A DNA stretch of 64,000 nucleotides from Candidatus Hydrogenedentota bacterium (GTDB lineage: Bacteria; Hydrogenedentota; Hydrogenedentia; Hydrogenedentales; JAEUWI01). This document shows positions 1-64,000 of the stretch, piece after piece; within the stretch, counting starts at the first letter, position 1, and every line of letters begins with the position of its first letter. The notes below the pieces were generated by a model. The model saw only the letters and a program-made list of their open reading frames with translations. It did not search any database and had not been told where the DNA came from. The stretch lies in the NCBI GenBank assembly GCA_034669905.1, contig JAXMOL010000043.1, positions 1-64,000 of the forward strand. Reading direction: 5' to 3'. A program made the translations under genes and the position numbers.

Positions 1-141
1 TTTTACGTCTTCGACGTAATGCAGGCGAGCCGCCTGCGCTCCCAAGCCCCAATTCTTTAAGATGGCAACCAAACGACTTGGAAAATGTCCGAGATGAATC
101 TTCGCCTATTTAGATTCGCCTGGCGTATTTTTCTAAAAGTG

Positions 142-175
142 AAACGGCGGACCATCTCAGGATGGTCCGCCGTTT
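142..175. terminator. Intrinsic terminator-like hairpin downstream of the DUF1559 gene
   Basis: Perfect 15-bp stem aaacggcggaccatc-tcag-gatggtccgccgttt, 36 nt beyond the stop of the minus-strand gene at 211. Confidence 0.75.
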
Positions 176-210
176 GTCTTATGGTTCACCCGAAAGTCCG
201 GTTTTTTGGA

Positions 211-1116
211 TCAGGGATGGCTGTGCCCATGGCCTGCTTCGTGAAGGATGAGTCCGGCTTCATTGACCGGAAACTCCCCTTGAAGGCCAGCGCCGTACTT
301 CAGGAATTCGACGTGGCCATCCATGTATAGCACGTTGGCACCCGCCGGTATGTGATTGTAGTGGGTCGGCTCATCGGAGATCCCATCGTGCAGCGTGACA
401 ATCTGTGATTGCGAGCGCGCACTACCCGATGGATTGTTGATGTCCGTTATGAAGAAGCGCTCGATCCCTTCGCGCAGACGAAGTATGGTGTCGTATCCCC
501 CGACAGGAACGGGGGAGCCGCCATCATCTATCATGGGCCAGTCTTCGTCCACGGCGTTGATGTGCCCGGCCTCGATGTCTTCTCCCAGCGATTCTGCAGC
601 CAGTTCAAAGTTTTCGAGGTCGATCTCGTTGCGGAAGAGGGTGTCGGAAAGGGCAAACCCGTAATAATAATAGGGCTCCGCGCCGACTTCGCAGGGTTCC
701 ACCACCCCGTTGAAACTGAAACCGGGAATCTCTTCCCAGGTTTCCCCGGCCGTATTTCCTTCATCCCACTGCTCGATAGCTGTGCTGCCAAAGGCATTGC
801 TGGGACAGACCAGGACATCCCAATCGGAAAGGTACTCGGGGTAGAGTTGGGATGGCTCAAAGATGGCATTCCACGGCTGAATCTCATCTTCGCAATTGAG
901 CACTTTCATTTTGGGATAGTGCTCTCCATCTGACTCCATGGCATACATCTTGAACACGATGCCCATTTGCTTCAGGTTGTTCTGACAACTCGCCCGACGG
1001 GCGGCTTCTCTGGCTCGGGCCAGCGCGGGCAGAAGAATGGCCGCGAGAATGCCAATGATGGCAATAACCACCAACAATTCAATAAGGGTGAACCCTTTTT
1101 GTGTAAAGTCCTTCAT
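211..1116 (-). CDS. DUF1559 prepilin-type N-terminal cleavage/methylation protein with H-X9-DG C-terminal motif and His-rich tail
   Basis: [51 protein letters not shown]-terminal [16 protein letters not shown]; ends [14 protein letters not shown] at 1116 follows an AAGGA SD. Confidence 0.92.
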
Positions 1117-1198
1117 GATACAGATTCCTTCGTGCCAAGTGAGCACGTGCGTAAATTAGAAGAGAAAATTTCGATACGGTCAGCAGTGAGGAGTGGTA

Positions 1199-1642
1199 TC
1201 AGTAAGCGGGAGGGCCGCGCGAAGGCCCGGGGGGACGGATTCCAATGGGGTGCCACACGGAGCGTCCGGCCGGGGTGGGCCGCTCGGGAACGCGCCATTC
1301 GAGGGGAAGACTTTCTGGGGCCGAAGCGACGATGGGCAGGGCGGCGGGGCAATAATAGGGCCCCGGGGAAGAGGTGGGCGGGGAGTCGTGTGAATCGGAC
1401 GGACCGCCGCAGATCCCCGTGCCGTATTCGTGTGGGATAGCGCCCCCCGCATGGAACATGGGGACGTCACCGTGCCAGTGCAGGACGGGTACACCGGGCA
1501 TCATGGTGGCCAGCCGGATCGCAAGCGCCGTCAACATGAGCAGGGTGGTGCCTTTACCCCGTGCATGTGGACGCGACGTACCCGAGGCGCCGGGGGTGAA
1601 ACCGCGCCGCGACCAGGCTGCTATGGACTTCGGGTAAATCAT
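1199..1642 (-). CDS. Putative DUF2946-like leader (uORF) ending in RGPP
   Basis: Hydrophobic stretch, HWHGD/HAGG/H motifs, Pro-rich linker, C-terminus PSRGPPAY; fills the gap between two co-oriented genes; start uncertain (1642 or 1537). Confidence 0.6.
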   Translation of the reverse strand: MIYPKSIAAWSRRGFTPGASGTSRPHARGKGTTLLMLTALAIRLATMMPGVPVLHWHGDVPMFHAGGAIPHEYGTGICGGPSDSHDSPPTSSPGPYYCPAALPIVASAPESLPLEWRVPERPTPAGRSVWHPIGIRPPGPSRGPPAY

Positions 1643-1656
1643 GGGTCAGGGCCTAT

Positions 1657-2685
1657 TCAGGGGGACTCGTCCACTTCGCCCTCAATCAGACGGGATACAA
1701 CCCGCTGCTGAACCCGGAGTAGATTGTGCTTGGCAAATTCCCACCCTTCATCACAGGCGGCCAGCGCTTCGTCATAGCGACCGAGTTCCACATAGGATTT
1801 AGAGAGGAAGAGATAGGACTCATAGTGAATTTGTTCCTGAAAATCATCGAATTTTTCATGGCGGCTCCGATAGGCGAGCTTCGTTTCGAGTGCCCGGTCT
1901 ACGGCTTCGCGAAGTAGCAAGGCGGCCATTTCACAGGCCTCCGCTTTCGATGTGGGGAGATAGGTTTCTATCTCGTCGCCGCGAGGAGTCTCTTCCATTT
2001 CATCGTGGTCGTCATCTTCCTCGTCATGGTGATCGTCTTTCAAGGCGTCGAGCCGGTCGCTGTATTCGAATAGCAGACGCCCGAGGGCAGCCCGCACTTC
2101 GAAACTGTTTGGGTTGGCCGCAATGCCGGCCACGAGCATTTCACGGGCCTCCGCAGGCTCCTGCGCGAAATCTGCGAGAAAGAAGGCCCCCATCGTGTAG
2201 AGCCGTTCCAGTTTCGGATTAAGTTTGACGGCCAATTGGTACCAGGGGATCAGTTCCACAGGGTCATCATGGATATGCCCCTCCGAATAGCAGGCGATGT
2301 GGCGCTGAATGTTCCCAAGAAGCCCACGCCAGTCGCGATCTTCATCGAGTACCATGTTCAGCCCCTCGGTGTGGCCCAGGCCAACGGCCGTGTCTTGGCT
2401 GTCGCCACGCATGAAACCCAGGTCCTCTTCGCCCCGGGTGGGCATGCGCTGAAGATTGCCACGGTGGAGATACTCCATACTCTTCAACCACATGAGGTCC
2501 GCGATGGACATCTGCAGTTGCCCCAGGAGCGAGAGTGCGATGGATTCTTTGGCAGCATCGATCTCACTGGGTTGGTAGGTGGCCTCCCTGACGGTCACAT
2601 GGTCGCGTACCGCATGGGGCACGAGGCCTGCCATGGCGGCAACCGCGATGAGTGAGAGGGTGGTGCCGGTGAAGGTTTTTGTCAT
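1657..2685 (-). CDS. Membrane-anchored TPR-like protein with His/Asp/Glu-rich insert (PilG/XapA-like)
   Basis: N-terminal TM/signal; helical repeats (AVKLNP, GIAANPNS, LGRYDEAL); DDHHDEEDDDHDE insert; follows the ABC permease. Confidence 0.75.
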   Translation of the reverse strand: MTKTFTGTTLSLIAVAAMAGLVPHAVRDHVTVREATYQPSEIDAAKESIALSLLGQLQMSIADLMWLKSMEYLHRGNLQRMPTRGEEDLGFMRGDSQDTAVGLGHTEGLNMVLDEDRDWRGLLGNIQRHIACYSEGHIHDDPVELIPWYQLAVKLNPKLERLYTMGAFFLADFAQEPAEAREMLVAGIAANPNSFEVRAALGRLLFEYSDRLDALKDDHHDEEDDDHDEMEETPRGDEIETYLPTSKAEACEMAALLLREAVDRALETKLAYRSRHEKFDDFQEQIHYESYLFLSKSYVELGRYDEALAACDEGWEFAKHNLLRVQQRVVSRLIEGEVDESP

Positions 2686-2695
2686 GACACCACTC

Positions 2696-3463
2696 CTAGA
2701 GGTTCAGCGAGCGAAAGCGCTGCATGCCCACGGCCATAAAGAGCAGGGAGTAGACGGCCGCGTAGACCGTGAGGGCCGCCAGTACCCAAAGGGGCGCCGC
2801 AGGAAAGTTGTGAACTTCTCGCTTGGTCAAGTCGAAGAGCTCCAGGTGGGGGAGCAACCAATACAAGGTGTCGACAACCCAGACGCCCCATCCCTCGAGG
2901 TCGGTACGTACGGTGATTAAGGTGTTGGCAAAAGTCTGCATGGCCAGGGCGAGGAGCATCGACACGGTTACGTTGCCGCCCTGGGTCAGGTAAACGGATA
3001 GACTGAGCGTCATGCCCGCGATAATCCACATGGAGAGCATGCGGAGGTAGACCGATTGAAAAAAGACACCTGATACCGGAATGTCGAGGATGCGAAACAG
3101 CAGATACAGCTCCGCGGAGAAAAGCAAGACCACGGCAGAGGCCATGACACCGACGCCAAGGTATTTCCCCAGAAAGACTTGAAGCCGCGATACGGGCTTC
3201 GCCAGTAAGGGATAGAGTGTCCGGTTTTGAATCTCGTTGGGAAGTTGGCGCGCGGCCGTGACGACACAAATCAGCACGGCCAGCAGTCCCGTCACGGTGA
3301 AGCCAACGTCTTTCACAAACTTGCCCAGCCCCTCGGTGCCGAATCGACTGAAGAGGCCTGCTCCAAAAACAATCAGAGCTGCGAGGATGAGGACCACGTA
3401 GGGATCCTTGCGCCGGAAGGATTCAATGATGGTTACTTGGGCGATACCCAATACTTTTTCCAT
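2696..3463 (-). CDS. ABC-2 type exporter permease (PilI/Xap-like)
   Basis: About 6 TM segments; EIQNRTLYPLLAKPVSRLQVFLGKYLG motif. Confidence 0.9.
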   Translation of the reverse strand: MEKVLGIAQVTIIESFRRKDPYVVLILAALIVFGAGLFSRFGTEGLGKFVKDVGFTVTGLLAVLICVVTAARQLPNEIQNRTLYPLLAKPVSRLQVFLGKYLGVGVMASAVVLLFSAELYLLFRILDIPVSGVFFQSVYLRMLSMWIIAGMTLSLSVYLTQGGNVTVSMLLALAMQTFANTLITVRTDLEGWGVWVVDTLYWLLPHLELFDLTKREVHNFPAAPLWVLAALTVYAAVYSLLFMAVGMQRFRSLNL

Positions 3464-3496
3464 GGGAGGGTTCCTTTTTTGCCACGAAGGGCGATA

Positions 3497-4429
3497 TTAA
3501 CTGACCTTGTGGCCAATGCTATGGACGAAGAAGTCTTCCAATGACCCCGGTTCCTCGAAGCTGTGTTGGATGGGGACGTCCAACTCTTCCAACAGGCCAT
3601 TGAGGGCCGCATGGGCCTCGACGCTGTCGGCAGAGAAGGTGGTCTGCCCGTTGCTCACCGCATGGATGAATACGCCCCGGGGAAGCTGGGGGGGAGAAAG
3701 CAGGCCATCGACGCACACAATGTGTCGACGGATAGCGTTGGACATGGCGGAGAGCTTATCCTCGACCAGAACCCGTCCCTCGTCGATGAGAATGACCCGA
3801 TCACAAAGCATGGTCACTTCCGACAGTTCGTGGGAGGAAAAGAAGACGGTTTTTCCTTTTGCCTTGAAATCCATCAGAATACGGCGCACGTCATAGCGGG
3901 CCACCGGGTCAAGTCCCGAGGTGACCTCGTCCAGGATGAGCAAGTCGGGTTCCCCCATAATGGCCTGGGCGATGCCCACCCGTTGGAGCATACCCTTGGA
4001 GAATCCGCGGACGGGTTCCCGGTCCCGCCCCGTTAACTTAACCTTGTCCAACAGATCGTCGATAAGGTCTTCCCGATCCCCTCGGGGGATCTCACGGAGT
4101 TTGGCGAACATTCGCAAGGTTTCCCGGGCGTTCAAGAAAGGATAGTAAAGGGCAACCTCGGGGAGAAATCCCACCCGACGGCGTCCCGCCATGTGTCCGG
4201 CAGGCAGGCCCATTACCTGAACGGTACCCCGGGTCGGCTTACGGAAACCCATGAGTACCTTGATGGACGTGGATTTTCCGGCACCGTTGGGGCCAATAAA
4301 ACCGACCACTTCACCGCGACGGACGGATAGATTCAGCCCATCTACGGCGCGAATCGTTTTGCCACTGTCGGTCTTGTATTCCACCATCAAGTCGGTGATG
4401 GTGATTACTTCATCGGGGATGTCTATCAT
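3497..4429 (-). CDS. ABC transporter ATP-binding protein
   Basis: Walker A GPNGAGKST, signature FSKGM, Walker B LLILDE, H-loop SSH. Confidence 0.95.
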   Translation of the reverse strand: MIDIPDEVITITDLMVEYKTDSGKTIRAVDGLNLSVRRGEVVGFIGPNGAGKSTSIKVLMGFRKPTRGTVQVMGLPAGHMAGRRRVGFLPEVALYYPFLNARETLRMFAKLREIPRGDREDLIDDLLDKVKLTGRDREPVRGFSKGMLQRVGIAQAIMGEPDLLILDEVTSGLDPVARYDVRRILMDFKAKGKTVFFSSHELSEVTMLCDRVILIDEGRVLVEDKLSAMSNAIRRHIVCVDGLLSPPQLPRGVFIHAVSNGQTTFSADSVEAHAALNGLLEELDVPIQHSFEEPGSLEDFFVHSIGHKVS

Positions 4430-5139
4430 GGGGCAAATTCTTTCTCGGATGTGTCTGCGTCAGTTTGGGAGTTTGTCATTGGCTCTTGGATAGGCGTTTG
4501 CGGTTCGGATTGGTCAACCGGTGACGCCGGCTTATCTCGGTGAGGGCTGTGCCCGGTTTCCTCATCGTCGTGGTGATCGGAGTCCCCATCCCGGTGATGC
4601 TCCCGTGTATGGCGCGCCAGATAAGGGTTCCGGCCTTCCTTGCGTGCCTGGAGATACTCCTCCGCTTGTGCGACCTCGAACTCAAGCCCCAGCGCCTGGT
4701 CGAATACGCTGTCGTTCACACCTTCACCTTCCGCCAAGTAGTGCTGAAAGGCCCGAATGTGATGTTCCTTTGCCGCACAGCCCGCGCTGTGTTCGAGGCG
4801 CCATCCGTCGTCCTCGAGGCGATAGTAATACTCAATGCCTTTGAAGGTTTCGCACGCTTCGTCGCCCGCTTCGCGGATGTATACATGGACTACACCAAAG
4901 GCGGGGCCAAAGAGTTCATAGGGGCGGTCCATATCCACGATGGCCAAATAGTCAAAGTTCTCCCGGCTTACTTCCCCGGGCTCGGTGGCAAACCACTCGT
5001 CAATGTGGTCTTGGGCGAGGTCTTTGAGCGACGCGCGAACGTCATGGTTCTCGTAGGTGGCATGGGCCACCCACCCGAAAAAGACAAAGAGAACGATGGC
5101 AACGACATAGATGTCTTGCCTGCGTATTATGATTTCCAT
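4426..5139 (-). CDS. Membrane-anchored hypothetical protein with His-rich C-terminal region
   Basis: N-terminal TM; HSAGCAAKEHH; RHTREHHRDGDSDHHDDEETGHSPH; ATGA overlap with the ABC ATPase; GGGAG SD. Confidence 0.8.
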   Translation of the reverse strand: MEIIIRRQDIYVVAIVLFVFFGWVAHATYENHDVRASLKDLAQDHIDEWFATEPGEVSRENFDYLAIVDMDRPYELFGPAFGVVHVYIREAGDEACETFKGIEYYYRLEDDGWRLEHSAGCAAKEHHIRAFQHYLAEGEGVNDSVFDQALGLEFEVAQAEEYLQARKEGRNPYLARHTREHHRDGDSDHHDDEETGHSPHRDKPASPVDQSEPQTPIQEPMTNSQTDADTSEKEFAP

Positions 5140-5256
5140 AGGGGAGCACTCCCGACTTAGAAGGTTTTCATACGGGGGGGTAGTGCGTCAGTCGCGCAGT
5201 AGACGGAGCGTAAGGGGGCAACGTTCCACGCATGAAGGACGCGGCGATCGATGAAT

Positions 5257-5640
5257 CTACTCGCCGCGCGGAGGGGGACCCCGTTGGTAGACAGGCAGGT
5301 GGGTCAGGCGACCTGCTGAGGCATCCCCTGGCCCTCCAGGTGTGTCGGTCTGGGGCGATGCAATAATTCGGGAAGCCGTCGAATCGGCCCCGAGGGTGCG
5401 GTCCAGTGAAAGGCATACGACACAATGAGAAGGGGGATCGGTGTGGGTGCCATCCCCGCAATCGGGATCGATGCAATCGCCCGCGTCGGCATCGCAATGG
5501 AGCGGGGCAGGGGGCGCACTATGGGCCAGCACATAATGGAAGGAAGCTCCCAGACTGGAAAGCCCCAGGCACAACGCCATCACGATGTGACGCGCCACGA
5601 GACAAAACCTTCGGTTCCAGTGCCAGGCTGAGGACTTCAT
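5257..5640 (-). CDS. DUF2946/CruR-like leader peptide (signal/TM, His/Cys, CxxC, C-terminal RGPP)
   Basis: Hydrophobic N-terminal segment, FHYVLAH, HCD...HTDPPSHCVVC, ends YQRGPPPRGE; first ORF after the promoter. Confidence 0.75.
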   Translation of the reverse strand: MKSSAWHWNRRFCLVARHIVMALCLGLSSLGASFHYVLAHSAPPAPLHCDADAGDCIDPDCGDGTHTDPPSHCVVCLSLDRTLGADSTASRIIASPQTDTPGGPGDASAGRLTHLPVYQRGPPPRGE

Positions 5641-5661
5641 TGAAATAGTGTGCTCCCAATC

Positions 5662-5688
5662 GATAATGAAGATGATAAAGCATTATCA
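5662..5688. promoter_or_regulatory. Fur-family-like operator overlapping the spacer and -10 element
   Basis: GATAATG-N12-CATTATC inverted repeat (5662-5687) and TGATAA-agca-TTATCA palindrome (5673-5688), built from Fur-box GATAAT hexamers; spacing differs from the canonical 7-1-7. Confidence 0.6.
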
Positions 5689-5700
5689 ACTAGGTGTCAA
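5672..5700 (-). promoter_or_regulatory. sigma70 promoter TTGACA-N17-TATCAT
   Basis: Minus strand: ttgaca (5700-5695), 17-nt spacer, tatcat (5677-5672), about 30 nt upstream of the ATG at 5640. Confidence 0.8.
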
Positions 5701-5973
5701 GGAGAAATCGGGTTATGTCACAGAATCGACTTTAGGCCCTTGGAATATACCAACCGAGAATGGCGTCGTTGATACAGGGACTGTCGGATGTTGTTGGATA
5801 TCACGGCACATCACGGGCAAGCGTAATCGCCTGACCGTGGCACCCGACGTTCCTATTGAGACATCTGGCCATCGATAGAGAAAATGCCCCGTATCCCGCG
5901 TCGTTAACCTTTTGGAAGCCCCATAAGGGCCTTGGAGGTGGGGCAAACCACCAAGTCACTGCTGATTTGTAGC

Positions 5974-6321
5974 TAGTGGATTGAATCGAGCAAATGGGCC
6001 TTTATTGATAGCCTTTTTGCTGGGCAAGAATAGAGTTGGAAACCGATGTCCGTTGTAGCGTTGTTCTATGAGACGGGCCTTCAGCCCTCTGTGGATGAAA
6101 CATCCCTAAAACATGGGGCTTTGCCCCATGCTGGTATGTTGCCGGGCCGTTGGCCCTGAAAAAGCGAGACTGCAAAGACGATTTGTTCAGCGCCAAATGC
6201 GCGCCCCATATCAGCCTGGGGCGAAGCCCCAGGAATAAGAACGAAACTATCTGGGCCAGGGCTGAAAGCCCAATTCATTTCACATATGAATAAGAGCATT
6301 GAACTCCGGTTCAGACCACTA
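5974..6321. mobile_element. MITE-like element with imperfect terminal inverted repeats and an internal inverted REP pair
   Basis: Left end tagtggattgaatc; right end (reverse complement) tagtggtctgaacc; inside, two ~85-bp inverted units (gggccttcagccct..catggggctttgccccatg / cctggggcgaagccccagg..agggctgaaagccc); no transposase. Confidence 0.6.
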
Positions 6322-7140
6322 TTCCCCCTTAAACTCCGGCTCCCGCTTTTCCATGAAGGCCATGATGGCCTCCATGAGGTCATGGGTGTGGATGCGGGAC
6401 GTGTTCCAGTGGGCCACGAAATCCAGACCTTCCTGGATGCGGTGCTCTTCGGAATATTGGAGGACCTGCTTCACGCCCTGAACGGCGAGGGGGGAGTTGG
6501 CCGCGATATCTCCGGCCAGGGCACGGGCAGCTCCGAGGAGTTCATCCTTCGTTTCGTAGACCGCGTTCACGAGGCCAAAATGATGGGCCCGGTCTGCTGT
6601 GACCCGATTGCCCGTGTAGGCCATTTCGCGTGCGAAACCTTTTCCCACGATGGCGGTGATACGTTGCAGGGTGCCCAGATCGGCGACCATAGCGATCCTG
6701 GTTTCCATGATGCTGAAGGTCGCGTCGCTCGTGCAGAGCCGAATATCCGCCGCCGTGCAGAGGTCCACGCCGCCGCCGATGCAATGGCCATGCACCGCCG
6801 CAATGACCGGCTTACGACACCGCTCCAACGTCGAGAAACTATCCTGCCAATCGCGGACGAATTGAAAGAATTCCGTCGCCGCCGCGCCTTTGCTGATACG
6901 GTCGTCCGTTGACATCAGATTTGCCGCTGCTGCTTTCAAATCGAGGCCAGCGGTGAAGAGCTTTCCCTCGGCCCAAAGGACGATGGCCCGAATTTCGGGG
7001 TCCTTGTCCAATTCGCGGAAGGCAGCACCAATCTCTTCAAAAAAGACCGGGGCCATGGCATTGAGCCCTTTGGGGTTGTTCAGCACGACTTCGGCCACAT
7101 GGCCATCTCGCTTAACGCGTATCACGGCGTAGTCTGTCAT
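6319..7140 (-). CDS. Crotonase-family enoyl-CoA hydratase / delta3,5-delta2,4-dienoyl-CoA isomerase-like
   Basis: FTAGLDL, KPVIAAVHGHCIGGGVDL, ADLGTLQR, FMEKREPEFKG; ATG 7140 with GAGG SD. Confidence 0.93.
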   Translation of the reverse strand: MTDYAVIRVKRDGHVAEVVLNNPKGLNAMAPVFFEEIGAAFRELDKDPEIRAIVLWAEGKLFTAGLDLKAAAANLMSTDDRISKGAAATEFFQFVRDWQDSFSTLERCRKPVIAAVHGHCIGGGVDLCTAADIRLCTSDATFSIMETRIAMVADLGTLQRITAIVGKGFAREMAYTGNRVTADRAHHFGLVNAVYETKDELLGAARALAGDIAANSPLAVQGVKQVLQYSEEHRIQEGLDFVAHWNTSRIHTHDLMEAIMAFMEKREPEFKGE

Positions 7141-7273
7141 GGCGGAGCTTCCTCTATGGTGAATCGACACCGTCTATCGTAGTGGTCCAGACTCCGTAAT
7201 ACAACGTGGTGCATGGGCAGGGACGCTCTGCCGCAGGTGCCGATAGGTCGGGGAAGGGACCAGTGTTCCCCGA

Positions 7274-8770
7274 CTATTCCCGTCCAAAGAGCAGGGCCTG
7301 CATTTGCTTGGCGATGTCGGGGTTTTCGTAGAGGGAATTGATCATAGGCACATATACCTCGGTGAAGTCCTTCTCCTTCGCAAGATGCCCAAAAACGGAC
7401 TCCAGCCGGAGAAAGGAAAGCTTGTCGTTGGCCGTGTAGGCGGCAGCGCGGTGCAGCTCGTCCTTCATACCATCGACGATTTCGAGCTTCTTGCCATGGC
7501 GGTCTACGCCCTTGTCGGAATAGTAACACCAAGCGGCGATGACCAGGGTGGCGTATTCCGTGCTCCCGCCCCGCGCCAGATTTTCCGTAATGGTCGGGAT
7601 GAGAAAGGTCGGCAATTTGGAGGAGCTTTCCAGACAGATACGGGCGAGGTTGTCCTTGATGTTTGGGTTGCCAAAGCGCTCTATCAGGCAGTCTTTGTAG
7701 GCCTCCAGGTCAATGCCCTCGACGGGAGCCAATACGGGCGTGGCCTCGAAATCCATGAAGCGTCGGAGGTAGGTGGCGAACAGGGGATCGGCGACACACC
7801 CGTCGATCGTCTCATGCCCATGGATGGCACCCAATAGTCCAAGCACGGAATGGCCCGCGTTGAGCAGGCGGATTTTCATCGTCTCATAGGGGGTGACATC
7901 GGGGACGAACTGGGCTCCGACGGACTCCCAGGCGGGTCGGCCATTGGAAAACTTGTCTTCGATGACCCATTGGCAGTAGGGCTCACAGGTAACCGGCCAC
8001 TCGTCTTTCACGCCGGACTCGGCCTCCAGCGTTTCGATGTCCGACGGTGTGGTAACGGGGGTAATTCGGTCGACCATGGCATTGGGGAAAGACACCTCGT
8101 GGGCGATCCATTCGGCCAAATCCGGATCCTGCTTGCGGGCGAAGGTCAGGAGCATCTTGCGCGCCATGTCGCCATTGTGTTGGATGTTGTCACAGGACTG
8201 GACCGTGAAGGGGGGGAGGCCCGAGGCGCGCCGTTTCCGGAGCGACTCGGTAAGATAGCCGAAGACGGTCTTGGGTGTTTCGCGGTTTTCGAGATCATAT
8301 ACAACGGCGGGGTTGCCAAAATCGAATTCACCCGTGGCCTGGTTGAAGTTGTAGCCCCCTTCCGTGATGGTAAGGGAGACGATCCGGGTGGAAGGGGCGG
8401 CCATCCGATCGGTAACCGCGCCCGGGTTGTCACAGCCGAGCATGAAGTCGACCAGGGAGCCGATGACGCGATTCACTATCTGTCCGTCTGGATGTTTCAC
8501 GATCAAGGTATAGAGATAGTCCTGCCGCTTCAGGACGTCTGCGATTTTTCGATCGGCTTCTCGCAGGCCGACCCCACAGATGCCCCACGCGTTGGCATCG
8601 GCGCTTGCCAGCAGGTCGTCGGTATAACAAGCCTCGTGGGAGCGGTGGAAGCCGCCGACGCCGATATGGACGATGCCCGCCGTGACGGCGCTTCGATCGT
8701 AGGTGGGGCGCGCGATAGATTCGGGCAGCTGCGACAGGTTCTCTTGGTTCAAGCGAAGGAGTTTTTTCAT
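7274..8770 (-). CDS. Mannitol 2-dehydrogenase family (long-chain polyol dehydrogenase)
   Basis: GIVHIGVGGFHRSH, SLTITEGGY, SCDN, NAMVDRITP, MKIRLLNAGH. Confidence 0.93.
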   Translation of the reverse strand: MKKLLRLNQENLSQLPESIARPTYDRSAVTAGIVHIGVGGFHRSHEACYTDDLLASADANAWGICGVGLREADRKIADVLKRQDYLYTLIVKHPDGQIVNRVIGSLVDFMLGCDNPGAVTDRMAAPSTRIVSLTITEGGYNFNQATGEFDFGNPAVVYDLENRETPKTVFGYLTESLRKRRASGLPPFTVQSCDNIQHNGDMARKMLLTFARKQDPDLAEWIAHEVSFPNAMVDRITPVTTPSDIETLEAESGVKDEWPVTCEPYCQWVIEDKFSNGRPAWESVGAQFVPDVTPYETMKIRLLNAGHSVLGLLGAIHGHETIDGCVADPLFATYLRRFMDFEATPVLAPVEGIDLEAYKDCLIERFGNPNIKDNLARICLESSSKLPTFLIPTITENLARGGSTEYATLVIAAWCYYSDKGVDRHGKKLEIVDGMKDELHRAAAYTANDKLSFLRLESVFGHLAKEKDFTEVYVPMINSLYENPDIAKQMQALLFGRE

Positions 8771-8918
8771 GGATGTGTTCCCAAGTTTAAATCACCGTTA
8801 TCCACCGGCCCTGCCGGTGAGAATTCATCAGGCTCTGCCGTTTCGGTGGGTTCTCCTAATATTAGCGCACGCGGAGTAGTTATTGTAGTGTTTCAGATTC
8901 GGGCCTTCGAAGTGTTCT

Positions 8919-9070
8919 TAGCCCCGGAGGGGCGGCCTAAAAGTTTTGGCAATGGGAACCCATTCGCGCCCTAGGTGGCCCCGCTGGCACTTGTATCGGC
9001 GTGTGACGACCAAAACCCAGGACTCGCTTCGCTCGCTGCCGGGCTACGATTTGTCGCCACTTCGTGGACG
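8919..9070. repeat. Degenerate REP-like palindromic cluster
   Basis: agccccggaggggcg ... ctcgcttcgctcg ... gtcgccacttcgtggac short hairpins in an intra-operon gap. Confidence 0.45.
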
Positions 9071-9120
9071 TAACCGCCTCGTTGCCGGGGCCTTTCTCGG
9101 TATTGCCGGTGCTTGCTAAA

Positions 9121-10836
9121 TCAGTTCTGTAGGGCTTTCTTGCGCCGGAGCACCCAGTAGGCCGCCACAAAATAGGAGATGGTGCAGACGAATCCGTAGC
9201 GGTAGAAGATGTCGCGATTGTCCAGGTAGGCGGCCATATCGGGGCTACGGAACATGGTGATGACCGCGAGGACCAACGTGATGGTCAGGCTGATCCGGGC
9301 GATCCAATGGAGGACCCGGGACAGCATCGAAGTGTCGGTCACTGGGGGTTGGGCGATATCGGTCTGGTGGGCGAGATAGGCCGCCACCAACTGGTCATGC
9401 TCGGCCATTGCGGCCTCTTCGGACGGGTAGGGTTTTGCGGCGCCATACTGTCGGGCCAGCAGGGTGTAGGTGAGGATGGTGACGACCCAGGTGGGAAGGA
9501 AGAGGTAATAGAAAGACATGACGTCCAGGGTGTTCAGACCAAAGCCAAAGACCAATCCCACGCCCCAGGAGGCGACTGCGGGGGTGCTGTGGGATAGTTT
9601 TCGATAGCTTACCCAATAGCGGGAGAACCCGATGCGGGGAAAGATGACGTGCTCGGCGAAGACGATAGCGCCGACGGGAACAACAAGCAGCCCGGCGTAG
9701 GTGAGCAGGGGGAGCATTTTGGTGAAGACAAAGGGGAAGCAGGCGACCACCACGGTCACCAATCCAACCGCGAGGGTGGTCTGCTTTCGGGAGTGATTAT
9801 GAAAGATGGCCTGGGCGGCCAGTCCCGCGCGGTACAGGTTGGCATTTGCCGTGGTCCAACCGGCCACGATCACGATGACAAATCCCGAGAGTCCGAGGGC
9901 CTGGTAGGCCACATCGCCCGGATCCAGCTCGATGATCGATTTTTTGACCAGCACCGCGGTTCCGGCTCCCATGATGCCGGCGGCTATCCACGCGATGTAG
10001 TGCCCAAAGAGCATGCCCGAACTGGTGCAGAGTCCGTAAATGGGCCTCTTGGCATAGCGCAGCAAGGCCATGTCAATCAGGCCAAAGTGGGTAATGGTAT
10101 TGGCCGCCCAGGCAAACCCGATCACTTCCAGCAGGCCGATACCGGGTTCCCCTGCCGCGTTCAGACCAGTCCAGATGGACTGGTCGCCGATGGTAACGAA
10201 GTCTCTAAAACTCGTGAGCACCGTGCTACCCAACACGGCGTCGGACAGGGCCGGCATCATGACCAGCGCACCCGCCGTGAACATGACAAAGAGCCAGGGA
10301 CCACATATGCTGGAGAACTCGGACACGGCGTTGAAGCCATACATGGCCACGAAGACGACGATGATACCCACGGCTAACACGACCAGGACGAACCATGCGT
10401 CGGTCGGATACCAATTCAATTGGGCCGGGATCTTAAACAAGAAGCGCACGGCCGTGCTCGACACCGTGATCATGGCGGCGGAAATGACAGTAAAAATGAT
10501 GACGTTGGCCCAATTATAGAGCGTGGTCATGGAGTAGCCCGCGATTTTGTCTAGGTAGGTGTACAGGCTCAGCCGGGTCTGGGTTGCGATGGGGGCAGTA
10601 ATAAGCGTCCAACTTAATATGGCGAGAATATTGCCCAGCAGGAGCCCCAGGAGGATATCCATCGTCTGGGCGCCCAATGCGACGAAGGTGGCACCGATGA
10701 CAAACTCCGTGGCGGCCACGTGCTCGCCCGCGTAGAGCCCCATAAAGTGCGTCCATCCGTGAAGCTTGTGTTTCGGGATGGGTAATTGTTCCTCGCTGAC
10801 ACCCTCTAATTCTTTGAAATCCATCGAATTCTCCAC
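9121..10836 (-). CDS. NCS1/CodB-like (purine-cytosine permease fold) secondary transporter
   Basis: About 12-14 TM segments; GWTTANANLY resembles the CodB motif; lies between fructokinase and mannitol dehydrogenase; alternative start 10824. Confidence 0.8.
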   Translation of the reverse strand: MENSMDFKELEGVSEEQLPIPKHKLHGWTHFMGLYAGEHVAATEFVIGATFVALGAQTMDILLGLLLGNILAILSWTLITAPIATQTRLSLYTYLDKIAGYSMTTLYNWANVIIFTVISAAMITVSSTAVRFLFKIPAQLNWYPTDAWFVLVVLAVGIIVVFVAMYGFNAVSEFSSICGPWLFVMFTAGALVMMPALSDAVLGSTVLTSFRDFVTIGDQSIWTGLNAAGEPGIGLLEVIGFAWAANTITHFGLIDMALLRYAKRPIYGLCTSSGMLFGHYIAWIAAGIMGAGTAVLVKKSIIELDPGDVAYQALGLSGFVIVIVAGWTTANANLYRAGLAAQAIFHNHSRKQTTLAVGLVTVVVACFPFVFTKMLPLLTYAGLLVVPVGAIVFAEHVIFPRIGFSRYWVSYRKLSHSTPAVASWGVGLVFGFGLNTLDVMSFYYLFLPTWVVTILTYTLLARQYGAAKPYPSEEAAMAEHDQLVAAYLAHQTDIAQPPVTDTSMLSRVLHWIARISLTITLVLAVITMFRSPDMAAYLDNRDIFYRYGFVCTISYFVAAYWVLRRKKALQN

Positions 10837-10842
10837 GGTTGC

Positions 10843-11730
10843 TCAGGGGGTTATTTTTAAATGGGCGGGCAGGGGTGGACAGGCCCCTTTCTGTGAGCAA
10901 ACAAAAGCGGCTACTTCGTTTGCGAATGCGTTTACCGTAGCAAGGGGTTCCCGCTTAAGAAGGCCCAGGCAAAGGGCTGCCGTGAAGGAATCCCCGGCGC
11001 CCACAGAATCCACGACCGTCACAGAGATTCCTGGAAAGGCGTTGACCTCATCTTTACCGAGGAGAAAACTTCCTTCAGGGCCCCGGGTGTAGGCAACCAG
11101 GTCCAGGCCAAAGCGGTTTTGGAGTGCCGACAGTTGCTCCTCGGTGCTTCCTGACAGTCCAAAATACTCCCCAAGTATCGGAAGCTCCTCGTCGCTCAGT
11201 TTTAAGACCGTGGCGAACTGGAGGGATTCTTCCACCAGTGTTTGGGAGTAGAATGGTGCCCGCAGGTTGACATCGAGAATCTTCAGGGCGCCCGGGGGCA
11301 TGTGGGTGAGGAAGGCACGGATTGCTTCCCTTGATTCGGAAGCGCGCTGACCGAGGGTGCCGAAGCAGACGGCATCCAGCGCGTGCGCCAGCGCCTCCAA
11401 TTCGGGGGTGAACGTGAGATGGTCCCAGGCCACTCCTTCGAGGATCTCATAGGTCGGCTTGCCAACGTCGTCGAGGGATACCATTACACGACCCGTTGGA
11501 TGGGTGGGACTCTCTAATACGTATTTGGTATTCACACCCAGTTGGGCCAGCTTAACCCGGGCTTGTCTTCCGAGTCCATCGTCACCGACACAACTAACCG
11601 GATGGGCATTGCCCCCCAGCTGGTGACAGTGGCAGGAAAAATTCGTGGGGGCTCCGCCGAGACGTCCGCCGTCGGGAAACATGTCCCAAAGGGTCTCTCC
11701 AATACCTGCGACTTCAAAAGGTGGCATCAT
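10843..11730 (-). CDS. PfkB-family carbohydrate kinase (fructokinase-like)
   Basis: GIGETLWD, GGAPTN, DVNLR, DSVGAGDSF; GGAGG SD. Confidence 0.93.
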   Translation of the reverse strand: MMPPFEVAGIGETLWDMFPDGGRLGGAPTNFSCHCHQLGGNAHPVSCVGDDGLGRQARVKLAQLGVNTKYVLESPTHPTGRVMVSLDDVGKPTYEILEGVAWDHLTFTPELEALAHALDAVCFGTLGQRASESREAIRAFLTHMPPGALKILDVNLRAPFYSQTLVEESLQFATVLKLSDEELPILGEYFGLSGSTEEQLSALQNRFGLDLVAYTRGPEGSFLLGKDEVNAFPGISVTVVDSVGAGDSFTAALCLGLLKREPLATVNAFANEVAAFVCSQKGACPPLPAHLKITP

Positions 11731-12004
11731 GGGGACCTCCAATCTGCAGTGCGTTGCCTTGCGCGCTACCTTATAGCCTAACCCCGTAGCTATCTAAATG
11801 TAAATCAAATGTACATGAAGATTTTGTCATCTTATGGTGACCCGAGACAGGAATGCGCAATGTAGTGGTGGCTATGATAGGGAGGGGAAGAAACATCGCA
11901 GCGTAATTTCCTCCGCCACCCCGTAGCGCCCTGTCCACCCGACGCCGTCCTTGGTCTCTGTGAAGTGCGCGAAGATTGGCGGGCCGAATTAATCGTCGGT
12001 ATCT

Positions 12005-12031
12005 TGCGTCTTTTTGAGAAGTCCGTCGTCT
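12005..12031 (+). promoter_or_regulatory. Candidate ECF sigma promoter (GCGTC-N16-CGTCT)
   Basis: tgcgtc tttttgagaagtccgt cgtct about 55 nt upstream of the flavoprotein ATG; CGTC -10 is ECF-typical; ECF gene just downstream. Confidence 0.35.
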
Positions 12032-12086
12032 ATTCAGGGGACCAAGGAATTGCCCGGGTTTTCGACCCGGGAACAGGAGATATACG

Positions 12087-13433
12087 ATGGAAAGTAATAA
12101 AATGAAGCATTCAAACGATGCACTCCCGATCGCGGTCATCGGTGCCGGTCCTGTGGGGCTGGCCGCTGCGGCGAATCTTGTAGCACGAGGAATGGAACCC
12201 CTGATTCTGGAGGCGGGCTCCTCTGTGGCCGCTAGTATGCGGGATTGGGGCCATGTGCGCCTTTTTACGCCGTGGTCTTTCCTGCTCGACCCGGCGAGTG
12301 TTCGTTTACTCGAGGCCAACACGGCCTGGCAAGCGCCCGATGCGGAGTACGTGCCCCATGCGAAGGAACTGGTGGCGCAGTATCTGGAACCCCTGGCCGC
12401 GCTCCCCGAGCTGGCGCCGCACATCAAGCTGGAACATAGGGTCGTCTCGGTTTCGCGGGATGGCCACGACCGCATGAAGGACGGGGCCCGGAATGATGCG
12501 CCCTTTCTCCTCGTACTGGATACCCCGAAGGGCGCCCAGCGCATTAAGGTGGGGGCGGTTATCGATGCGTCGGGGACCTGGACGACGCCCAACCCCCTGG
12601 GCGCGGGTGGCGTGATGGCCGATGGGGAACAGGATTTTCAAGAGAACGTGCGCTATGGCATGCCGGACGTGCTCGGGAAGGAGCGCGCGCGGTATCAGGG
12701 TAAACGTATCCTGGTCGTCGGCTCCGGCCACTCGGCCATCGGCAGCGTATTGAATCTGGCGAAGCTGGCGGAAGAGGCGCCGGGCACCTCGGTGTGTTGG
12801 GCGGTGCGGCGAACCGATCCCAGTACCCTTTGGGGCGGCGGGGCCGCGGACGAGATCGTGGAGCGTGGTGCTTTGGGAACCCGGGTGCATGAGGCGGTGA
12901 ACACGGGGGCGGTGACGCTGATTACGGGGCTCACCATCAGCGCCCTGCGCGCGCATCCTGAAGGCATCGAAGTGGTGGATGTGGATGGCGTCGGCCATGC
13001 CATCGTGGATGAGCTGGTGGTGGCCACGGGGTCGCGGCCCAACCTGGAGATGCTGCGCGAGTTGCGACTCGAACTGGACGTGGTCACCGAAGCGCCCAAG
13101 GCGTTGGGACCCCTGATTGACCCCAATCATCACAGCTGCGGCACGGTGCCTCCCCATGGTGCCCGGGAGCTGAAGCACCCGGAGCCGGGATTCTATGTGG
13201 TGGGCATGAAGAGCTATGGCCGGGCTCCGACCTTTCTGATGCGGACCGGCTTCGAGCAAGTGCGTTCGGTGGTCGCAGCGTTGGCGGGCGACATGGAAGC
13301 CGCCCACCGGGTGGAGCTTACGCTGCCCCAAACCGGGGTGTGTTCCACGGGACTCGCCTTTGATGAGAAAGAAGCGCCCAACGCAGGAGGGTGCTGTGGC
13401 ACCTCGACCCCTGCAGGCAGTTGCTGCGGCTGA
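12087..13433 (+). CDS. FAD/NAD(P)-dependent oxidoreductase of the ars-cluster-associated flavoprotein type, Cys-rich tail
   Basis: GAGPVG and GSGHSA Rossmann motifs; HSCGTVPPHG; GMKSYGRAPTFL; C-terminal GCCG...SCCG. Confidence 0.88.
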   Translation: MESNKMKHSNDALPIAVIGAGPVGLAAAANLVARGMEPLILEAGSSVAASMRDWGHVRLFTPWSFLLDPASVRLLEANTAWQAPDAEYVPHAKELVAQYLEPLAALPELAPHIKLEHRVVSVSRDGHDRMKDGARNDAPFLLVLDTPKGAQRIKVGAVIDASGTWTTPNPLGAGGVMADGEQDFQENVRYGMPDVLGKERARYQGKRILVVGSGHSAIGSVLNLAKLAEEAPGTSVCWAVRRTDPSTLWGGGAADEIVERGALGTRVHEAVNTGAVTLITGLTISALRAHPEGIEVVDVDGVGHAIVDELVVATGSRPNLEMLRELRLELDVVTEAPKALGPLIDPNHHSCGTVPPHGARELKHPEPGFYVVGMKSYGRAPTFLMRTGFEQVRSVVAALAGDMEAAHRVELTLPQTGVCSTGLAFDEKEAPNAGGCCGTSTPAGSCCG

Positions 13434-13451
13434 AGTACCAGGTAGTGTGGT

Positions 13452-13487
13452 GGAAATCCACCGGCCTGACGGGTCGGTGGATTTTCC
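13452..13487 (+). terminator. Hairpin terminator
   Basis: ggaaatccaccggcc-tgac-gggtcggtggattttcc stem 18 nt after the stop codon. Confidence 0.6.
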
Positions 13488-13635
13488 GTATTTTGGAGGC
13501 AAGGGCGGAGCGATCTATAATAGACGGGGCGCATGAAATTGACCGCGCCACGTTATTTGTATACCCCGCGCATCACCCGAGACCTGGGCCTATAGTGGCC
13601 CCGGGGGGTGGCGTTCGAAAAGAAAGAGGTGCCCT

Positions 13636-14214
13636 GTGATTGAACCGCCCGTGACGACGGAAGACCTATGGGAGCTTCTCAGTCAAAAACTGCGCTTGTT
13701 TATCCTCAAGCGGGTATCTGACGAGCAAATCGCCGACGATCTCCTCCAGGAAACGTTTTTGCGTATTCACCTGAAACTCGGTGACATCAAGAGCACCGAG
13801 CGGCTCACCGCCTGGGTATTTCAGATTGCCCGGAATCTGGTCATTGATCACTACCGCTCCCAGGGCCGTCGCCCCGACCTGGTGGCCGACGATTTTGAGC
13901 ACATGCAAGATCTGCAGGAAAAAGAGAACATCAATGACCTGGTGAGTGGATGGCTTCCTGCGATGATCGAGAGTTTGCCGGAGACCTATCGCGAGGCCCT
14001 GGAATTGTATGAGCTCCAGGGGGTTCCCCAGCAAGAGATCGCCGACCGACTGGGTATTTCGCTGTCCGCGGCGAAGTCACGGGTTCAGCGGGGCCGGGAG
14101 AAGCTGAAGGCCATTCTCCTGAATTGCTGTACCTTTGAACAGGATATTTTCGGCAATGTCCTGGAGTACGACGTGAACGATCCCAATGAGCGGTGTCACT
14201 GCGATCGTTGCTGA
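13636..14214 (+). CDS. sigZ: ECF RNA polymerase sigma factor, SigZ family
   Basis: DDLLQETFLRIH, WVFQIARNLVIDHYR, AKSRVQRGREKLK, C-terminal CCTFEQDIFGNV...CHCDRC. Confidence 0.85.
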   Translation: MIEPPVTTEDLWELLSQKLRLFILKRVSDEQIADDLLQETFLRIHLKLGDIKSTERLTAWVFQIARNLVIDHYRSQGRRPDLVADDFEHMQDLQEKENINDLVSGWLPAMIESLPETYREALELYELQGVPQQEIADRLGISLSAAKSRVQRGREKLKAILLNCCTFEQDIFGNVLEYDVNDPNERCHCDRC

Positions 14215-14451
14215 TTGGAACGGGGTGGGGCGGTCAACTTGTCCGCCCCCAGCGGATAAGGTCGTAGATGCGCCGGAGGTGGAGACTGTCCCGGCCGTAT
14301 GTCGTGTCTCGGCGTGTGGGTGGGTAGCGTGGAGTCACCAACACGGCCGGTACAGCCTCACGCGCCGGGGGGCGTTGTGGAATCTTAGTGCCTGGGGTTC
14401 AGGGTGCGTTTGTTGTGCGTTTCGACGGGGGTGTCCGCGTGAAGGCAGTCC

Positions 14452-15921
14452 CTATGCCAAAATATCCTTCACCACGTGGCCATGCACATCGGTGAGTCGG
14501 AAGTTGCGGCCCTGAAATTTATAGGTCAACCGTTCGTGGTCGACGCCAAGTTGGTTTAGCAGGGTGGCCTGGAAGTCGTGAACGTGGACGCCGTTCTCCG
14601 CCACGTTGATGCCGAGGTCGTCGGAGGCGCCGTAGGTCATGCCGGGCTTGATGCCGCCGCCGGCGATCCAGGTGGTGAAGGCGTAGGGGTGGTGGTCGCG
14701 GCCCCAGCGGACGCGGTCTTCGAGCTTGCCTTGGAGGAAGGGGGTACGGCCGAATTCGCCGCCCCAGATGACGAGGGTGTCGTCGAGGAGGCCGCGCTGT
14801 TTAAGGTCTTTCACGAGGCCGGCCGCCGGTCGGTCCGTATCTTTGCATTGGGTGTAGAGTTCGGTGGTGAGGCTGTTGTGCTGGTCCCACCCGGCGTGCA
14901 TGACCTGGACGCAGCGGGTGCCCCGTTCGACGAGGCGTCGGGCCATGAGGCAGTTGTGGGCGAAGGTGCCGCGCTCTTTTACCTGGGGGCCGTAGAGATC
15001 GAGGATGTGTTGGGGTTCGTCCGAGAGGTCGGTGAGATCGGGCACGGAGGTCTGCATGCGGAAGGCCATTTCGTATTGGGCGATGCGCGCGTCGATTTCG
15101 GGGTCCTGGGCCTGGCGGAGTTTGATTTCGTTGAGGGCCGCGATGTCGTCGAGCATGCCCCGGCGCGTGTGTGCCTTCATGCCGTCGGGGTTGGAGAGGT
15201 AGAGGACGGGGTCGCCGCCGCCGCGAAACTTTACGCCCTGAAAACGGGAGGGGAGGAATCCGGAGCCCCAGTAAAAGTCATAGAAAATCTGGCCACACGA
15301 GGTCCCTTTGCTGACGGAGGTCATGACCACATAGGCGGGCAAGTCGGCATTGTCATTGCCGAGGCCATAGGTGAGCCACGCACCCAGGGCGGGGCGGCCG
15401 GGCATCTCCGCGCCACTGAGAAAGAAGGAGATGGCGGGGGCGTGGTTGACGGCTTCCGTGTGCATGCTCTTGATGAAGCAAATGTCGTCGACAATTTCGG
15501 CGGTGTGGGGCATGAGATCGCTGACCCAGGCACCACAGTCGCCATATTGCTTGAAGGGTTCGACGGGAGCCAGGAGGAGCTTGCCGCCCGCGTCGCCGGT
15601 CATGGTGCTGAAGCGCTTCCCCTGAATGTATTCATCGGGCACCGGCTTGCCGTGGAGTTCGGTGAGCATGGGCTTGTAGTCGAACATGTCGACGTGGGTG
15701 GGGCCGCCGTTGTGAAACATGTAGATGACGTGTTTCGCCTTGGCCACGTGGTGGGGGAGGTCGTCGAGGCCCATTTCGCGGGTGCCCCGTCGGTCGGCGG
15801 CGAAGATTTTTTCCTGACTCAACAGACCTGCCAGGGCGGCCGTGCCCACGCCGGTGGCCAGGTCGCCAAGGAAGGCCCGGCGTGTCGTGAGGTGACGGTG
15901 TTCGTCGATGGGGTTCACCAC
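14452..15921 (-). CDS. DUF1501 sulfatase-like protein (Tat-like RRAFL)
   Basis: GGPTHVDMFDYKP, NHAPA, WDQH, EFGRTP, GRDHHP, FRLTDVHG. Confidence 0.92.
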   Translation of the reverse strand: MVNPIDEHRHLTTRRAFLGDLATGVGTAALAGLLSQEKIFAADRRGTREMGLDDLPHHVAKAKHVIYMFHNGGPTHVDMFDYKPMLTELHGKPVPDEYIQGKRFSTMTGDAGGKLLLAPVEPFKQYGDCGAWVSDLMPHTAEIVDDICFIKSMHTEAVNHAPAISFFLSGAEMPGRPALGAWLTYGLGNDNADLPAYVVMTSVSKGTSCGQIFYDFYWGSGFLPSRFQGVKFRGGGDPVLYLSNPDGMKAHTRRGMLDDIAALNEIKLRQAQDPEIDARIAQYEMAFRMQTSVPDLTDLSDEPQHILDLYGPQVKERGTFAHNCLMARRLVERGTRCVQVMHAGWDQHNSLTTELYTQCKDTDRPAAGLVKDLKQRGLLDDTLVIWGGEFGRTPFLQGKLEDRVRWGRDHHPYAFTTWIAGGGIKPGMTYGASDDLGINVAENGVHVHDFQATLLNQLGVDHERLTYKFQGRNFRLTDVHGHVVKDILA

Positions 15922-15922
15922 G

Positions 15923-18900
15923 TTACTCCTTCGTCAACGCTTCGTCGGTATTCAAGATGGAAAGACACAGGCTCGCGTAGGCCGCGTAATCTGCGGTGTC
16001 CAGTCCCGGCAGAGGCGTCGAAGCGCCCACGGAAAGATAGGCCACAGCGCCCTCGGGGGCGTCGCGAAATTCCTGACGCATACGTTCGAGACTTTTCTCC
16101 AGCAGATCCAATTCCTCGGCCTGGGCGGACCGTGCGAGGCACACCCTAAAGGCCTGGTTGATACGGTCCCGGTCCGACATATCGGGTGTCATGAGGAGTT
16201 GGCCCGCCAGGGTGCGCGCCGCTTCCACATAGGTGGGGTCGTTGAGGGTGGCCAGGGCGTGGAGGGGGGTATTGGTCCGCGTCGCTTTCACGCTGCAGGT
16301 CTGGCGTGAGGAGGCATCAAAAAACATGGGGGGCGCCACGATGCGTCGCCAATAGGTGTAGAGGCTGCGACGATAGAGGGCCTCGCCGGCGTCGGGTTCG
16401 TAGTTGAGTTTGCCGAAGGAGAACTCGGCCCAGAGTCCGGCGGGTTGATAGGGCTTCACCGGGGGGCCACCCAGCTTGTTGACCAGCAGGCCGCCTGCCG
16501 CGAGGGCCTGATCACGAATCATCCAGGATGGCATACGGAACCGGGGCCCGCGGGCGAGATAGCGATTGGCCGGGTCGATGGCGGTTTTATCCGCCGTGGT
16601 GTCCGGGGATTGACGGTAGGTGGCACTCGTCACCATGAGACGGAGGAGGGCCTTGACGTCCCATCCACTCTCGACGAATTCGACGGCGAGCCAGTTCAGC
16701 AATTCAGGGTGGGAGGGCAGCTCGCCCTGGACGCCAAAGTTTTCGGTGGTTTTGACGAGCCCCGTGCCGAAGAGATCGGCCCACAGGCGGTTGACCGTTA
16801 CCCGCGCGGTGAGGGGGTGGCGGGGATCGAGGAGCCAGCGTGCCAGGTCGAGGCGGTTGGCCGGGGCCTCATTGGGCGGTGGGCTGAAGAGAAAGGCCGG
16901 TGTGGCGGCGCTCACCTCGCCCTCGGGCTGGTTATAGAGGCCTACCCGAAACATGGTCGTGGTGCGCCGTTCCGGCTGGTCGGCCATCACCATGACCCGG
17001 ATGGCCTTATTGTCGATGTCTTGCAGGGTGTCCCGTGCTTTTTGGCGGGCCCGGCGCGCGTCGCGAAATCCAGGGTCGGCGTCGTGAAAGGCGGCGAGGA
17101 GACGTGCGGCGTCCTCGTCGGGACGGTGCTCGGGCGGTGTGCGTAAGATGGGGGCAATGTCGTGGTGGGCCGGTGCGAGGGGTGGGTTCGCTTCCTCGGT
17201 GACAGACAGGCGGAAGTGACGGAGGATATGCTGTTTGTGTTTGGAGTCGTGTTTTAACGTGATGATCAGGGTGTCGTTGGCCGTCATGGCCACCGGTTCT
17301 TCGAAGTGGAGGACGGCTTCCTGGTCGCGGTCGATGGGGACACCTTCATAGATGGCCCATCCGGACTCGGGGTCGTCATCGTAGACGGATGTGATGGCGA
17401 AGTTGCCCTGTTCATAGGTGGCGGATGCCCGGGCGAAGGGGAGGGGAGACCCCGTGCCATCACCATGGCGGACGGAGACGTGGAGGTCGGTCAACACGAA
17501 ATTGCCGGTCGTGGCCGGGATGAGCCGTCCGTCTTTTTTCTCGACATAGCGCAGGGCTTCCAGGCGCAGGGCCAGGAGCCGGGGTAGCGGGGCGTGGGCT
17601 TCGAGTTGGTATTGGTCGTTTTCGGGCAAATCCCCGGTGGCGAGGAGGGCGCCGTCGTCGAGGACTTCCAGGGCCTGATGGGTGGCGGTAGCTTTGGTGA
17701 CTTCCAGAACGGACCAGCGCTTTTCGTTTTCCCAGACCTTGGCGAGGGCCTCTTTTTCCCAGGTGGTCTGCCCCGGTGCCAGGGCGGTTTTTCGTGCCGC
17801 CATGGTTTCTTCGTGGGCCGTGATTTCCGCCTTCAGGGCGGCCATTCGTGCTTCCGTCTGCTTGGTGTGAATCGGGATATTTGGCGGCGTTCGTGGATCG
17901 CCGCCGGCTCCCGTCACCTCCGTCTGGTTGAAATAGTCGAAGAGGGCGTAGTAGTCCGCCTTAAGCAGGGGGTCATACTTGTGGTCGTGGCACCGGGCGC
18001 AGTTGAAGGTGAGGCCCATCCAGACCGTGCCCACCGTTTCCAGCTGGTCAAAGATATACTCGACCCGGTTTTCCTCGGCGATGCGTCCCCCTTCGCCATT
18101 AATCATATGGTTACGATTAAAGGCCGTGGCCAGCACCTGGTCCCGCGTGGGATTGGGAAGAAGGTCGCCCGCCAACTGGAGCGTGGTGAATTCATCAAAG
18201 GGCATGTTTTCGTTGAAGGCCTTCACTACCCAGTCCCGCCAGGGGTACATGGTCCGTTCCCGGTCGCCCTGGTAGCCGTTGGTGTCGGCGTAACGCGCCG
18301 CATCGAGCCAGGGCCAGGCCATGCGCTCGCCGTAGTGGGGGGAATTCAGCAGCCGGTCCACGAGCCGCTCATAGGCGTTGTCTGATGTGTCCGTGAGGAA
18401 GGCATCCACTTCATCCGGTGTGGGGGGCAGGCCCGTTAGATCCAGGCTCACTCGGCGGATAAGGGTTTCTCGTGATGCGGTGTCGTTGCCCGTGAGGCCC
18501 CGGCTTTCCCAGCCTGCGGCGATGAAGTGGTCAATGGGGTTGCGCGCCCAGGCTTCGCCCGATATGGGGGGCGCGGGCCGTTCGGGGGGGACGAAGGCCC
18601 AGTGTTCGGACCAGGGCGCCCCTTCGCGGATCCAGCGGCGCAGGATTTCCTGTTCCGTCACACCAAATTTCTTTTTGGCCTCGGGCGGCGGCATTCGTTT
18701 GTTGGGGTCTTCGGCGTGTACCCGTTGGAAGAGCAGACTCTCCTCGGGCTTGCCCGGAACGATGAGGGGGGCGCCCTCTGAAGTACCAAAGGCGCCCTCT
18801 CGGGTGTCGAGGCGTAGCCCTGCCTGTCGTTCGGCCTCGTCCGGACCGTGGCAATGAAAACAATTGTCACTCAGGATGGGACGGACATCACGCTCGAAAT

Positions 18901-18979
18901 GGATGGGGGCCTCTGCCAGGGCAAGGTGCGGCAGGAACACTACCATCAGAATATAGCTAGAGAGGAATGGATACTTCAT
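15923..18979 (-). CDS. Planctomycete cytochrome c + DUF1549 (PSCyt2) + DUF1553 (PSD1) protein with a central beta-sandwich insert
   Basis: CFHCH and CARCHDHKYDP heme motifs, RRVSLDLTGLPP, PSHPELLNWLA, RRSLY. Confidence 0.92.
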   Translation of the reverse strand: MKYPFLSSYILMVVFLPHLALAEAPIHFERDVRPILSDNCFHCHGPDEAERQAGLRLDTREGAFGTSEGAPLIVPGKPEESLLFQRVHAEDPNKRMPPPEAKKKFGVTEQEILRRWIREGAPWSEHWAFVPPERPAPPISGEAWARNPIDHFIAAGWESRGLTGNDTASRETLIRRVSLDLTGLPPTPDEVDAFLTDTSDNAYERLVDRLLNSPHYGERMAWPWLDAARYADTNGYQGDRERTMYPWRDWVVKAFNENMPFDEFTTLQLAGDLLPNPTRDQVLATAFNRNHMINGEGGRIAEENRVEYIFDQLETVGTVWMGLTFNCARCHDHKYDPLLKADYYALFDYFNQTEVTGAGGDPRTPPNIPIHTKQTEARMAALKAEITAHEETMAARKTALAPGQTTWEKEALAKVWENEKRWSVLEVTKATATHQALEVLDDGALLATGDLPENDQYQLEAHAPLPRLLALRLEALRYVEKKDGRLIPATTGNFVLTDLHVSVRHGDGTGSPLPFARASATYEQGNFAITSVYDDDPESGWAIYEGVPIDRDQEAVLHFEEPVAMTANDTLIITLKHDSKHKQHILRHFRLSVTEEANPPLAPAHHDIAPILRTPPEHRPDEDAARLLAAFHDADPGFRDARRARQKARDTLQDIDNKAIRVMVMADQPERRTTTMFRVGLYNQPEGEVSAATPAFLFSPPPNEAPANRLDLARWLLDPRHPLTARVTVNRLWADLFGTGLVKTTENFGVQGELPSHPELLNWLAVEFVESGWDVKALLRLMVTSATYRQSPDTTADKTAIDPANRYLARGPRFRMPSWMIRDQALAAGGLLVNKLGGPPVKPYQPAGLWAEFSFGKLNYEPDAGEALYRRSLYTYWRRIVAPPMFFDASSRQTCSVKATRTNTPLHALATLNDPTYVEAARTLAGQLLMTPDMSDRDRINQAFRVCLARSAQAEELDLLEKSLERMRQEFRDAPEGAVAYLSVGASTPLPGLDTADYAAYASLCLSILNTDEALTKE

Positions 18980-19188
18980 GAACGCCTTATCTCACCATTG
19001 CCGGGTGGGGCATGCTTCGACAATACCTTGGTTCTGCTCACGCTTGATTTGAACAGAGCGACGGCCGGAATTCAAGCGGGCGCCGGGCGGGGAAATGTGC
19101 TTAACGAGCAGGCTCCATAGGTATGACTCCTATGTTATCATGGAATTTGAGTAAATCATCCCTGGAAGTGAAGTGAGTTGGCGTAGCT

Positions 19189-21489
19189 GTGATTAGCAAG
19201 ACCCTCCATCGAATCCTGAGCATTGGCCTCCTTATCGCCCCCATGGGCGTGGTCTCCCGCGTGGAGGCGACATCGGGTGCGCCCAGTTATAACCGGGACA
19301 TACGGCCCATCCTCTCCGAGAACTGTTTCGCCTGCCACGGTCCGGATGGGAATGCACGGAAGGCCGAATTACGGCTGGACGACCCGGCGGAAGCCGCTGC
19401 GGTGCTCGCGGGCGAAGAGTCCGCGGGCAGCGAGGTGATCCGCCGCATTCTGTCGGAAGACCCCGACGAACAAATGCCTCCGCCCGGGTCGAATAAGTCT
19501 CTGACCGTGGAGGAGAAGGAAATTGTGCGTCGGTGGGCCGCGTCTGGTGCGCCCTATGAGCAGCATTGGGCCTTTATTCCGCCCCAGCGCCCCACACCCC
19601 CACCGGTCTACCGTAAGGGGTGGGACGCCAATCCCATCGACGCCTTTATCCTGCGTGGGATTCGCCAAGCAGGACTTCAGCCATCCCCACCGGCCGACCG
19701 GGCGACGTTGTTGCGGCGGGTGAGCCTCGACCTGGTCGGGCTGCCGCCGACCCCGGAAGCCGTGACACTCTTCGAAGCCGATACGTCCGAGGATGCCTAT
19801 GAGCGGGTGGTGGAGGAGTTGTTGGACTCCGAGCGCTATGGCGAACACATGGCCCAGGGCTGGCTCGAGGTGGCCCGCTACGCCGACACGGACGGTTATC
19901 AGAATGACCGACTGCGTTACATGCACGTGTGGCGCGATTGGCTTATTGAGGCACTGAATGACAACATGCCCTTTGACCAGTTCGTGATTGAGCAGATCGC
20001 GGGGGACATGTTGCCCGATGCGACCTTGCGCCAGCAGATTGCCACCGGCTTCAACCGAAACCACCGCATCAATTCCGAAAACGGCGCCATTCCTGCTGAG
20101 TGGCTGGTCGAGAACGTGGCCGACCGGGTGGATACCCTCGGCACGGCGTTTCTCGGGCTGACGGTTTCCTGTGCCCGATGTCATGACCACAAATATGACC
20201 CCATCTCTCAGCGGGAGTACTACCAACTCTTTGCCCAGTTCAACAACGTACCCGAATGGGGCCTGGGACCGAACGACGGCAATAGTCCGCCCTTTATCGA
20301 AGTGCCGAAAGACTGGCCAAACCTGGTCCCCGAAGAAGATCGTAAGATTACGCCCGAGCCCTACACCCTTCGCGAGATCAAGGGCACCGCGCTGCGTCCG
20401 GAACCAGGAAGTCCTTCCACGGTAATGGTCATGGAAGAAATGGCAGAACCCCGTCCGACCTACCGATTGAATCGGGGGGTCTACAACGAGCCGGACAAGA
20501 GCGAAGTGCTCCACGCGGCAGTACCTGCGGTGTTGCTTCAGGCGGGGGAGAGAGCGCCGGAGAATCGATTGGCCCTTGCCCGCTGGCTGGTTTCGCCCAC
20601 CCATCCGCTTACGGCCCGGGTGGCGGTGAATCGCTATTGGCAGCACTTCTTCGGCCGTGGTCTCGTGCGCTCTTCGGAGAACTTCGGGCTGCAGGGGAAC
20701 TATCCGAGTCACCCCGAATTACTCGATTGGCTGGTCACCGAGTTTATTCGGCTGGATTGGGACGTGAAGGCCTTTCAAAGAAGCATCGTCATGAGCGCGA
20801 CCTATCGACAAACGTCGGTGCTTCGTCCCCGGAGTCTGGAACGGGACCCGGAAAACCGCTACCTGGCCCGGGCACCGCGATTACGGCTGAGCGGGCAGCA
20901 GCTGCGCGACCAGGCCCTTTTCCTCAGCGGATTACTCATGAATCAGGTGGGTGGTCGGCCGGTGAAGCCCTACATGCCGCCGGGGCTCTGGGAATCGGTC
21001 AGTAATGCGACCTATGAGCAGGGAACGGGGGACGAACTCTACCGGCGGAGCCTCTACACCTACTGGCGACGTACTACGCCGCCCCCCATGATGACGGGAT
21101 TCAATTCGCCTGACCGCGATGTCTGTATGGTTCGCGCCGCAAAGACCAGTTCGCCCCTCCATGCCCTCACGTTGATGAATAACATCGTATTTCTGGAGGC
21201 GTCCCGCAAGTTGGCGGAGCGCATGTTGGCGGAGAGCGACGACGTGGAACAGCAGATTGTCGCAGGATTTCACCGGGTGACGGCCCGTTATCCCTCCCGC
21301 GACGAGGGAGACCATCTCCTCGCGACCTTGTTGGATATCCGTGACGGTATGGATGAAGCAGCGGCGCGGGCCTTTTTGCAAATAGGGGAGTGTCCGCCCG
21401 AAACGGAGGCGGACCCCGTGGAGTTGGCGAGTATGGCCCTTCTCGCATCGGCTATACTGAATCTGGACGAAGTTATCATGCGCGATTGA
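19189..21489 (+). CDS. Planctomycete cytochrome c + DUF1549/DUF1553 protein
   Basis: CFACH, CARCHDHKYDP, PSHPELLDWL, RRSLYTYWRR. Confidence 0.92.
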   Translation: MISKTLHRILSIGLLIAPMGVVSRVEATSGAPSYNRDIRPILSENCFACHGPDGNARKAELRLDDPAEAAAVLAGEESAGSEVIRRILSEDPDEQMPPPGSNKSLTVEEKEIVRRWAASGAPYEQHWAFIPPQRPTPPPVYRKGWDANPIDAFILRGIRQAGLQPSPPADRATLLRRVSLDLVGLPPTPEAVTLFEADTSEDAYERVVEELLDSERYGEHMAQGWLEVARYADTDGYQNDRLRYMHVWRDWLIEALNDNMPFDQFVIEQIAGDMLPDATLRQQIATGFNRNHRINSENGAIPAEWLVENVADRVDTLGTAFLGLTVSCARCHDHKYDPISQREYYQLFAQFNNVPEWGLGPNDGNSPPFIEVPKDWPNLVPEEDRKITPEPYTLREIKGTALRPEPGSPSTVMVMEEMAEPRPTYRLNRGVYNEPDKSEVLHAAVPAVLLQAGERAPENRLALARWLVSPTHPLTARVAVNRYWQHFFGRGLVRSSENFGLQGNYPSHPELLDWLVTEFIRLDWDVKAFQRSIVMSATYRQTSVLRPRSLERDPENRYLARAPRLRLSGQQLRDQALFLSGLLMNQVGGRPVKPYMPPGLWESVSNATYEQGTGDELYRRSLYTYWRRTTPPPMMTGFNSPDRDVCMVRAAKTSSPLHALTLMNNIVFLEASRKLAERMLAESDDVEQQIVAGFHRVTARYPSRDEGDHLLATLLDIRDGMDEAAARAFLQIGECPPETEADPVELASMALLASAILNLDEVIMRD

Positions 21490-21522
21490 GCGCGGCACCC
21501 CCAAGGGAGTGAGCAGTTAACG

Positions 21523-22941
21523 ATGAGCGAAATCATGCCAGACCCGCGAATCAATCGCCGGGCCTTTCTGGGGCGGTCCGCCACCGGGGTGGGCCTTGCC
21601 GCCTTGTCTTCCTTGCTTTCTCCGGCTAGCGATGCCCGGGCGCTGCCCCATGCCCAGCCGAAGGCCCGTCGTATCATCTATCTGTTTCAATCCGGTGGGC
21701 CGGCCCAGATGGACCTCTTCGATTACAAGCCGGGCCTTCAGGGACGTCGGGGCGAAGGGGTGCCCACGTCGGTTTATCCCGATGACCGGAAGACCACCAT
21801 GTCGGCCGACCAGTCCGAATTTCCCGTGGCACCAAGCAAATACAGTTTCCAGCAGCACGGCGAGTCCGGCATGTGGCTGAGTGAGCTCTTGCCCCACACG
21901 GGTAAGATCGCCGATGAACTGTGCCTCGTCAAGTCCATGTACACCGAGGCCATCAACCATGACCCGGCCATCACCTTCCTGCAGACGGGGTCACAGATTC
22001 CCGGTCGGCCCAGCATGGGCGCCTGGATGGCCTATGGCCTCGGGTCCGAGAATGCAGACCTGCCGGCTTTTGTCGCCATGAATTCACGGGGTAAAGATGG
22101 TGGGGGACAGCCCCTCTATGACCGGTTGTGGGGGAGTGGTTTCTTGCCGGCCGAATACCAGGGCGTGAAGTTTCGCAACCAGGGCGATGTGGTGCTGGAT
22201 ATCGAAAATCCCCCCGGTGTCGACCGGGCTACACGGCGTCGCATGCTCGACCTGGTGAACACCATCAATGCAGGCCGCTACGAAATCGTTGGGGATCCCG
22301 GGATTCCGGATCGGATCGCCCAATACGAAATGGCCTACCGCATGCAGATGTCCGTGCCCGATCTCACCGACCTGAGCGATGAGCCCGAATCGACTTTTGC
22401 GCTCTACGGTGAAGCCGCGCGTAAGCCCGGCACCTATGCCTTTAACTGCCTCATGGCCCGACGGCTTGCGGAGCGTGGCGTGCGATTCGTGCAGCTTTTC
22501 CACCAGGGCTGGGACCACCACGGGAGTCTTCCGAGGCGATTGGCTGAGCAATGCGAGGATACCGACCAGGCCAGCGCGGCATTGGTTCTGGACTTGAAGC
22601 AGCGGGGTATGTTGGACGACACTTTGGTGGTCTGGGGCGGCGAATTCGGCCGTACCGTCTACTGCCAGGGAAAGCTGGAGAAAGATAACTACGGTCGGGA
22701 CCACCATCCGTCCTGTTTCTCCATGTGGCTGGCCGGTGGCGGTATCAGACCGGGGATGACCTATGGTGAGACCGACGATTACAGCGTGAACGTAACGGAA
22801 AACCCGGTTCACGTGCACGACCTCCATGCTACTATTCTCCACCTTATGGGCATCGACCACGAGCGCCTCACCTATAAGTACCAGGGGCGGGATTTTCGAC
22901 TGACCGATGTGCATGGGCGTTTGGTGCGGGATATTATCTGA
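21523..22941 (+). CDS. DUF1501 sulfatase-like protein (Tat-like RRAFL)
   Basis: GGPAQMDLFDYKP, NHDPA, WDHH, EFGRT, GRDHHP. Confidence 0.92.
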   Translation: MSEIMPDPRINRRAFLGRSATGVGLAALSSLLSPASDARALPHAQPKARRIIYLFQSGGPAQMDLFDYKPGLQGRRGEGVPTSVYPDDRKTTMSADQSEFPVAPSKYSFQQHGESGMWLSELLPHTGKIADELCLVKSMYTEAINHDPAITFLQTGSQIPGRPSMGAWMAYGLGSENADLPAFVAMNSRGKDGGGQPLYDRLWGSGFLPAEYQGVKFRNQGDVVLDIENPPGVDRATRRRMLDLVNTINAGRYEIVGDPGIPDRIAQYEMAYRMQMSVPDLTDLSDEPESTFALYGEAARKPGTYAFNCLMARRLAERGVRFVQLFHQGWDHHGSLPRRLAEQCEDTDQASAALVLDLKQRGMLDDTLVVWGGEFGRTVYCQGKLEKDNYGRDHHPSCFSMWLAGGGIRPGMTYGETDDYSVNVTENPVHVHDLHATILHLMGIDHERLTYKYQGRDFRLTDVHGRLVRDII

Positions 22942-22963
22942 GGAGCATGCCGCACCGGGAGCT

Positions 22964-24397
22964 TCAGGGGGCCGACTGTTTGCCCGTGATTTCCCACGCG
23001 GGCGCTTTCAGCCAGGCAACATTAAATCGATAATGCAGTCGGCTGGAAATAATATGGATGACCCCGTCGGGTGATTGGGTTCCCGCGAGATAGCCCCCGT
23101 GTTCAGCGTTCGTGGGGGAGGCGGTGAAGGGGCCCGTCCACGCGCCCCCGTCAAACTCGCCCTTGCCAGGGGTAATCAGTTTTCGCACGGGCCAGGTGGC
23201 CCCGTCGTCGAAGGAAAGGGCCCCAAACATTCCAAAGCCGGTGAATTCCTTGCCCGCTTGGTCCTGGAATGGCATTCCCTGCTTCTTGTCGGGATTCCGC
23301 TTATCGGTAAAGGAAACGAGTAGCAGGGGACCTTCCTGCAGGCGCATGAATACGTTACGCTGGCCACCGCCAATTGGCGGAAAGGGACTGGCCCGATAGT
23401 GCCAGGTTGCGCCAGAATCGCTGGAGTAACTGGCCGGCATCCGTCCGTCTATATCATGTCGACGGGCCAGGGCCATAAGGCGTCCGTCGGTCAATTCGAC
23501 AACCCCCGCATGAATCCCCGCGATGACGGGACCTTCCGTGGCCCCATCGTCGATAAAGCTTCCCGCATGCGCGCCCGCGGGATTGATCCAGGTTTTACCG
23601 TTGTCGCGGCTGATGTGGAGCGCCGAAAAGTTAGAGCCTTTGGGGCGGGTCACGTCACACGGCTGGAGGAGCGCGCCATCCCGAGTCCGTGATACTCCGC
23701 TGATGAGCTGTTGGGTTGGGAGATATTCGGGGCCGACAACCGTGGGCGCGGACCAGCTTTGACCGTTGTCGCGGCTGATCCGACAGAGCATGGCAAGCGC
23801 CTTGTCCTGTTTGCGCCCGACACCCGCCCGGCCCATACCGTTCATGTGGAGCACGACACCGGCCCCGGCATGGAACAGGCTCGAACCGTGCATATTGCGA
23901 TCTGCGGCCTTGAAGAATTCTGATGAAGGGTCCCAGGTATCGTTTCCGGCGCGCAGGCGACTTGCCAGCACCGTTAATTCGGTGCCCTGTTCCGTGATGG
24001 TTGAGTACCAGATGGCGAGCATATCACCGTTGTCGAGCCAGGCAATGGAGGGTTGGTGATTGTGGGGGTAGAAGGGCTCGCCCGAAGCCTCCGTTGGGGG
24101 GACTACGAAGGGTATAGGGCCTTGAAAGTAAGGATCGGATTCGCTCGGGCCATTACCCTGCCAGTTCCACCTCTCCTGGCGCACGCCATTCGCCCAGGCT
24201 GGCGGTTCAGACTCAGGAAGGGGCGTCACCGAAAGTACCTTTCCGTCACGCTCCTCCACGGCGATGTGGCGATACGTCAGGGAGGTGTCGTCCGGGTCCC
24301 CTGCTTGTGCAGGGCAGGCGAAGGTCGCCGCGATACAGAGGGCGATTGCCGCCCCGAAGACGGTAGGTGGATATGAATTCGTTTTCTGTGGCCGCAT
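22964..24397 (-). CDS. Secreted BNR/Asp-box sialidase-like beta-propeller
   Basis: Signal peptide; Asp-boxes SRDNGQSW, SRDNGKTW, SSDSGATW, SFDDGATW. Confidence 0.85.
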   Translation of the reverse strand: MRPQKTNSYPPTVFGAAIALCIAATFACPAQAGDPDDTSLTYRHIAVEERDGKVLSVTPLPESEPPAWANGVRQERWNWQGNGPSESDPYFQGPIPFVVPPTEASGEPFYPHNHQPSIAWLDNGDMLAIWYSTITEQGTELTVLASRLRAGNDTWDPSSEFFKAADRNMHGSSLFHAGAGVVLHMNGMGRAGVGRKQDKALAMLCRISRDNGQSWSAPTVVGPEYLPTQQLISGVSRTRDGALLQPCDVTRPKGSNFSALHISRDNGKTWINPAGAHAGSFIDDGATEGPVIAGIHAGVVELTDGRLMALARRHDIDGRMPASYSSDSGATWHYRASPFPPIGGGQRNVFMRLQEGPLLLVSFTDKRNPDKKQGMPFQDQAGKEFTGFGMFGALSFDDGATWPVRKLITPGKGEFDGGAWTGPFTASPTNAEHGGYLAGTQSPDGVIHIISSRLHYRFNVAWLKAPAWEITGKQSAP

Positions 24398-24565
24398 AAC
24401 ACGCAGTGCTCCCTTGGTAGGTTATGAATAGGTGTAGTGAACCCGTAAGGTTATTCTAGGGGCGTTCTCGATGAAAGCAACCGTCGTGGAGGGAGGGCTG
24501 TAAGCGGGGGGGGACAGCCCCGACTTCCCCTACCGGGCCTGGTCGGTGCCGTCCCCGCGCTGCCT

Positions 24566-25849
24566 CTACTTTTTCATCTGCGCGATATGATCTTTCATGA
24601 ACTTCATGGCCATGGGGTACCATTCGGGCGATATGGCGTGGGCCATGAGGGGTTTGTTGAGCATCTGTTTGTCGCCGCGAAGTTGGTTGTAGGCGGCATA
24701 GACCGACGTGGGGCGACAGGTGTTGTCGATGAAGCCCACGGCTACCAGGGCATGGGCCTTGGTGCGGGTTGCAAAATTCATGGCGTCAAAATAGCGGGAG
24801 GCCTGCAGGACCGCGGGGTCCGGGGTGCCGTCTTCCTCCCGGGGAACCAGGCGGGGCCATCCGTTGATTACGGACGTGTGGTCGCACATGGCGGGCACGT
24901 TGGCAATGAGGGCCGTTACGCGTGGATCGAGACCGGCCGCAACGAGCGATTGCCCGCCGCCCTGGCTGCTGCCCCGGGTGATAAGGACTTTGCCGTCCCA
25001 CTCGGGCTGGGCGGTAAGAAAGTCGAGGGCACGGAGGATGCGGAAATACATGCCGAGGAAATAGTAGGTTTCCCGGTCTTCACGTCCACGGTGGCGATAA
25101 TCGCTGAGTTCGCCCTGGGCCAGTTTGTCGTAGTATGCCTTGTCTTTCCCATTGGGTATGCCATGGGCGTTGATATCGAGGACAAGCATACCTTCGGCCG
25201 CAATGTTATCCCGCTGTGCCGAACTGCGTACGCCGGCACCATGGACCCACAACACGGCGGGCAGGGATTTGGCCGTGGCGTTGGCGGGGCGGGAATAGTA
25301 ACCGGAGACGGGCGCGCCGCCGAGGGCATCCAGTTGGAGGTCGAAGGCGCTGACGCCCTCTACCTTGGGCGGAACAGGGGTGAGGCGGGGGTTCATGGGC
25401 AGTTTGGCCTGGGCGGCCTTTTTCTCTGCCCAGAAGGCGTCGAAGTCTTCGGGGGGCGCCATACTCGCGGGTATCTCTAAGGGGTCAAATCCACCAGCCG
25501 CCACCGCCGTGTGTTGCTTTCCTGCGTCGTCGGTATACACCACGGTACAGCGTAGGAATCCAGGGATGGGCAGGGCGCCGGAAATGGACACGGGCTTTCC
25601 GTCGACCGCACGGGTTCCGGCATCTATCCGATGGGCTCCATCGTTGCTGAGCTCGTAGGCCAGTTCCCCGGTAGTGACGGCGGTGTCCCCGTCGCTTACC
25701 GAGACGTGGAAGGTGACGGTTTCACCCACGTGGTAGAGTGCGTTTTCCCGGTCGGTCTTTACCCCGACGTGTATATCCGCCCGGGCGGAGAGTGCGCAGG
25801 CAACAAGCAGGGGGAGCATAATGGTGACGAGACGGTGGAGTGAATTCAT
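24566..25849 (-). CDS. Acetyl xylan esterase / cephalosporin-C deacetylase (CE7/AXE1-like) with N-terminal Ig-like domain
   Basis: Signal peptide MNSLHRLV; PEDFDAFW; GSSQGGG nucleophile; GFIDNTC; start reassigned to ATG 25849. Confidence 0.88.
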   Translation of the reverse strand: MNSLHRLVTIMLPLLVACALSARADIHVGVKTDRENALYHVGETVTFHVSVSDGDTAVTTGELAYELSNDGAHRIDAGTRAVDGKPVSISGALPIPGFLRCTVVYTDDAGKQHTAVAAGGFDPLEIPASMAPPEDFDAFWAEKKAAQAKLPMNPRLTPVPPKVEGVSAFDLQLDALGGAPVSGYYSRPANATAKSLPAVLWVHGAGVRSSAQRDNIAAEGMLVLDINAHGIPNGKDKAYYDKLAQGELSDYRHRGREDRETYYFLGMYFRILRALDFLTAQPEWDGKVLITRGSSQGGGQSLVAAGLDPRVTALIANVPAMCDHTSVINGWPRLVPREEDGTPDPAVLQASRYFDAMNFATRTKAHALVAVGFIDNTCRPTSVYAAYNQLRGDKQMLNKPLMAHAISPEWYPMAMKFMKDHIAQMKK

Positions 25850-26012
25850 CCGGTATTTCCTTTCATGGGTGGAGGGAGAGTATAGCAAGGGGCGGGTGGG
25901 GCTGCAACGGGTGCTTGCATGGTGCGCCGTCAATGGCATAGGGTGGCATTGTCGCCGGTCGTGTGCGCAGGAGCGTGCCCCATCGGCGGAGTTTAACGGG
26001 GAGTATTTTGCT

Positions 26013-26918
26013 ATGTTTAAGACCAAATGGCGATGTGACCTCACACTTGATTCCCAGCGTGCCGTGGTTTCCGGCGACCCGGATCGCCTGGCAGATTCCA
26101 TTCGTCGGGGCGCCGATCTTCGAATTCAGACGGCCTTTCGCCACAACGAGCACATCGATACGGACTCGCCCTCCAATGAACGTATCGAGGAGGTGGCAGA
26201 ATTCAAGACCACCTACCTGCTGGAAGACCGCTTTGTGGCCGGCATCATGACCAACCGGCAGCCGGTGCAACTGCCCGATGGTTTCGGCCCCCGTCCCTCC
26301 ATGTCGTTTTTTCTCTACAATCAGGATGGGCAGCAGGCCATCGCCCGGCCCTTCCTGGATGGTGCGCCGGTAGCGGGGGCGCCGGGCTTGTCTCCCTGCG
26401 ACGACCACAGCGCCATGTCCAGGTATCACCAGCTGGACGCCTTCGACGGAGATACCAACGCGCCCAGCAGCAACTTTATTTACGACTTTGAGACCTTTCG
26501 CTATCTCGTGCGGGACGATTGGACCGAGGTGCTTTCTCATGACCGGGAGGGCGAGGTACTTTCCGGCGGAATCGACGGGTTGGCCGAGGCCTTTGTGGCC
26601 GGTGCCGATGTGAAGGTGGCGATTCGGGGGCTGTGCGCGGACGTGGAGGCGGGCGAGGTGTGCTCCATGGACCACGAGGTATTCGTACCCATTGGCTACA
26701 GCTATTACTACACGGAGCAGCAGTGCTATATCGGTGCGGCCCACCCGACAGTCCGGGTGCGTCCGGACATACCGCTGCGCTACCACACAAAAGCCTGGGA
26801 TTTCGGCTGGCTGCTGCCCCGGACGGATGGCCACTGTCCCCGTCTCTTGAATGATCCGTACACCCTGCAGTTTCACCGCAGCGCAGGGCGCTATGCCATG
26901 CGCTGGTTCGTGCGCTGA
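26013..26918 (+). CDS. Hypothetical protein with a two-fold internal repeat
   Basis: GGGGAG SD before ATG 26013; repeats WRCDLTLDSQRAVVSGDPDRLADSIRRGADLRI / WTEVLSHDREGEVLSGGIDGLAEAFVAGADVKV. Confidence 0.75.
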   Translation: MFKTKWRCDLTLDSQRAVVSGDPDRLADSIRRGADLRIQTAFRHNEHIDTDSPSNERIEEVAEFKTTYLLEDRFVAGIMTNRQPVQLPDGFGPRPSMSFFLYNQDGQQAIARPFLDGAPVAGAPGLSPCDDHSAMSRYHQLDAFDGDTNAPSSNFIYDFETFRYLVRDDWTEVLSHDREGEVLSGGIDGLAEAFVAGADVKVAIRGLCADVEAGEVCSMDHEVFVPIGYSYYYTEQQCYIGAAHPTVRVRPDIPLRYHTKAWDFGWLLPRTDGHCPRLLNDPYTLQFHRSAGRYAMRWFVR

Positions 26919-26978
26919 GGCGAACGAACTTTTTGATATTGAAACCTTTTGCAACGAGAAGAAAGCATTCGTACGACG

Positions 26979-28997
26979 ATGAAGTCTATTGCTCTTAGAA
27001 TGACCCTGCTGGCCCTCTTGCTATCCACTGCATCTGCCCGGGAACTTCACGTGGCCCCCCATGGAAGCGATTCCCAGGCAGGCACCGAGGAGGAGCCCCT
27101 GGCGTCCCTGGCCGCCGCGCGTGATGGGGCGCGGGGTGCCGGAGAAGCCGTCACGGTCTGGCTCCACGATGGGGTGTATACCCTTAAAGATACCGTGGCC
27201 TTCACTGCGGCCGATAGCGGCACTGAGTCGACCCCGATTCACTATCGGGCACTGAACCCGGGGAAGGTCCATCTTTCTGGCGGTGTGCTGCTGGACCCGA
27301 CCGCTTTCCAGGTGGTCGAGAACGATTCGCGCATCGCGGCGTCTGCCCGGGATGCCGTGCGACGCATTGATTTGGGGCCCCTGGGAGTGACCAGCCTCGG
27401 CACCTATCCCGACCAGTTTCGCACGGCCCAGGCCCTGCCCGAGTTATTTTTCAATGGCGAACGCATGACCCTGGCGCGGTGGCCCAACGAAGGGTGGGCG
27501 ACCATCGATACCGTCGTCGAGAGTGGGGCCGCACCCTGGCGTAAACATGCGTCTGATGCCCTGGGTGTATTTACCTATACGGGTGATGGGCCCTCGCGCT
27601 GGGCAGATGTCGACGACGTATGGGTGGAGGGTTACTGGTGTTTCGACTGGGCATCAGAGACCATCCGGGTAGCGTCGGTCGACCCCGCCAATCGCGCGAT
27701 CCACCTGGCGAAACCCCATGTCTATGGCCTGGGCAGTGGCAACCCGGCCCCCCGGCGTTTTCGGGCGGTCAATCTGCTGGAAGAGCTGGATAGCGCGGGG
27801 GAATACTTCATCGACCGCAAGGCGCAGGCCCTCTACTTCTGGCCGCCTGCCCCCTTGGAGGGGGCGCGTGTGACGCTCTCACTCCTCAGCAAGCCGCTCA
27901 TCGCCCTCGATGACGTCTCCCACGTTTCCTTCTCGGGACTCGTATTGCAGGACTGCGCCGGTACGGCGATGACGGTCAACGGCGGAAGCCACGTTCGGAT
28001 TGCAGGTTGCGAAATTCGTAATGCGGGACTCCAGGGAATCGTGGTGGACGGCGGAAGCCATCACGTTATCCAAAGCTGTGATATCCACCACAACGGTACC
28101 GGGGGTATTCAAATTGCCGGAGGGGATCGCAAGACCTTGACGCCTTCGGGCCACCGCGTCGTGAACAATCACATCTACCGGGTGTCCGAACGAATGCGGA
28201 CAGCAGCCTATAACCTGCGGGTCAACGGGGTCGGGGTCTACGTGGCCCACAACGAAATCAACGACGCGCCCCACCAGGCGATTGGCTGGGCGGGGAATGA
28301 CCATATCTTCGAATTGAACGACGTACACCATGTGAGTATGAATTCCGACGACTGCGGTGCGTTTTATATGGGGCGGGACCCTTCCCACCGGGGCTCCATC
28401 ATTCGCCATAATTATTGGCACCATATCGGGAGTGAGATGGCCCACGGCAGTTGCGCCATCTACTTTGATGATGGGGATGGTGGCCAGGTGGTCACGGGCA
28501 ATGTGTTCTACAAGGCGTCCGGGGGTAATTTTGGCGCGGTCTTCAACCATGGTGGTCACGATAACCAGGTCACCAACAATATCTTCATCGAATGTGATCA
28601 GGCCATCGGTTCCGCACCCTGGAGTGATGCAAACTGGGCGAAGTGGCAGGAAGATCCTCTGTGGCAGAAGCGGCTTCGGGAAGATGTGGACATAACCCAG
28701 CCGCCCTACACCGACCGCTATCCGGGGCTCAGGGATTTCTACACCTACGAAGGTCTCCGGATGAACCATGCCTCCGGCAATGTGGCGGTCCGATGCAAGA
28801 ATTATGTGGAAGGAAACTGGCTTGTTGGAGCGAGTCTGGTGACGCAGGAGGATCCGGGCTTCGAAGATTGGAAGGGAGGGAATTTCCGCCTGCGCGATGA
28901 TGCGGCGGTTTTTCAGTGGCTTCCGGATTTTGAGCCGATTCCCTTCGAGTCGATTGGGCTCTACGTGGACGAGCACCGAAGTGCCCTTTCGAAGTAG
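26979..28997 (+). CDS. Secreted right-handed parallel beta-helix protein (GH141-like/pectin-lyase fold)
   Basis: Signal peptide; HVAPHGSD...GT, LFFNGERMTLARWPN, NLLEELDSAGE, DCGAFY, AIYFDD, FEPIPFESIG. Confidence 0.88.
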   Translation: MKSIALRMTLLALLLSTASARELHVAPHGSDSQAGTEEEPLASLAAARDGARGAGEAVTVWLHDGVYTLKDTVAFTAADSGTESTPIHYRALNPGKVHLSGGVLLDPTAFQVVENDSRIAASARDAVRRIDLGPLGVTSLGTYPDQFRTAQALPELFFNGERMTLARWPNEGWATIDTVVESGAAPWRKHASDALGVFTYTGDGPSRWADVDDVWVEGYWCFDWASETIRVASVDPANRAIHLAKPHVYGLGSGNPAPRRFRAVNLLEELDSAGEYFIDRKAQALYFWPPAPLEGARVTLSLLSKPLIALDDVSHVSFSGLVLQDCAGTAMTVNGGSHVRIAGCEIRNAGLQGIVVDGGSHHVIQSCDIHHNGTGGIQIAGGDRKTLTPSGHRVVNNHIYRVSERMRTAAYNLRVNGVGVYVAHNEINDAPHQAIGWAGNDHIFELNDVHHVSMNSDDCGAFYMGRDPSHRGSIIRHNYWHHIGSEMAHGSCAIYFDDGDGGQVVTGNVFYKASGGNFGAVFNHGGHDNQVTNNIFIECDQAIGSAPWSDANWAKWQEDPLWQKRLREDVDITQPPYTDRYPGLRDFYTYEGLRMNHASGNVAVRCKNYVEGNWLVGASLVTQEDPGFEDWKGGNFRLRDDAAVFQWLPDFEPIPFESIGLYVDEHRSALSK

Positions 28998-29086
28998 TCT
29001 TTTCTTTCCCGTTACGCCATGCTAGGATTGAGCCACGAGGCAGTTGAAACAGGACGTGCAACGTAAACTAAGGGAGGCCGGTTGCC

Positions 29087-30181
29087 ATGTCAATTCGCTT
29101 AGGGGAGTATGTGTTGTGTGGGGAGTTGTGGACGACGAATCGTTACGGCGTTCACGGCTATGTGGCGCTGCGGGGCGAACAAAATGAGCACGGAGAGAAT
29201 ATGGCGCTCCGTCTTGAACTGACGGGTACGACGGCGCCCGATTTGCGCGGAAAGCACCTTCGTTTTGAGCCAGCGGCGGACGATGGGACGTTGAAGGACT
29301 ATACCTGGGAGCAGTTCAAGAAGTTGTCCCAGTTCCAGAACGGCCCTACGGGTACCATGACGGCCCAGGGGTGGGTCCGGGCATTGCCCTGTTCGGTGGA
29401 GGAATTTGTCAGTCGCAGTCATTTGGGTGAAGCGCCGCCGACCCCCTGGCGCGATCGCCTGATGTTGGAATGGTTCAGCCAGAATGGTCGGGTGACGGTG
29501 GAGTTGGCCGGGGCCACGGTGGAGTATTGCACCCGGGAGCCCGACGAGAACGACGAAGCGGATGAGGGGGATTGGGCACCCATTGAAAACCTGGCCCTGC
29601 CGCCGGAGATGGACCCGTCAAAGCAGGCCGGCCCGACGGTCACCCGCTTTCAGGTGGATGATGATTCCTGTCAGATCGATACCATTCGGCCCGTGCCGTT
29701 GGAGATGGACGAAAACGACGGAGATGATTTTCAATCCGCGCTGGATGCGGAGACGCGGCGTATCGACCGGGCCATTCAGGGAGAGTCGGTCGAGGAGATT
29801 GATGCGCTGGATGCGCTCAAGCGGATGGACTATTGTATAGAGCACGGGGAGACGGTACCGCTTTCCGCTTTCATTGGGAACTTTAACGCCCTGCCGAAAC
29901 CGGATAGTCTGGATGATGATGCGGTGGAGGGAGAGCTCAAGGCGCTACTCGCCCGGATGGTAATGCATGGGGTGGTACTCGATGTGTGTGATCACTTCAC
30001 GCCCCGCGACTGCTATCGACTCTTGCTGGAAGCAATCGTGCCCGAAGAAGGGGCCTACAAGGAACTCGCCGGCACGGGATGGGTACAACATTTCTCGACC
30101 TGGGAGTATTGCAAACAATGTGAGGCGGAACTTGAAGCGGAATTCGAGGCGGGGGAGCGACAAAATGAATTCGATACGTAG
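29087..30181 (+). CDS. Acidic hypothetical protein with C-terminal CxxC
   Basis: GGGAGG SD; 364-aa ORF with coding-like composition; EYCKQCE near the C-terminus. Confidence 0.75.
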   Translation: MSIRLGEYVLCGELWTTNRYGVHGYVALRGEQNEHGENMALRLELTGTTAPDLRGKHLRFEPAADDGTLKDYTWEQFKKLSQFQNGPTGTMTAQGWVRALPCSVEEFVSRSHLGEAPPTPWRDRLMLEWFSQNGRVTVELAGATVEYCTREPDENDEADEGDWAPIENLALPPEMDPSKQAGPTVTRFQVDDDSCQIDTIRPVPLEMDENDGDDFQSALDAETRRIDRAIQGESVEEIDALDALKRMDYCIEHGETVPLSAFIGNFNALPKPDSLDDDAVEGELKALLARMVMHGVVLDVCDHFTPRDCYRLLLEAIVPEEGAYKELAGTGWVQHFSTWEYCKQCEAELEAEFEAGERQNEFDT

Positions 30182-30240
30182 CGCAAAAGGGGCTCTGACG
30201 TGACAGGCCAAGGCCACTTGGCCACAATGATTGGAAATTT

Positions 30241-32049
30241 ATGAGCCAGTTCAATAATGACGAAGCAGTACCGCCCTTACCCACGGCCCGATTGGGACTG
30301 GCCATTACCAGCCTGGTGTTGGGAATATTGTCTGTATTTCTCAGCTTCATTTTACTGGGCGGGCTCCTGGGCGCCGTCGGCATTGTATTAAGCGCTATAC
30401 ACCTTGGCGGTGAGCGCCATTTCCGGGCCATGGCCGGGTGGGGCCTGGGCCTTTCTATCACCGGTGTGCTTCTGACGGCCGTTTTTACAGTGGTCTATAT
30501 AGTGTTGGCCATGGAGACCTTCCCCTTCTTCGGCTTTGGCGGCTACGATGATTTCATGATGGAGCAGGATTACTCCCAGTGGGAGGGGGTTCGCGCACCG
30601 GATATGACCTTGCCGACCTTGGATGGGGAAGAGATCACCTTGAGCGCTCTGCGGGGCAAACGGGTCATCATCGACGTGGGGGGAAGCTACTTCTGGGAGG
30701 CGCGGCACATCAAGGAACTGAATGCCCTGTCCCTGGCGGGGGAGGTGGTCGTGATCGCAGTAAGCGAGGAAGACCCCGACACCCTTCGGAAATTTGTGGC
30801 GGACGAGGGTATTGTCTATCCCGTGGTGTCGCAAAGCGGCTTGCCCGATCCCTTCGGGGGCGCGATGTTTTCGGCGGTACGATTCTTCATTGACCGCAAC
30901 GGCGTTATTCAATTTGCCAAGAGCGGCGACTACGACGGCGAGGCGCTTGTGGCGGCCGCCACGGCCGACGATTTTGCGGGTGATGTGCAGGAGGAAATCG
31001 TCGCGCCACGCTCGGGCTTGCTGGAAGGCGACCACTATTTTGGGGTGACCGAGGCCTGGACCCTGGAAGTGCCGGAGGCTTACTTGATCTCCCGTGGAGA
31101 TTGGGATGGCGATGGCGCGGACGAACTGCTGATGACTACGTGGGACGAGTCGCTGGTGGTGCTGGGTGCAGACGGCACGAAACAGGCCACCGTGGACTTG
31201 CCAGACGGTATCGACACCGTCCACCTGCTGCAGCACGCGTCCGGCCCCCGGCTCGTGGGCTATTCTGATGTGGAGGGCAAGGTCGTTGCCATGACCCTGG
31301 ACGGAGAGGTGATTTGGACCTATAAGGGGAGTTGGTTTACCAGCTATGTGGAAAGCCTGGTCGCGGGCGATGTGGATGGCGATGGAAACGACGAAGTCCT
31401 GGTGGGCATGATGAATGGCGTTCACCTCGTCTCTGAGGATGGCGAGCGCCTATGGCGAAACCGGAACGTGGGTATGGGTTCCGTGGGCCTCGGGGTTGCT
31501 TCCGACGGGTATGGCCGACTCTATGCCAGCCAATTCTTCAATGTACTGCGTCTTGATGTCCAAGGTGAGAAAATCGGTGCCATTGGAATGAACCAGGACT
31601 ACTGTGAGGACATCCTCGTAGACAATACATCATCCAACGGCCCGCTCCAGGTGATGATTCTGGGCGATGAGAAGATATTCGCAGCCAGTGAAAACGGCGC
31701 TATTCTCTGGACGGTCCCGACCTTTTCGGGCGATGATTATTGGCCCGATGTGTTTTGTGCCAGTGGCGACGTGGAAGGAGATGGTATCACCGAATGGGCC
31801 CTGGTGGATGAAGCGGGGCGGCTTGCCATCATCACTTCCCAGGGTGAGCGGGTGGGGCATCTCGACGACCAGGGGGCGGTGGAGTCCTTTACATTTTTAA
31901 ACACCCGCGGTGGAGCGGCTACATTGGTTACGATGGAAGACGAGGTGTTGACCGGATACCATTTCAGCCCCACCGCCGTTCCCGCCGTGGCAGCCATTCC
32001 AGACGGCTCCGATGGGCCAGAGGAAAACGAGGTGGAAGCTGCCGAATGA
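30241..32049 (+). CDS. DUF4190-like membrane domain + redoxin-like domain lacking CxxC + FG-GAP-type propeller
   Basis: LAITSLVLGILS..GLGLS TM helices; APDMTLPTLDGEEITLSALRGKRVII...FFIDRNGVI; GDWDGDGADE, GDVDGDGNDE, GDVEGDGITE repeats. Confidence 0.8.
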   Translation: MSQFNNDEAVPPLPTARLGLAITSLVLGILSVFLSFILLGGLLGAVGIVLSAIHLGGERHFRAMAGWGLGLSITGVLLTAVFTVVYIVLAMETFPFFGFGGYDDFMMEQDYSQWEGVRAPDMTLPTLDGEEITLSALRGKRVIIDVGGSYFWEARHIKELNALSLAGEVVVIAVSEEDPDTLRKFVADEGIVYPVVSQSGLPDPFGGAMFSAVRFFIDRNGVIQFAKSGDYDGEALVAAATADDFAGDVQEEIVAPRSGLLEGDHYFGVTEAWTLEVPEAYLISRGDWDGDGADELLMTTWDESLVVLGADGTKQATVDLPDGIDTVHLLQHASGPRLVGYSDVEGKVVAMTLDGEVIWTYKGSWFTSYVESLVAGDVDGDGNDEVLVGMMNGVHLVSEDGERLWRNRNVGMGSVGLGVASDGYGRLYASQFFNVLRLDVQGEKIGAIGMNQDYCEDILVDNTSSNGPLQVMILGDEKIFAASENGAILWTVPTFSGDDYWPDVFCASGDVEGDGITEWALVDEAGRLAIITSQGERVGHLDDQGAVESFTFLNTRGGAATLVTMEDEVLTGYHFSPTAVPAVAAIPDGSDGPEENEVEAAE

Positions 32050-32185
32050 TGATTGGTTTGGTGATGAATAGAAAGTTTTCGTGGTGGGTGTCGCGGCCCG
32101 GTGAGTTGATTACGTGATGATGGGTTCGGTTATTGATGGTGGCAAGTGATAATGGGGCGTTGGTCCGTATTATCAGGAGCACGCT

Positions 32186-33754
32186 GTGTTGATGTTTGAA
32201 TTCGCCCCTTCGACCAGGCCCGATTGGAAGCGGGTGTGTCGCCGTATGCTGCTGACAGTCTTCCCAATTCTCGCGGTTGTTGCCGCCGTGGCCTGGGGAG
32301 TGTATCACCCGCATCCAGGTGACGCAGCTGAAGCCGCCGTCGCTGTGGGCTCCCTTGAGGGCACTCTCCATAGCATCGTGTGGGGGCTACTCGCTTTCGT
32401 GGCTGTTCTGGTGGTGGTAGGCGGTGGATTCGTGGCGTACGCCTGGGAGCAACGGGAGGCGGTGCGCGGTGCGTTGGCGGAGACCCAGGACTGCCTGTCG
32501 GCCCTTTGTGATACGACGGACGGCCCCCTGTTTGTCTGGGACGCTATGGGGAAATTTCTCGACGCGAACCAGGCCTTTGCCACGCTAATGGGCATGTCGC
32601 GGGAAGCGCTCAGGGCGGGTGCGTGTGTACGTGATCTGTCCACGCCCCAGGGCAAGGCGATGGCACAGTTCTTTACGTCGATCGAGCGCGGCTCCAACGG
32701 GGCGGGGGAACCCGAACGCCGGGAACTGGCCATGACCAATCCCGAGGGGAACAGCGCCTATTATGTGGTTTCCCTTGCATCGTTTCGCCGGAACCCGGGG
32801 GGCGAGGTGGCGATGGTGGGCAGGATGACCGACTGCACGAAACAAAAGGCCACCGAAATGGATCTGCTTCAGATTCGTGCGGCCCTCGATGATTCGGCCG
32901 ACGCCGTGTTGATTGCCGACGTGACGGGCACCCCTACCTACATCAACGCGGTCTTCGGCTATTGGTTTGGCTATACGCCGGATCAAATGGAATCGATCAA
33001 TCTGGATCGCATCTACGGCGGTCCGGGCCGCTTCGAAGCTATTATTACGCCCATATTGAACGGGGAAAACATTTCTGAAGACCTCATCTTGACGACCTAC
33101 TACGAGCGGATGTTTCATGTCCACCTTCGTGGCAGTGCCATCGTCGACGAGCATTTCGATGTGACAGGGTCCCTGTTCCTCCACACCGATGTAAGCGAAC
33201 AAAAGCGCTTGGAAGCCGAGCTGGAGCAGCTTTCCCGCATCGATGGGCTCACGGGAATTCATAACCGGCGTTCTTTTGATGATCGACTCACCCACGAATG
33301 GCGTCGTGCCCGACGGGAGCAGTCGCGTTTGTCGCTGATTATGCTGGACATCGACGCCTTCAAGCGTTATAACGACCACTACGGCCACCAAGAGGGCGAT
33401 GCGTGCCTGAAACAGGTTGCCGCCGGCATCGCGGAAATCTTCCAGCGTCCCAGCGATTTCGTGGCGCGTTATGGTGGTGAGGAGTTTGCCGTTATCATCG
33501 CGGATCACGGGGACGCCCTGACGGTAGCCCAGGCAGAACGTCTGCGGGGTCATATCGTGGCGCTCGCCCTGCCGCATGCCGATTCGCCGACCGCCGATGT
33601 GGTGACGGTAAGTATCGGGCTGGCCGCTATGGCGCCGGGTGAGACGGGGGATGAGCAAGAACTCATCCGGCTGGCGGACGAGGCCCTTTATCGCGCCAAA
33701 GAGCGGGGGCGTAACCGGGTCTGTCAGAATGGTATCGAATTGCCCTTGGGTTAA
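32186..33754 (+). CDS. Membrane PAS-PAS-GGDEF diguanylate cyclase
   Basis: 2 TM, two PAS-like segments, DGLTGIHNRR, DIDAFKRYNDHYGH, RPSD I-site, RYGGEEF. Confidence 0.93.
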   Translation: MLMFEFAPSTRPDWKRVCRRMLLTVFPILAVVAAVAWGVYHPHPGDAAEAAVAVGSLEGTLHSIVWGLLAFVAVLVVVGGGFVAYAWEQREAVRGALAETQDCLSALCDTTDGPLFVWDAMGKFLDANQAFATLMGMSREALRAGACVRDLSTPQGKAMAQFFTSIERGSNGAGEPERRELAMTNPEGNSAYYVVSLASFRRNPGGEVAMVGRMTDCTKQKATEMDLLQIRAALDDSADAVLIADVTGTPTYINAVFGYWFGYTPDQMESINLDRIYGGPGRFEAIITPILNGENISEDLILTTYYERMFHVHLRGSAIVDEHFDVTGSLFLHTDVSEQKRLEAELEQLSRIDGLTGIHNRRSFDDRLTHEWRRARREQSRLSLIMLDIDAFKRYNDHYGHQEGDACLKQVAAGIAEIFQRPSDFVARYGGEEFAVIIADHGDALTVAQAERLRGHIVALALPHADSPTADVVTVSIGLAAMAPGETGDEQELIRLADEALYRAKERGRNRVCQNGIELPLG

Positions 33755-33797
33755 CGTCGCCCTGCCGGATGTGCGCACGAAAAAGGAAGAACACGGT

Positions 33798-35234
33798 ATG
33801 AAAAGAAGCGCTTGTTTGGCCCTGAGCCTGGTGGGTATCGCTATGGTATGGAGTGGGTTGGCGGAGGCGGCCGCAAAGCCCAATGTGCTCTTTATCTTCG
33901 CCGACCAATGGCGTGCGCAGGCCACGGGTTATGCGGGGGATCCGAACCTGCAAGGGAAGACCCCGAATCTGGATGCCCTGGCGGCCGCGGGCGTCAATTT
34001 TACCCACGCCGTTTCGGGCATGCCCGTATGTACACCTTTTCGTGCCAGTCTTATGACGGGACAATATGCCCAGACCCATGGGCTGTTTCTGAACGACGTG
34101 CAATTGCCCGACGCGGCACGGACCATTGCAGAAGTGTATAAAGAGGAAGGGTACGCCACCGGCTTTATTGGTAAGTGGCACCTCGATGGTCACGGACGCC
34201 GCATGCCCATCCCGGAGGCGCGTCATCAGGGCTTTGATTACTGGAAGGTGCTCGAATGTACCCATGACTACAACAATTCTTATTTCTACGAAGGTGACGA
34301 CCCCACACCCCGGCACTGGGGAGAGTATGACGCCTTTGCCCAGACGCGGGATGCCCAACAATATATGACGTCCCAGGTGGCCGAGGGGAAGCCCTTCGCC
34401 CTCTTTCTGGCCTGGGGCCCGCCCCACAATCCCTACCAATCGGCCCCGGCCGAATACCAGGCGATGTTCGATCCGGAAACGATCGTCCTGCGTCCCAACG
34501 TGGTGCAGGAAGAGAAGTTCAAGAAGCAATTGGCGGGATACTACGCCCATATTGCCGCTCTCGACAAGAGTATGGGGGACCTGCTGAAAACGCTGGAGGC
34601 ACTGGGTGTGGCGGAGGACACCATCGTTGTCTTTACGTCAGACCACGGTGACATGCTGGGCTCGCAGGACAATGAGCGAAAGCAGCGCCCCTGGGACGAG
34701 TCGATTCGGGTGCCTTTTCTACTGCGTTACCCGAAGCTTCCGGGTGGAGAAGGCCGGGAGATCGCCATGCCGCTGAACAGTCCGGACATCATGCCTACCC
34801 TGTTGGGTCTGAGCGGCGTTCCTATTCCCGCGGGGGTAGAAGGGCGCAATTTCGCCCCCATCCTTCGGGGGGAGAGCGCACCGACGGATGAGGGCACCCT
34901 CATTGCCTGTATCACTCCATTTGGCGAGTACCTGCGGCGCAATGGTGGCAAGGAGTATCGGGGTATTCGCACCACGCGCTATACCTACGTCCGCGACTTG
35001 CACGGGCCATGGCTCCTTTACGACAACGAGGTTGACCCCTACCAACAGGACAATCTAGTTGGCAAGCCCGCGTATAAGGCGTTGGAAGACCGACTTGCCA
35101 CCGAACTGCAGGCCCTCCTCGACGCGCGGGGCGATCGCTTTGAGGCCGGCGAGACGTATATCGCACGATTCGGCCACCAGGTCGATCCGAAGAATGGTAC
35201 CGTGCCCTATACCAATGAGCTCCCGAAGAAATAG
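33798..35234 (+). CDS. Formylglycine-dependent sulfatase (S1), secreted
   Basis: Signal peptide; KPNVLFIFADQ, CTPFRASLMTG, GKWHL, TSDHG. Confidence 0.95.
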   Translation: MKRSACLALSLVGIAMVWSGLAEAAAKPNVLFIFADQWRAQATGYAGDPNLQGKTPNLDALAAAGVNFTHAVSGMPVCTPFRASLMTGQYAQTHGLFLNDVQLPDAARTIAEVYKEEGYATGFIGKWHLDGHGRRMPIPEARHQGFDYWKVLECTHDYNNSYFYEGDDPTPRHWGEYDAFAQTRDAQQYMTSQVAEGKPFALFLAWGPPHNPYQSAPAEYQAMFDPETIVLRPNVVQEEKFKKQLAGYYAHIAALDKSMGDLLKTLEALGVAEDTIVVFTSDHGDMLGSQDNERKQRPWDESIRVPFLLRYPKLPGGEGREIAMPLNSPDIMPTLLGLSGVPIPAGVEGRNFAPILRGESAPTDEGTLIACITPFGEYLRRNGGKEYRGIRTTRYTYVRDLHGPWLLYDNEVDPYQQDNLVGKPAYKALEDRLATELQALLDARGDRFEAGETYIARFGHQVDPKNGTVPYTNELPKK

Positions 35235-35252
35235 GGACTTCGAGGTTGGCCG

Positions 35253-38200
35253 CTATTCACTGCGCAGTGCGTCAAAGTGTTCCTTGCGAAATCCCAGCAA
35301 GATGGCCCCGGCGGTGCAGCCCACGGAAACGATAAACACGAGGATGGCCAGCTGGAGTTGAATGCCCACGTCGACGGAGGACTGGGTGGCGAAGAGGGCA
35401 GGTATGACGGCGAAGGACGCGGCAAGGATGCCCGTACCAAGGCCCGCGAGGAGCAGGAATCCGTACTCCACGTAGAGCATGCGGATGATCGCATGGTGGG
35501 GGAATCCCAGGGCGCCGAGCATGGCGAGTTCGCCCCGGCGCTCCAGGAGGTTTCGCAAGACCACGATGCCCATGCCTACACTGCCGATGGCAAGTCCCAG
35601 CCCGCCAAGCACGAGGAACATGGCGAGGTAGGTGGTTTCTACGGCGTAGAATTCCATGATACGATCCACCGGTGGGAAGGCGTCGAGGCCATAGCGTTCA
35701 TAGGCGCGGTTGAGGGCCTGGGTCGTCTGCGCGGTACTTCCTTCCTCGGTGTCAATAAGAAACATGCGGAAGCCTTCTTCGGTGGGGAAGAGGCGGGTAA
35801 AGTTTTCATCGCTCAACAGAATCTTCCCCTGAAAGACACTCAGGCGCATGGGCAGGGCGCCGACCAATTGAACCGCCACCTCTTCGCCGGAGGCATTCTC
35901 ATAGCGTAATTGCCCGCCCCCTTCGAGGGAGGCTTTTTTCTTCAGGGTCCACATGGCGGTGTTGGCGTCACCTGCCAGGGCCGGAATAGCCCCGTTGGGG
36001 AGGGTCACATTGAGGCGCTCCCACAGCTCCCGGGCTTCCGCCTCCGAGGCGAAGGCACCCCGGCGAATAAAGTCGTCCACGTGAATACCCACGACACCGG
36101 GCTGTTGCGAACTGTTGAGGTTCAGGCAGCTTGCATCGGCGCCGTCGCGCACTTTGATTGCCGACACGGCGTCCTTGTCGGCCAGGCCTTCCACTACCGG
36201 TTTTTCCAGGAGAGGAAAGGTGCTTTCCGCCAGGAGATCAAAGCCGCCCGTGCCCGCCGAACGCTGGTGGGCGTTGGCCTGCAGGTCTTCCTGCATGGCG
36301 GACACAGCAAAGACGAGGAAGGCACCGCCCGCGAGGAGTGAGAGGGTGGCGATGCTCCGTCCGCGCCGTCGTGCGACGTTTTGCAGGGCGAGGCGCGAGA
36401 GGGTCAGGCGGGTGCTCTCGCCCGTGCCGAGGCGCATGAGCGTATAGCGGCACAGCAACAACACGGCGACCAGCAGGAGGCTGCCTGCACCAAAGCCCAG
36501 GAGCGATGCGTTGTGCACCTGGGTCATGAGGAGTCCCACCAGGGCCAGGAAGGCGAGGAGCACGCCACCGAGTCCACCGATAAGGCTCAAGCCCTGGGCA
36601 CGCCCGTCGCCACTGGTGCGCAGGGCTTGCGAGAAGTCGGTTTGCAGGAGCTCCCGGGCGGGGCGCTTCAGGTGGCGGCGCAGGGCAATGTACATGGTGA
36701 CCATGGCGCACACGATGCTGATGAGGGTCCCGAGGAGCAGTGTCCCCGTCGTGGCGTGGTAGCGGATGGCCGCATTGGCCAGTGCCCCTTGCCAATAGTG
36801 GGCGAGTCCAAAGAGGAGGGCGCGGGTGTAGAGGGTGGAGAAGGCAGCACCCAGCAGGGCCCCCACGGTGGCCAGTAGTAACCCCTCGGCGAGGTATAGA
36901 CGGCGTACGTGTTTGGGAAGGAGTCCCACGGCCAGGAGCATACCCATTTCACGGGTGCGGTGCTGAATGCCGAAGACAAACAAGAGCCCCGTCAGAATCA
37001 GGGCCGCGGCGATGATGAAAAAGCTCATCCCGATGAAGAGACCGCCGAAATCCATGGCGTTGTTGACCGCTTCCCGGGCCTGGGCCTGTACCGGTTGGAA
37101 TTCGAGTCCCATGAGGGCCGGGTCGAGGGCCGCGGTTAATGTAGTGGTCAGGGCGGGGATGTCCGCTTCTGTTCCGGGATAGCGGATGGCGGTGTAGGCG
37201 CCGAATCGGTTCGCCCACATGTCCTGTCCCGCAGCCAGGGTGACGAGGCCCTTGGGCAATTGCCGGTAGGCATCCCAATAGGCCTCATTGGCTTCGTCTT
37301 CGAGCTTCTCGTCGTCCATCGGCATGCCGACGTCCCAGTCGGCACAACTGTCGACATCACTCAGGCCGGGGAATACGGGCATCATGGCGCGTTCCCCCTG
37401 GAGGGCTTCCATCTCGCGGACGGAATGGACCCGGAAGTCCCGCGTGTGTTCGACGAATTCATTGGCGGCCGTCAGTTCATAGTAGGCCACCGTGACCCTA
37501 TCCCCGATCGCCAGGGAAAGTTGGTCGGCGAGCCAGCGGTTGACCACCATCTCGTCGTCGGCCATGTCCGGGGGAACCGGTCCGGCTGTCATGAAGGAAT
37601 AGGGCGTCGTGCCTTTTGCGCTCTCCAGGCTGTTGACCAGGTAGGTCAGCGTGCCCGAAGCACCCTCCCGGGCCAGTGCGGCCCGGGCCACGTCCTCGGC
37701 GATATAGACCCCCTCGGATTCGAGTTGCACGATGTTCCCGGGGTAGGCTTCGAGGGAGAGGCCCGAGTCGGCAATTCGCCAGGACGCCTCCAATGCCGCC
37801 TGAAGGGTATCGGTCGGGGTGTCCTGGGGCGAGAGGAGGAGATTCACCTTACCGGGAAGCTCCAACTGTGCCTGGAGGGCATCCCGTTGGGTGAAGGCGT
37901 TGTAGGGCGCGATCTGGGTGGGTGCGAGACTGAAGCGTCCCAGGCTGTCGTCGGGCAGCACGGATTTCACCGTATAGCTGCGGCGAACCGAGCGATCATC
38001 ATCCCGCGCCGAGAGCCCGGCATCTCGGGGGAGGAGGGAAGGTTTTTCTACGCGGAGGGCCACTTCATCACCCGCCGCGGCTCCCAGTGCTTCTGCGAGT
38101 TTCTGGCTGAGGGCGACTTCGTTGGCTTCGAGGGAAAGGGGCTCCCCGTCGGCCAGGGTCCAAAAAGTGTCGGTTACGCCCACCACATCAACCAGGTTTA

Positions 38201-38513
38201 CCTGTTGGCGGTCGTCGGCCTGGTTGCCCTGGGTGATGGCCATGCCACGGAGGGCCAGCGCTGCCACGACAGGCGCTCCAGTGCGTTCGCTCAGCCGTTC
38301 GGCGAGTTGTTGATCCACGTAATTGGTGCGGGTACTGATGGCATGTTGCGTATGCCCCAGCCGCAATTCCGCAAATCGATTGAGTGAGTAATCGACCGAG
38401 TCGCCCACGAGGAGGGCCCCGGTGAGCACGGCGGCTGCGAGGGCGACCCCGAGTAATACGCCCAGATGCATGCGCCAGTAATAGCGCAGGCTGCTTTTTA
38501 TCAGGTGGGTCAT
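35253..38513 (-). CDS. Large ABC transporter permease with duplicated MacB/FtsX domains
   Basis: ALLVGDSV, RTREMGMLLAVG, ERRGELAMLGALG; ATGA overlap with the ATPase. Confidence 0.9.
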   Translation of the reverse strand: MTHLIKSSLRYYWRMHLGVLLGVALAAAVLTGALLVGDSVDYSLNRFAELRLGHTQHAISTRTNYVDQQLAERLSERTGAPVVAALALRGMAITQGNQADDRQQVNLVDVVGVTDTFWTLADGEPLSLEANEVALSQKLAEALGAAAGDEVALRVEKPSLLPRDAGLSARDDDRSVRRSYTVKSVLPDDSLGRFSLAPTQIAPYNAFTQRDALQAQLELPGKVNLLLSPQDTPTDTLQAALEASWRIADSGLSLEAYPGNIVQLESEGVYIAEDVARAALAREGASGTLTYLVNSLESAKGTTPYSFMTAGPVPPDMADDEMVVNRWLADQLSLAIGDRVTVAYYELTAANEFVEHTRDFRVHSVREMEALQGERAMMPVFPGLSDVDSCADWDVGMPMDDEKLEDEANEAYWDAYRQLPKGLVTLAAGQDMWANRFGAYTAIRYPGTEADIPALTTTLTAALDPALMGLEFQPVQAQAREAVNNAMDFGGLFIGMSFFIIAAALILTGLLFVFGIQHRTREMGMLLAVGLLPKHVRRLYLAEGLLLATVGALLGAAFSTLYTRALLFGLAHYWQGALANAAIRYHATTGTLLLGTLISIVCAMVTMYIALRRHLKRPARELLQTDFSQALRTSGDGRAQGLSLIGGLGGVLLAFLALVGLLMTQVHNASLLGFGAGSLLLVAVLLLCRYTLMRLGTGESTRLTLSRLALQNVARRRGRSIATLSLLAGGAFLVFAVSAMQEDLQANAHQRSAGTGGFDLLAESTFPLLEKPVVEGLADKDAVSAIKVRDGADASCLNLNSSQQPGVVGIHVDDFIRRGAFASEAEARELWERLNVTLPNGAIPALAGDANTAMWTLKKKASLEGGGQLRYENASGEEVAVQLVGALPMRLSVFQGKILLSDENFTRLFPTEEGFRMFLIDTEEGSTAQTTQALNRAYERYGLDAFPPVDRIMEFYAVETTYLAMFLVLGGLGLAIGSVGMGIVVLRNLLERRGELAMLGALGFPHHAIIRMLYVEYGFLLLAGLGTGILAASFAVIPALFATQSSVDVGIQLQLAILVFIVSVGCTAGAILLGFRKEHFDALRSE

Positions 38514-39205
38514 GAGGCATCCCCCTGGGGGAGCAGTTGACCGGATTTCAAGGTGTATACCGTACCCATGCGTGCGGCCACGTCAGGTGCGTGGGTGACC
38601 ACAATCAGTCCCATCTTGTGTTCCGCGTTCAGCTCCAGGAGGAGATCGGTCAGGGCCCCGGAACCTTCCTCACTCAACGCGCCGGTCGGCTCGTCGGCGA
38701 GGAGGAGATCGGGTTGGTTAATCAAGGCCCGCACTACGGCGACCCGTTGCCGTTCGCCCCCGGAAAGTTGGCCGGGACGGTGGTTTACCCGATGACCCAG
38801 GCCGACCCGGTCCAGCAACTGGCGGGCGCGCTCTGGTGCATCGGGGTCGGGCGTGCCTGCGAGGGTAGGCACCAGGACGTTTTCCAGGGCTGTGCATTGG
38901 GGCAAGAGGTGGTGGAGCTGAAAGACAAAGCCGATGGCGCGATTGCGGAAGGCGGCCCGGTCCGTTTCATCGAAGTCATCCAGCCCTTCACCGTTGAAGG
39001 TAATCGTGCCGTTGGTGGGGGTGTCCAGCAGGCCGATCAGGTTCAGGAGTGTGCTCTTGCCACAGCCGGAAGGCCCGACGATAGCCAGGGATTCGCCTGT
39101 GTGCACCTGAAGGTTGATGTCTTCGAGGACCGCGGTCGGGGTGCCGTCGCCGTCGTAGGTCTTGCTGATGTGCGAAAGTGAAAGAATGGGGGCGGTATTG
39201 TCCAC
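38510..39205 (-). CDS. ABC ATP-binding protein, LolD/MacB type
   Basis: GPSGCGKST, GFVFQLHHLL, LSGGERQRVA, LLADEPTG; GTG start at 39205 inferred. Confidence 0.93.
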   Translation of the reverse strand: MDNTAPILSLSHISKTYDGDGTPTAVLEDINLQVHTGESLAIVGPSGCGKSTLLNLIGLLDTPTNGTITFNGEGLDDFDETDRAAFRNRAIGFVFQLHHLLPQCTALENVLVPTLAGTPDPDAPERARQLLDRVGLGHRVNHRPGQLSGGERQRVAVVRALINQPDLLLADEPTGALSEEGSGALTDLLLELNAEHKMGLIVVTHAPDVAARMGTVYTLKSGQLLPQGDAS

Positions 39206-39242
39206 AATAAAATAACCTGTCTGGTTGGAGGTAATCGGCGCG

Positions 39243-40586
39243 CTACTCGGGAGTGCCAAAGGCGCTGAGACTACCATCATCACTACCGACGATAATCATC
39301 CCCTCGATAATAGAGGGCGAAGAAATTTCATCACTGACTTCAAAGGACCACAGTTCCTTGCCCGTTTCCAATGCCAGGAGGGATAGGACCCCGCCCGCAC
39401 CGACCACGACCTTATCCCGCGCAATGACGGGGGACATGGTCAGGCCCCGGGCGGCGAATTTCCAGCGCAGCGATCCGTTGGCACGATCGAGGGCATAGAA
39501 GTTGTCATCCATGGAGCCGAAAATAACGTGGGTGGGGGATACGGCGGGTGTGGTGAAGATTTCGCTTTCCGCATCGGTGTTGCTCCACACGATCTCGCCC
39601 GTCTTGGTGTCGGCGTGGAAGAGTTCCCCGCTGTGGCTTCCGGAGAAGAGGGAGGTGCCCCGAAAGGCCACGCCCCCGGCCACCTGATCGTCGTCACCCA
39701 GCGAGATGTTATGGAGGATTTCGCCCGAGTCGGCGGAAATGACATGCAAGGCCGAAGCACAGCTACCGAAGGCCAGGACGCCCGCGCCGCTGGAGGGGGA
39801 GCCGTCGCAGCGATCGATGGGTTCACTTTTCCAGAGGGGCGTGCCGTCATTCATGTTGAGGCAATGGAGGGCGCCGTCGTCCTGCCCGATGACATAAACA
39901 CGCGGGGGCAGGTCTCCTGCGGCAGGTTGCATGGTGACGGCACCGAGAATGGTGCTGTCGATATCGGTCTGCCACTTGTCCTTGCCCGTGGCAGCATCCA
40001 GGGCATGGAGGGTACCCGCCATGGTACCGACGAAGACCGTTTCGCCAAAGCAGGATACGGGGCCGTCAACGCGGGCGTTTTTCTCCGTCTGATCCACGGG
40101 CGATATGCGCGTGAGTTGCTTGGACCAGGCTTTGACGCCCTTGAAGTCCACCCCGAAAACTTCGCCCTTGCTGGTGACGAAATGAAGCAGTTTCTCCGAG
40201 GCGACCGGGCCATGGTAGATGGCCCCATTGGCCTGAAAGCGCCACAGGCGACTGGGTTCGTCCGGCAGGGACACATCGATGACGCCAGCCAGCTGGGCGT
40301 CTCCGTGATAGGTAGACCATTGCTGGGCGGTTGGCTCATCGGTGGGGGGCGGGGGTGTTGCTGGGCTTTCTTTGGGGGCCGGGACGACCTCAGGGGCCGA
40401 CTCAGTCCATGGGGTCGTTGCGGCGGGCGCGGGGGCCGGGGGCGTTTCTTGTGCCTTGGGCGCGGGAGTGACCGCTGATTCTTTGGCGGTCGGTGCCGAT
40501 GTGAACCATCCCTGCATCACGCCCCATCCGAGCACCAACACAATGATGACAAAGAAGGGGGCCATAGAAACTAACTTGTCTTTCAT
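39243..40586 (-). CDS. Membrane-anchored PQQ-like/BamB beta-propeller with Pro-rich linker
   Basis: N-terminal TM, PAPAP linker, WSTYHGD, repeated ALDxxTGxxxW. Confidence 0.88.
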   Translation of the reverse strand: MKDKLVSMAPFFVIIVLVLGWGVMQGWFTSAPTAKESAVTPAPKAQETPPAPAPAATTPWTESAPEVVPAPKESPATPPPPTDEPTAQQWSTYHGDAQLAGVIDVSLPDEPSRLWRFQANGAIYHGPVASEKLLHFVTSKGEVFGVDFKGVKAWSKQLTRISPVDQTEKNARVDGPVSCFGETVFVGTMAGTLHALDAATGKDKWQTDIDSTILGAVTMQPAAGDLPPRVYVIGQDDGALHCLNMNDGTPLWKSEPIDRCDGSPSSGAGVLAFGSCASALHVISADSGEILHNISLGDDDQVAGGVAFRGTSLFSGSHSGELFHADTKTGEIVWSNTDAESEIFTTPAVSPTHVIFGSMDDNFYALDRANGSLRWKFAARGLTMSPVIARDKVVVGAGGVLSLLALETGKELWSFEVSDEISSPSIIEGMIIVGSDDGSLSAFGTPE

Positions 40587-41875
40587 GAATTCACATACCT
40601 CGAATAGACGGCGAGCGTACGTTCGGCCATACGCTCGGTTGAAAACTGTTCCTGTACCGCGGTGCGACCGGCTTCGCCCAGGGCTTTCGCCTTATCGTAA
40701 TCCAGCAAGAGGGCTTCCAGCGTGCGGGTGAGGCCATCGGCATCGCTCGGGTCATAGAGCAAGCCACCACCCGTTGCATGGACGACTTCGGGGAAGGCAC
40801 CGGCGGCCGGTTGCACCACCGGAACGCCCGAGGCCAGGGACTCGATAATAAAAAGCCCAAAGGCTTCGCCTTCTTCCGCCGGGACCGACATAACTGAGAT
40901 GGATTGGATGAACTTGAGACGTTCTTCCGCGTCAAAGTCATCCAGAAACTCGACATCGTGTTCCATGCCATGTTTCGCGAGCTTTTTCTTGAGCCATTTC
41001 ACATAGGTTACATCGCCCCCCACCTGGCCACCCGTTGCCCGCAGTTTAAGGTTGCCGAGCCGCGGGTGTTGTTTCAGGTGGATGAAGGCGTCGATCAGCT
41101 TACCCAGTCCCAGGGAATCGGTCATCTTGGAGAGATAGCCGATGACCGGTGGGTCAAAGGAAAGGGTGCCGCCGTTTGTTTCCGGCGTCTTGATACCCAG
41201 GTGGACCACATAAACCTTGTCATCGGGGAGGGCCATCCGCTTTTTCATGACGTCGGCATACCACTGGCTCACCGCGACGAAGGCGTCCACGTCTTTGCCG
41301 CAGTGGGTCATGGCTTCCCAGCAGAGCTGGCGATAGGGCTCATCAATCGCTTCGATCCAGGGTTCTTCATCCTGGAGACTACAGAACAGGGGGCAGTTGA
41401 GGGTGTCTTTCAGGGTGCGCGCCATACCCAGGAGCAGCGCATTGGACAGGTGGATGACGTCGGGCTTCTCCTGATCGCGCAACCACGTGATCATCCGGTC
41501 CAGTTCTTTCTTCTGGTGCCCTTCGGGACCTTCCAACATGGAGAGGGTCATGGGGCCCAGCCCTGCGGCCTCGGTGCTGCCTTCTTTCTTGGCGGCCTGG
41601 CGGAGCATCCATGCCCCGTCAAAGAGCTTGTCCAGCCAACGGGGTGTGCGTCGGAAAAGGGGGAACTTCTGCTGAAGGTAGCAGTTGATTCCCCCGAAGA
41701 ACACGGGCGTGTCGTCATTGATATCGGGCGCATCCACCAGGAGGGGCAGATAGACCGGTATCATCAGGACCTCATGCCCTTCCCGACGCAAGGTGCGGAC
41801 GAGCTCGATATCGCGCATGCAATTCTGGCAATAGAAGGTGCCACCGGTTCCGGGGACGATGTAGACAATTTTCAT
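40583..41875 (-). CDS. Glycosyltransferase family 4 (GT-B) with N-terminal CxxC
   Basis: PGTGGTFYCQNCMRD; EAFGLFIIESLASGVPVV (EX7E). Confidence 0.9.
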   Translation of the reverse strand: MKIVYIVPGTGGTFYCQNCMRDIELVRTLRREGHEVLMIPVYLPLLVDAPDINDDTPVFFGGINCYLQQKFPLFRRTPRWLDKLFDGAWMLRQAAKKEGSTEAAGLGPMTLSMLEGPEGHQKKELDRMITWLRDQEKPDVIHLSNALLLGMARTLKDTLNCPLFCSLQDEEPWIEAIDEPYRQLCWEAMTHCGKDVDAFVAVSQWYADVMKKRMALPDDKVYVVHLGIKTPETNGGTLSFDPPVIGYLSKMTDSLGLGKLIDAFIHLKQHPRLGNLKLRATGGQVGGDVTYVKWLKKKLAKHGMEHDVEFLDDFDAEERLKFIQSISVMSVPAEEGEAFGLFIIESLASGVPVVQPAAGAFPEVVHATGGGLLYDPSDADGLTRTLEALLLDYDKAKALGEAGRTAVQEQFSTERMAERTLAVYSRYVNS

Positions 41876-41959
41876 GACGGCCTTTGTCCGGTTTACTTCG
41901 TGCTATGAAACGATTCTGGGAGCGCTGAGTCGCACCGCCACAGGGCGTGCGCAGGACAC

Positions 41960-43240
41960 TCAGGGAGCCTTCAGGTCAAGGCACTTCATTTCGCTTTGAC
42001 TGCGCACCACCAACTTGCCATTAGAAAGGGCCATGGGCGACCAGATTTTCTTCCCATCGAGCACCTTGGCCTTGGCGATTTCCACGTAGCCGCGTTGAGA
42101 AGGCGAGATGAGGTGGAGGATGCCCGTGTTGCCATCGAGATTCAAAATCATGCCATCGGCAAAGAGCAGGTTGCCCCGTTCGAAGCTGGGCAGTGCGCCA
42201 TCATCTTCGGTACGCCACTGCAATTTCCCGTCAAGCGTCATGCAGACCATGCCGTCGCGACGGCGATTGCCGTTGCTGTTGGCGTAGAGGGCGTTCTCAA
42301 TGAGGAGGGGCTGGTGAATCTGGCTGCCGACTTGGTCCGTCGTGAAGAGTTCTTTCACCCGGAAATCAGCCCCATCACGCGCTACCTGAATCATGGCCGA
42401 ACCCGCGCCGTATTCCCCGGTGATGAAGAGACGGTTGTCGGGAAGGGGCGTCGCGTTGGGAATGGGAATCTTGCAGTTCCAGTTGTCATAGGACCAGAGC
42501 AGGCGCCCATCGTCCAGGGCAATACCGGAGACCGTGCCGCCCTTGCCGCCCGGTGCGGTAATCATGACGATCTGTTCTTCTCCGTCGAGCGTGGTGACCA
42601 ACGGGGAAGAATAGCCGACCCCATCCAGATCAGCGTTGGCCCACACCTGTTTTCCGGTCTTTTGATCGTAGGCCGCTACAAAGGCGTCGGGTGCCTGGGG
42701 TGCCACGATGACGAGATCTTTATACAGGGCGGGGGACTGGGAAAAGCCCCAATTGGGCAATCCCATTTTATGCTCGTCGCGGAGGTCGTGCTGCCACGCG
42801 ATTTTATGTGTGGCCCGGTCATAGCAGGTGAAGTGCCCCATGAGACCCACGGTGTAAATATGGGTGTCCGTTACCGTGGGGGTGGTCCGGGAGCCGTCAT
42901 GACTCGTCGAGCCGGGAGCGTCGTAGCTCACGGTCCACAAGACCTTGCCGGAGTCGAGTGCGAGACAACGGAGTACATCGCGGGCGTCGTCTTCCCGATC
43001 GAGGAAATACACTTCCCCATCACGGATGGCCGGACCGCCGAAGCCCTCCTGGGCGGCAAAGGTCCAGAGGGTGCGGGGTCCGCCGTCCGGCCAATCCCGC
43101 AGGAGGCCGGTTTCCGGAGAGGTTCCGTTTCGGTCGGGGCCCTGAAACTGGGGCCAGTCGGCGGCCATCGTCGTGGCAGGCCAGGCCAATGCCGTGGCGA
43201 GAGCGCAAGAAAGAGAGGCGCGTAGCAGTGAGCTCAACAT
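41960..43240 (-). CDS. Secreted PQQ-like/BamB beta-propeller
   Basis: Signal peptide; ADWPQFQGPDRNG; GKxxW repeats. Confidence 0.9.
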   Translation of the reverse strand: MLSSLLRASLSCALATALAWPATTMAADWPQFQGPDRNGTSPETGLLRDWPDGGPRTLWTFAAQEGFGGPAIRDGEVYFLDREDDARDVLRCLALDSGKVLWTVSYDAPGSTSHDGSRTTPTVTDTHIYTVGLMGHFTCYDRATHKIAWQHDLRDEHKMGLPNWGFSQSPALYKDLVIVAPQAPDAFVAAYDQKTGKQVWANADLDGVGYSSPLVTTLDGEEQIVMITAPGGKGGTVSGIALDDGRLLWSYDNWNCKIPIPNATPLPDNRLFITGEYGAGSAMIQVARDGADFRVKELFTTDQVGSQIHQPLLIENALYANSNGNRRRDGMVCMTLDGKLQWRTEDDGALPSFERGNLLFADGMILNLDGNTGILHLISPSQRGYVEIAKAKVLDGKKIWSPMALSNGKLVVRSQSEMKCLDLKAP

Positions 43241-43467
43241 GGTAATACTCCTTGGTTATTTCCGTCCCGCCACGCGGGGAAGCGTCTGTGTATGCGATAC
43301 TTGCAGCCGCGCAGAGTCTTCGTTTAGAGTTGTATTCACAAGCGGCATCCCTTTGTTTCATTGACGTGATGCCGTATCGATAGTATAGGGCAAACGACTA
43401 CCGCGTCCACAGTTTTACCCGCGCGGTAAAACAGACGCTTTCCGATGCGACAGAAAAGGAATTGACG

Positions 43468-44772
43468 ATGAAAATGAGTGCCATTCGCAGTCTGCTGACC
43501 GCGATGACCCTGGCCGTGTTAGCGGCTCCATCAGCAATCGGGGAAGACTGGCCGCATTTCCGTGGCCCCCAGTTTAACGGGACCAGTAGCGAGACGGGAT
43601 TGCCCGGTGCCTGGAGCAAAGACAACGTCGTCTGGACCGTGCCCATGCCCGGACCGAGTTCGGCCTCGCCCATCGTCCTGGGTGACCGCGTCTACTGCGT
43701 GTCCAACAGCGACGAAATGGAATCCCTGACGGCGTTCTGTATCAATCGGGATAGCGGGGCCGTGATTTGGCAGAAGGAATTTGCCGAGGGGGTGGAGCAG
43801 CCCCGGCGCAACACCCTGGCTTCACCCTCGCCCGTGACCGACGGGGAGCAGGTCTATTTTACCTTTGGTACGGGCGATTTGATCGCCACGGACCTGGACG
43901 GGAACGTGGCCTGGAAGCTTAACCTCATCGAGAAGTATGGCCCCATCAGCCAGCAATTCGGATATAGCGCCACGCCCCTCTATTTCCAGGGAAAGCTCTA
44001 CGTGGCGGTCATGCGGGGCCAGTGGGACCGGAAGCAGCTGGACGACTTCACGGACGAAGACTCGTTCATCCTCTGCCTCGACACGAAGACGGGTAAGGAA
44101 GTCTGGAAAACGCACCGCAACAGCGACGGTGCCGACGAGGCCTTTGATTCGTACACCAGCCCCATGCCCTATGAGCACGATGGGGTATCTGCAATTATTA
44201 CCCAGGGTGCCAACTATGTTATCGCCCACGACCCGAAGACGGGGGATGAACTGTGGCGTCAGAACCACAACCCGGAGCGCGGTCGCATGTGGCGCCTGAT
44301 TCCGTCACCGGTGATGGCCGATGGCCTGGTCATTGGGGTGCAGCCCCGGGGGCTTTCGCCCTTCGCCATTCAGCCCGAGGCCGGTAAGTCCTTTGCCTTC
44401 GACGAGTCCCTGTGGATTTACGATGGCAAGACGACCGACGTGCCCACGCCCGTCTATGAAGACGGTCGGGTCTACCTCCTCAATGGCGTGCGAAAGTTGC
44501 TGTATTGCCTCGATGCGAAGACGGGCAAGGAATTGTGGGTCGGCGAAGTGGATGCCGATAGCCGTATCTGGGCTTCCCCCGTGGTTGCGGATGGGAAGAT
44601 GTATTGCCTGACGCAGGATGGCCAGGTAGTGACCATGCGCGTGGGTGAGCAATTCGAGATGCTTTCCACCGTGAGCTTTGGCGGGAAAGAGTGCAAGTCC
44701 ACCATCGCCATTTCGGACAAGAAATTATTCATTCGTACGTCGGATGCCCTCTACTGTGTGGCGGCGGGCTGA
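43468..44772 (+). CDS. Secreted PQQ-like/BamB beta-propeller
   Basis: Signal peptide; EDWPHFRGP; CLDxKTGKExW repeats; divergent from 41960-43240. Confidence 0.9.
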   Translation: MKMSAIRSLLTAMTLAVLAAPSAIGEDWPHFRGPQFNGTSSETGLPGAWSKDNVVWTVPMPGPSSASPIVLGDRVYCVSNSDEMESLTAFCINRDSGAVIWQKEFAEGVEQPRRNTLASPSPVTDGEQVYFTFGTGDLIATDLDGNVAWKLNLIEKYGPISQQFGYSATPLYFQGKLYVAVMRGQWDRKQLDDFTDEDSFILCLDTKTGKEVWKTHRNSDGADEAFDSYTSPMPYEHDGVSAIITQGANYVIAHDPKTGDELWRQNHNPERGRMWRLIPSPVMADGLVIGVQPRGLSPFAIQPEAGKSFAFDESLWIYDGKTTDVPTPVYEDGRVYLLNGVRKLLYCLDAKTGKELWVGEVDADSRIWASPVVADGKMYCLTQDGQVVTMRVGEQFEMLSTVSFGGKECKSTIAISDKKLFIRTSDALYCVAAG

Positions 44773-44795
44773 GCCGATTTAGAAACAATGCTCGA

Positions 44796-44827
44796 GCGGG
44801 CGGGTCCTCTGGGATCCGCCCGTTTTT
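44796..44827 (+). terminator. Intrinsic terminator
   Basis: cgggcgggtcc-tctg-ggatccgcccg followed by ttttt. Confidence 0.75.
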
Positions 44828-45007
44828 CGTTGCGGTGCCAGGCACCCTTTGGGGACCTATCCGTTTTGTGCAGGGCCTGACTCACGATACTCCCCCTTCG
44901 CGTTGTATACTGTTGCTCTGCCTCCATTGACCTCTGTTTGGGTGTCCCAACGAATGAATTAATGGGGGGCGCACGGAACAACGATGAACCGGCAGGAATG
45001 TAGTTCG

Positions 45008-45244
45008 ATGAAGAAAATTCAGATACTTGGAACCGGCTGTGCCACCTGCACACGTCTGGCGTCCATGACCCAGGAAGCTGCGGAGTCCCTTGGGCTCGAA
45101 TTTACCTTGGAAAAAGTGACGGCCATCGAAGATATCATGACCTACGATATCGTGGCGACACCCGGCTTGGTGGTCGATGGGGAAGTGAAAGTCTCCGGTC
45201 GGCTCCCTTCGGACGACGAACTGCGGACCTTGCTCACGGAATGA
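45008..45244 (+). CDS. Small redox-active disulfide protein (MTH895/TM0996 thioredoxin family)
   Basis: MKKIQILGTGCATC...TPGLVVDGEVKVSGRLP. Confidence 0.92.
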   Translation: MKKIQILGTGCATCTRLASMTQEAAESLGLEFTLEKVTAIEDIMTYDIVATPGLVVDGEVKVSGRLPSDDELRTLLTE

Positions 45245-45699
45245 AGCAGGCTTTCTCCATAACGATTCTAATGCTCGCCCTGGGCAGTGTTCTCTACGTC
45301 CTGAGCGGCTCCGACGCCATCGCACCCACACCGCCAAACGTGTCGGCAGGCGGGGAGAACGACGGACTCGTCGTCTACTATTTCGATATGGGCAAGGATT
45401 GCAGCACCTGTCTCAATCTGGAGTCCTACACCCACGAAACCCTCACGACTTATTTCGCAGACGCTTTGGCCAACGGTGCTATACAGTGGCGGGTTGTCGA
45501 TGTCGACGTGTCGGAACACGGCCATTTTGTGGAGGATTTCGGGCTCTACACCAAATCGGTCGTACTGGCCCGGTATGCCGATGGGGCCGTGGTGGCGTAT
45601 GAGAATCTGAGCCGTATCTGGGAGTTGGTCTATGACAAAGCTGCCTACATGGACTACGTACGGGAGCAAGTAGATACCGCGCTCGGAGCGAATTCGTGA
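45241..45699 (+). CDS. ArsF-like exported thioredoxin-fold protein
   Basis: Signal/TM; VVYYF..CSTCLNLE; sits between the small thioredoxin and a CcdA-like permease. Confidence 0.75.
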   Translation: MKQAFSITILMLALGSVLYVLSGSDAIAPTPPNVSAGGENDGLVVYYFDMGKDCSTCLNLESYTHETLTTYFADALANGAIQWRVVDVDVSEHGHFVEDFGLYTKSVVLARYADGAVVAYENLSRIWELVYDKAAYMDYVREQVDTALGANS

Positions 45700-46403
45700 C
45701 CGAGTTGTTTGTGGCCATGGGTGGGGCCTTCTGGTTGGGCTTTCTAACCTCCATCAGTCCGTGCTTGCTGGCGACTAACGTTACCGCCATTACTTTCATC
45801 TCCCGGCGGCTGAGTTCGCCCCGGCTGGTGGCGGCCTCCGGCGCCTGCTACATGGTGGGTCAGGCCATCGGCTTTGTACTACTTGCCCTGTTGGTCACCA
45901 CAAGTCTGGCGTCCATTCCGGTCGTGTCGCAGGTCCTGCAGAAATATCTTTTTCGACTCCTGGGGCCCATCTTGCTTGTCGTGGGACTCGTGCTTTTCGA
46001 GTGGCTGGAGTTGCCCGTGGGGCGGGGACGCTTGAAAGGGTGGGCCCAGCGTTTTGGCCGTTCCGGTGCGCTGTGGGCCACCATGTTGCTGGGGTTGCTC
46101 TTCGCCATGTCCTTTTGCCCCACCACCGCGGCGCTTTTCTTTGGCGGGCTGATTCCCTTATCGCTCAAGGCGGAGTCCCATGTACTCCTGCCCCTGCTCT
46201 ATGCCATCGGGGTTTCCGTTCCTGTAGTGTTTATCGTGTTGTTAATTCAGACGTCGGCCCAGTTGGTGGGCCGTTTCGTGACCCGCATAGCCCTTTTGGA
46301 GTGGTGGATGCGGCGTGCAACGGGCGTTCTGTTTCTGGGGGTGGGCTTGTACTTTACCCTGGTCTATACCCTTGCTCTCTTCGGGGCGGGAAAAACGTTG
46401 TAG
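45696..46403 (+). CDS. ArsG-like / CcdA-DsbD-beta family membrane protein
   Basis: 6 TM; TSISPCLLATN and MSFCPTT conserved Cys pair. Confidence 0.8.
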   Translation: MTELFVAMGGAFWLGFLTSISPCLLATNVTAITFISRRLSSPRLVAASGACYMVGQAIGFVLLALLVTTSLASIPVVSQVLQKYLFRLLGPILLVVGLVLFEWLELPVGRGRLKGWAQRFGRSGALWATMLLGLLFAMSFCPTTAALFFGGLIPLSLKAESHVLLPLLYAIGVSVPVVFIVLLIQTSAQLVGRFVTRIALLEWWMRRATGVLFLGVGLYFTLVYTLALFGAGKTL

Positions 46404-46413
46404 TGGAGACGTG

Positions 46414-49400
46414 ATGCGAATCGGACTGGTGCTCAGTGTGTGGTGTGTGGCCTGGACGACGGGCGCAGTGGAAGCAGTTCGCCATGATGCGGTCGCGGTG
46501 ACGGCCTCGAGTGTCGCCGGTTCGAAATACGCCGCAGAGAAAGCCGTGGACGGGAACGGGAACTCCCGGTGGGCGTCACGGGAAAATCCTGAACTACCCC
46601 AATGGGTCGAGCTTCGCTATGCCGAGCCGGTTATGGTGGATACGGTCTATCTGAAGCTTGCGGACGACACCCTTTACGGAGACTGGGCTGCCGTTGAATT
46701 GGGTTTTTCCGAGGGACCGTCCGAAAGTCATCCCATTGCTCCGGGGACTTCGGTGGTGGTATTGCGTTTTCCTGAACGAAAAACGTCCACCCTTCGTGTT
46801 GGCGTTACGGAAGTGCATGCGGCACGGACCTATGTCGGTCTGTTTGAAGTCTACGGGGCCCACGACCCGAAGCGTGAATTGGAAATTCGTACCGATGCAG
46901 CCAAGCCGATCGCGCAGAACGATCTGGTGATTCGGGGACGGGACGTGCACCCGTGTGTGAACCGGACCCCGGCGGAGGTGGCCCGTGCGCGGGAGCGGGC
47001 AGCAACCCTGCCGTGGGCCAAGGCACATCGGGATGCCATCGTGGCGGACGCCGAGAAATGGATGAAAGAAAGCGACGCCTATTGGCTCTCCTTTCTGCCC
47101 GAACCGGGGGCCTGCTATGCCTATGGTTTTACGGCCTGTCCCATCTGTGATGGCGGAACGGGCACTTGGCATGGCGCACGGTGTAGCTGGGACAAGCCCG
47201 GCCAGGTGGCCTGCGTCAACGGCCACACCCTGCCGGATGCCGAGCACCCGGATGAGGGGGAGGGCTATCAGGCACCCGATGGGCGCATCCACTATTTCCA
47301 GGGGCAGTTCAACGCCTGGGTGACCGAGCAATGGACCCAATATGCCCTGCCCGCACTGACCGATGCCTGGCTCCTGACGGAGGAGGAGCGCTATGCCAAT
47401 CGGGCCGCCTTGCTGCTCGATGCACTGGCCTCCATTTACAAGGAATCCACCTCGGGCTCCTGGGACTACCCCAGCAATCCACCTTCCGGCCGGTTTGCAC
47501 GTCCCTGGTATCAGGTGGCCCGGACCCTGGTGAAGTACGTGGACTACTATGACCGGCTCTACCATGCGCCCGTGATGGACGGTCCGTCGCTGCGGCCAGG
47601 GTTCACTCGGCGGGAAAATATCGAGCAGAACATGCTGCTGGATGGGGCCTATTATTGCTACGACCATGCCTTCGCGGGTGCCCTGCACAATGGGCATGCG
47701 GACTACCTGCGCGGTGCCCTCGCTGTCGGGTGCCTGCTGGATGTGCCGGAGTTTATCCGCGTCGCCGTGGAAGGGCCCTTTTCCATCTATAGCATGTTAG
47801 CCAACAACATTGACCGCGATGGCCGTTATTACGAATCTTCCCTGGGTTATGGCATTCACGCCCGCGAGCTCTATCTGACCTTCGCCGATCCGCTCTATAA
47901 CCTGCGGAACGCCGAGTATCCCCAAGGGGTCAATCTCTACGACGACCCCCGATTTCGCGCGGCGATCCTGCTCCCCGATACCCTCGTGTCGCTCGCCGGA
48001 CGCCGCCCGAACTTTGGGGATTCTGCCCCGGATTTTCGCTACATCGCGCCGGGCCCGCCGACGGTAAATGGATCGGACCGGGACTTTCTTGCGCGGCTCT
48101 ATGCCCGCACCACCGATTCGGCGGACCGTGCCGAGTATGGGGCGCTGTTGCATTGGGCTTCGCAATCGGAAGCGGCGAAAGAAGATGCGGACTGGGCACT
48201 CTGGCATGGTGCGCCGCTGGATGGGGAGGGAGACGGAGCCTTGCCGGCGACCATCGCCCAGCGGGTCGAGGGCTCCTGGGTGGCGGGGATGAAGGGGATG
48301 GCCCTGTTACGTCTGGGAGAGCAGGCGGCCTTGCTCCGCTACGGACCCAGCCTGAACCACGGCGACCCGGACGATCTGGGATTGACCTATTATGCGAAGG
48401 GCTATCAACTGACCTACGATCTGGGCTATGGCCTGGGGAGCACCCATGCCCATGTGGGTTGGGCCTCCAGCACGGTATCCCACAGCATTGTGACGGTGAA
48501 TGAGACCAACCAATTTGCGGGCGATGGCTCCGGTGGATCCTTGAACTGGTTTGCCAATCTGCCCCATGTACAGGCGGTAGAAGCGGAGTCGGCCAATAGT
48601 TATAGCTCCGAAGGGGTGACCGAATACCGCCGCGCCCTGGCCTTGGTGGCAGGCGGGTACCTGGTGGATGTGTTCCATGTCACGGGTGGCTCTCAACAGG
48701 ACTTCGGATTTGCGGGGATTGGCACGGCGCTGGAGCCTTTCGGTCTCCCGGAGCTGAAGGCGCGGGAAGGCAGTCTGGCGGAAGGATTCGATTGGGGCAA
48801 TCTGGTGGGGGCCGACGGAGATATCAAGGGCTACCCGAACAAGCCCTATTGGAACCCACCGCCGGGGAATGGCTATGGCTTTTTCAAGAACCTGCAGGTG
48901 GGCGCACCATCGGCCCATTGGGGGGGCGTGTGGACCGTTCCCGGGGAACCCGGAGCCCACCTGAAGATGCATGTGCTGGGTGACGCCGATGAGGCCCTTA
49001 TCGCCCATGCGCCGGGCCTCTATCCCAGCAAGCCCGATGCGAGCTATGTGCTGGCCCGCCGCAGCGGAACGACACCCTTGCGCAGTACCTTTATCGCGGT
49101 CTATGAGCCCTTCGACGAAAGACCTGCGCTTGTGGAACTCCGCCGTTTGGGCACGGCTGCGGTGGCGTTGAATCGGGCGGATGGCGTGTGGGACGTACTG
49201 CTTTTCGGGAGTCAGACGGTGGCGTCCCCCTTCGGTTCGATAGTCTTCGACGGGGATTTTGGCTATCTCTCTGGTCGGGAGGGGCACCTCCAGGAATGGG
49301 AAGTCTCGGGGGCGATTCAACTAGAGGTCGATGGGGCAGGGCTCGTGGCCGATGGGGGCGTTTTTTCCGCGGAGGTGGTTGAAGTCGACCTTGTGGGACG

Positions 49401-49848
49401 GCGGATCCACCTTAGTGCGCCTCTGCCGGAGACGGTGCGTCCAGGACAGGTGGTGACGGTGGGGAATCCCGTCTACAGCCGGTCGAGTGCCTACCATGTG
49501 AAAGAGCATAACGGGCATTGGCTTACACTGGATACGGGGTCCTTGACCCTGGGGGTGGGCCGTGTCTGGTCCCATGAAGGGGCCAATCGTCTCATCAGCG
49601 ATATTCCCCACGAATATGCCAAGCACGTAAAGCAGGGGCCTTCCCGCTTTTTCGACGGCAAAGTGATTCGAGGCGAAGACGGGGGAGCCACCCGGGTACG
49701 TCATGTGGTTCCGGGATCGCCTATGGTGCTCACCGTGGACGACAGTACGGTCTTTGAGGTAGACGAACGATTCGAATACCACGATATCGCACCGGGCGAC
49801 CAGATTCGCATCGGATTGCCCACGCAGGGGAGGGGCCCGGTGGACTAG
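46414..49848 (+). CDS. Heparinase II/III-like polysaccharide lyase with N-terminal F5/8 (discoidin) domain
   Basis: Signal peptide; AVDGNGNSRWAS; alpha-helical region with YYESSLGY; PNFGDS; HGDPDDL; HSIVTVN. Confidence 0.82.
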   Translation: MRIGLVLSVWCVAWTTGAVEAVRHDAVAVTASSVAGSKYAAEKAVDGNGNSRWASRENPELPQWVELRYAEPVMVDTVYLKLADDTLYGDWAAVELGFSEGPSESHPIAPGTSVVVLRFPERKTSTLRVGVTEVHAARTYVGLFEVYGAHDPKRELEIRTDAAKPIAQNDLVIRGRDVHPCVNRTPAEVARARERAATLPWAKAHRDAIVADAEKWMKESDAYWLSFLPEPGACYAYGFTACPICDGGTGTWHGARCSWDKPGQVACVNGHTLPDAEHPDEGEGYQAPDGRIHYFQGQFNAWVTEQWTQYALPALTDAWLLTEEERYANRAALLLDALASIYKESTSGSWDYPSNPPSGRFARPWYQVARTLVKYVDYYDRLYHAPVMDGPSLRPGFTRRENIEQNMLLDGAYYCYDHAFAGALHNGHADYLRGALAVGCLLDVPEFIRVAVEGPFSIYSMLANNIDRDGRYYESSLGYGIHARELYLTFADPLYNLRNAEYPQGVNLYDDPRFRAAILLPDTLVSLAGRRPNFGDSAPDFRYIAPGPPTVNGSDRDFLARLYARTTDSADRAEYGALLHWASQSEAAKEDADWALWHGAPLDGEGDGALPATIAQRVEGSWVAGMKGMALLRLGEQAALLRYGPSLNHGDPDDLGLTYYAKGYQLTYDLGYGLGSTHAHVGWASSTVSHSIVTVNETNQFAGDGSGGSLNWFANLPHVQAVEAESANSYSSEGVTEYRRALALVAGGYLVDVFHVTGGSQQDFGFAGIGTALEPFGLPELKAREGSLAEGFDWGNLVGADGDIKGYPNKPYWNPPPGNGYGFFKNLQVGAPSAHWGGVWTVPGEPGAHLKMHVLGDADEALIAHAPGLYPSKPDASYVLARRSGTTPLRSTFIAVYEPFDERPALVELRRLGTAAVALNRADGVWDVLLFGSQTVASPFGSIVFDGDFGYLSGREGHLQEWEVSGAIQLEVDGAGLVADGGVFSAEVVEVDLVGRRIHLSAPLPETVRPGQVVTVGNPVYSRSSAYHVKEHNGHWLTLDTGSLTLGVGRVWSHEGANRLISDIPHEYAKHVKQGPSRFFDGKVIRGEDGGATRVRHVVPGSPMVLTVDDSTVFEVDERFEYHDIAPGDQIRIGLPTQGRGPVD

Positions 49849-50062
49849 TGGTCTGAATCAAAGTCAGGGGAGTTTATTTTGCCAGAAAAGTTTATTCAAC
49901 CCGCCGAACTATTCCCCTCCTGGGAGGGGGCAGGGGTGGGTTTGCGACGCTTTTCGTGACATGACCCACCCCCAGCCCCTCCAGGGAGGGGAGTATATTC
50001 CAGAATCGGGTCAATTATTCCCAGCAAATTTATCGCTCATCGGCATGATTCAAACCACTAGT
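49844..50062. mobile_element. MITE-like element with 17-bp terminal inverted repeats and an internal REP hairpin
   Basis: actagtggtctgaatca (49844-49860) / tgattcaaaccactagt (50046-50062), 1 mismatch; internal cccctcctgggagggggcaggggtggg...cccacccccagcccctccagggagggg palindrome; lies between convergent genes. Confidence 0.7.
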
Positions 50063-50073
50063 TCGAAAGTTGA

Positions 50074-51312
50074 CTACTTCGCAGCGATGTCATAGGCAAA
50101 CAGGAGTTCACCCCGGCGAATATAGAGCCGACCATCGGCAATGGTGGGGTGGGTCCAATGTTTGGCGGTGCCCTCGGTTATTTTGAACTCTCCGGTTCGC
50201 TCGAAGCCTCTTGGCGTGGCTTTAATAAGGCTGACGACGCCGCGCTGGGGTCCTTCGTAGTTGTATAGCATGCCATCGGCATAGACCAACGCACCTTCCG
50301 AGACATCGTGGCTGCGCCAGGCGATTTCTCCGGTTTTCAGATTGAGGCAGAGCATTTCCCGCCCGGAGCGGTGGGCCGTGCCATAGATGTAGCCTTCATG
50401 AATTACGACACCACCGTGAAAGGTGTCCATTTCCGTATCCGTCCAGATGGGGGTGATTTCCGAGCCATCATCCGAAAGGCGGAGGGCCACGCCGCCCATT
50501 TTGCTGCCCGCCACGAAATAGAGGATTCCGTCGGCGTAGACTGGGGTGCTCGCGTGGATTCCCCAGCGGTCCGGGTGGTCGCGGGTCCACAGCACCGTAC
50601 CGTCGGTGGGGTCTACACCCACCAGGCCCTTGGCCGTCATGCTGACAAGAATACGCCGCCCATTGTGGGTAATGATGTCGGGGGAACAATAGGCGGAGGC
50701 ATCTCCGAAACCCTTGGTGGTCCACACCGTGTCACCGGTGGCTTTGTCCAGCGCCACGACGGCGGCATCGGGGCCACCGGGCATGGCATAGACGTATTGG
50801 TCATCCACAAGGGGGGACTCTGCGATGGCCCATTGAATCGTCTGGCCATCGAAGCGCGCCGCGGTATCAACCTGCCAGACAATTTTCTGCGCCGTGAGAT
50901 CGATGCAGAGCACCACGCCGAATCCGGAAATCAGGTATCCCCGATCGCCCTGTACGGTCAACGTGGAGCGGGAACCGGGCGCCATTTTATCGGTGGTTTC
51001 TTTGCCATAAGGAAGACGCCATAGCTCCTTGCCGTCGGCATCGAGGGCAAAGAGAAAGCCGTCGTCTTCGTTGAGCATGCCGGGAATGTATATGGTGCCG
51101 TCAACCACCGAGGGCGAGGCGTAGCCCATCCCGATGGTGTCGATTTTCCAGACAAGCTCGGGCCCCCCTTCGGGCCAGGACTTGAGCAGCCCGGTGTCCG
51201 CGAAATGGCCGGTTCGGTCGGGGCCCCGAAATTGGGGTGCGTCACTGGCCTGCGCGACGGTGGCGGTGAATGTGGCGAGGCAGAGGAAGATACTAAGAGG
51301 TACTCGCGGCAT
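50074..51312 (-). CDS. Secreted PQQ-like/BamB beta-propeller
   Basis: Signal peptide; PQFRGPDRTG; ALDKATGDTVW; WTHPTIADGRLYIR. Confidence 0.9.
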   Translation of the reverse strand: MPRVPLSIFLCLATFTATVAQASDAPQFRGPDRTGHFADTGLLKSWPEGGPELVWKIDTIGMGYASPSVVDGTIYIPGMLNEDDGFLFALDADGKELWRLPYGKETTDKMAPGSRSTLTVQGDRGYLISGFGVVLCIDLTAQKIVWQVDTAARFDGQTIQWAIAESPLVDDQYVYAMPGGPDAAVVALDKATGDTVWTTKGFGDASAYCSPDIITHNGRRILVSMTAKGLVGVDPTDGTVLWTRDHPDRWGIHASTPVYADGILYFVAGSKMGGVALRLSDDGSEITPIWTDTEMDTFHGGVVIHEGYIYGTAHRSGREMLCLNLKTGEIAWRSHDVSEGALVYADGMLYNYEGPQRGVVSLIKATPRGFERTGEFKITEGTAKHWTHPTIADGRLYIRRGELLFAYDIAAK

Positions 51313-51342
51313 GACAAAAACTCCCGATCGTTTTTTTGCTGC

Positions 51343-52341
51343 TTAGAACAGGGAACTGAAAATGGCCCATACACGGGTCACCGGAAAGGTGCCTTCGTAT
51401 TTAACGAAGTCCACATGTCCGTCCATATAAAGTACATTTGCCCCACCCGGAATATGATTGAACTCAGACGGAACCGCGCTCACAAAGTCATACATGATCG
51501 CCAACCCACTCTGAGCCCGGGCCGATGCCGCAGGATTATTGATATCGGTGATATAGAAGCGCTCAATGCCTTCGCGCAGTCGGAGAATGGCGCTGGTGCC
51601 CGTCTCGATATCGCTGTCGTAGGTGTCAATACCGAAGGCCACCCGGGAAACGCGTTGTACGAAGGCCGCGACGAATGCGCCGTCGATATAAGTGGGAATC
51701 AGGTTGGCCGCGGTCGCCGCCCCATCGTTGGGGTCGGCCCCGACAGCCAGATAACTCGACCCCGGCGTATCGTCGAAACCCCAGCCAAGGTAGATATAGG
51801 ATTCGGGGCTGAAGGCGCAGGGGTCCCACTCGGCCACACCATCGGCCGCGAGTCGGGCCTGATTGAACCAGCGCCCGGAAGCCGGATCGATGGATTCACT
51901 ACTGTTGGGGTCCGATGGGCAGATGAGCGCCGCGGGGTCCGTAAGATACTCCGGGTAGACTTCCTGGCCGTTGAAAACGAACTCGACGGCTCCCTGGCCG
52001 CCGGCGCTGGGGGTGGCTTCGAAGGGGTTGTTGTAGGCGCAGACGCCGCCCACGGGCTCGGCGTAGTTGCTGTAATCGTGGGGGAGCGTGGGGTCCAGGG
52101 GATTCAGGTCCCGCACCTCATAAGAAACCCGGTCGGTCATCGCCGGGAATTTATTGGCGGGAGACTCATTGGCATACATCTTCAAGACGATGCCCAACTG
52201 CTTCAGGTTGTTGGCGCAACTGGTACGGCTTGCAGCCTCTCGGGCGCGGGCCAGGGCGGGAAGCAGAATGGCCGCCAGGATGCCGATGATGGCAATGACG
52301 ACCAGTAACTCGATGAGGGTGAAACCGGTACGTTTGCGCAT
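51343..52341 (-). CDS. DUF1559 prepilin-type protein with H-X9-DG motif
   Basis: [43 protein letters not shown] 52341 after AAGGAAG. Confidence 0.92.
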
Positions 52342-52415
52342 GGCTACTACTTCCTTGTCGGGGCCGTTGTGCGTCCCGGTTCTTCCCGAGGCATCAAGCG
52401 CGCTGCGAGCGAGAT

Positions 52416-53930
52416 TTATAGTTTGATCCAGGTCGTGGTGTGACAGGCCTCGATATCTTCCTTGTTGCGAAACGCGATGGCTGCCGTAGGACAGGCCTGT
52501 ACACATTCGGCCGCCGATTTTTTCAGGCCCTCATCCAGGCTGCGCCCGAAAGGAACCTTGATATCCATATCGAAGCCACGGCCACTGAAGGCCAGGCCGA
52601 TATCTTCGCCATACTTCTCGGCAATCTCGACGCAGAGCCCACAGCGAATACACTTGCCCGGCTCCAGGTAGACATCACCACCGAGGCCCACAAAGGTGAC
52701 CTTTTTCTCTTCGGTCGTATTGTATTTCCGTTGCTCGGCTCCATATTCATGGGACCACTTCCGGAGCGTACAGGTTACCCGCTTCCGACAATCACAGTGG
52801 AGGCACCGTCCGGCTTCCGTTCGGGAGTCCGCCAGTTCCACTTCGTCCTCGATAGGGGCGACCGGCATGGCCTCGGTGTTTTCGTTGTGGTCGCGCATGT
52901 CCTCCATCTCCGCCTTCACCATCTTGCCAATCTTGGACTCGAAAAGCTTCTTGTCGGGTTTCGGGTCCACACTGGTCATGTAACGGTCGACCCACGCTGC
53001 GGTCGTTTTACCGTTTCCGACTGCCATTACCGTGAGCTTGTGCTCCTTCGCCCCAAAGACCTTGCCACCGGGTTTGGGCATGCCGTTGCAGGCGATGATG
53101 ATGCCGTCATAGTCCTCCTTCAAGGCCTCCAGCATCTCTTCGTCCACCTTCTGGCTATAACGATATTCCACGCCCAGCTTGGCGATGAATTCAATTTCTG
53201 TATCCAGCACGTGTTTGGGGAGCTTCTTGTCGGGCAGGTCGCGGAGCTTACCACCGGCCTTTTCGTCCTTTTCAAAGAGCACGACGGCGTGACCCCGTTT
53301 ACGCAACACCCAGGCCGCGGCCATGCCGGTGGCGCCGGCGCCGATAATGGCCACCTTCTTGCCCGAATCGGGGGGGCATTCCAGAAGCTCGGGGTTTTCC
53401 TGCAGGGACTTCTCCGCCACGTTACGGTGAAGCATACGAATCTTCATGGTCTCGTCGTAGCTTTTCCGCCGACAGGGGTTTTCGCAGGGGGCGGGGCATA
53501 CGTAGCCGAGGGTCCAGGGAATGACGAGGCCGTTGTGAATGGTGAAGGCTGCGTCGTCAAACTTGCCCTCGTAAATTTCGCGCATCATGACGGGGATGTT
53601 CATGGAAGCGGGACAGGTGTGGGCGCAGGGCGCTTCACAGTCGCCAATGTGCTCACTGAGAATCAGCTCCAGCACTTCCTTCCGCGCGGTGCAGACGTCG
53701 CCGGTGTCCGTTTCGATCTTCATGCCGTCCTGGGCGATGGTGCTGCAGGAGGAATGGATCTGGCCCGTGTCCACGTTGCGCACGGAGCACAACATGCAGG
53801 AATTCATGGGCTTGACGCCTTCCCAGTAGCACAGGGTCGGGATTTCAATATCGAGTTTACGTGCGGCCTGCAAGAGGGTCGTACCCGCTTCGACCTCGAT
53901 TTCCCGGTTGTTAATGCTGACGGTAGGCAT
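52416..53930 (-). CDS. Fe-S flavoprotein: NuoG/HydA-type N-terminal 2Fe-2S + GltD-like Fe-S/FAD module (shortened) + ferredoxin motif; no catalytic domain
   Basis: [61 protein letters not shown]. Confidence 0.85.
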
Positions 53931-53944
53931 GAATCACTCCTGGG

Positions 53945-56392
53945 TTAAACACGGGAACCGGCCTTGATGGCGTCCACTGGACAGGCCACCAGGCAGTAGT
54001 CACATCGTGTGCAAATATCCAAATCAATATGGTGCATCTTAAAGGGGGCCGACTCGATACAATCGACGGGGCAGACCTGGGCGCACTTGGTGCAGCCGAT
54101 GCAATTGTCTTCAACCCAATAGTCGATGAGGGGCTTACACTTGCCTGCCGGGCAACGTCCCTCGATGTGGGCTTCGAACTCTTCACGGAAATACATGAGG
54201 GCGGTGAGTACCGGGTTGGGGGCGGTTTTTCCCAGACCACACAGGCTCTGGCTCTTGACGACCTTACCCAACTCCTCCATCAACTCGATGTCGGACTCTT
54301 TGCCTTCACCCTGGCACAGGCGGGTCAACATTTCTTTCAGGCGCATGGTGCCAATTCGGCAGGGCGAGCACTTGCCACAGGACTCGTCCTGGGTAAAGGA
54401 GAGGAAATAGCGGGCCATTTCGACGATACAGTCCGAGTCGTCGAGCACTACCATCCCGCCGGAACCCATCATGGCACCGATTTCCGCCAGGGCTTCAAAG
54501 TCGACGGGCGTGTCGGCCATGGAAGCGGGGATGACGCCCCCCGAGGGGCCACCCACCAGCATGGCCTTGAACTTGCGCCCATCGGCAATGCCGCCGCCGA
54601 TGTCTTCCACAATCTGGCGGATAGTAATCCCCATGGGCACCTCGATGAGACCCCCGTTTCGGATTTTTCCGGCCAGCGAGAACACCTTGGTGCCCTTGCT
54701 CTTTTCGGTTCCGAGTTTGGCAAATTCTTCGGCACCCTTTCGGACAATCCAGGGGATGACCGCCAGGGTTTCCGTGTTGTTGATAAGCGTGGGGCACTCG
54801 TAGAGTCCCGAGATCGCGGGGTAGGGAGGACGCATGGTGGGCATGCCCCGCTTCCCTTCGAGGGAGGCAATGAGGGCTGTTTCTTCGCCACAGACGAAGG
54901 CCCCCGCACCTTCCTTTACCCGAAGGTGGAGGTTGTGTCCCGAGCCGAGGAAGTTGTCGCCCAGGATCCCGGCTTTCATGCAGTCGTCAATGGCCCGTCG
55001 CATCTGCTTGGTGGCCAAGGGGTATTCGGCCCGAATGTAGAGGATACCCTCGTCGGAGCCCACGGCCAGAGCACTGATGATCATGCCCTCAATCACCCGG
55101 TAGGCGTAGGACTCCAGAATCATGCGGTCCATGAAGGCCCCGGGATCGCCCTCGTCACCGTTGCAGATGATGTATTTCTTGTTTTTCGGGTTGGGCGCGT
55201 CATGGACGAACTGCCACTTTTTGCCCGTGGGGAAACCGGCCCCACCGCGTCCGCGCAGACCGCTGTTCATGATTTCATCGATGATGCGTTGGGGAGACCA
55301 GGCGGCCTCACTCCGGGGCAAATCCTTCAGGGAGGTGCCGGCATGGCGGGCCATCAGGATGCTGCCGTTTACTTTGCCGAAGAGGCACCGCTCGACCGCC
55401 GCAAAGCCACCCTTCCGCATGTACTCATCCAGATCGTGGGGGTCGATTTCACCGTGATGCTCGGTGGCGATGTGCATCTGGTTGCCCAGGAAGGCCGTCA
55501 CCTGTTCATCGCGAACCGTGCCGTCGTGTCGGGAAACCCGCTGCTCACCCCCGTGGACATCTACATAGAGATTGTCTGCCCAGCGCAGTGCGGTGGAGCG
55601 GAGGCGGGACAGGGCGTTCTGGGGTTTAAAATGTTTCGCAATGATATCCGGAATATCATCGGTGGTAACCCGGAGATACATGGTTGGCTCTTTGCCTTCT
55701 TCCACGATCTCCAGCACGGGCACCTGGTGGCACATGTGGACGCAACTTACGTGTTTAACGGGCACGGTGGATTCAATGCCTGCGAGGGCCATTTCCACGG
55801 CCGCATCGATGCGATCGGTACCACCGGCGACGCAGCAGGAATCCAGACCGATGCGAATCTCGGTGCCATTCTCGACGACCTTTCGCGCGATGGCGCTCTG
55901 GTCGTTGTCCTTGTCTTTCTCCCGCTGTTCGAAATCACGCATGGTGGCGTCGATGGACTCGGGGCCGACGTTTGCATAGGTGACCCCGTCAATTTGCACG
56001 GCGGGGGCCAGGGAACAACATCCGATACAGGCCACTTTCTGAATCGTATAGTTGCCGTCGTCGTCGGTGTCCGCGCCCTTCTTCAAATTGAGGTGATCGG
56101 ACAGGGCCTCGTGGACATCTTCGGCTCCCTTCACGTGGCACGCGGTGCCGTCGCAGAGACTGATGACGTGGTTGCCCACGGGGTCGCGCCGAAACTGGGA
56201 ATAGAAAGTGGCTACGCCCTCTATGGTCGCGGGGGTAATGTCGGTGAGTTCACAGACCCGCTCCAACGCTTCGCCGGGCAGGTAGCGATACTCGGTCTGA
56301 ATCGCCTGCAGGATTGGGATGACCGCTTCGGGGCCCCGTCCCTGCTGATCCACGATCGCGTCTATATGGGTGATATCCAAAGTCTCGGCCAT
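53945..56392 (-). CDS. NuoE-NuoF fusion (HydC/HydB-like NADH diaphorase) with extra thioredoxin-like 2Fe-2S and C-terminal 2x[4Fe-4S]
   Basis: CDGTACH..ACIGCC; SCCVAGG..SCVHMC; SGLRGRGGAGFPTGKKW; NGDEGDPGAFMDR; GAFVCGEET; ESCGKCSPCRIG; CIGCTKCAQVCP; CTRCDYCLVACP. Confidence 0.93.
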   Translation of the reverse strand: MAETLDITHIDAIVDQQGRGPEAVIPILQAIQTEYRYLPGEALERVCELTDITPATIEGVATFYSQFRRDPVGNHVISLCDGTACHVKGAEDVHEALSDHLNLKKGADTDDDGNYTIQKVACIGCCSLAPAVQIDGVTYANVGPESIDATMRDFEQREKDKDNDQSAIARKVVENGTEIRIGLDSCCVAGGTDRIDAAVEMALAGIESTVPVKHVSCVHMCHQVPVLEIVEEGKEPTMYLRVTTDDIPDIIAKHFKPQNALSRLRSTALRWADNLYVDVHGGEQRVSRHDGTVRDEQVTAFLGNQMHIATEHHGEIDPHDLDEYMRKGGFAAVERCLFGKVNGSILMARHAGTSLKDLPRSEAAWSPQRIIDEIMNSGLRGRGGAGFPTGKKWQFVHDAPNPKNKKYIICNGDEGDPGAFMDRMILESYAYRVIEGMIISALAVGSDEGILYIRAEYPLATKQMRRAIDDCMKAGILGDNFLGSGHNLHLRVKEGAGAFVCGEETALIASLEGKRGMPTMRPPYPAISGLYECPTLINNTETLAVIPWIVRKGAEEFAKLGTEKSKGTKVFSLAGKIRNGGLIEVPMGITIRQIVEDIGGGIADGRKFKAMLVGGPSGGVIPASMADTPVDFEALAEIGAMMGSGGMVVLDDSDCIVEMARYFLSFTQDESCGKCSPCRIGTMRLKEMLTRLCQGEGKESDIELMEELGKVVKSQSLCGLGKTAPNPVLTALMYFREEFEAHIEGRCPAGKCKPLIDYWVEDNCIGCTKCAQVCPVDCIESAPFKMHHIDLDICTRCDYCLVACPVDAIKAGSRV

Positions 56393-58146
56393 CAGGATGC
56401 CTCAATGCAGTAGAGTTGCGATTCGGTCCGAATGTAAATGCGTCCATCCATGAACGCCGGGGTCGCATAGACGGGCTCGCCCATGTCAATGGCGCCCAGG
56501 CGTTCAAAGGTGTCGCCCGCGCGCACGATATGCATTATACCGGCCATATCGCCCAGATAAATGCGGTCGCCCACGAGAATGGGGGAGGAATAGAAGCCTT
56601 CGTCCATCTCTTCGACCCAGCGCTCTTCGCCGGTGGCGGCATCGAGACAGACAAAGTCGCCGATGGCGGTGCCGAAGTAGAAGTGGGTGCCGTCCCCGAC
56701 GGGGCTCGAGACCTCGGGAAGCAATTCATCGAATTGCCAGGTGACCTCGGTTTCGATGGCTTCGGCGGTGCCCCCCAAGGTGATACCAGAGGCCACCGCA
56801 TATTCGTTGGCGACGAAGACCATGCCATTGGCATAGGCGGGCGAGGGAGCCACTTCACCGCCGAGGCATTGCTCAGACCAGAGAAGGGTGCCCGTTGCCG
56901 GGGCATAGGCATCGGCGTTTTCTTCGGAACTTAAGATGAGTTGGGGGCCGAGCGTGGTCTGCGCCAGGATGGGGGAGGCCCAGGAAATCTTTTCACGGGG
57001 CGTGCTCCACACTTCTTTGCCCGTCGCGATATCAAGCCCCAGGAGCTTGCCGTCTTCCGACTGGTCGTACTGGACGAAAAGCAGGTTGTCATACGCGATA
57101 AGGGACGAAGAGTGACCATAGTGGTTTTCGGGGAGTCCCAGGTTGAAGCCCCACATCTGCTCGCCGTCGCGATCGAGCGCCACCAGGTCGCCGTTGGCAA
57201 AGGTGGCAAATACCTGGCTGCCATGGGCCACCATGGTGCAGGCTGCGAAGCCCGTATCTTCCATCACATCGAGATCGCCTGTCGGCGTATTGGGCAGGGG
57301 GGCCAGCGTGGTGGTCCAGAGGAGCTCACCGCTGTTGACGTCGTAGCAATAGACTTCCCGCTTCTCCGCGTCGGCACCGGCCATGTAGAGCCGGTCACCC
57401 CAGACGACGGGCGAGTTGTTGCCGGGCATGGGCGATTCCACTTTCCATAACACATTGGTGCCCGCTTCCACATCCCACGTTTCGGGGGCCGTGGTGTAGT
57501 GGGCAACCGCATTGGAGCCGGGCCCCCGGAAGCTGGGCCATTCCATCTGGATTTCTTCCCAGGTGGGCGGGACAATGAGGATATCGGGCGTCGACTCCGC
57601 GGCGCTATCCGCTTCCGAAGTGGTATTCTTCGCTTCGAGCAATTCTTCCGTGAGGGCGCTCTCGGTAAAATACGATGTCATCATACCTCCCGCCAGCAAT
57701 CCGACGCCCGCCCAGGTAATCAGGTTTCGCGATTGGGCGTAGGCCAGAAACTCTTTGTTGGCTGTTGGCTCATGATTTATGTCGGGCAGTTCGGGACGCC
57801 AGCGAATCATGTTCTTGAAGGCGATCAGAAACGTGCATACACAAACCAGCAGCGTCCAGGCGCCGATTCGCAAATGGGTCTGGCTCGTGAAAAAGGCCTT
57901 TCGGGTCATGAGGTCCAGATCCCGAATGCGCTGGGCCAGGGCCAGGTCCTTTTCCGGCAGGTTGGCGTACTCCATACGCATCTGGGTCAACAATTCATGA
58001 TTCACCGGATCGAGGCGTTGAATCTGCAGATAGTTCACCAGAAGCAGAATAAACACCAAGAGCGAAAAAAAGCCCGATACAATCGTTACCGTGGTAGAGA
58101 GACGCCAAATGAAGTCGCTCTTGTCAAACTCCTTTTTTTCTAACAT
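56392..58146 (-). CDS. PQQ-like/BamB beta-propeller with a 3-TM N-terminal anchor
   Basis: Three hydrophobic segments, then WPSFRGP and propeller repeats; stop overlaps the next ATG by 1 nt. Confidence 0.9.
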   Translation of the reverse strand: MLEKKEFDKSDFIWRLSTTVTIVSGFFSLLVFILLLVNYLQIQRLDPVNHELLTQMRMEYANLPEKDLALAQRIRDLDLMTRKAFFTSQTHLRIGAWTLLVCVCTFLIAFKNMIRWRPELPDINHEPTANKEFLAYAQSRNLITWAGVGLLAGGMMTSYFTESALTEELLEAKNTTSEADSAAESTPDILIVPPTWEEIQMEWPSFRGPGSNAVAHYTTAPETWDVEAGTNVLWKVESPMPGNNSPVVWGDRLYMAGADAEKREVYCYDVNSGELLWTTTLAPLPNTPTGDLDVMEDTGFAACTMVAHGSQVFATFANGDLVALDRDGEQMWGFNLGLPENHYGHSSSLIAYDNLLFVQYDQSEDGKLLGLDIATGKEVWSTPREKISWASPILAQTTLGPQLILSSEENADAYAPATGTLLWSEQCLGGEVAPSPAYANGMVFVANEYAVASGITLGGTAEAIETEVTWQFDELLPEVSSPVGDGTHFYFGTAIGDFVCLDAATGEERWVEEMDEGFYSSPILVGDRIYLGDMAGIMHIVRAGDTFERLGAIDMGEPVYATPAFMDGRIYIRTESQLYCIEAS

Positions 58147-58155
58147 TCTCGGGTA

Positions 58156-59418
58156 CTACGCTCCTTCTTCAACGGGGCAATAGGGATAACAACGCCCGCA
58201 ACTGAAGCAGGTCTCTTTGTGGGGTTCGTAAATCCGGCGTTTCTTGACGACCGAAAGTTCTACCAGCTTGATGCTGATAATCAGGGCCATGAAGGCACCC
58301 AGCAGGGCACTCCCGATCTTAAACTGTTCTTTAATCGCCAGCGACTCGATGTGCAATTCCGCCGCTGTCTTGCCTTCTACCCGAAAGGTTTCGGTTTCGA
58401 GGATGGATTCCTGAACGAGTTTGCGATCCTCCTTGGCGATGCGCTCACTCAGGCTGACCGTGGGGTGCATGTGGGAAAGGGGCTCGTACATCATGTAGCC
58501 GCCCAGCGCACCGAGCAGAATGAAGAGGGGGCTGAGGAACAACAGCTTACGTACCCGCCGTTTGCCTTCCGCCGGATCGCCCACAAGGTGCTGGGGCGTG
58601 GGCATGTCGATGGCATTGTACGGGCAGGAGTCCTCACAGAGGCGACATTCCACACAGGGGGAGGGGGGAATTTCCAGGTGGTGCTTGGAAAAGCGGGACA
58701 TCCACCCCAGCAAAACGCCGTAGGGACAGAGGAAGCGGCAATAGGGTCGGGCAATGAATACCCCGATAAGGAGAATCAGCGCCGCTGCGATGAGCATGGA
58801 ATAGTTGTCGGCCATACGGTAAATGCGGACGAAGGGATCGTATCGGCAGATGAAGAAGCCTGAGCCCGTGGCCACGCCGAGGGTGGCCAGACCGAGGTAG
58901 AGGTACTTGCCGAGCCCCAGCACGCGTTCCAATGCGGGCGAAATGCGGATGGGCGCAATGGCCACCAACTCCTGCATGGCACCCAGCGGGCAGACCGAGG
59001 CACAAAAGACCCGGCCGAAGAAGAGCGAAAAGAGGAGGGGCAGCACGAAGAAGGCCACGATAATCCAGGAGACCCCCACGTTGGGGAGGAACACGGCCGC
59101 CATCACGTTTTGGGTAGAGCCCACCGGACAGATACATCCCTGTCGGTAGAAACCGAAGAACAACAAAGAAAACACGCTGATGGCGAAAAGTCCACGGCGG
59201 GAGCGGGCCTTGAAGACCATCCACGTTGTCGCAGACAGGGCCGCAAAGAGGATCAAGGCTTCCCACGGCGTGTTGCGCCCGGCTGGCTGGGGCGTAAACA
59301 AATACGGCATGCCATAGTCGGTCTCAAAATCCGGCGGCGCGAATTTCAACTCAATGGCCACGGCCGACTGCAGCAGCAATGTCGAAAGTGTCGCAATGGC
59401 GAGGGATAGATACTTCAT
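58156..59418 (-). CDS. Polytopic membrane 4Fe-4S protein (NapH/MauN/NosR-like)
   Basis: GCICPVG, FCASVCPLG, YCRFLCPYG, CVECRLCEDSCP, C-terminal CFSCGRCYPYCP; start ATG 59418. Confidence 0.88.
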   Translation of the reverse strand: MKYLSLAIATLSTLLLQSAVAIELKFAPPDFETDYGMPYLFTPQPAGRNTPWEALILFAALSATTWMVFKARSRRGLFAISVFSLLFFGFYRQGCICPVGSTQNVMAAVFLPNVGVSWIIVAFFVLPLLFSLFFGRVFCASVCPLGAMQELVAIAPIRISPALERVLGLGKYLYLGLATLGVATGSGFFICRYDPFVRIYRMADNYSMLIAAALILLIGVFIARPYCRFLCPYGVLLGWMSRFSKHHLEIPPSPCVECRLCEDSCPYNAIDMPTPQHLVGDPAEGKRRVRKLLFLSPLFILLGALGGYMMYEPLSHMHPTVSLSERIAKEDRKLVQESILETETFRVEGKTAAELHIESLAIKEQFKIGSALLGAFMALIISIKLVELSVVKKRRIYEPHKETCFSCGRCYPYCPVEEGA

Positions 59419-59420
59419 AG

Positions 59421-59987
59421 TCAGGCCGGGGGATGGGCGAGGTGGGTGTCGCCGGTTAGATACATGTAGGGATCGGATTCCGGCACTTCGCTGAAGCAGT
59501 CGGAAGGACAGGATTTGGCAATGGAACATTCGTTGCAATTGATGCAGATGTCCTGCCGAATCTGGAGGTAGAATGAGCCATTACCGAAGACGAGACAGGC
59601 CTTGACGCACTTGGCGCAGCCGATGCATTTGTCCTCGTGAATCTTATATTCGTAGTAGGGCGCTTCAATGAACTTGCGCTCAATGGCGGCCGTGGGGCAA
59701 AGCTGGTTTTCCGCCCCTGTATCGAGATCCCGGGAGCCGGGCTGCAGGTAGCCAAAGCACAGATCACAGTAGCCGCAAATGTCGAACTGATTCAGGCACT
59801 TGACCGCACTGGGATTGAGTACGCAGTGGGTGGTACAACGACCGCACTGGGTGCACTTGGCCGGATCCAGCTGCCAGTATTTCGCTTCCGCCTTTTGACC
59901 GACGGCCATCCAGGTCGCCCCGGTGAAAGTAAAGGCGGCCGCACTGCGCATGAAATCACGCCTGTCGAGTTTTTTTCGCTCGCTCAT
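59421..59987 (-). CDS. Polyferredoxin with twin-arginine signal (NapG/MauM-like role)
   Basis: DRRDFMRS...AEA; CTQCGRC, CGYCDLC, CIGCAKC, CINCNEC. Confidence 0.85.
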   Translation of the reverse strand: MSERKKLDRRDFMRSAAAFTFTGATWMAVGQKAEAKYWQLDPAKCTQCGRCTTHCVLNPSAVKCLNQFDICGYCDLCFGYLQPGSRDLDTGAENQLCPTAAIERKFIEAPYYEYKIHEDKCIGCAKCVKACLVFGNGSFYLQIRQDICINCNECSIAKSCPSDCFSEVPESDPYMYLTGDTHLAHPPA

Positions 59988-60183
59988 CGGGCTCGAGTCC
60001 TTTCTCCGGCAGGCTGCAGGAATGGTTGGCCCAACATTCGGCACAGAGGGTGGTGGTTTCAAAACACTCTTCCGGTGTCCTGGTGCCATGCATGGCCGCG
60101 ACGCCCAAGCCGCCCATGCCCAGGATCGCGCCCCGGCGGAACAAACGTTCCAGGAACTCTTGTCGGTTGATCGACGTTTTCAT
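59956..60183 (-). CDS. Small Cys-rich membrane/Tat-like protein
   Basis: INRQEFL...GAILGMGGLGVAA then C-X6-C-X2-C-X5-C; AAGG SD; overlaps the next gene. Confidence 0.65.
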   Translation of the reverse strand: MKTSINRQEFLERLFRRGAILGMGGLGVAAMHGTRTPEECFETTTLCAECWANHSCSLPEKGLEPDERAKKTRQA

Positions 60184-60255
60184 AAGACACACCTTATGTT
60201 GCACTACCGCACCGCGAAGCGCGGTGCCAAATCGGAGATGCCAGACTCCGATACG

Positions 60256-61272
60256 CTATTTTGCTGCTTGCTTGCTGGCCAGGGTGGTGCGGGTTTGCTC
60301 AAATATCCGCACCGCCTTCTTTCGGGGGTCGAGGACCAGAATCCGGTCGGAAGCATCGACGACCATATCGCCGATAGATTGGGGGACGTGGAAGGCACTG
60401 GACCCCACCACGAGCTCTTCAAAGCTCCCCGAAGTGACTTCAAAAATCTTAATGCGTACGGGCCCTTTTTCACCGGTCACCAATCGTCCCTTGCTGTTAA
60501 AGGCGATTTGCATGGGATTGCAGCATCCGGAGAAGCTGTCCAGCCGGGTGACATCGGGGCGGTACCAGGTCGTTACGATATCGCCATTCTCCCGGTAGCG
60601 CTCCAGGCCGAGCTTGCCGGGATTGACCACCCACAGATTGCCCTCGTTGTCGAAGGCCACATCAAAGTGGGCGCTGGGCGCTTCCAGGCCGGGGATATCG
60701 CGCGCTTCGTCGGCTTTGCCAAAGCTGTCCAACACGTTACCCTCATAATCGACCCGAAGTACGAGGCGGCTCCCGCCGTCTGCCAGGAAGACGTTTTCTT
60801 CACTGGCCGCCATGGCAGAGATGTGGGTGCGCTCAGAGAGGTCGCTCCACGTGGCCAGGGGGCTACGGTCCGGGCCGAGGACCAGTACCCGGTCTCCCAG
60901 ACCGACCAGCAGCTTGTTGTCCGGGGTCAGTTCGAGACACGTGGGGGTGCCGTCAATGTCGATACGGGAAGTTTCTTTGCCGGTGCTGTCGAAGACCGCG
61001 ATGGTGTTTTCGCCGGAGATGTAGAGATTGCCGTCGGCATCCGTTTCCAACGCCTTGGCCTGGTCGAAATCCGGGACGATCTGTCCGGTCTCTTCGAAGG
61101 CGGTCTCTACCTCATCGATCTCAAGGAGTTCCGAAATGTCATATTCGAGGTTGGGACCTGGTTCGGGGAACTTTTCTTCTTTGGAGACCAGGTGGAAATA
61201 GGCCCCGACGACGCATGCGATCGCTACACCAACCAGGTAGGGGTGTTTGGTTCTGCGTACCGGTTCTTTCAT
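60256..61272 (-). CDS. Membrane-anchored NHL-repeat beta-propeller with GCCNP motif
   Basis: N-terminal TM; DGNLYIS, FLADGG, LWVVNPG, FSGCCNP. Confidence 0.85.
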   Translation of the reverse strand: MKEPVRRTKHPYLVGVAIACVVGAYFHLVSKEEKFPEPGPNLEYDISELLEIDEVETAFEETGQIVPDFDQAKALETDADGNLYISGENTIAVFDSTGKETSRIDIDGTPTCLELTPDNKLLVGLGDRVLVLGPDRSPLATWSDLSERTHISAMAASEENVFLADGGSRLVLRVDYEGNVLDSFGKADEARDIPGLEAPSAHFDVAFDNEGNLWVVNPGKLGLERYRENGDIVTTWYRPDVTRLDSFSGCCNPMQIAFNSKGRLVTGEKGPVRIKIFEVTSGSFEELVVGSSAFHVPQSIGDMVVDASDRILVLDPRKKAVRIFEQTRTTLASKQAAK

Positions 61273-61293
61273 GGTCCTACTTCCTTGATTGCG

Positions 61294-62760
61294 CTAGGCG
61301 CCCACGTCAACACACACTAAGTTATTCATATCCCGCAACAAGATGCGGTCACCGGCAATGGCGATGGGTCCCCAGGCGTCGTGACCGTGTAATACCTGGG
61401 CTTCGCCGAGCTGGCGATACTCCTGGCTGGCCCCGTCGATCATGGTGAACTTTCCGTCGTCATCCAGTATATAGAACTTGTTGTCCGCCAGCAAAAAAGG
61501 CCCCAGACCAAAGCGGTTATCATTTCCGCTGGACCAGACCAGGTTGCCGTCGGTGTCGTAGCAGACGAATTGCCCCTTCAGCGGCCCGGCATCTTTGGGC
61601 ATGATGCTGTAGAGCAGTCCGTCGTGAAAGATGGGGGTCTGTTGCTCACAGGCAAGCCCTTCTTCCGGACTCGTGCGGAAGAGGGTGTCCACCGTGTAAC
61701 CCCCTGCACCGTCTTCTTCCAGCTGGAGCATCATGGCCCCCGTGCTGTAGCCTGCCGTTACGAAAATCTTGTCGTCCCCGGCGACGACCGGGGAGGGGGC
61801 CACCACTTTGGCTTCCCAGGAAACATCCCACAGGAGCTTGCCGGCATCGGGGCCGTCGGCCGCCACCCCCGCCACGCCGCCGATGGCGCTGTAGACATAC
61901 ATGTTGCGCCCCAGCAGGGTCATGGGGATGATGGAGGAGTGGGACATGTTCCACCCACGGGGATTGGGGCACGTCCAGGCGATTTCACCGGTTTCACAAC
62001 TGATGGACATCATAAGGACGTCGGTACCGGCAGGGGCGACAATCACGTGGTCGTCCACAATGGGCGGACACTGACCGGCATACCAGAGGGGCTCTTTGGT
62101 GCCATAGTCGCGCTGGAGATCGTAACCCCACCGGAAGTCACCGGTTTCCCGATCGAGGCAAACGACATGACATTTGGGCCCCATGGTCACAATGTACTTG
62201 TCGGTGACGGCGGGGATGGTGCGCGACATGCCGTGGTTGCGCTTGATCTTAATCTCATAGGAGCGGCGCCAGATTTCTTTGCCATCGGCCAGGGAGAGGG
62301 CACGAAGGGAATCCGCCCGGCCGTCCACGTCATAATCCATTAAATAGACGATGCCGTCATAGACCGCCGGGGCCGCATAGCCATCACCAATGGGGATTTG
62401 CCAGGCAATTTCGGGGCCACTATCGCCCCAGGAATCGGCCAGGGCAGGCCCATCGGTTACGATATTATCGGAATTCGGACCGCGAAATTGGGTCCACCGG
62501 CCCGGCAAATCGGCGGGGATGCCGTCGGAGGCGATGAATACCCCGGAAAGTTCCGGCCCGGAATTCTCCAGCCCGGTGCGTTGGGGGAAGCCGTCCGTAC
62601 CGGGGATCTGGGTCTCAATGACCATTACCGGCGCACTGACCAGCCAATAGGCTATGGCGCACATGCCCGCTAACGTGAGGAAAAGGGCGGTGCCGGTCAT
62701 GGCATAGACGTTGGCCTTGCGATTGTCATCAAGGGACGTGATATCGAATGACATGTTCAT
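61294..62760 (-). CDS. Membrane-anchored PQQ-like/BamB beta-propeller
   Basis: TM; WTQFRGP; KRNHGMSRT; PLWYAGQCP; first gene of the redox operon. Confidence 0.9.
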   Translation of the reverse strand: MNMSFDITSLDDNRKANVYAMTGTALFLTLAGMCAIAYWLVSAPVMVIETQIPGTDGFPQRTGLENSGPELSGVFIASDGIPADLPGRWTQFRGPNSDNIVTDGPALADSWGDSGPEIAWQIPIGDGYAAPAVYDGIVYLMDYDVDGRADSLRALSLADGKEIWRRSYEIKIKRNHGMSRTIPAVTDKYIVTMGPKCHVVCLDRETGDFRWGYDLQRDYGTKEPLWYAGQCPPIVDDHVIVAPAGTDVLMMSISCETGEIAWTCPNPRGWNMSHSSIIPMTLLGRNMYVYSAIGGVAGVAADGPDAGKLLWDVSWEAKVVAPSPVVAGDDKIFVTAGYSTGAMMLQLEEDGAGGYTVDTLFRTSPEEGLACEQQTPIFHDGLLYSIMPKDAGPLKGQFVCYDTDGNLVWSSGNDNRFGLGPFLLADNKFYILDDDGKFTMIDGASQEYRQLGEAQVLHGHDAWGPIAIAGDRILLRDMNNLVCVDVGA

Positions 62761-63255
62761 GGATAGGGGAGTCGTTCCTATTTACCGTGGTACTGCAAAG
62801 GATACCCGCCGCAATGACTTGTGCCTGTATGCGTCGGACACCGTGCCCCATATGGTTTACAAGGTCTAAGAATATCCAATAGATACAACAATTTTAGTGT
62901 CTATTCCATTCCCGATCAATCTTTCCCCGAAGCGTGGGGACACCGACGCACGGGAGGGGCCTGGCGTCAGGCACGACACCACGCTCCCCCGCACATAGTT
63001 ATTCGCGATGGATGCAAAAAAGTGTGCATCGGGCGTAGAAAAACCGAGTAAATCACGGGTGTTTGTCTGCTTTTATCCCTGCGCTTTAGCGTCGCCCATG
63101 GCGTATAATGAATGGAGTACCCGCGGCAATGCGGCGTTCGGGATTTGTTTTGTGTCTTAAGTGACTGTAAATAAGCAGGTTAGGTGGGTGGATTCATAAG
63201 CGGGAGTTGTGCTTTACCTCACGGGCGACTCCGTCCTGCCGAAAGGGGCCGCCAC

Positions 63256-63930
63256 CTATTGGATGCATCCCCGTTCCGCCGAGCGTGCATAATCGCGCAA
63301 TCGGGGGTCCATGCTCCCGGCGTTCTTGATGAAGTTCCGGATAGGTTCCCCGGCCGGGGGATAATAGGCCACCATATGGCCCAAGCCGTGGAGGCCACTC
63401 TCCACGCAGGCCACGTTGGGCAGGGTGAGGGCATAGGCCATCACGTCGGTGAGGGCCTCGTAGAGCGCCCCGCGATGGGGGATGCCTTCACAATAGCTCA
63501 GCGGCGTGATGTCCCAGATCATGTAGCAGAACATATTCAGGGGATTCCCCGTTTCGCTGAGGTGGCCGAGTACGGGTGCGCACCGTGGCGCATAGCATTC
63601 GGCGTAGAGGTGTTTGATGGCGTGAATGGCTTCCACCCGCTGGGCGATGGGTACGATGCCCTCCCGCAGGGCCAGGGCGCAGTCGGTGCATCCCGTGTCA
63701 AAGATGGCGCTGACGCCTAGGGCAATCTGCCAGTCACTGTAGGGCGCAAGGTCTCGGGGGATGTGGGTCAGCAGCCGGGTGACGAAGGCCACATTGTCCA
63801 TGTCGCTAATTTCCGTGGCACGCTCCCGATCCCAATCGGGGTCGAAGCGCCAATCTCCCCGCGCCTCGTCCTGATCGAAGAGGGCGCGGAGCCAGGCGTC
63901 GTAGCGCGCTTCGAAGGCCGTTTCACTCAT
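63256..63930 (-). CDS. Hypothetical alpha-helical protein
   Basis: 224-aa ORF; CYMIWD and ESGLHGLGH motifs; ATGA coupling to the upstream gene. Confidence 0.7.
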   Translation of the reverse strand: MSETAFEARYDAWLRALFDQDEARGDWRFDPDWDRERATEISDMDNVAFVTRLLTHIPRDLAPYSDWQIALGVSAIFDTGCTDCALALREGIVPIAQRVEAIHAIKHLYAECYAPRCAPVLGHLSETGNPLNMFCYMIWDITPLSYCEGIPHRGALYEALTDVMAYALTLPNVACVESGLHGLGHMVAYYPPAGEPIRNFIKNAGSMDPRLRDYARSAERGCIQ

Positions 63931-64000
63931 GGGTTACCGGGTTCATAGCCGTGGGGTCCGATTTTCTCGTGGGGAATGGGCTTGAAGCCGAGGGCGAAGG
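63927..64000 (-). CDS. 3' end of a gene running off the window, probably a beta-helix protein
   Basis: Reads FALGFKPIPHEKIGPHGYEPGNP*, similar to the FEPIPFESIG C-terminus of 26979-28997. Confidence 0.6.
   Translation of the reverse strand, partial: FALGFKPIPHEKIGPHGYEPGNP

Follow-up and report, generated by a model that had tools for sequence, protein, structure and literature searches.

A predicted zinc-starvation operon with two RGPP leader peptides, an ABC–TPR cassette and a DUF1559 prepilin-type protein in a Hydrogenedentota genome

An operon of about 5.5 kb on the minus strand of contig JAXMOL010000043.1 (GCA_034669905.1), from Candidatus Hydrogenedentota bacterium, is probably a zinc-starvation operon, in which a predicted Zur-type operator would gate transcription and two RGPP leader peptides would stall at low metal, enabling downstream expression. 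The window analysed covers positions 1 to 64,000 of the contig (64,000 nucleotides). Induction by zinc shortage appears likely because the operator is common to this operon and zinc-uptake genes, and because both leaders carry a known stalling motif (RGPP and RAPP are arrest motifs; PMC12992588). All the parts named in the first-pass annotation, namely the promoter, the operator, two leaders, a membrane protein (mem), an ATPase, a permease, a TPR protein and a DUF1559 protein, were located on this strand. Its proposal of metal-starvation control by a repressor operator and two arrest-type leaders is also supported by the sequence comparisons, which place the same operator at the znuA promoter.

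The sigma-70-type promoter (5672–5700, minus strand) consists of a −35 TTGACA at 5700, a 17-nt spacer and a −10 TATCAT ending at 5672, matching the consensus at 11/12 positions, and relatives have TTGAC(A) or TTGCAA at the equivalent −35 place. The predicted operator (5670–5691, unstranded) has a 16-bp core palindrome, TGATAA-N4-TTATCA (5688–5673), overlapping the spacer and the −10 element, and an extra ATTATC half-site lies downstream of the palindrome, near the predicted start. The operator had been described as Fur-like; a repressor-type palindrome does cover the promoter, but it is of the Zur type and not a canonical Fur box. Its spacer is one base longer than that of the 7-1-7 Fur box consensus. 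An iron-Fur box was rejected, the operon site falling outside the 18 genome matches to TGATAAT-N-ATTATCA (≤2 mismatches). One match to that pattern precedes another Fur-family gene of the host (C6).

A matrix built from the cassette promoters of five relatives only, leaving out the operon under study, ranked the znuA promoter as the top site in the host; the other top sites were those of a second leader–DUF1559 pair, this operon and a MerC-family gene. Scores of at least 15 were obtained upstream of znuA in 18/26 genomes, as against 1/26 control gene bodies and 12 of 4,893 upstream regions taken as background. With a second matrix, trained on znuA-locus sites, the operon site scored 17.0, the ninth best in 7.4 Mb. 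High matrix scores were also found before unrelated host genes (C11 and C3); COG0523 was rejected as the C11 target, the ORF concerned having no family. In the host, znuA and a Fur-family gene are divergently oriented and have the box between them, and such a gene adjoins znuA in 19/26 loci. None of the NCBIfam models of the Fur family reached its cut-off for this znuA-adjacent gene, and the host 'ZnuA' operon matched Zn and Mn systems alike, always under the cut-off. On these sequence comparisons, a Zur (zinc) box describes the operator better than an iron-Fur box does, and the metal sensed through it is most likely zinc. The 16-bp box may offer a route to charting the genes under zinc control in an uncultured phylum.

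Leader A (5257–5640, minus strand; 127 aa), the first ORF after the promoter, is a DUF2946/CruR-like uORF with a hydrophobic N-terminus (stretch at residues 12–28, the export signal being judged from hydropathy alone), a His cluster, a CVVC motif and RGPP 4 aa before the stop codon. Its identification as a DUF2946 uORF holds for the CruR geometry but not for the Pfam score (PF11162: E=0.29, 12.3 bits against a cut-off of 23.7, residues 30–123). Leader B (1199–1642, minus strand), an arrest-type uORF, has a hydrophobic stretch, HWH..H..HE, YY[C/S] and RGPP (as RGPPAY), but no CxxC, and it had no match in Pfam. Translation of this leader may in fact begin at the ATG at 1537; relative to a same-genus copy, codons 1–30 show 0 synonymous and 7 non-synonymous changes, and codons 31–147 show 9 and 5, respectively. 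The two RGPP leaders reported initially are present in CruR geometry, with 43 residues from CxxC to RGPP in leader A and 43 from YYC to RGPP in leader B, the YY[C/S] site that takes the place of CxxC in such leaders standing 42–43 aa from the motif. Of 40,607 small six-frame ORFs in the genome, 20 carry RGPP within their last 12 residues, so two such leaders directly before genes, on one strand and within 5.5 kb, are far above chance. Small ORFs with RxPP near the C-terminus and a localisation signal were found to be conserved upstream of genes. A stalled ribosome raises the predicted unmasking of the ribosome-binding site from 0.34 to 0.62 for leader B, but unmasking is not predicted for leader A, where the value goes from 0.31 to 0.37. 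In its 3' half, each leader has a C-over-G bias (e.g. 31/10 and 26/10 per 60 nt, counted in the leaders alone), which may reflect a Rho site of the kind known from CruR. Elsewhere in the host, a TolC/RND efflux-type operon is preceded by another RGPP leader, and a Met-rich DUF1559 by Cys-rich leaders, in both cases without a box.

The distance from the Cys/His site to the motif, counted from CxxC or, where this is missing, from YY[C/S]-type sites, is 42–46 aa in all 18 aligned leaders, which are otherwise unalignable; the corresponding CxxC-to-motif spacing given for DUF2946 is 45 ± 2 (PMC9426467). This fixed site argues against the leaders being secretion monitors (SecM/ApcA-like) that tie expression to membrane-insertion capacity, with incidental His and Cys residues, as does the finding that a leader accompanies only the His-gaining DUF1559 paralogue and never its His-less sister. 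The first RAPP/RGPP arrest peptides to be described lay ahead of sec/yidC genes, and every downstream product here is an envelope protein, but we consider such a function highly improbable.

The closest described counterparts of these leaders, as far as the portions of the sources covered here extend, are CruR (Bp2923, DUF2946) of Bordetella pertussis and CutF of Rhodobacter capsulatus. CruR is likewise an exported uORF in which a C-terminal RxPP comes some 45 aa after CxxC, followed by a long intergenic region and heading a predicted metal-acquisition operon (PMC9426467). However, CruR has a CxxC, which leader B lacks, and acts on a TonB-dependent transporter in response to copper, whereas here a single operon has two leaders behind a Zur-type operator, the genes controlled are an ABC–TPR cassette and DUF1559, and the likely metal is zinc (PMC9426467). 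CutF, too, is of the DUF2946 type and links metal to the following gene through stalling, but copper induces both the stall and the detoxification gene (bioRxiv 2025.02.05.636593), and the response that suits a Zur-gated operon is the reverse. CruR and CutF both respond to Cu by way of CxxC, the one in the opposite direction to the other, and a two-metal logic can be envisaged, in which Zur would open the operon in zinc shortage and the leaders would sense copper, nickel or cobalt, or act in a CutF-like manner, turning genes on in the presence of that metal as a guard against mismetallation. A NicO-family gene after the TPR gene in one related locus (L031) and the box-less leaders of the host described above are in keeping with it. 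We nevertheless hold it to be quite unlikely, given that the pairing of leader and box follows the His-gaining paralogue and, once, znuACB, and that zinc-starvation zrgA genes are also headed by RAPP uORFs (137 vs 2). Zinc remains the metal that we favour for both layers. Leaders A and B are candidate zinc-sensing arrest peptides; those leaders for which we found tests sense copper, and leader B would represent a new sensor chemistry.

The combination was first annotated as undescribed, a claim that does not stand for the coupling of RAPP leaders to DUF1559, which the source data behind Fig. 4B of Fujiwara 2025 (PMC12992588) already contain. In these data, 30 gene groups show enrichment behind RAPP uORFs, and DUF1559 is one of them (112 vs 68 for AAPP, enrichment 6.46, adjusted p 1e-31), and row 2689 is an HWH sequence of the leader B type. 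The main text of that paper mentions neither pilin, prepilin nor DUF2946, and no operator analysis, paralogue contrast or ABC–TPR cassette was seen in the parts of the catalogue covered. Our searches of the open-access literature returned no description of a Zur-boxed ABC–TPR cassette, of a Zur-regulated DUF1559 or of a double leader. RAPP leaders before DUF1559 are hence already known, and the Zur-boxed His-triad ABC–TPR cassette and the double leader are apparently new, as judged from these searches, although the leaders themselves may be among those in the RGPP list of PMC12992588 (Fig. 4A). The Zur-repressed Vibrio zrg operon also has a Zur box, a small RAPP-ending first gene (DUF2607), a zinc-binding envelope protein, an ABC ATPase and a permease (PMC9817125). 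It differs in that ZrgA is a DUF2796 protein and not a prepilin, the permease is of another family, and neither a TPR protein nor a second leader is described in the portion covered (PMC9817125). The related locus L138 begins with znuACB and a box and continues with an RGPP leader, His-DUF1559, ABC ATPase, MacB-type permease and DUF3299, which parallels zrg, with DUF1559 in the slot of zinc-binding ZrgA (PMC9817125). None of 13 other DUF3299 loci had DUF1559 in this slot.

The last gene of the operon (211–1116, minus strand) encodes a DUF1559/N-methyl/H-X9-DG prepilin-type protein, in which the N-methyl motif, PF07596 and TIGR04294 all exceed their cut-offs and which ends in [10 protein letters not shown], with the tail HGHSHP. 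Its start is likely the ATG at 1116, with AAGGA upstream, rather than the GTG at 1146. The protein belongs to a His-gaining clade that differs from a His-less sister clade at H243, H252 and H292 and in the tail. In the His-gaining clade, a leader was present at 18/18 loci and a box within 1 kb at 11/18 (three of the seven loci without a nearby box being operon-internal), compared with 0/5 for both in the sister clade. The host has 49 DUF1559 paralogues, five of them with a leader; a single origin of the leader-bearing genes was not borne out, four changes being needed on a quick tree, in which two long-branch rows are unreliable, and 69/500 shuffles being as low. The structure model (pLDDT 90.7) has a large insertion in a predicted type IV pilin fold. 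The top 23 rows of a VIA search were all pilins or pseudopilins, but the best Z was 4.5 (rmsd 4.0 over 121 residues), and nothing was matched by Foldseek at E≤0.001. The DUF1559 family is very large, has no assigned function and is mentioned in four papers of the open-access literature searched, and the regulated His-gaining paralogue and its unregulated His-less sister form a matched pair for a metal-binding test. Of the terminator proposed 3' of this gene, a hairpin with a 15-bp stem was confirmed (142–175, minus strand), but its U-tract is weak and it is absent from the terminator-scan calls; it is possibly a terminator or a 3' stabiliser. No RNA family or riboswitch reached the gathering level in region 1–7000 (two sub-threshold matches), and no RNA family was found in 11 related loci.

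Between the leaders lie the genes for the single-pass membrane protein mem (4426–5139), of an unnamed family, an ABC ATPase (3497–4429; DrrA/GldA-like, under the cut-offs of both), an ABC-2 type permease (2696–3463; PF12730 over the cut-off) and a membrane-anchored TPR protein (1657–2685), all on the minus strand. In a neighbourhood check of related loci, which are kin, so that counts are not independent, the leaders proved to be conserved, both occurring in 6/11 complete cassettes. Mem-bearing cassettes had a box in 8/11 cases (none nearby in the other three) and a CxxC–RxPP leader at the leader A position in 9/11, whereas triads without mem had neither (0/12 for each, within 1.8 kb). PilGHI of Myxococcus and XapA-D of Geobacter consist of an ATPase, an ABC-2 permease and a membrane-anchored TPR protein near a prepilin-type gene. 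The operon has the same make-up, but its TPR protein belongs to a His-triad subfamily, and PilGHI and XapA-D have no known metal control. The triad might be a dedicated machine of this type, extracting, stabilising or metal-loading the His-rich pilin for a metal-capturing (pseudo)pilus. Deletion of pilGHI abolishes pilus motility and PilA is undetectable in a xapD mutant (PMC5544727, bioRxiv 114900), the TPR protein is homologous to PilG/Xap-style TPR proteins of the host, and the host has a prepilin peptidase and seven secretin-domain matches over the cut-off. A leader and DUF1559 follow the TPR gene in 7/14 mem-type cassettes, and precede the ATPase gene instead in L088. However, an adjoining DUF1559 is missing from one half of the mem-type cassettes and from almost every other cassette, the slot being otherwise taken by DUF1007-NicO, LRR, a second mem or a phosphodiesterase; two of the six complete DUF1559 genes in the slot are His-less paralogues from the other clade, without the His tail; and the majority of DUF1559 genes of the His clade lie away from any triad. 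We therefore regard a dedicated machine as unlikely. Triad and DUF1559 are found apart more often than together, and the operon is a modular assembly, so the 'pilin export module' of the first-pass annotation is not supported as stated.

The zinc-starvation reading that we prefer would operate as follows. Zn-loaded Zur, the putative product of the Fur-family gene divergent from znuA, would block the promoter by binding the box, and a drop in zinc would allow transcription. Nascent leader A would stall at RGPP, and so let the genes behind it be expressed in the way that CruR does for copper, unless metal occupied its His/CxxC site, which precedes RGPP by roughly the length of the ribosome tunnel (43 aa); with metal bound, the stall would be relieved and the downstream genes silenced. 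Leader B would repeat the metal check for DUF1559 alone, which would make the DUF1559 cassette a self-gated module plugged in behind the triad. The His-gaining DUF1559 protein may be a membrane-anchored or pseudopilus-borne zinc binder collecting metal outside the cytoplasm. The mem–ATPase–permease–TPR proteins would form an envelope machine distinct from it, for which the TPR His triad is the predicted metal site, most likely moving or loading metal or a metal-bound partner, the cargo being the weakest link. A bolder version, to which we attach rather little credence, is a zinc-scavenging pseudopilus in which Zur-induced His-DUF1559 would replace or join the constitutive His-less sister and carry zinc across the envelope, to be unloaded by the His-triad TPR protein and the exporter-fold ABC system under two zinc-sensing arrest peptides. 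If true, one of these peptides would be of a new, non-CxxC type, and DUF1559 paralogues would be interchangeable nutrient-binding pilins.

Both mem and the TPR protein were first annotated as His-rich, but their His/acid tracts are lineage-specific and were rejected as conserved features. Other His residues are conserved: in 133 distant relatives of the TPR protein, H74 is kept in 122, H137 in 104 and H139 in 118. The TPR loop has at least three His residues in 12/56. Mem, which has no family match, has a conserved core of about 150 aa with SAGC.A.EHH and a variable His-rich tail. The TPR protein is by profile comparison a distant paralogue of those in the host's two other ATPase–permease–TPR triads (hhalign probability 85% and 94%; E 6e-6 and 2e-7), the comparison being confined to these paralogues of the host; solved structures gave generic TPR matches and no specific homologue. 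The host C2 triad is more typical, and its TPR protein is devoid of the triad His residues. The His-triad TPR family, which comprises 340 clusters at E≤1e-10, here gains its first functional lead, and the nearest Atlas clusters belong to Verrucomicrobiota, Armatimonadota and Elusimicrobiota.

The operon outlined in the first-pass annotation was present on the minus strand (5700 to 211), with a promoter and a Zur-type palindromic box followed by leader A (5257..5640), a single-pass membrane protein of unnamed family (mem, 4426..5139), an ABC ATPase, an ABC-2 permease, a TPR protein, leader B (1199..1642) and a DUF1559 protein. The host genome (7.44 Mb, GC 59%) was placed in Candidatus Hydrogenedentota by the source names of close homologues. 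Of the 40,607 small ORFs of this genome, 20 had RGPP among their last 12 residues, a frequency similar to that of shuffled motifs (28–45). By itself the motif is thus unremarkable on a genome-wide scale; a pair of copies directly ahead of genes within one 5.5-kb operon is not. Outside the operon, positions 6189–6233 (minus strand) gave a sub-threshold match to the Acido-Lenti-1 RNA (33.6 vs 37 bits, E 8e-5), 3' of an enoyl-CoA hydratase-like gene (family assigned by eye).

The TPR protein was found in 17 of the 61 genomes searched, and our tally of 30 loci comprises 27 from the genome collection, the window, L024 and L025. Seven of these had insufficient upstream sequence or no ATPase in view. 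For 23 loci, 1.8 kb of sequence ahead of the ATPase was available; mem was present in 11 of these, of which nine had a CxxC-RxPP leader and eight a box scoring at least 14. The mem-less triads of ATPase, permease and TPR protein had neither leader nor box (0/12 each) within this 1.8 kb; at one of them, L088, a leader and two DUF1559 genes lay further upstream. Several mem-less triads were located 3' of MinD-ferredoxin, NifB/NifX and metallo-beta-lactamase genes; at L093–L095 and L098–L101 the upstream genes also included Mrp, and some of these triads preceded a phosphodiesterase-family gene. A leader and DUF1559 followed the TPR gene in 7 of 14 mem-type loci (12 showing mem, plus two truncated at the 5' end and placed here by similarity), the slot being occupied in the others by a second mem, an LRR protein, a DUF1007-NicO or a MacB-type transporter. 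Six DUF1559 genes in this slot were complete, four with a His tail and two without. The proposed check of gene order and leaders in relatives found leaders A and B together in 6 of 11 mem-type cassettes and three leaders in L024 and L025. Given this modular distribution of mem-triad and leader-DUF1559 units, the operon is a fusion of two modules, each carrying its own leader. In L024 (9926–12247), a heavy-metal P-type ATPase gene separated two leader-DUF1559 units of the same operon.

Leader A matched DUF2946 weakly over its whole length (12.3 bits vs a cut-off of 23.7), and no family match was obtained for leader B. Leaders at orthologous positions in relatives were hardly alignable, yet RAPP/RGPP and a fixed distance were kept: CxxC lay 43–46 residues from the motif in 9/9 A-position leaders, and YY[C/S] or CxxC lay 42–44 residues from it in 9/9 B-position leaders. 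Extracts of Roy et al. (PMC9426467) give a spacing of 45 residues, kept within one or two, and copper control depending on CxxC, RAPP and spacing. That the leaders, one ahead of a membrane protein and one ahead of a pilin-like protein, serve as secretion monitors appears very improbable beside this fixed spacing of the Cys/His site from the motif. Relative to a same-genus copy, leader B had 9 synonymous and 5 non-synonymous changes in codons 31–147 and 0 and 7 in codons 1–30; because of this contrast, its coding part may begin near Met36. In a crude folding test, stalling unmasked the RBS for leader B (0.34 to 0.62) and not for leader A (0.31 to 0.37). We regard two-metal or CutF-like logic of the leaders as improbable.

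The palindrome was found at the same promoter position in relatives (consensus TAATGAnAA-N4-TTaTCATTA). A matrix built from five relatives, excluding the window, yielded 13 host sites scoring at least 15. The six best were those of the znuA promoter, an unassigned gene on contig C11, a second leader-DUF1559 pair on C60, a C3 position, the window operon and a gene of the MerC family. Of 26 genomes, 18 had a box of at least 15 upstream of their znuA homologue (among those without, two offered <110 nt of upstream sequence), as against 1/26 gene bodies and 12/4,893 background regions. Retraining the matrix on znuA-locus sites placed the window site 9th in the genome; the two matrices are not fully independent, since the retraining sites were chosen with the first. 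One of the three host Fur-family genes was divergent from znuA, with a box in between, and its homologue adjoined znuA in 19/26 loci. This gene is the predicted regulator, sequence alone being insufficient to name it. The proteobacterial zepA genes (PMC10957091) offer a precedent for an upstream 16-bp Zur-like motif, compared here by length. A second Fur-family gene (L073, C6:169900–170900), which had its best scores against PerR models, was preceded by a 7-1-7-like site and followed by a gene that looked ferritin-like by eye.

The host encodes 49 DUF1559 paralogues, five of them leader-bearing. H292 and the His tail were present in 93 of 104 close homologues and absent from 11, the two groups differing at H243, H252, H292 and the tail. 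Among fetched loci, His-type genes had a leader in 18/18 cases, and 11/18 had a box no more than 1 kb away (one further locus, with too little upstream sequence, was not counted); the His-less sister, often in tandem directly upstream of the His type, had neither (0/5 each). Two more distant clade members had no visible leader, and boxes in such members were mostly limited to the host's family. At L042 (C60:8868–11344), a His-less DUF1559 gene, with no leader and a long 5' region giving no Rfam match, preceded a box, a leader and a His-tail DUF1559 gene; L150–L152 had the same tandem, an arrangement resembling constitutive/zinc-starvation paralogue pairs. The predicted DUF1559 model (pLDDT 90.7) had a weak but consistent likeness to type IV pilins, and genes for a prepilin peptidase and several secretins are present in the host. 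For the operon as a whole, we consider it fairly probable that transcription would be gated by Zur, that two CruR-like control points would switch expression on by arrest and off by metal, that DUF1559 would bind zinc, and that the ABC machine would act in the envelope with a metal site of its own.

In the window TPR subfamily (56 close sequences), H74, H105 and H139 were invariant and H137 was 93% conserved. Among 133 distant relatives (sequences of at least 200 aa among the weaker of the best 150 of 801 matches), H74 was kept in 122, H137 in 104 and H139 in 118. The His/acid loop, by contrast, did not hold as a conserved feature, at least three His being found in only 12/56. Two further host triads had TPR proteins distantly homologous to that of the window, the one on C2 lacking the conserved His. 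A pilin-handling role for the triad is conceivable by analogy, because PilGHI and XapD are described as required for pilus function or PilA level. A machine dedicated to the pilin is unlikely, and the annotated role as its exporter is disfavoured because the triad and DUF1559 are loosely linked.

The claim that the combination lacked any description had to be narrowed: PMC12992588 already contains the RAPP-leader/DUF1559 link in its Fig. 4B source data, though its text does not mention it. The open-access literature search returned no description of a mem-ABC-TPR cassette with a Zur-type box, of an operon with a pair of arrest leaders, of a leader type lacking CxxC or of a His-gain DUF1559 paralogue pair. 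The operon is real and conserved, and its control elements are of known sorts in a new arrangement. A related locus, L138 (G011, C73:20000–34000), contained znuA-znuC-znuB, a Zur-type box, an RGPP leader, a His-tail DUF1559, an ABC ATPase, a MacB/FtsX permease and DUF3299, a layout matching the Zur-repressed Vibrio zrg operon, with DUF1559 in the place of ZrgA; none of 13 other DUF3299 loci showed this layout.

Leaders were also seen elsewhere. In the host, a His-rich RGPP uORF headed an outer-membrane factor/MFP/RND operon (L046, C60:32248–38886) next to a divergently oriented gene resembling heavy-metal P-type ATPases; we take the uORF to resemble a CzcI-type leader, the family names at this locus being assigned by eye. 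Related Cys-rich RxPP leaders, possibly a copper branch, preceded two other host DUF1559 genes (L043, C19:120341–122138; L045, C12:13131–15140), one with a Met-rich tail and one followed by a YHS-domain protein, and no Zur-type box was found at either locus. At L157 (903–1667), two tandem RGPP leaders lay immediately 5' of a single DUF1559 gene.

Follow-up and report, generated by a model that had tools for sequence, protein, structure and literature searches.

A widespread twelve-gene bacterial system combining PQQ-like propellers, a predicted transmembrane Fe-S wire, a Bfu-type flavoprotein core and a type VII ABC transporter

The locus considered here belongs to a Candidatus Hydrogenedentota bacterium (assembly GCA_034669905.1, contig JAXMOL010000043.1; genome G000, completeness 95.7%) and occupies positions 35253..62760 of the window, that is, of the whole stretch of 64,000 nucleotides analysed. 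Two blocks are discernible. Block A is a minus-strand run from 62760 to 50074, as the first-pass annotation had described it, with all the named genes in their places and intergenic gaps of -32 to 74 nt. The gene content proposed for block B (44772 to 35253) also stands, and one strand had to be corrected: the propeller gene at 43462-44772 lies on the plus strand and points away from the remainder of block B. The interval 44773-50073 accommodates unrelated plus-strand genes for a small CxxC protein, ArsF-like and ArsG-like proteins and a heparinase II/III-like protein; on comparison of related loci the ArsF/ArsG-like and heparinase-like genes were rejected as core members. A DUF1559 pilin (51343-52341, minus strand), initially counted in the cluster, does not belong to it, being one of 59 paralogues in this genome and absent at the same place in genomes G068 and G063. 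The GC content of the region matches that of the genome. Blocks A and B constitute one conserved twelve-gene bacterial system, widespread and previously undescribed.

Six of the genes encode PQQ/BamB-like propellers. The core eight-bladed propeller P61 (61294..62760, minus strand; PF13360) has one N-terminal TM helix and is predicted to be periplasmic. It displays the conserved polar motifs KRNHGxSRT, WYxGQCP, MSHSS and EQQTP, and its structure model (pLDDT 90.8) finds its nearest folds in BamB, tetrathionate hydrolase and quinoprotein sorbose dehydrogenase. A second core member, P3TM (56392-58146, minus strand), bears three N-terminal TM helices ahead of a propeller predicted to be periplasmic; its stop overlaps the start of the NuoE-NuoF fusion gene, and it is present in 52 of 54 loci. 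In block B, the core propeller P39 (39243-40586, minus strand) carries an N-terminal anchor and P41 (41960-43240, minus strand) is soluble, 32% identical to P61 and encoded first in the operon in several Hydrogenedentota. P50 (50074-51312, minus strand), often but variably beside the operon, and P43 (43462-44772, plus strand) are soluble members of multi-copy, client-type families. The genome harbours 18 (BLAST) to 23 (HMM) such propellers, so that finding six of them together is not striking in itself; the feature beyond chance expectation is the gene order conserved across phyla. A local expansion was rejected, as identities among the six are 20-32% and separate orthologues exist for each. 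Neither a universal catalytic motif nor a modifiable Cys motif common to the six subfamilies was found. Block A includes in addition a membrane-anchored NHL-type propeller (60256-61272, minus strand) with an invariant vicinal Cys pair, FxGCCNP. Its gene, preceded by that of P61 in 69 of the 71 loci with room, is the best marker of block A and has 1234 representatives at E<=1e-30.

Two further products of block A, one NapG-like and one NapH-like, form a putative electron path through the membrane. The NapG-like ferredoxin (59421-59987, minus strand), whose gene lies 3' of NHL in 65/68 loci, has a twin-arginine motif and 16 invariant cysteines, with room for four [4Fe-4S] clusters. The NapH-like membrane protein (58156-59418, minus strand; PF12801) is inferred to expose two CxxxCP motifs and a split 2x[4Fe-4S] domain on the inside and C95, C97 and C191 on the outside. 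Its structure was modelled with a pLDDT of 81.7, and searches by sequence and by fold retrieved no solved relative, the best match (Z 5.9) resting on a helical hairpin; a new fold is not implied. Block A also encodes a 75-aa protein (59956-60183, minus strand) with RRxF, a hydrophobic stretch and four cysteines (C-x5/6-C-x2-C-x5-C), which is likely an exported small metal protein; it matches no Pfam or NCBIfam family, and relatives occur in 34 other loci. The trans-membrane Fe-S wire proposed earlier is consistent with the conserved cysteines on both predicted faces, and electrons would pass along it. As far as the available text of PMC8238504 goes, NapGH and the NapH-like systems (NosR, PceC, NapH-ExaA) share PF12801, the two CxxxCP motifs and the ferredoxin clusters, and likewise have a Tat-type polyferredoxin and propeller proteins of the extracytosolic space as neighbours of the membrane protein. 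Unlike NapGH, the present protein has an extra TM hairpin that splits the ferredoxin domain, and whereas the same portions of PMC8238504 propose quinol coupling for NapH, here the partner would be a cytoplasmic Bfu complex. None of NapA, NosZ, PceA, NirS, ExaA or an FMN-binding domain is encoded in the window, nor did any such family recur on clustering of 120 loci.

The cytoplasmic end of this path is a BfuC-BfuB fusion of the NuoE-NuoF type (53945..56392, minus strand) with an FMN/NADH site, clusters C1 and B1-B5, and the AFM and GGPSG signatures. Its best PDB match is NfnB (9n5u_B, E 7e-188). Ligands for the BfuC [2Fe-2S] cluster C1 and for BfuB clusters B1, B3 and B4 are conserved in 60-62 of the 62 sequences aligned, and where one is missing the alignment has a gap. 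The five-ligand B2 site comprises C655, C693, H742, C747 and C752; H742 is found in 60/62 sequences and C693 in only 27/62, in line with PMC9304861, where the equivalent of C693 is also termed variable and the B2 histidine marks bifurcating enzymes. In the thioredoxin-like domain of the [2Fe-2S] cluster B5, C187, C217 and C221 are conserved in 60-62/62 and the GxxSC pattern agrees with that of NfnB 9n5u_B; an additional cysteine, C186, stands beside these ligands. Among the marks described by Losey et al. (A/E..M at the NADH site, GGPSG), A419, M421 and GGPSG are invariant (62/62), and Phe stands at both candidate positions for the residue near FMN (499 and 557), which were picked independently of an alignment to the Losey numbering. 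The label 'NADH diaphorase' was too modest for this NuoEF-type fusion: its sequence has the bifurcation signatures by which a Bfu-type core is recognized, and coupled turnover of NAD(H) and ferredoxin with a third substrate is predicted.

BfuA (52416..53930, minus strand) is a relative of NfnA in which the NADPH-binding domain is deleted, residues 288 to 295 spanning 292 to 474 of the best match, and the C-terminal molybdopterin-like domain is absent. The NADPH-binding domain is missing from all 56 aligned homologues; the FAD-contacting GD motif is also lost, and BfuA may lack FAD. The closest described system is the Nfn-Bfu/Stn transhydrogenase (NfnABC; PMC9304861, Schut et al. 2022; PDB 9n5u), which has the same BfuB/BfuC cluster set and FMN site and, in BfuA, the same N-terminal 2Fe-2S cluster, His-ligated cluster interrupted by a GltD-like domain and single ferredoxin cluster. 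It differs in that BfuC is here fused to BfuB, that about 180 residues of NADPH-binding domain and the C-terminal domain are gone from BfuA, and that the genes stand alongside a membrane wire and periplasmic propellers; the NADP(H)-binding domain that characterizes type 1 Nfn-Bfu is thus wanting. The terms 'PQQ' and 'propeller' are absent from the main text of PMC9304861, which counts 17 Bfu clades without an assigned third partner. Owing to the NADPH-domain deletion, the third partner in the present case is likely the NapH/NapG-like wire.

As the first-pass annotation stated, the interval 35253..62760 is free of genes for H-cluster, NiFe or molybdopterin subunits and for NuoH-N, and across 90 loci no conventional catalytic subunit recurs as a conserved neighbour. 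Elsewhere in the genome, neither an FeFe hydrogenase, a second NuoF nor NuoH was found; the sole NiFe enzyme is accompanied on contig C45 by sulfhydrogenase-like partners of its own, and the four molybdopterin proteins are encoded in different surroundings (both read by eye), so that a partner of these kinds was rejected. No description of the cluster emerged from a search of mainly open-access literature; the accessible portions of PMC11406978, which deals with an H-cluster BfuABC of Hydrogenedentota, do not describe it.

Block B pairs a GT4 glycosyltransferase with a transporter. The former (40583-41875, minus strand) has the E-x7-E motif and an unusual conserved N-terminal CxxC (FYCxNCxRD); devoid of a signal or TM segment, it would be cytoplasmic. 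The transporter comprises a LolD/MacB-type ATPase (38510-39283, minus strand; 254 bits against TIGR02211, cut-off 308) and a duplicated MacB/FtsX-type permease (35253-38513, minus strand; 1086 aa). The permease is encoded once in the genome, is predicted to have ten TM helices and contains the periplasmic domain of MacB together with FtsX domains; with such an ATPase it makes up the combination that defines type VII ABC systems. No MacA/TolC or LolA partner recurs among the loci read; with P39 in their place, the transporter is neither MacAB-TolC nor LolCDE proper. The permease is the hub gene of the system, and P39 remains with GT4, ATPase and permease even in loci devoid of block A. Twenty permease regions of Planctomycetota, all but one of them lacking block A, include putative small-molecule tailoring genes among the neighbours: thioesterase (11 regions), HemN-like radical SAM (7), flavin halogenase/reductase-like (6), two PaaK-like ligases (4 and 4) and chorismate-lyase-like (4). 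The last was not found in five block-A genomes including this one, in a search without a positive control, and an aromatic quinone-like head is accordingly unsupported here.

The two blocks travel together, a prediction of the first-pass annotation that was borne out. Among 132 Hydrogenedentota genomes, 70 contain both the NHL marker and the permease, 2 and 4 contain one alone and 56 neither, so that both are present in 70 of the 76 genomes having either. A and B form one unbroken operon in 6/10 related loci read and are linked in 33/36 Planctomycetota cases; other carriers retain the permease in 47/50 and the GT4 in 43/50 genomes. The same gene order recurs in Bacteroidota, Planctomycetota and further phyla, at least eight in all, at 30-55% identity, and an estimated 1,700 or so GTDB stretches bear the marker. 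It is very improbable that the modules serve no single pathway and merely co-travel on a mobile island or through shared ancestry. Such a view draws on their being unlinked in some genomes (G091, the GT4 of Marinifilaceae, and the isoprenoid module described below in this genome) and on the relatedness of the genomes, by which the co-occurrence tables overstate independence. It is countered by joint presence or absence inside five split families (f1 9/13, f3 19/23, f7 5/14, f10 1/4, f13 27-28/53), by the order kept across phyla, by the even GC content and by the retention of relocated genes, as in Marinifilaceae, where the GT4 has moved elsewhere and yet persists.

The scattered client-type propellers follow the same distribution. 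P50 matches 77/132 Hydrogenedentota genomes, namely the 76 carriers of A or B and one genome 84% complete, and none of the other 55. P43 matches 79/251 Planctomycetota genomes, every one among the 85 carriers and none of the 166 others, and recognizes 45/49 Planctomycetota carriers without block A. A cofactor system comprising producers, users and client proteins would yield such a pattern; the compound and the electron direction are inferred. PQQ enzymes are eight-bladed propellers, and in mycofactocin biosynthesis the glycosyltransferase MftF acts on the cofactor. As in those systems, a biosynthesis module is present in a subset of genomes and many scattered client paralogues are confined to carriers. 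Unlike them, no PqqC or PqqE orthologue and no precursor peptide was seen, the linked biosynthesis is isoprenoid, and there are a dedicated type VII ABC transporter and a bifurcating donor. A search for pqq genes came out negative: PqqE reached at best 70 of 381 bits in 5/5 genomes, and PqqC had no match in this genome, but none in the control genomes either. The eight blades of a PQQ quinoprotein are seen in the model of P61, the one propeller that was modelled. BamB, the best Foldseek match of P61, has the same eight-bladed fold and is set apart by 17-18% identity, an NCBIfam score of at most 148 of 285 bits, the patchy range of the propellers and the lack of BamA in the loci read; its non-enzymatic nature counts against propellers with a redox cofactor.

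The same co-occurrence data would fit a catabolic role, in which the propellers are periplasmic dehydrogenases with a low-potential cofactor, the wire runs inwards and Bfu splits electrons to NAD+ and ferredoxin, followed by Rnf. P61 has weak profile matches to quinoprotein ethanol dehydrogenase and tetrathionate hydrolase, Rnf is present and the complex I membrane arm absent in this genome, and there is a precedent in the pairing of NapH-like proteins with the PQQ enzyme ExaA, recorded in the parts of PMC8238504 consulted. We consider this unlikely: a cofactor below about -350 mV would be required, no catalytic motif unites the subfamilies, and the locus propellers score at most 69 of 480 bits against the quinoprotein profile TIGR03075, far below its cut-off.

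The isoprenoid module, module C (G000:C88:4333-11415), encodes a ferredoxin, a radical SAM protein, a DUF116-polyprenyl synthase, a single-barrel prenyltransferase-like protein and a DxDD SHC-like cyclase. The permease accompanies it almost invariably (14/14; 61/65), and it adjoins core A or B genes in 11/20 regions read; it is unlinked to A/B in this genome and G068. All three modules are present in cultured Marinifilum, Labilibaculum and Ancylomarina strains. At 623 aa, the cyclase falls within the 550-700 aa range and its DxDD aligns with that of squalene-hopene cyclase (PDGDDT versus PDVDDT). It shares DxDD, a length of about 600 aa, the PVC/FCB range and the lack of an adjacent squalene synthase with an 'SHC-like' clade whose function is called unknown in the available parts of PMC7306690 and PMC12414744; those parts mention no PQQ-like propellers, ferredoxin or ABC transporter for it. 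This chemistry, with the polyprenyl synthase, the nesting of C in B, the BamB-like fold and the LolD-like ATPase, would suit B and C making and trafficking a glycosylated cyclic isoprenoid lipid, a hopanoid stand-in, with propellers as carriers or scaffolds and block A as reductant for periplasmic tailoring only. That reading is improbable. Module C is absent from 58/72 block-A Hydrogenedentota and from 33/50 other carriers, which is awkward for a structural lipid, and at least ten scattered propeller paralogues per genome that track the permease are left unexplained.

Alternatively, the propellers might themselves be prenylated or glycosylated substrates released in a LolCDE-like manner, with block A reducing their cysteines as DsbD does. 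Geranylgeranyltransferase II beta is a weak match (E 4e-5) for the single-barrel protein, NHL has its invariant CC, the permease is MacB/LolCE-like and the propeller-permease linkage is strict. This is nevertheless quite improbable: the single-barrel protein is equally weakly related to terpene cyclases and lacks the metal-binding cysteines of prenyltransferases, the GT4 is predicted to be cytoplasmic, the propellers have no modifiable Cys motif in common and DsbD-type work needs no bifurcating donor.

The preferred reading is that electrons flow from the Bfu complex through the Fe-S wire to periplasmic propellers and re-reduce a small compound finished and delivered by the GT4 and the ABC transporter, an arrangement that we hold somewhat short of an even chance. 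NADH and reduced ferredoxin would both donate to the Bfu-type complex, which would merge their electrons, and the NapH/NapG-like wire would carry these across the inner membrane to the membrane-anchored propellers. The NapH-ExaA pairing is a precedent for this reading as well. Module C would make a cyclic isoprenoid compound, X; the GT4 would glycosylate X or a salvaged precursor; and the transporter would lift X out of the membrane and pass it to P39. The scattered PQQ-like propellers would bind X instead of PQQ, and block A (P61, P3TM and NHL with its Cys pair) would hold X reduced at low potential. As module C is absent from most carriers, most would not make X, and A+B genomes without C are assumed to salvage it from neighbours, although type VII ABC systems are not known to act as importers; B+C genomes without A might recycle X otherwise, for example via respiration. 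Outward flow is mildly favoured because the Bfu core works near -400 mV according to the accessible portions of PMC9304861 and established thermodynamics, and an ordinary quinone could not supply electrons at so low a potential. COX1 occurs in 2/5 block-A carriers, this genome included, versus 5/5 non-carriers, and a restriction of block A to strict anaerobes was therefore rejected. In its fullest and decidedly tentative form, the proposal is that X is a glycosylated cyclic isoprenoid redox cofactor or shuttle derived from the SHC-like module, loaded by the ABC transporter onto PQQ-like propellers of Planctomycetota, Bacteroidota, Hydrogenedentota and their kin, exchanged between producing and non-producing organisms and recharged across the membrane by a new, membrane-wired type of bifurcating Bfu enzyme.

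The gene set joins three questions: the product of the SHC-like cyclases, the role of PQQ-like propellers without PQQ and the third partners of Bfu enzymes. If the proposal is true, an unrecognized electron route out of the cytoplasm would operate in common sediment and digester bacteria, possibly together with a new biomarker lipid or cofactor.

Blocks A and B very probably form one system. Two markers, the NHL protein of block A and the permease of block B, are present in 72 and 74 of 132 Hydrogenedentota genomes, respectively: 70 contain both, 2 and 4 only one, and 56 neither, which bears out the co-occurrence that the first-pass annotation had proposed as a check. Within five split families the two markers are present or missing together. 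Among ten loci selected for long contigs, six harbour an unbroken run, P41-P61-NHL-ferredoxin-NapH-P3TM-NuoEF-flavoprotein-GT4-P39-ATPase-permease; two are ArsG-interrupted like the window, in one the blocks stand back to back, and in another the permease is on a separate contig. In a GTDB pattern scan 583 of 600 matches were confirmed, with an estimated ∼1,700 stretches. The 80 stretches kept, although biased towards Bacteroidota, also span Planctomycetota, Kiritimatiellia, Latescibacterota, KSB1, Aminicenantes, Spirochaetaceae, Calditrichaeota and others. In loci with room, the propeller P61 lies upstream of NHL in 69/71, and ferredoxin (65/68), NapH-like protein (61/62), P3TM (52/54) and NuoEF (48/49) lie downstream. 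Of the 80 genomes behind these stretches, 50 chosen by long loci or taxonomic spread were profiled further: 47 have the permease and 43 GT4, which Marinifilaceae retain at a different site. Hitch-hiking of separate modules is thus highly improbable. The core comprises twelve genes, with the propellers P41, P43 and P50 as variable flankers. In three Marinifilum genomes (L124, L125, L126) the ATPase is still in the operon beside module C, a set of isoprenoid genes, and the permease and GT4 have each relocated to other sites. In its acceptor domain the GT4 family (window 40583–41875, minus strand) shows a conserved N-terminal FYCxNCxRD motif, unusual there and perhaps a metal or thiol site.

The earlier ORF list stands in full by ORF check and by Pfam and NCBIfam labels, and the layout drawn from it requires revision. 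The propeller at 43462–44772, listed in block B, is on the plus strand; the pilin counted as a cluster member is one among 59 DUF1559 paralogues and is missing at this place in two congeners; and the 5.3 kb separating the blocks, drawn within the supercluster, hold unrelated plus-strand genes. Inserted there are a small CxxC protein and ArsF-like (NF040494) and ArsG-like (NF040495) genes (44984–46403, plus strand). An ArsG-like gene also occupies this spot in two related genomes, G068 and G063, and lies close by in a third, G091. A heparinase II/III-like protein of 1177 aa with an F5/8 domain (46315–49848, plus strand) has three distant paralogues in the genome and was not seen in related loci. 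An imperfect REP-like palindrome of 95 nt (49906–50000) has matches of at least 60 nt at 47 genomic places. Two ORFs, of 224 aa (63256–63930, minus strand) and 364 aa (29087–30181, plus strand), have no Pfam match. Those matches to the NHL protein that bear a name come from Candidatus Hydrogenedentota.

The best solved-structure match of the NuoEF fusion is NfnB. Of 62 aligned copies, 60–62 retain the ligands of C1 and B1–B5, the histidine of B2 and the AFM and GGPSG signatures; one of the B2 cysteines is kept in only 27. These features are Bfu marks in the portions available of PMC9304861 and PMC7311640. The BfuA partner aligns with NfnA-type chains at residues 3–288 and 295–485, skipping ∼180 residues in which the NADPH motif lies. 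The NADPH domain is absent from 56/56 aligned homologues, as is the GD motif, which we take to be FAD-contacting; without that domain, the complex is therefore not a transhydrogenase. On sequence grounds a Bfu-type core that lacks a catalytic third site makes up the cytoplasmic end. Its conserved neighbour, the NapH-like protein, could accept the electrons of the core, and it is probable that this Bfu core has, where others have a catalytic domain, a wired connection to a membrane Fe-S protein. The window copy is the sole NuoF-like gene of the genome (95.7% complete), in which neither NuoH nor FeFe hydrogenase was found, nor a complex I membrane arm despite two COX1 genes. Read by eye, Rnf adjoins pyruvate:ferredoxin oxidoreductase and NiFe hydrogenase at C45:32001–56302, and futalosine-pathway-like genes occur at C32:17246–19222.

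The NapH-like protein has invariant cysteines in two CxxxCP motifs, a ferredoxin domain split by a hairpin of helices, and C95/C97/C191. Because of model helices and the positive-inside rule, the first two groups are predicted inside and the third outside, one helix falling under the hydrophobicity threshold used. The adjoining ferredoxin conserves a twin-arginine motif and 16 invariant cysteines. N-terminal helices (one in P61, one in NHL, three in P3TM) predict that the propellers lie outside. P61 has a predicted eight-bladed propeller fold, for which BamB, tetrathionate hydrolase and a quinoprotein are the closest matches. Inward electron flow from propellers acting as dehydrogenases is rather unlikely: no single catalytic motif common to the propeller subfamilies was found. 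As to the pqq genes proposed earlier for checking, no PqqE orthologue was found in 5/5 carriers (genomes with any marker of the system).

Scoring the best 3–16 candidates per genome, with single queries that miss distant subfamilies, P50 matched 77/132 Hydrogenedentota at no fewer than 1–10 copies each: 76 carriers, one 84%-complete genome and 0/55 others. P43 matched 79/251 Planctomycetota, all within 85 carriers, and 0/166 others. In block A genomes such matches can be the operon's own copies; of carriers without block A, 45/49 also match P43, mostly with at least 6 copies. Client enzymes of PQQ and mycofactocin track the cofactor pathway, and by analogy the propeller distribution is of this pattern.

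Clustering of unknown ORFs from 120 loci yielded module C. In several phyla its five genes adjoin the operon: a ferredoxin-like gene and those for a radical SAM protein, a DUF116-polyprenyl synthase, a single alpha-barrel protein and an SHC-like cyclase. All five occur in this genome outside the window (C88:4333–11415), accompanied by GcvH-like, CobW-like (GTPase) and IscS genes, which hint at sulfur insertion. These three recur beside module C in congeners and some Planctomycetota; in the wider region (G000:C88:250–12554, L121) the ferredoxin-like genes form a pair and a CoA transferase also flanks the module. The cyclase retains DxDD. In the parts seen of PMC7306690 and PMC12414744 (preprint PMC12324236), the SHC-like clade to which it probably belongs is described as having no known function and as probably not acting on squalene; the sister group given there is the epoxy-polyprenyl cyclases, among them Lon15, a meroterpenoid cyclase. 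Cyclase and synthase occur in the identical 14/132 Hydrogenedentota genomes, every one with both blocks, and in 17/50 other carriers; of 20 cyclase regions read, 11 lie next to block A or block B core genes, unlike the remaining 9. That the product is a bulk lipid, moved with carriers, is unlikely; a role in protein modification is quite improbable.

Among 251 sampled Planctomycetota, NHL is present in 36, the permease in 81 (alone in 11) and the cyclase in 65, with none of the three in 166. NHL accompanies the permease in 33/36 and the cyclase does so in 61/65; block B is therefore the hub. Without block A, the permease is often surrounded by small-molecule tailoring genes (20 Planctomycetota regions, L162–L181, 19 of them lacking block A). 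Beside GT4/P39/ABC lie thioesterase, HemN-like radical SAM, flavin halogenase/reductase-like, PaaK-like ligase and chorismate-lyase-like genes, and the same regions contain aldehyde and alcohol dehydrogenases, a sodium symporter and an EamA-like protein. The chorismate-lyase-like label rests on one weak match (E 0.0017) to 2nwi, presumably a chorismate-lyase-like fold.

Every part falls in a known fold family, whereas the system fails a defining test of Nfn-Bfu, Nap/Nos/Pce, PQQ systems, BAM and MacAB/LolCDE alike. No published description of it was found in the literature searched; the closest precedent, from the part available, is PMC8238504, and the portion seen of PMC11406978 covers H-cluster enzymes only.

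Counting against a cofactor are the lack of module C in most genomes with both blocks and the failure to find a chorismate-lyase-like gene in five block A genomes (no control). To our knowledge the ABC class of block B includes no importers, which counts against salvage. The cofactor reading is nevertheless the most likely, though tentative. Module C would make the compound, a putative cyclic isoprenoid; block B would glycosylate it and hand it to the propellers; block A would hold it reduced with bifurcated electrons; and genomes with blocks A and B only may salvage it.
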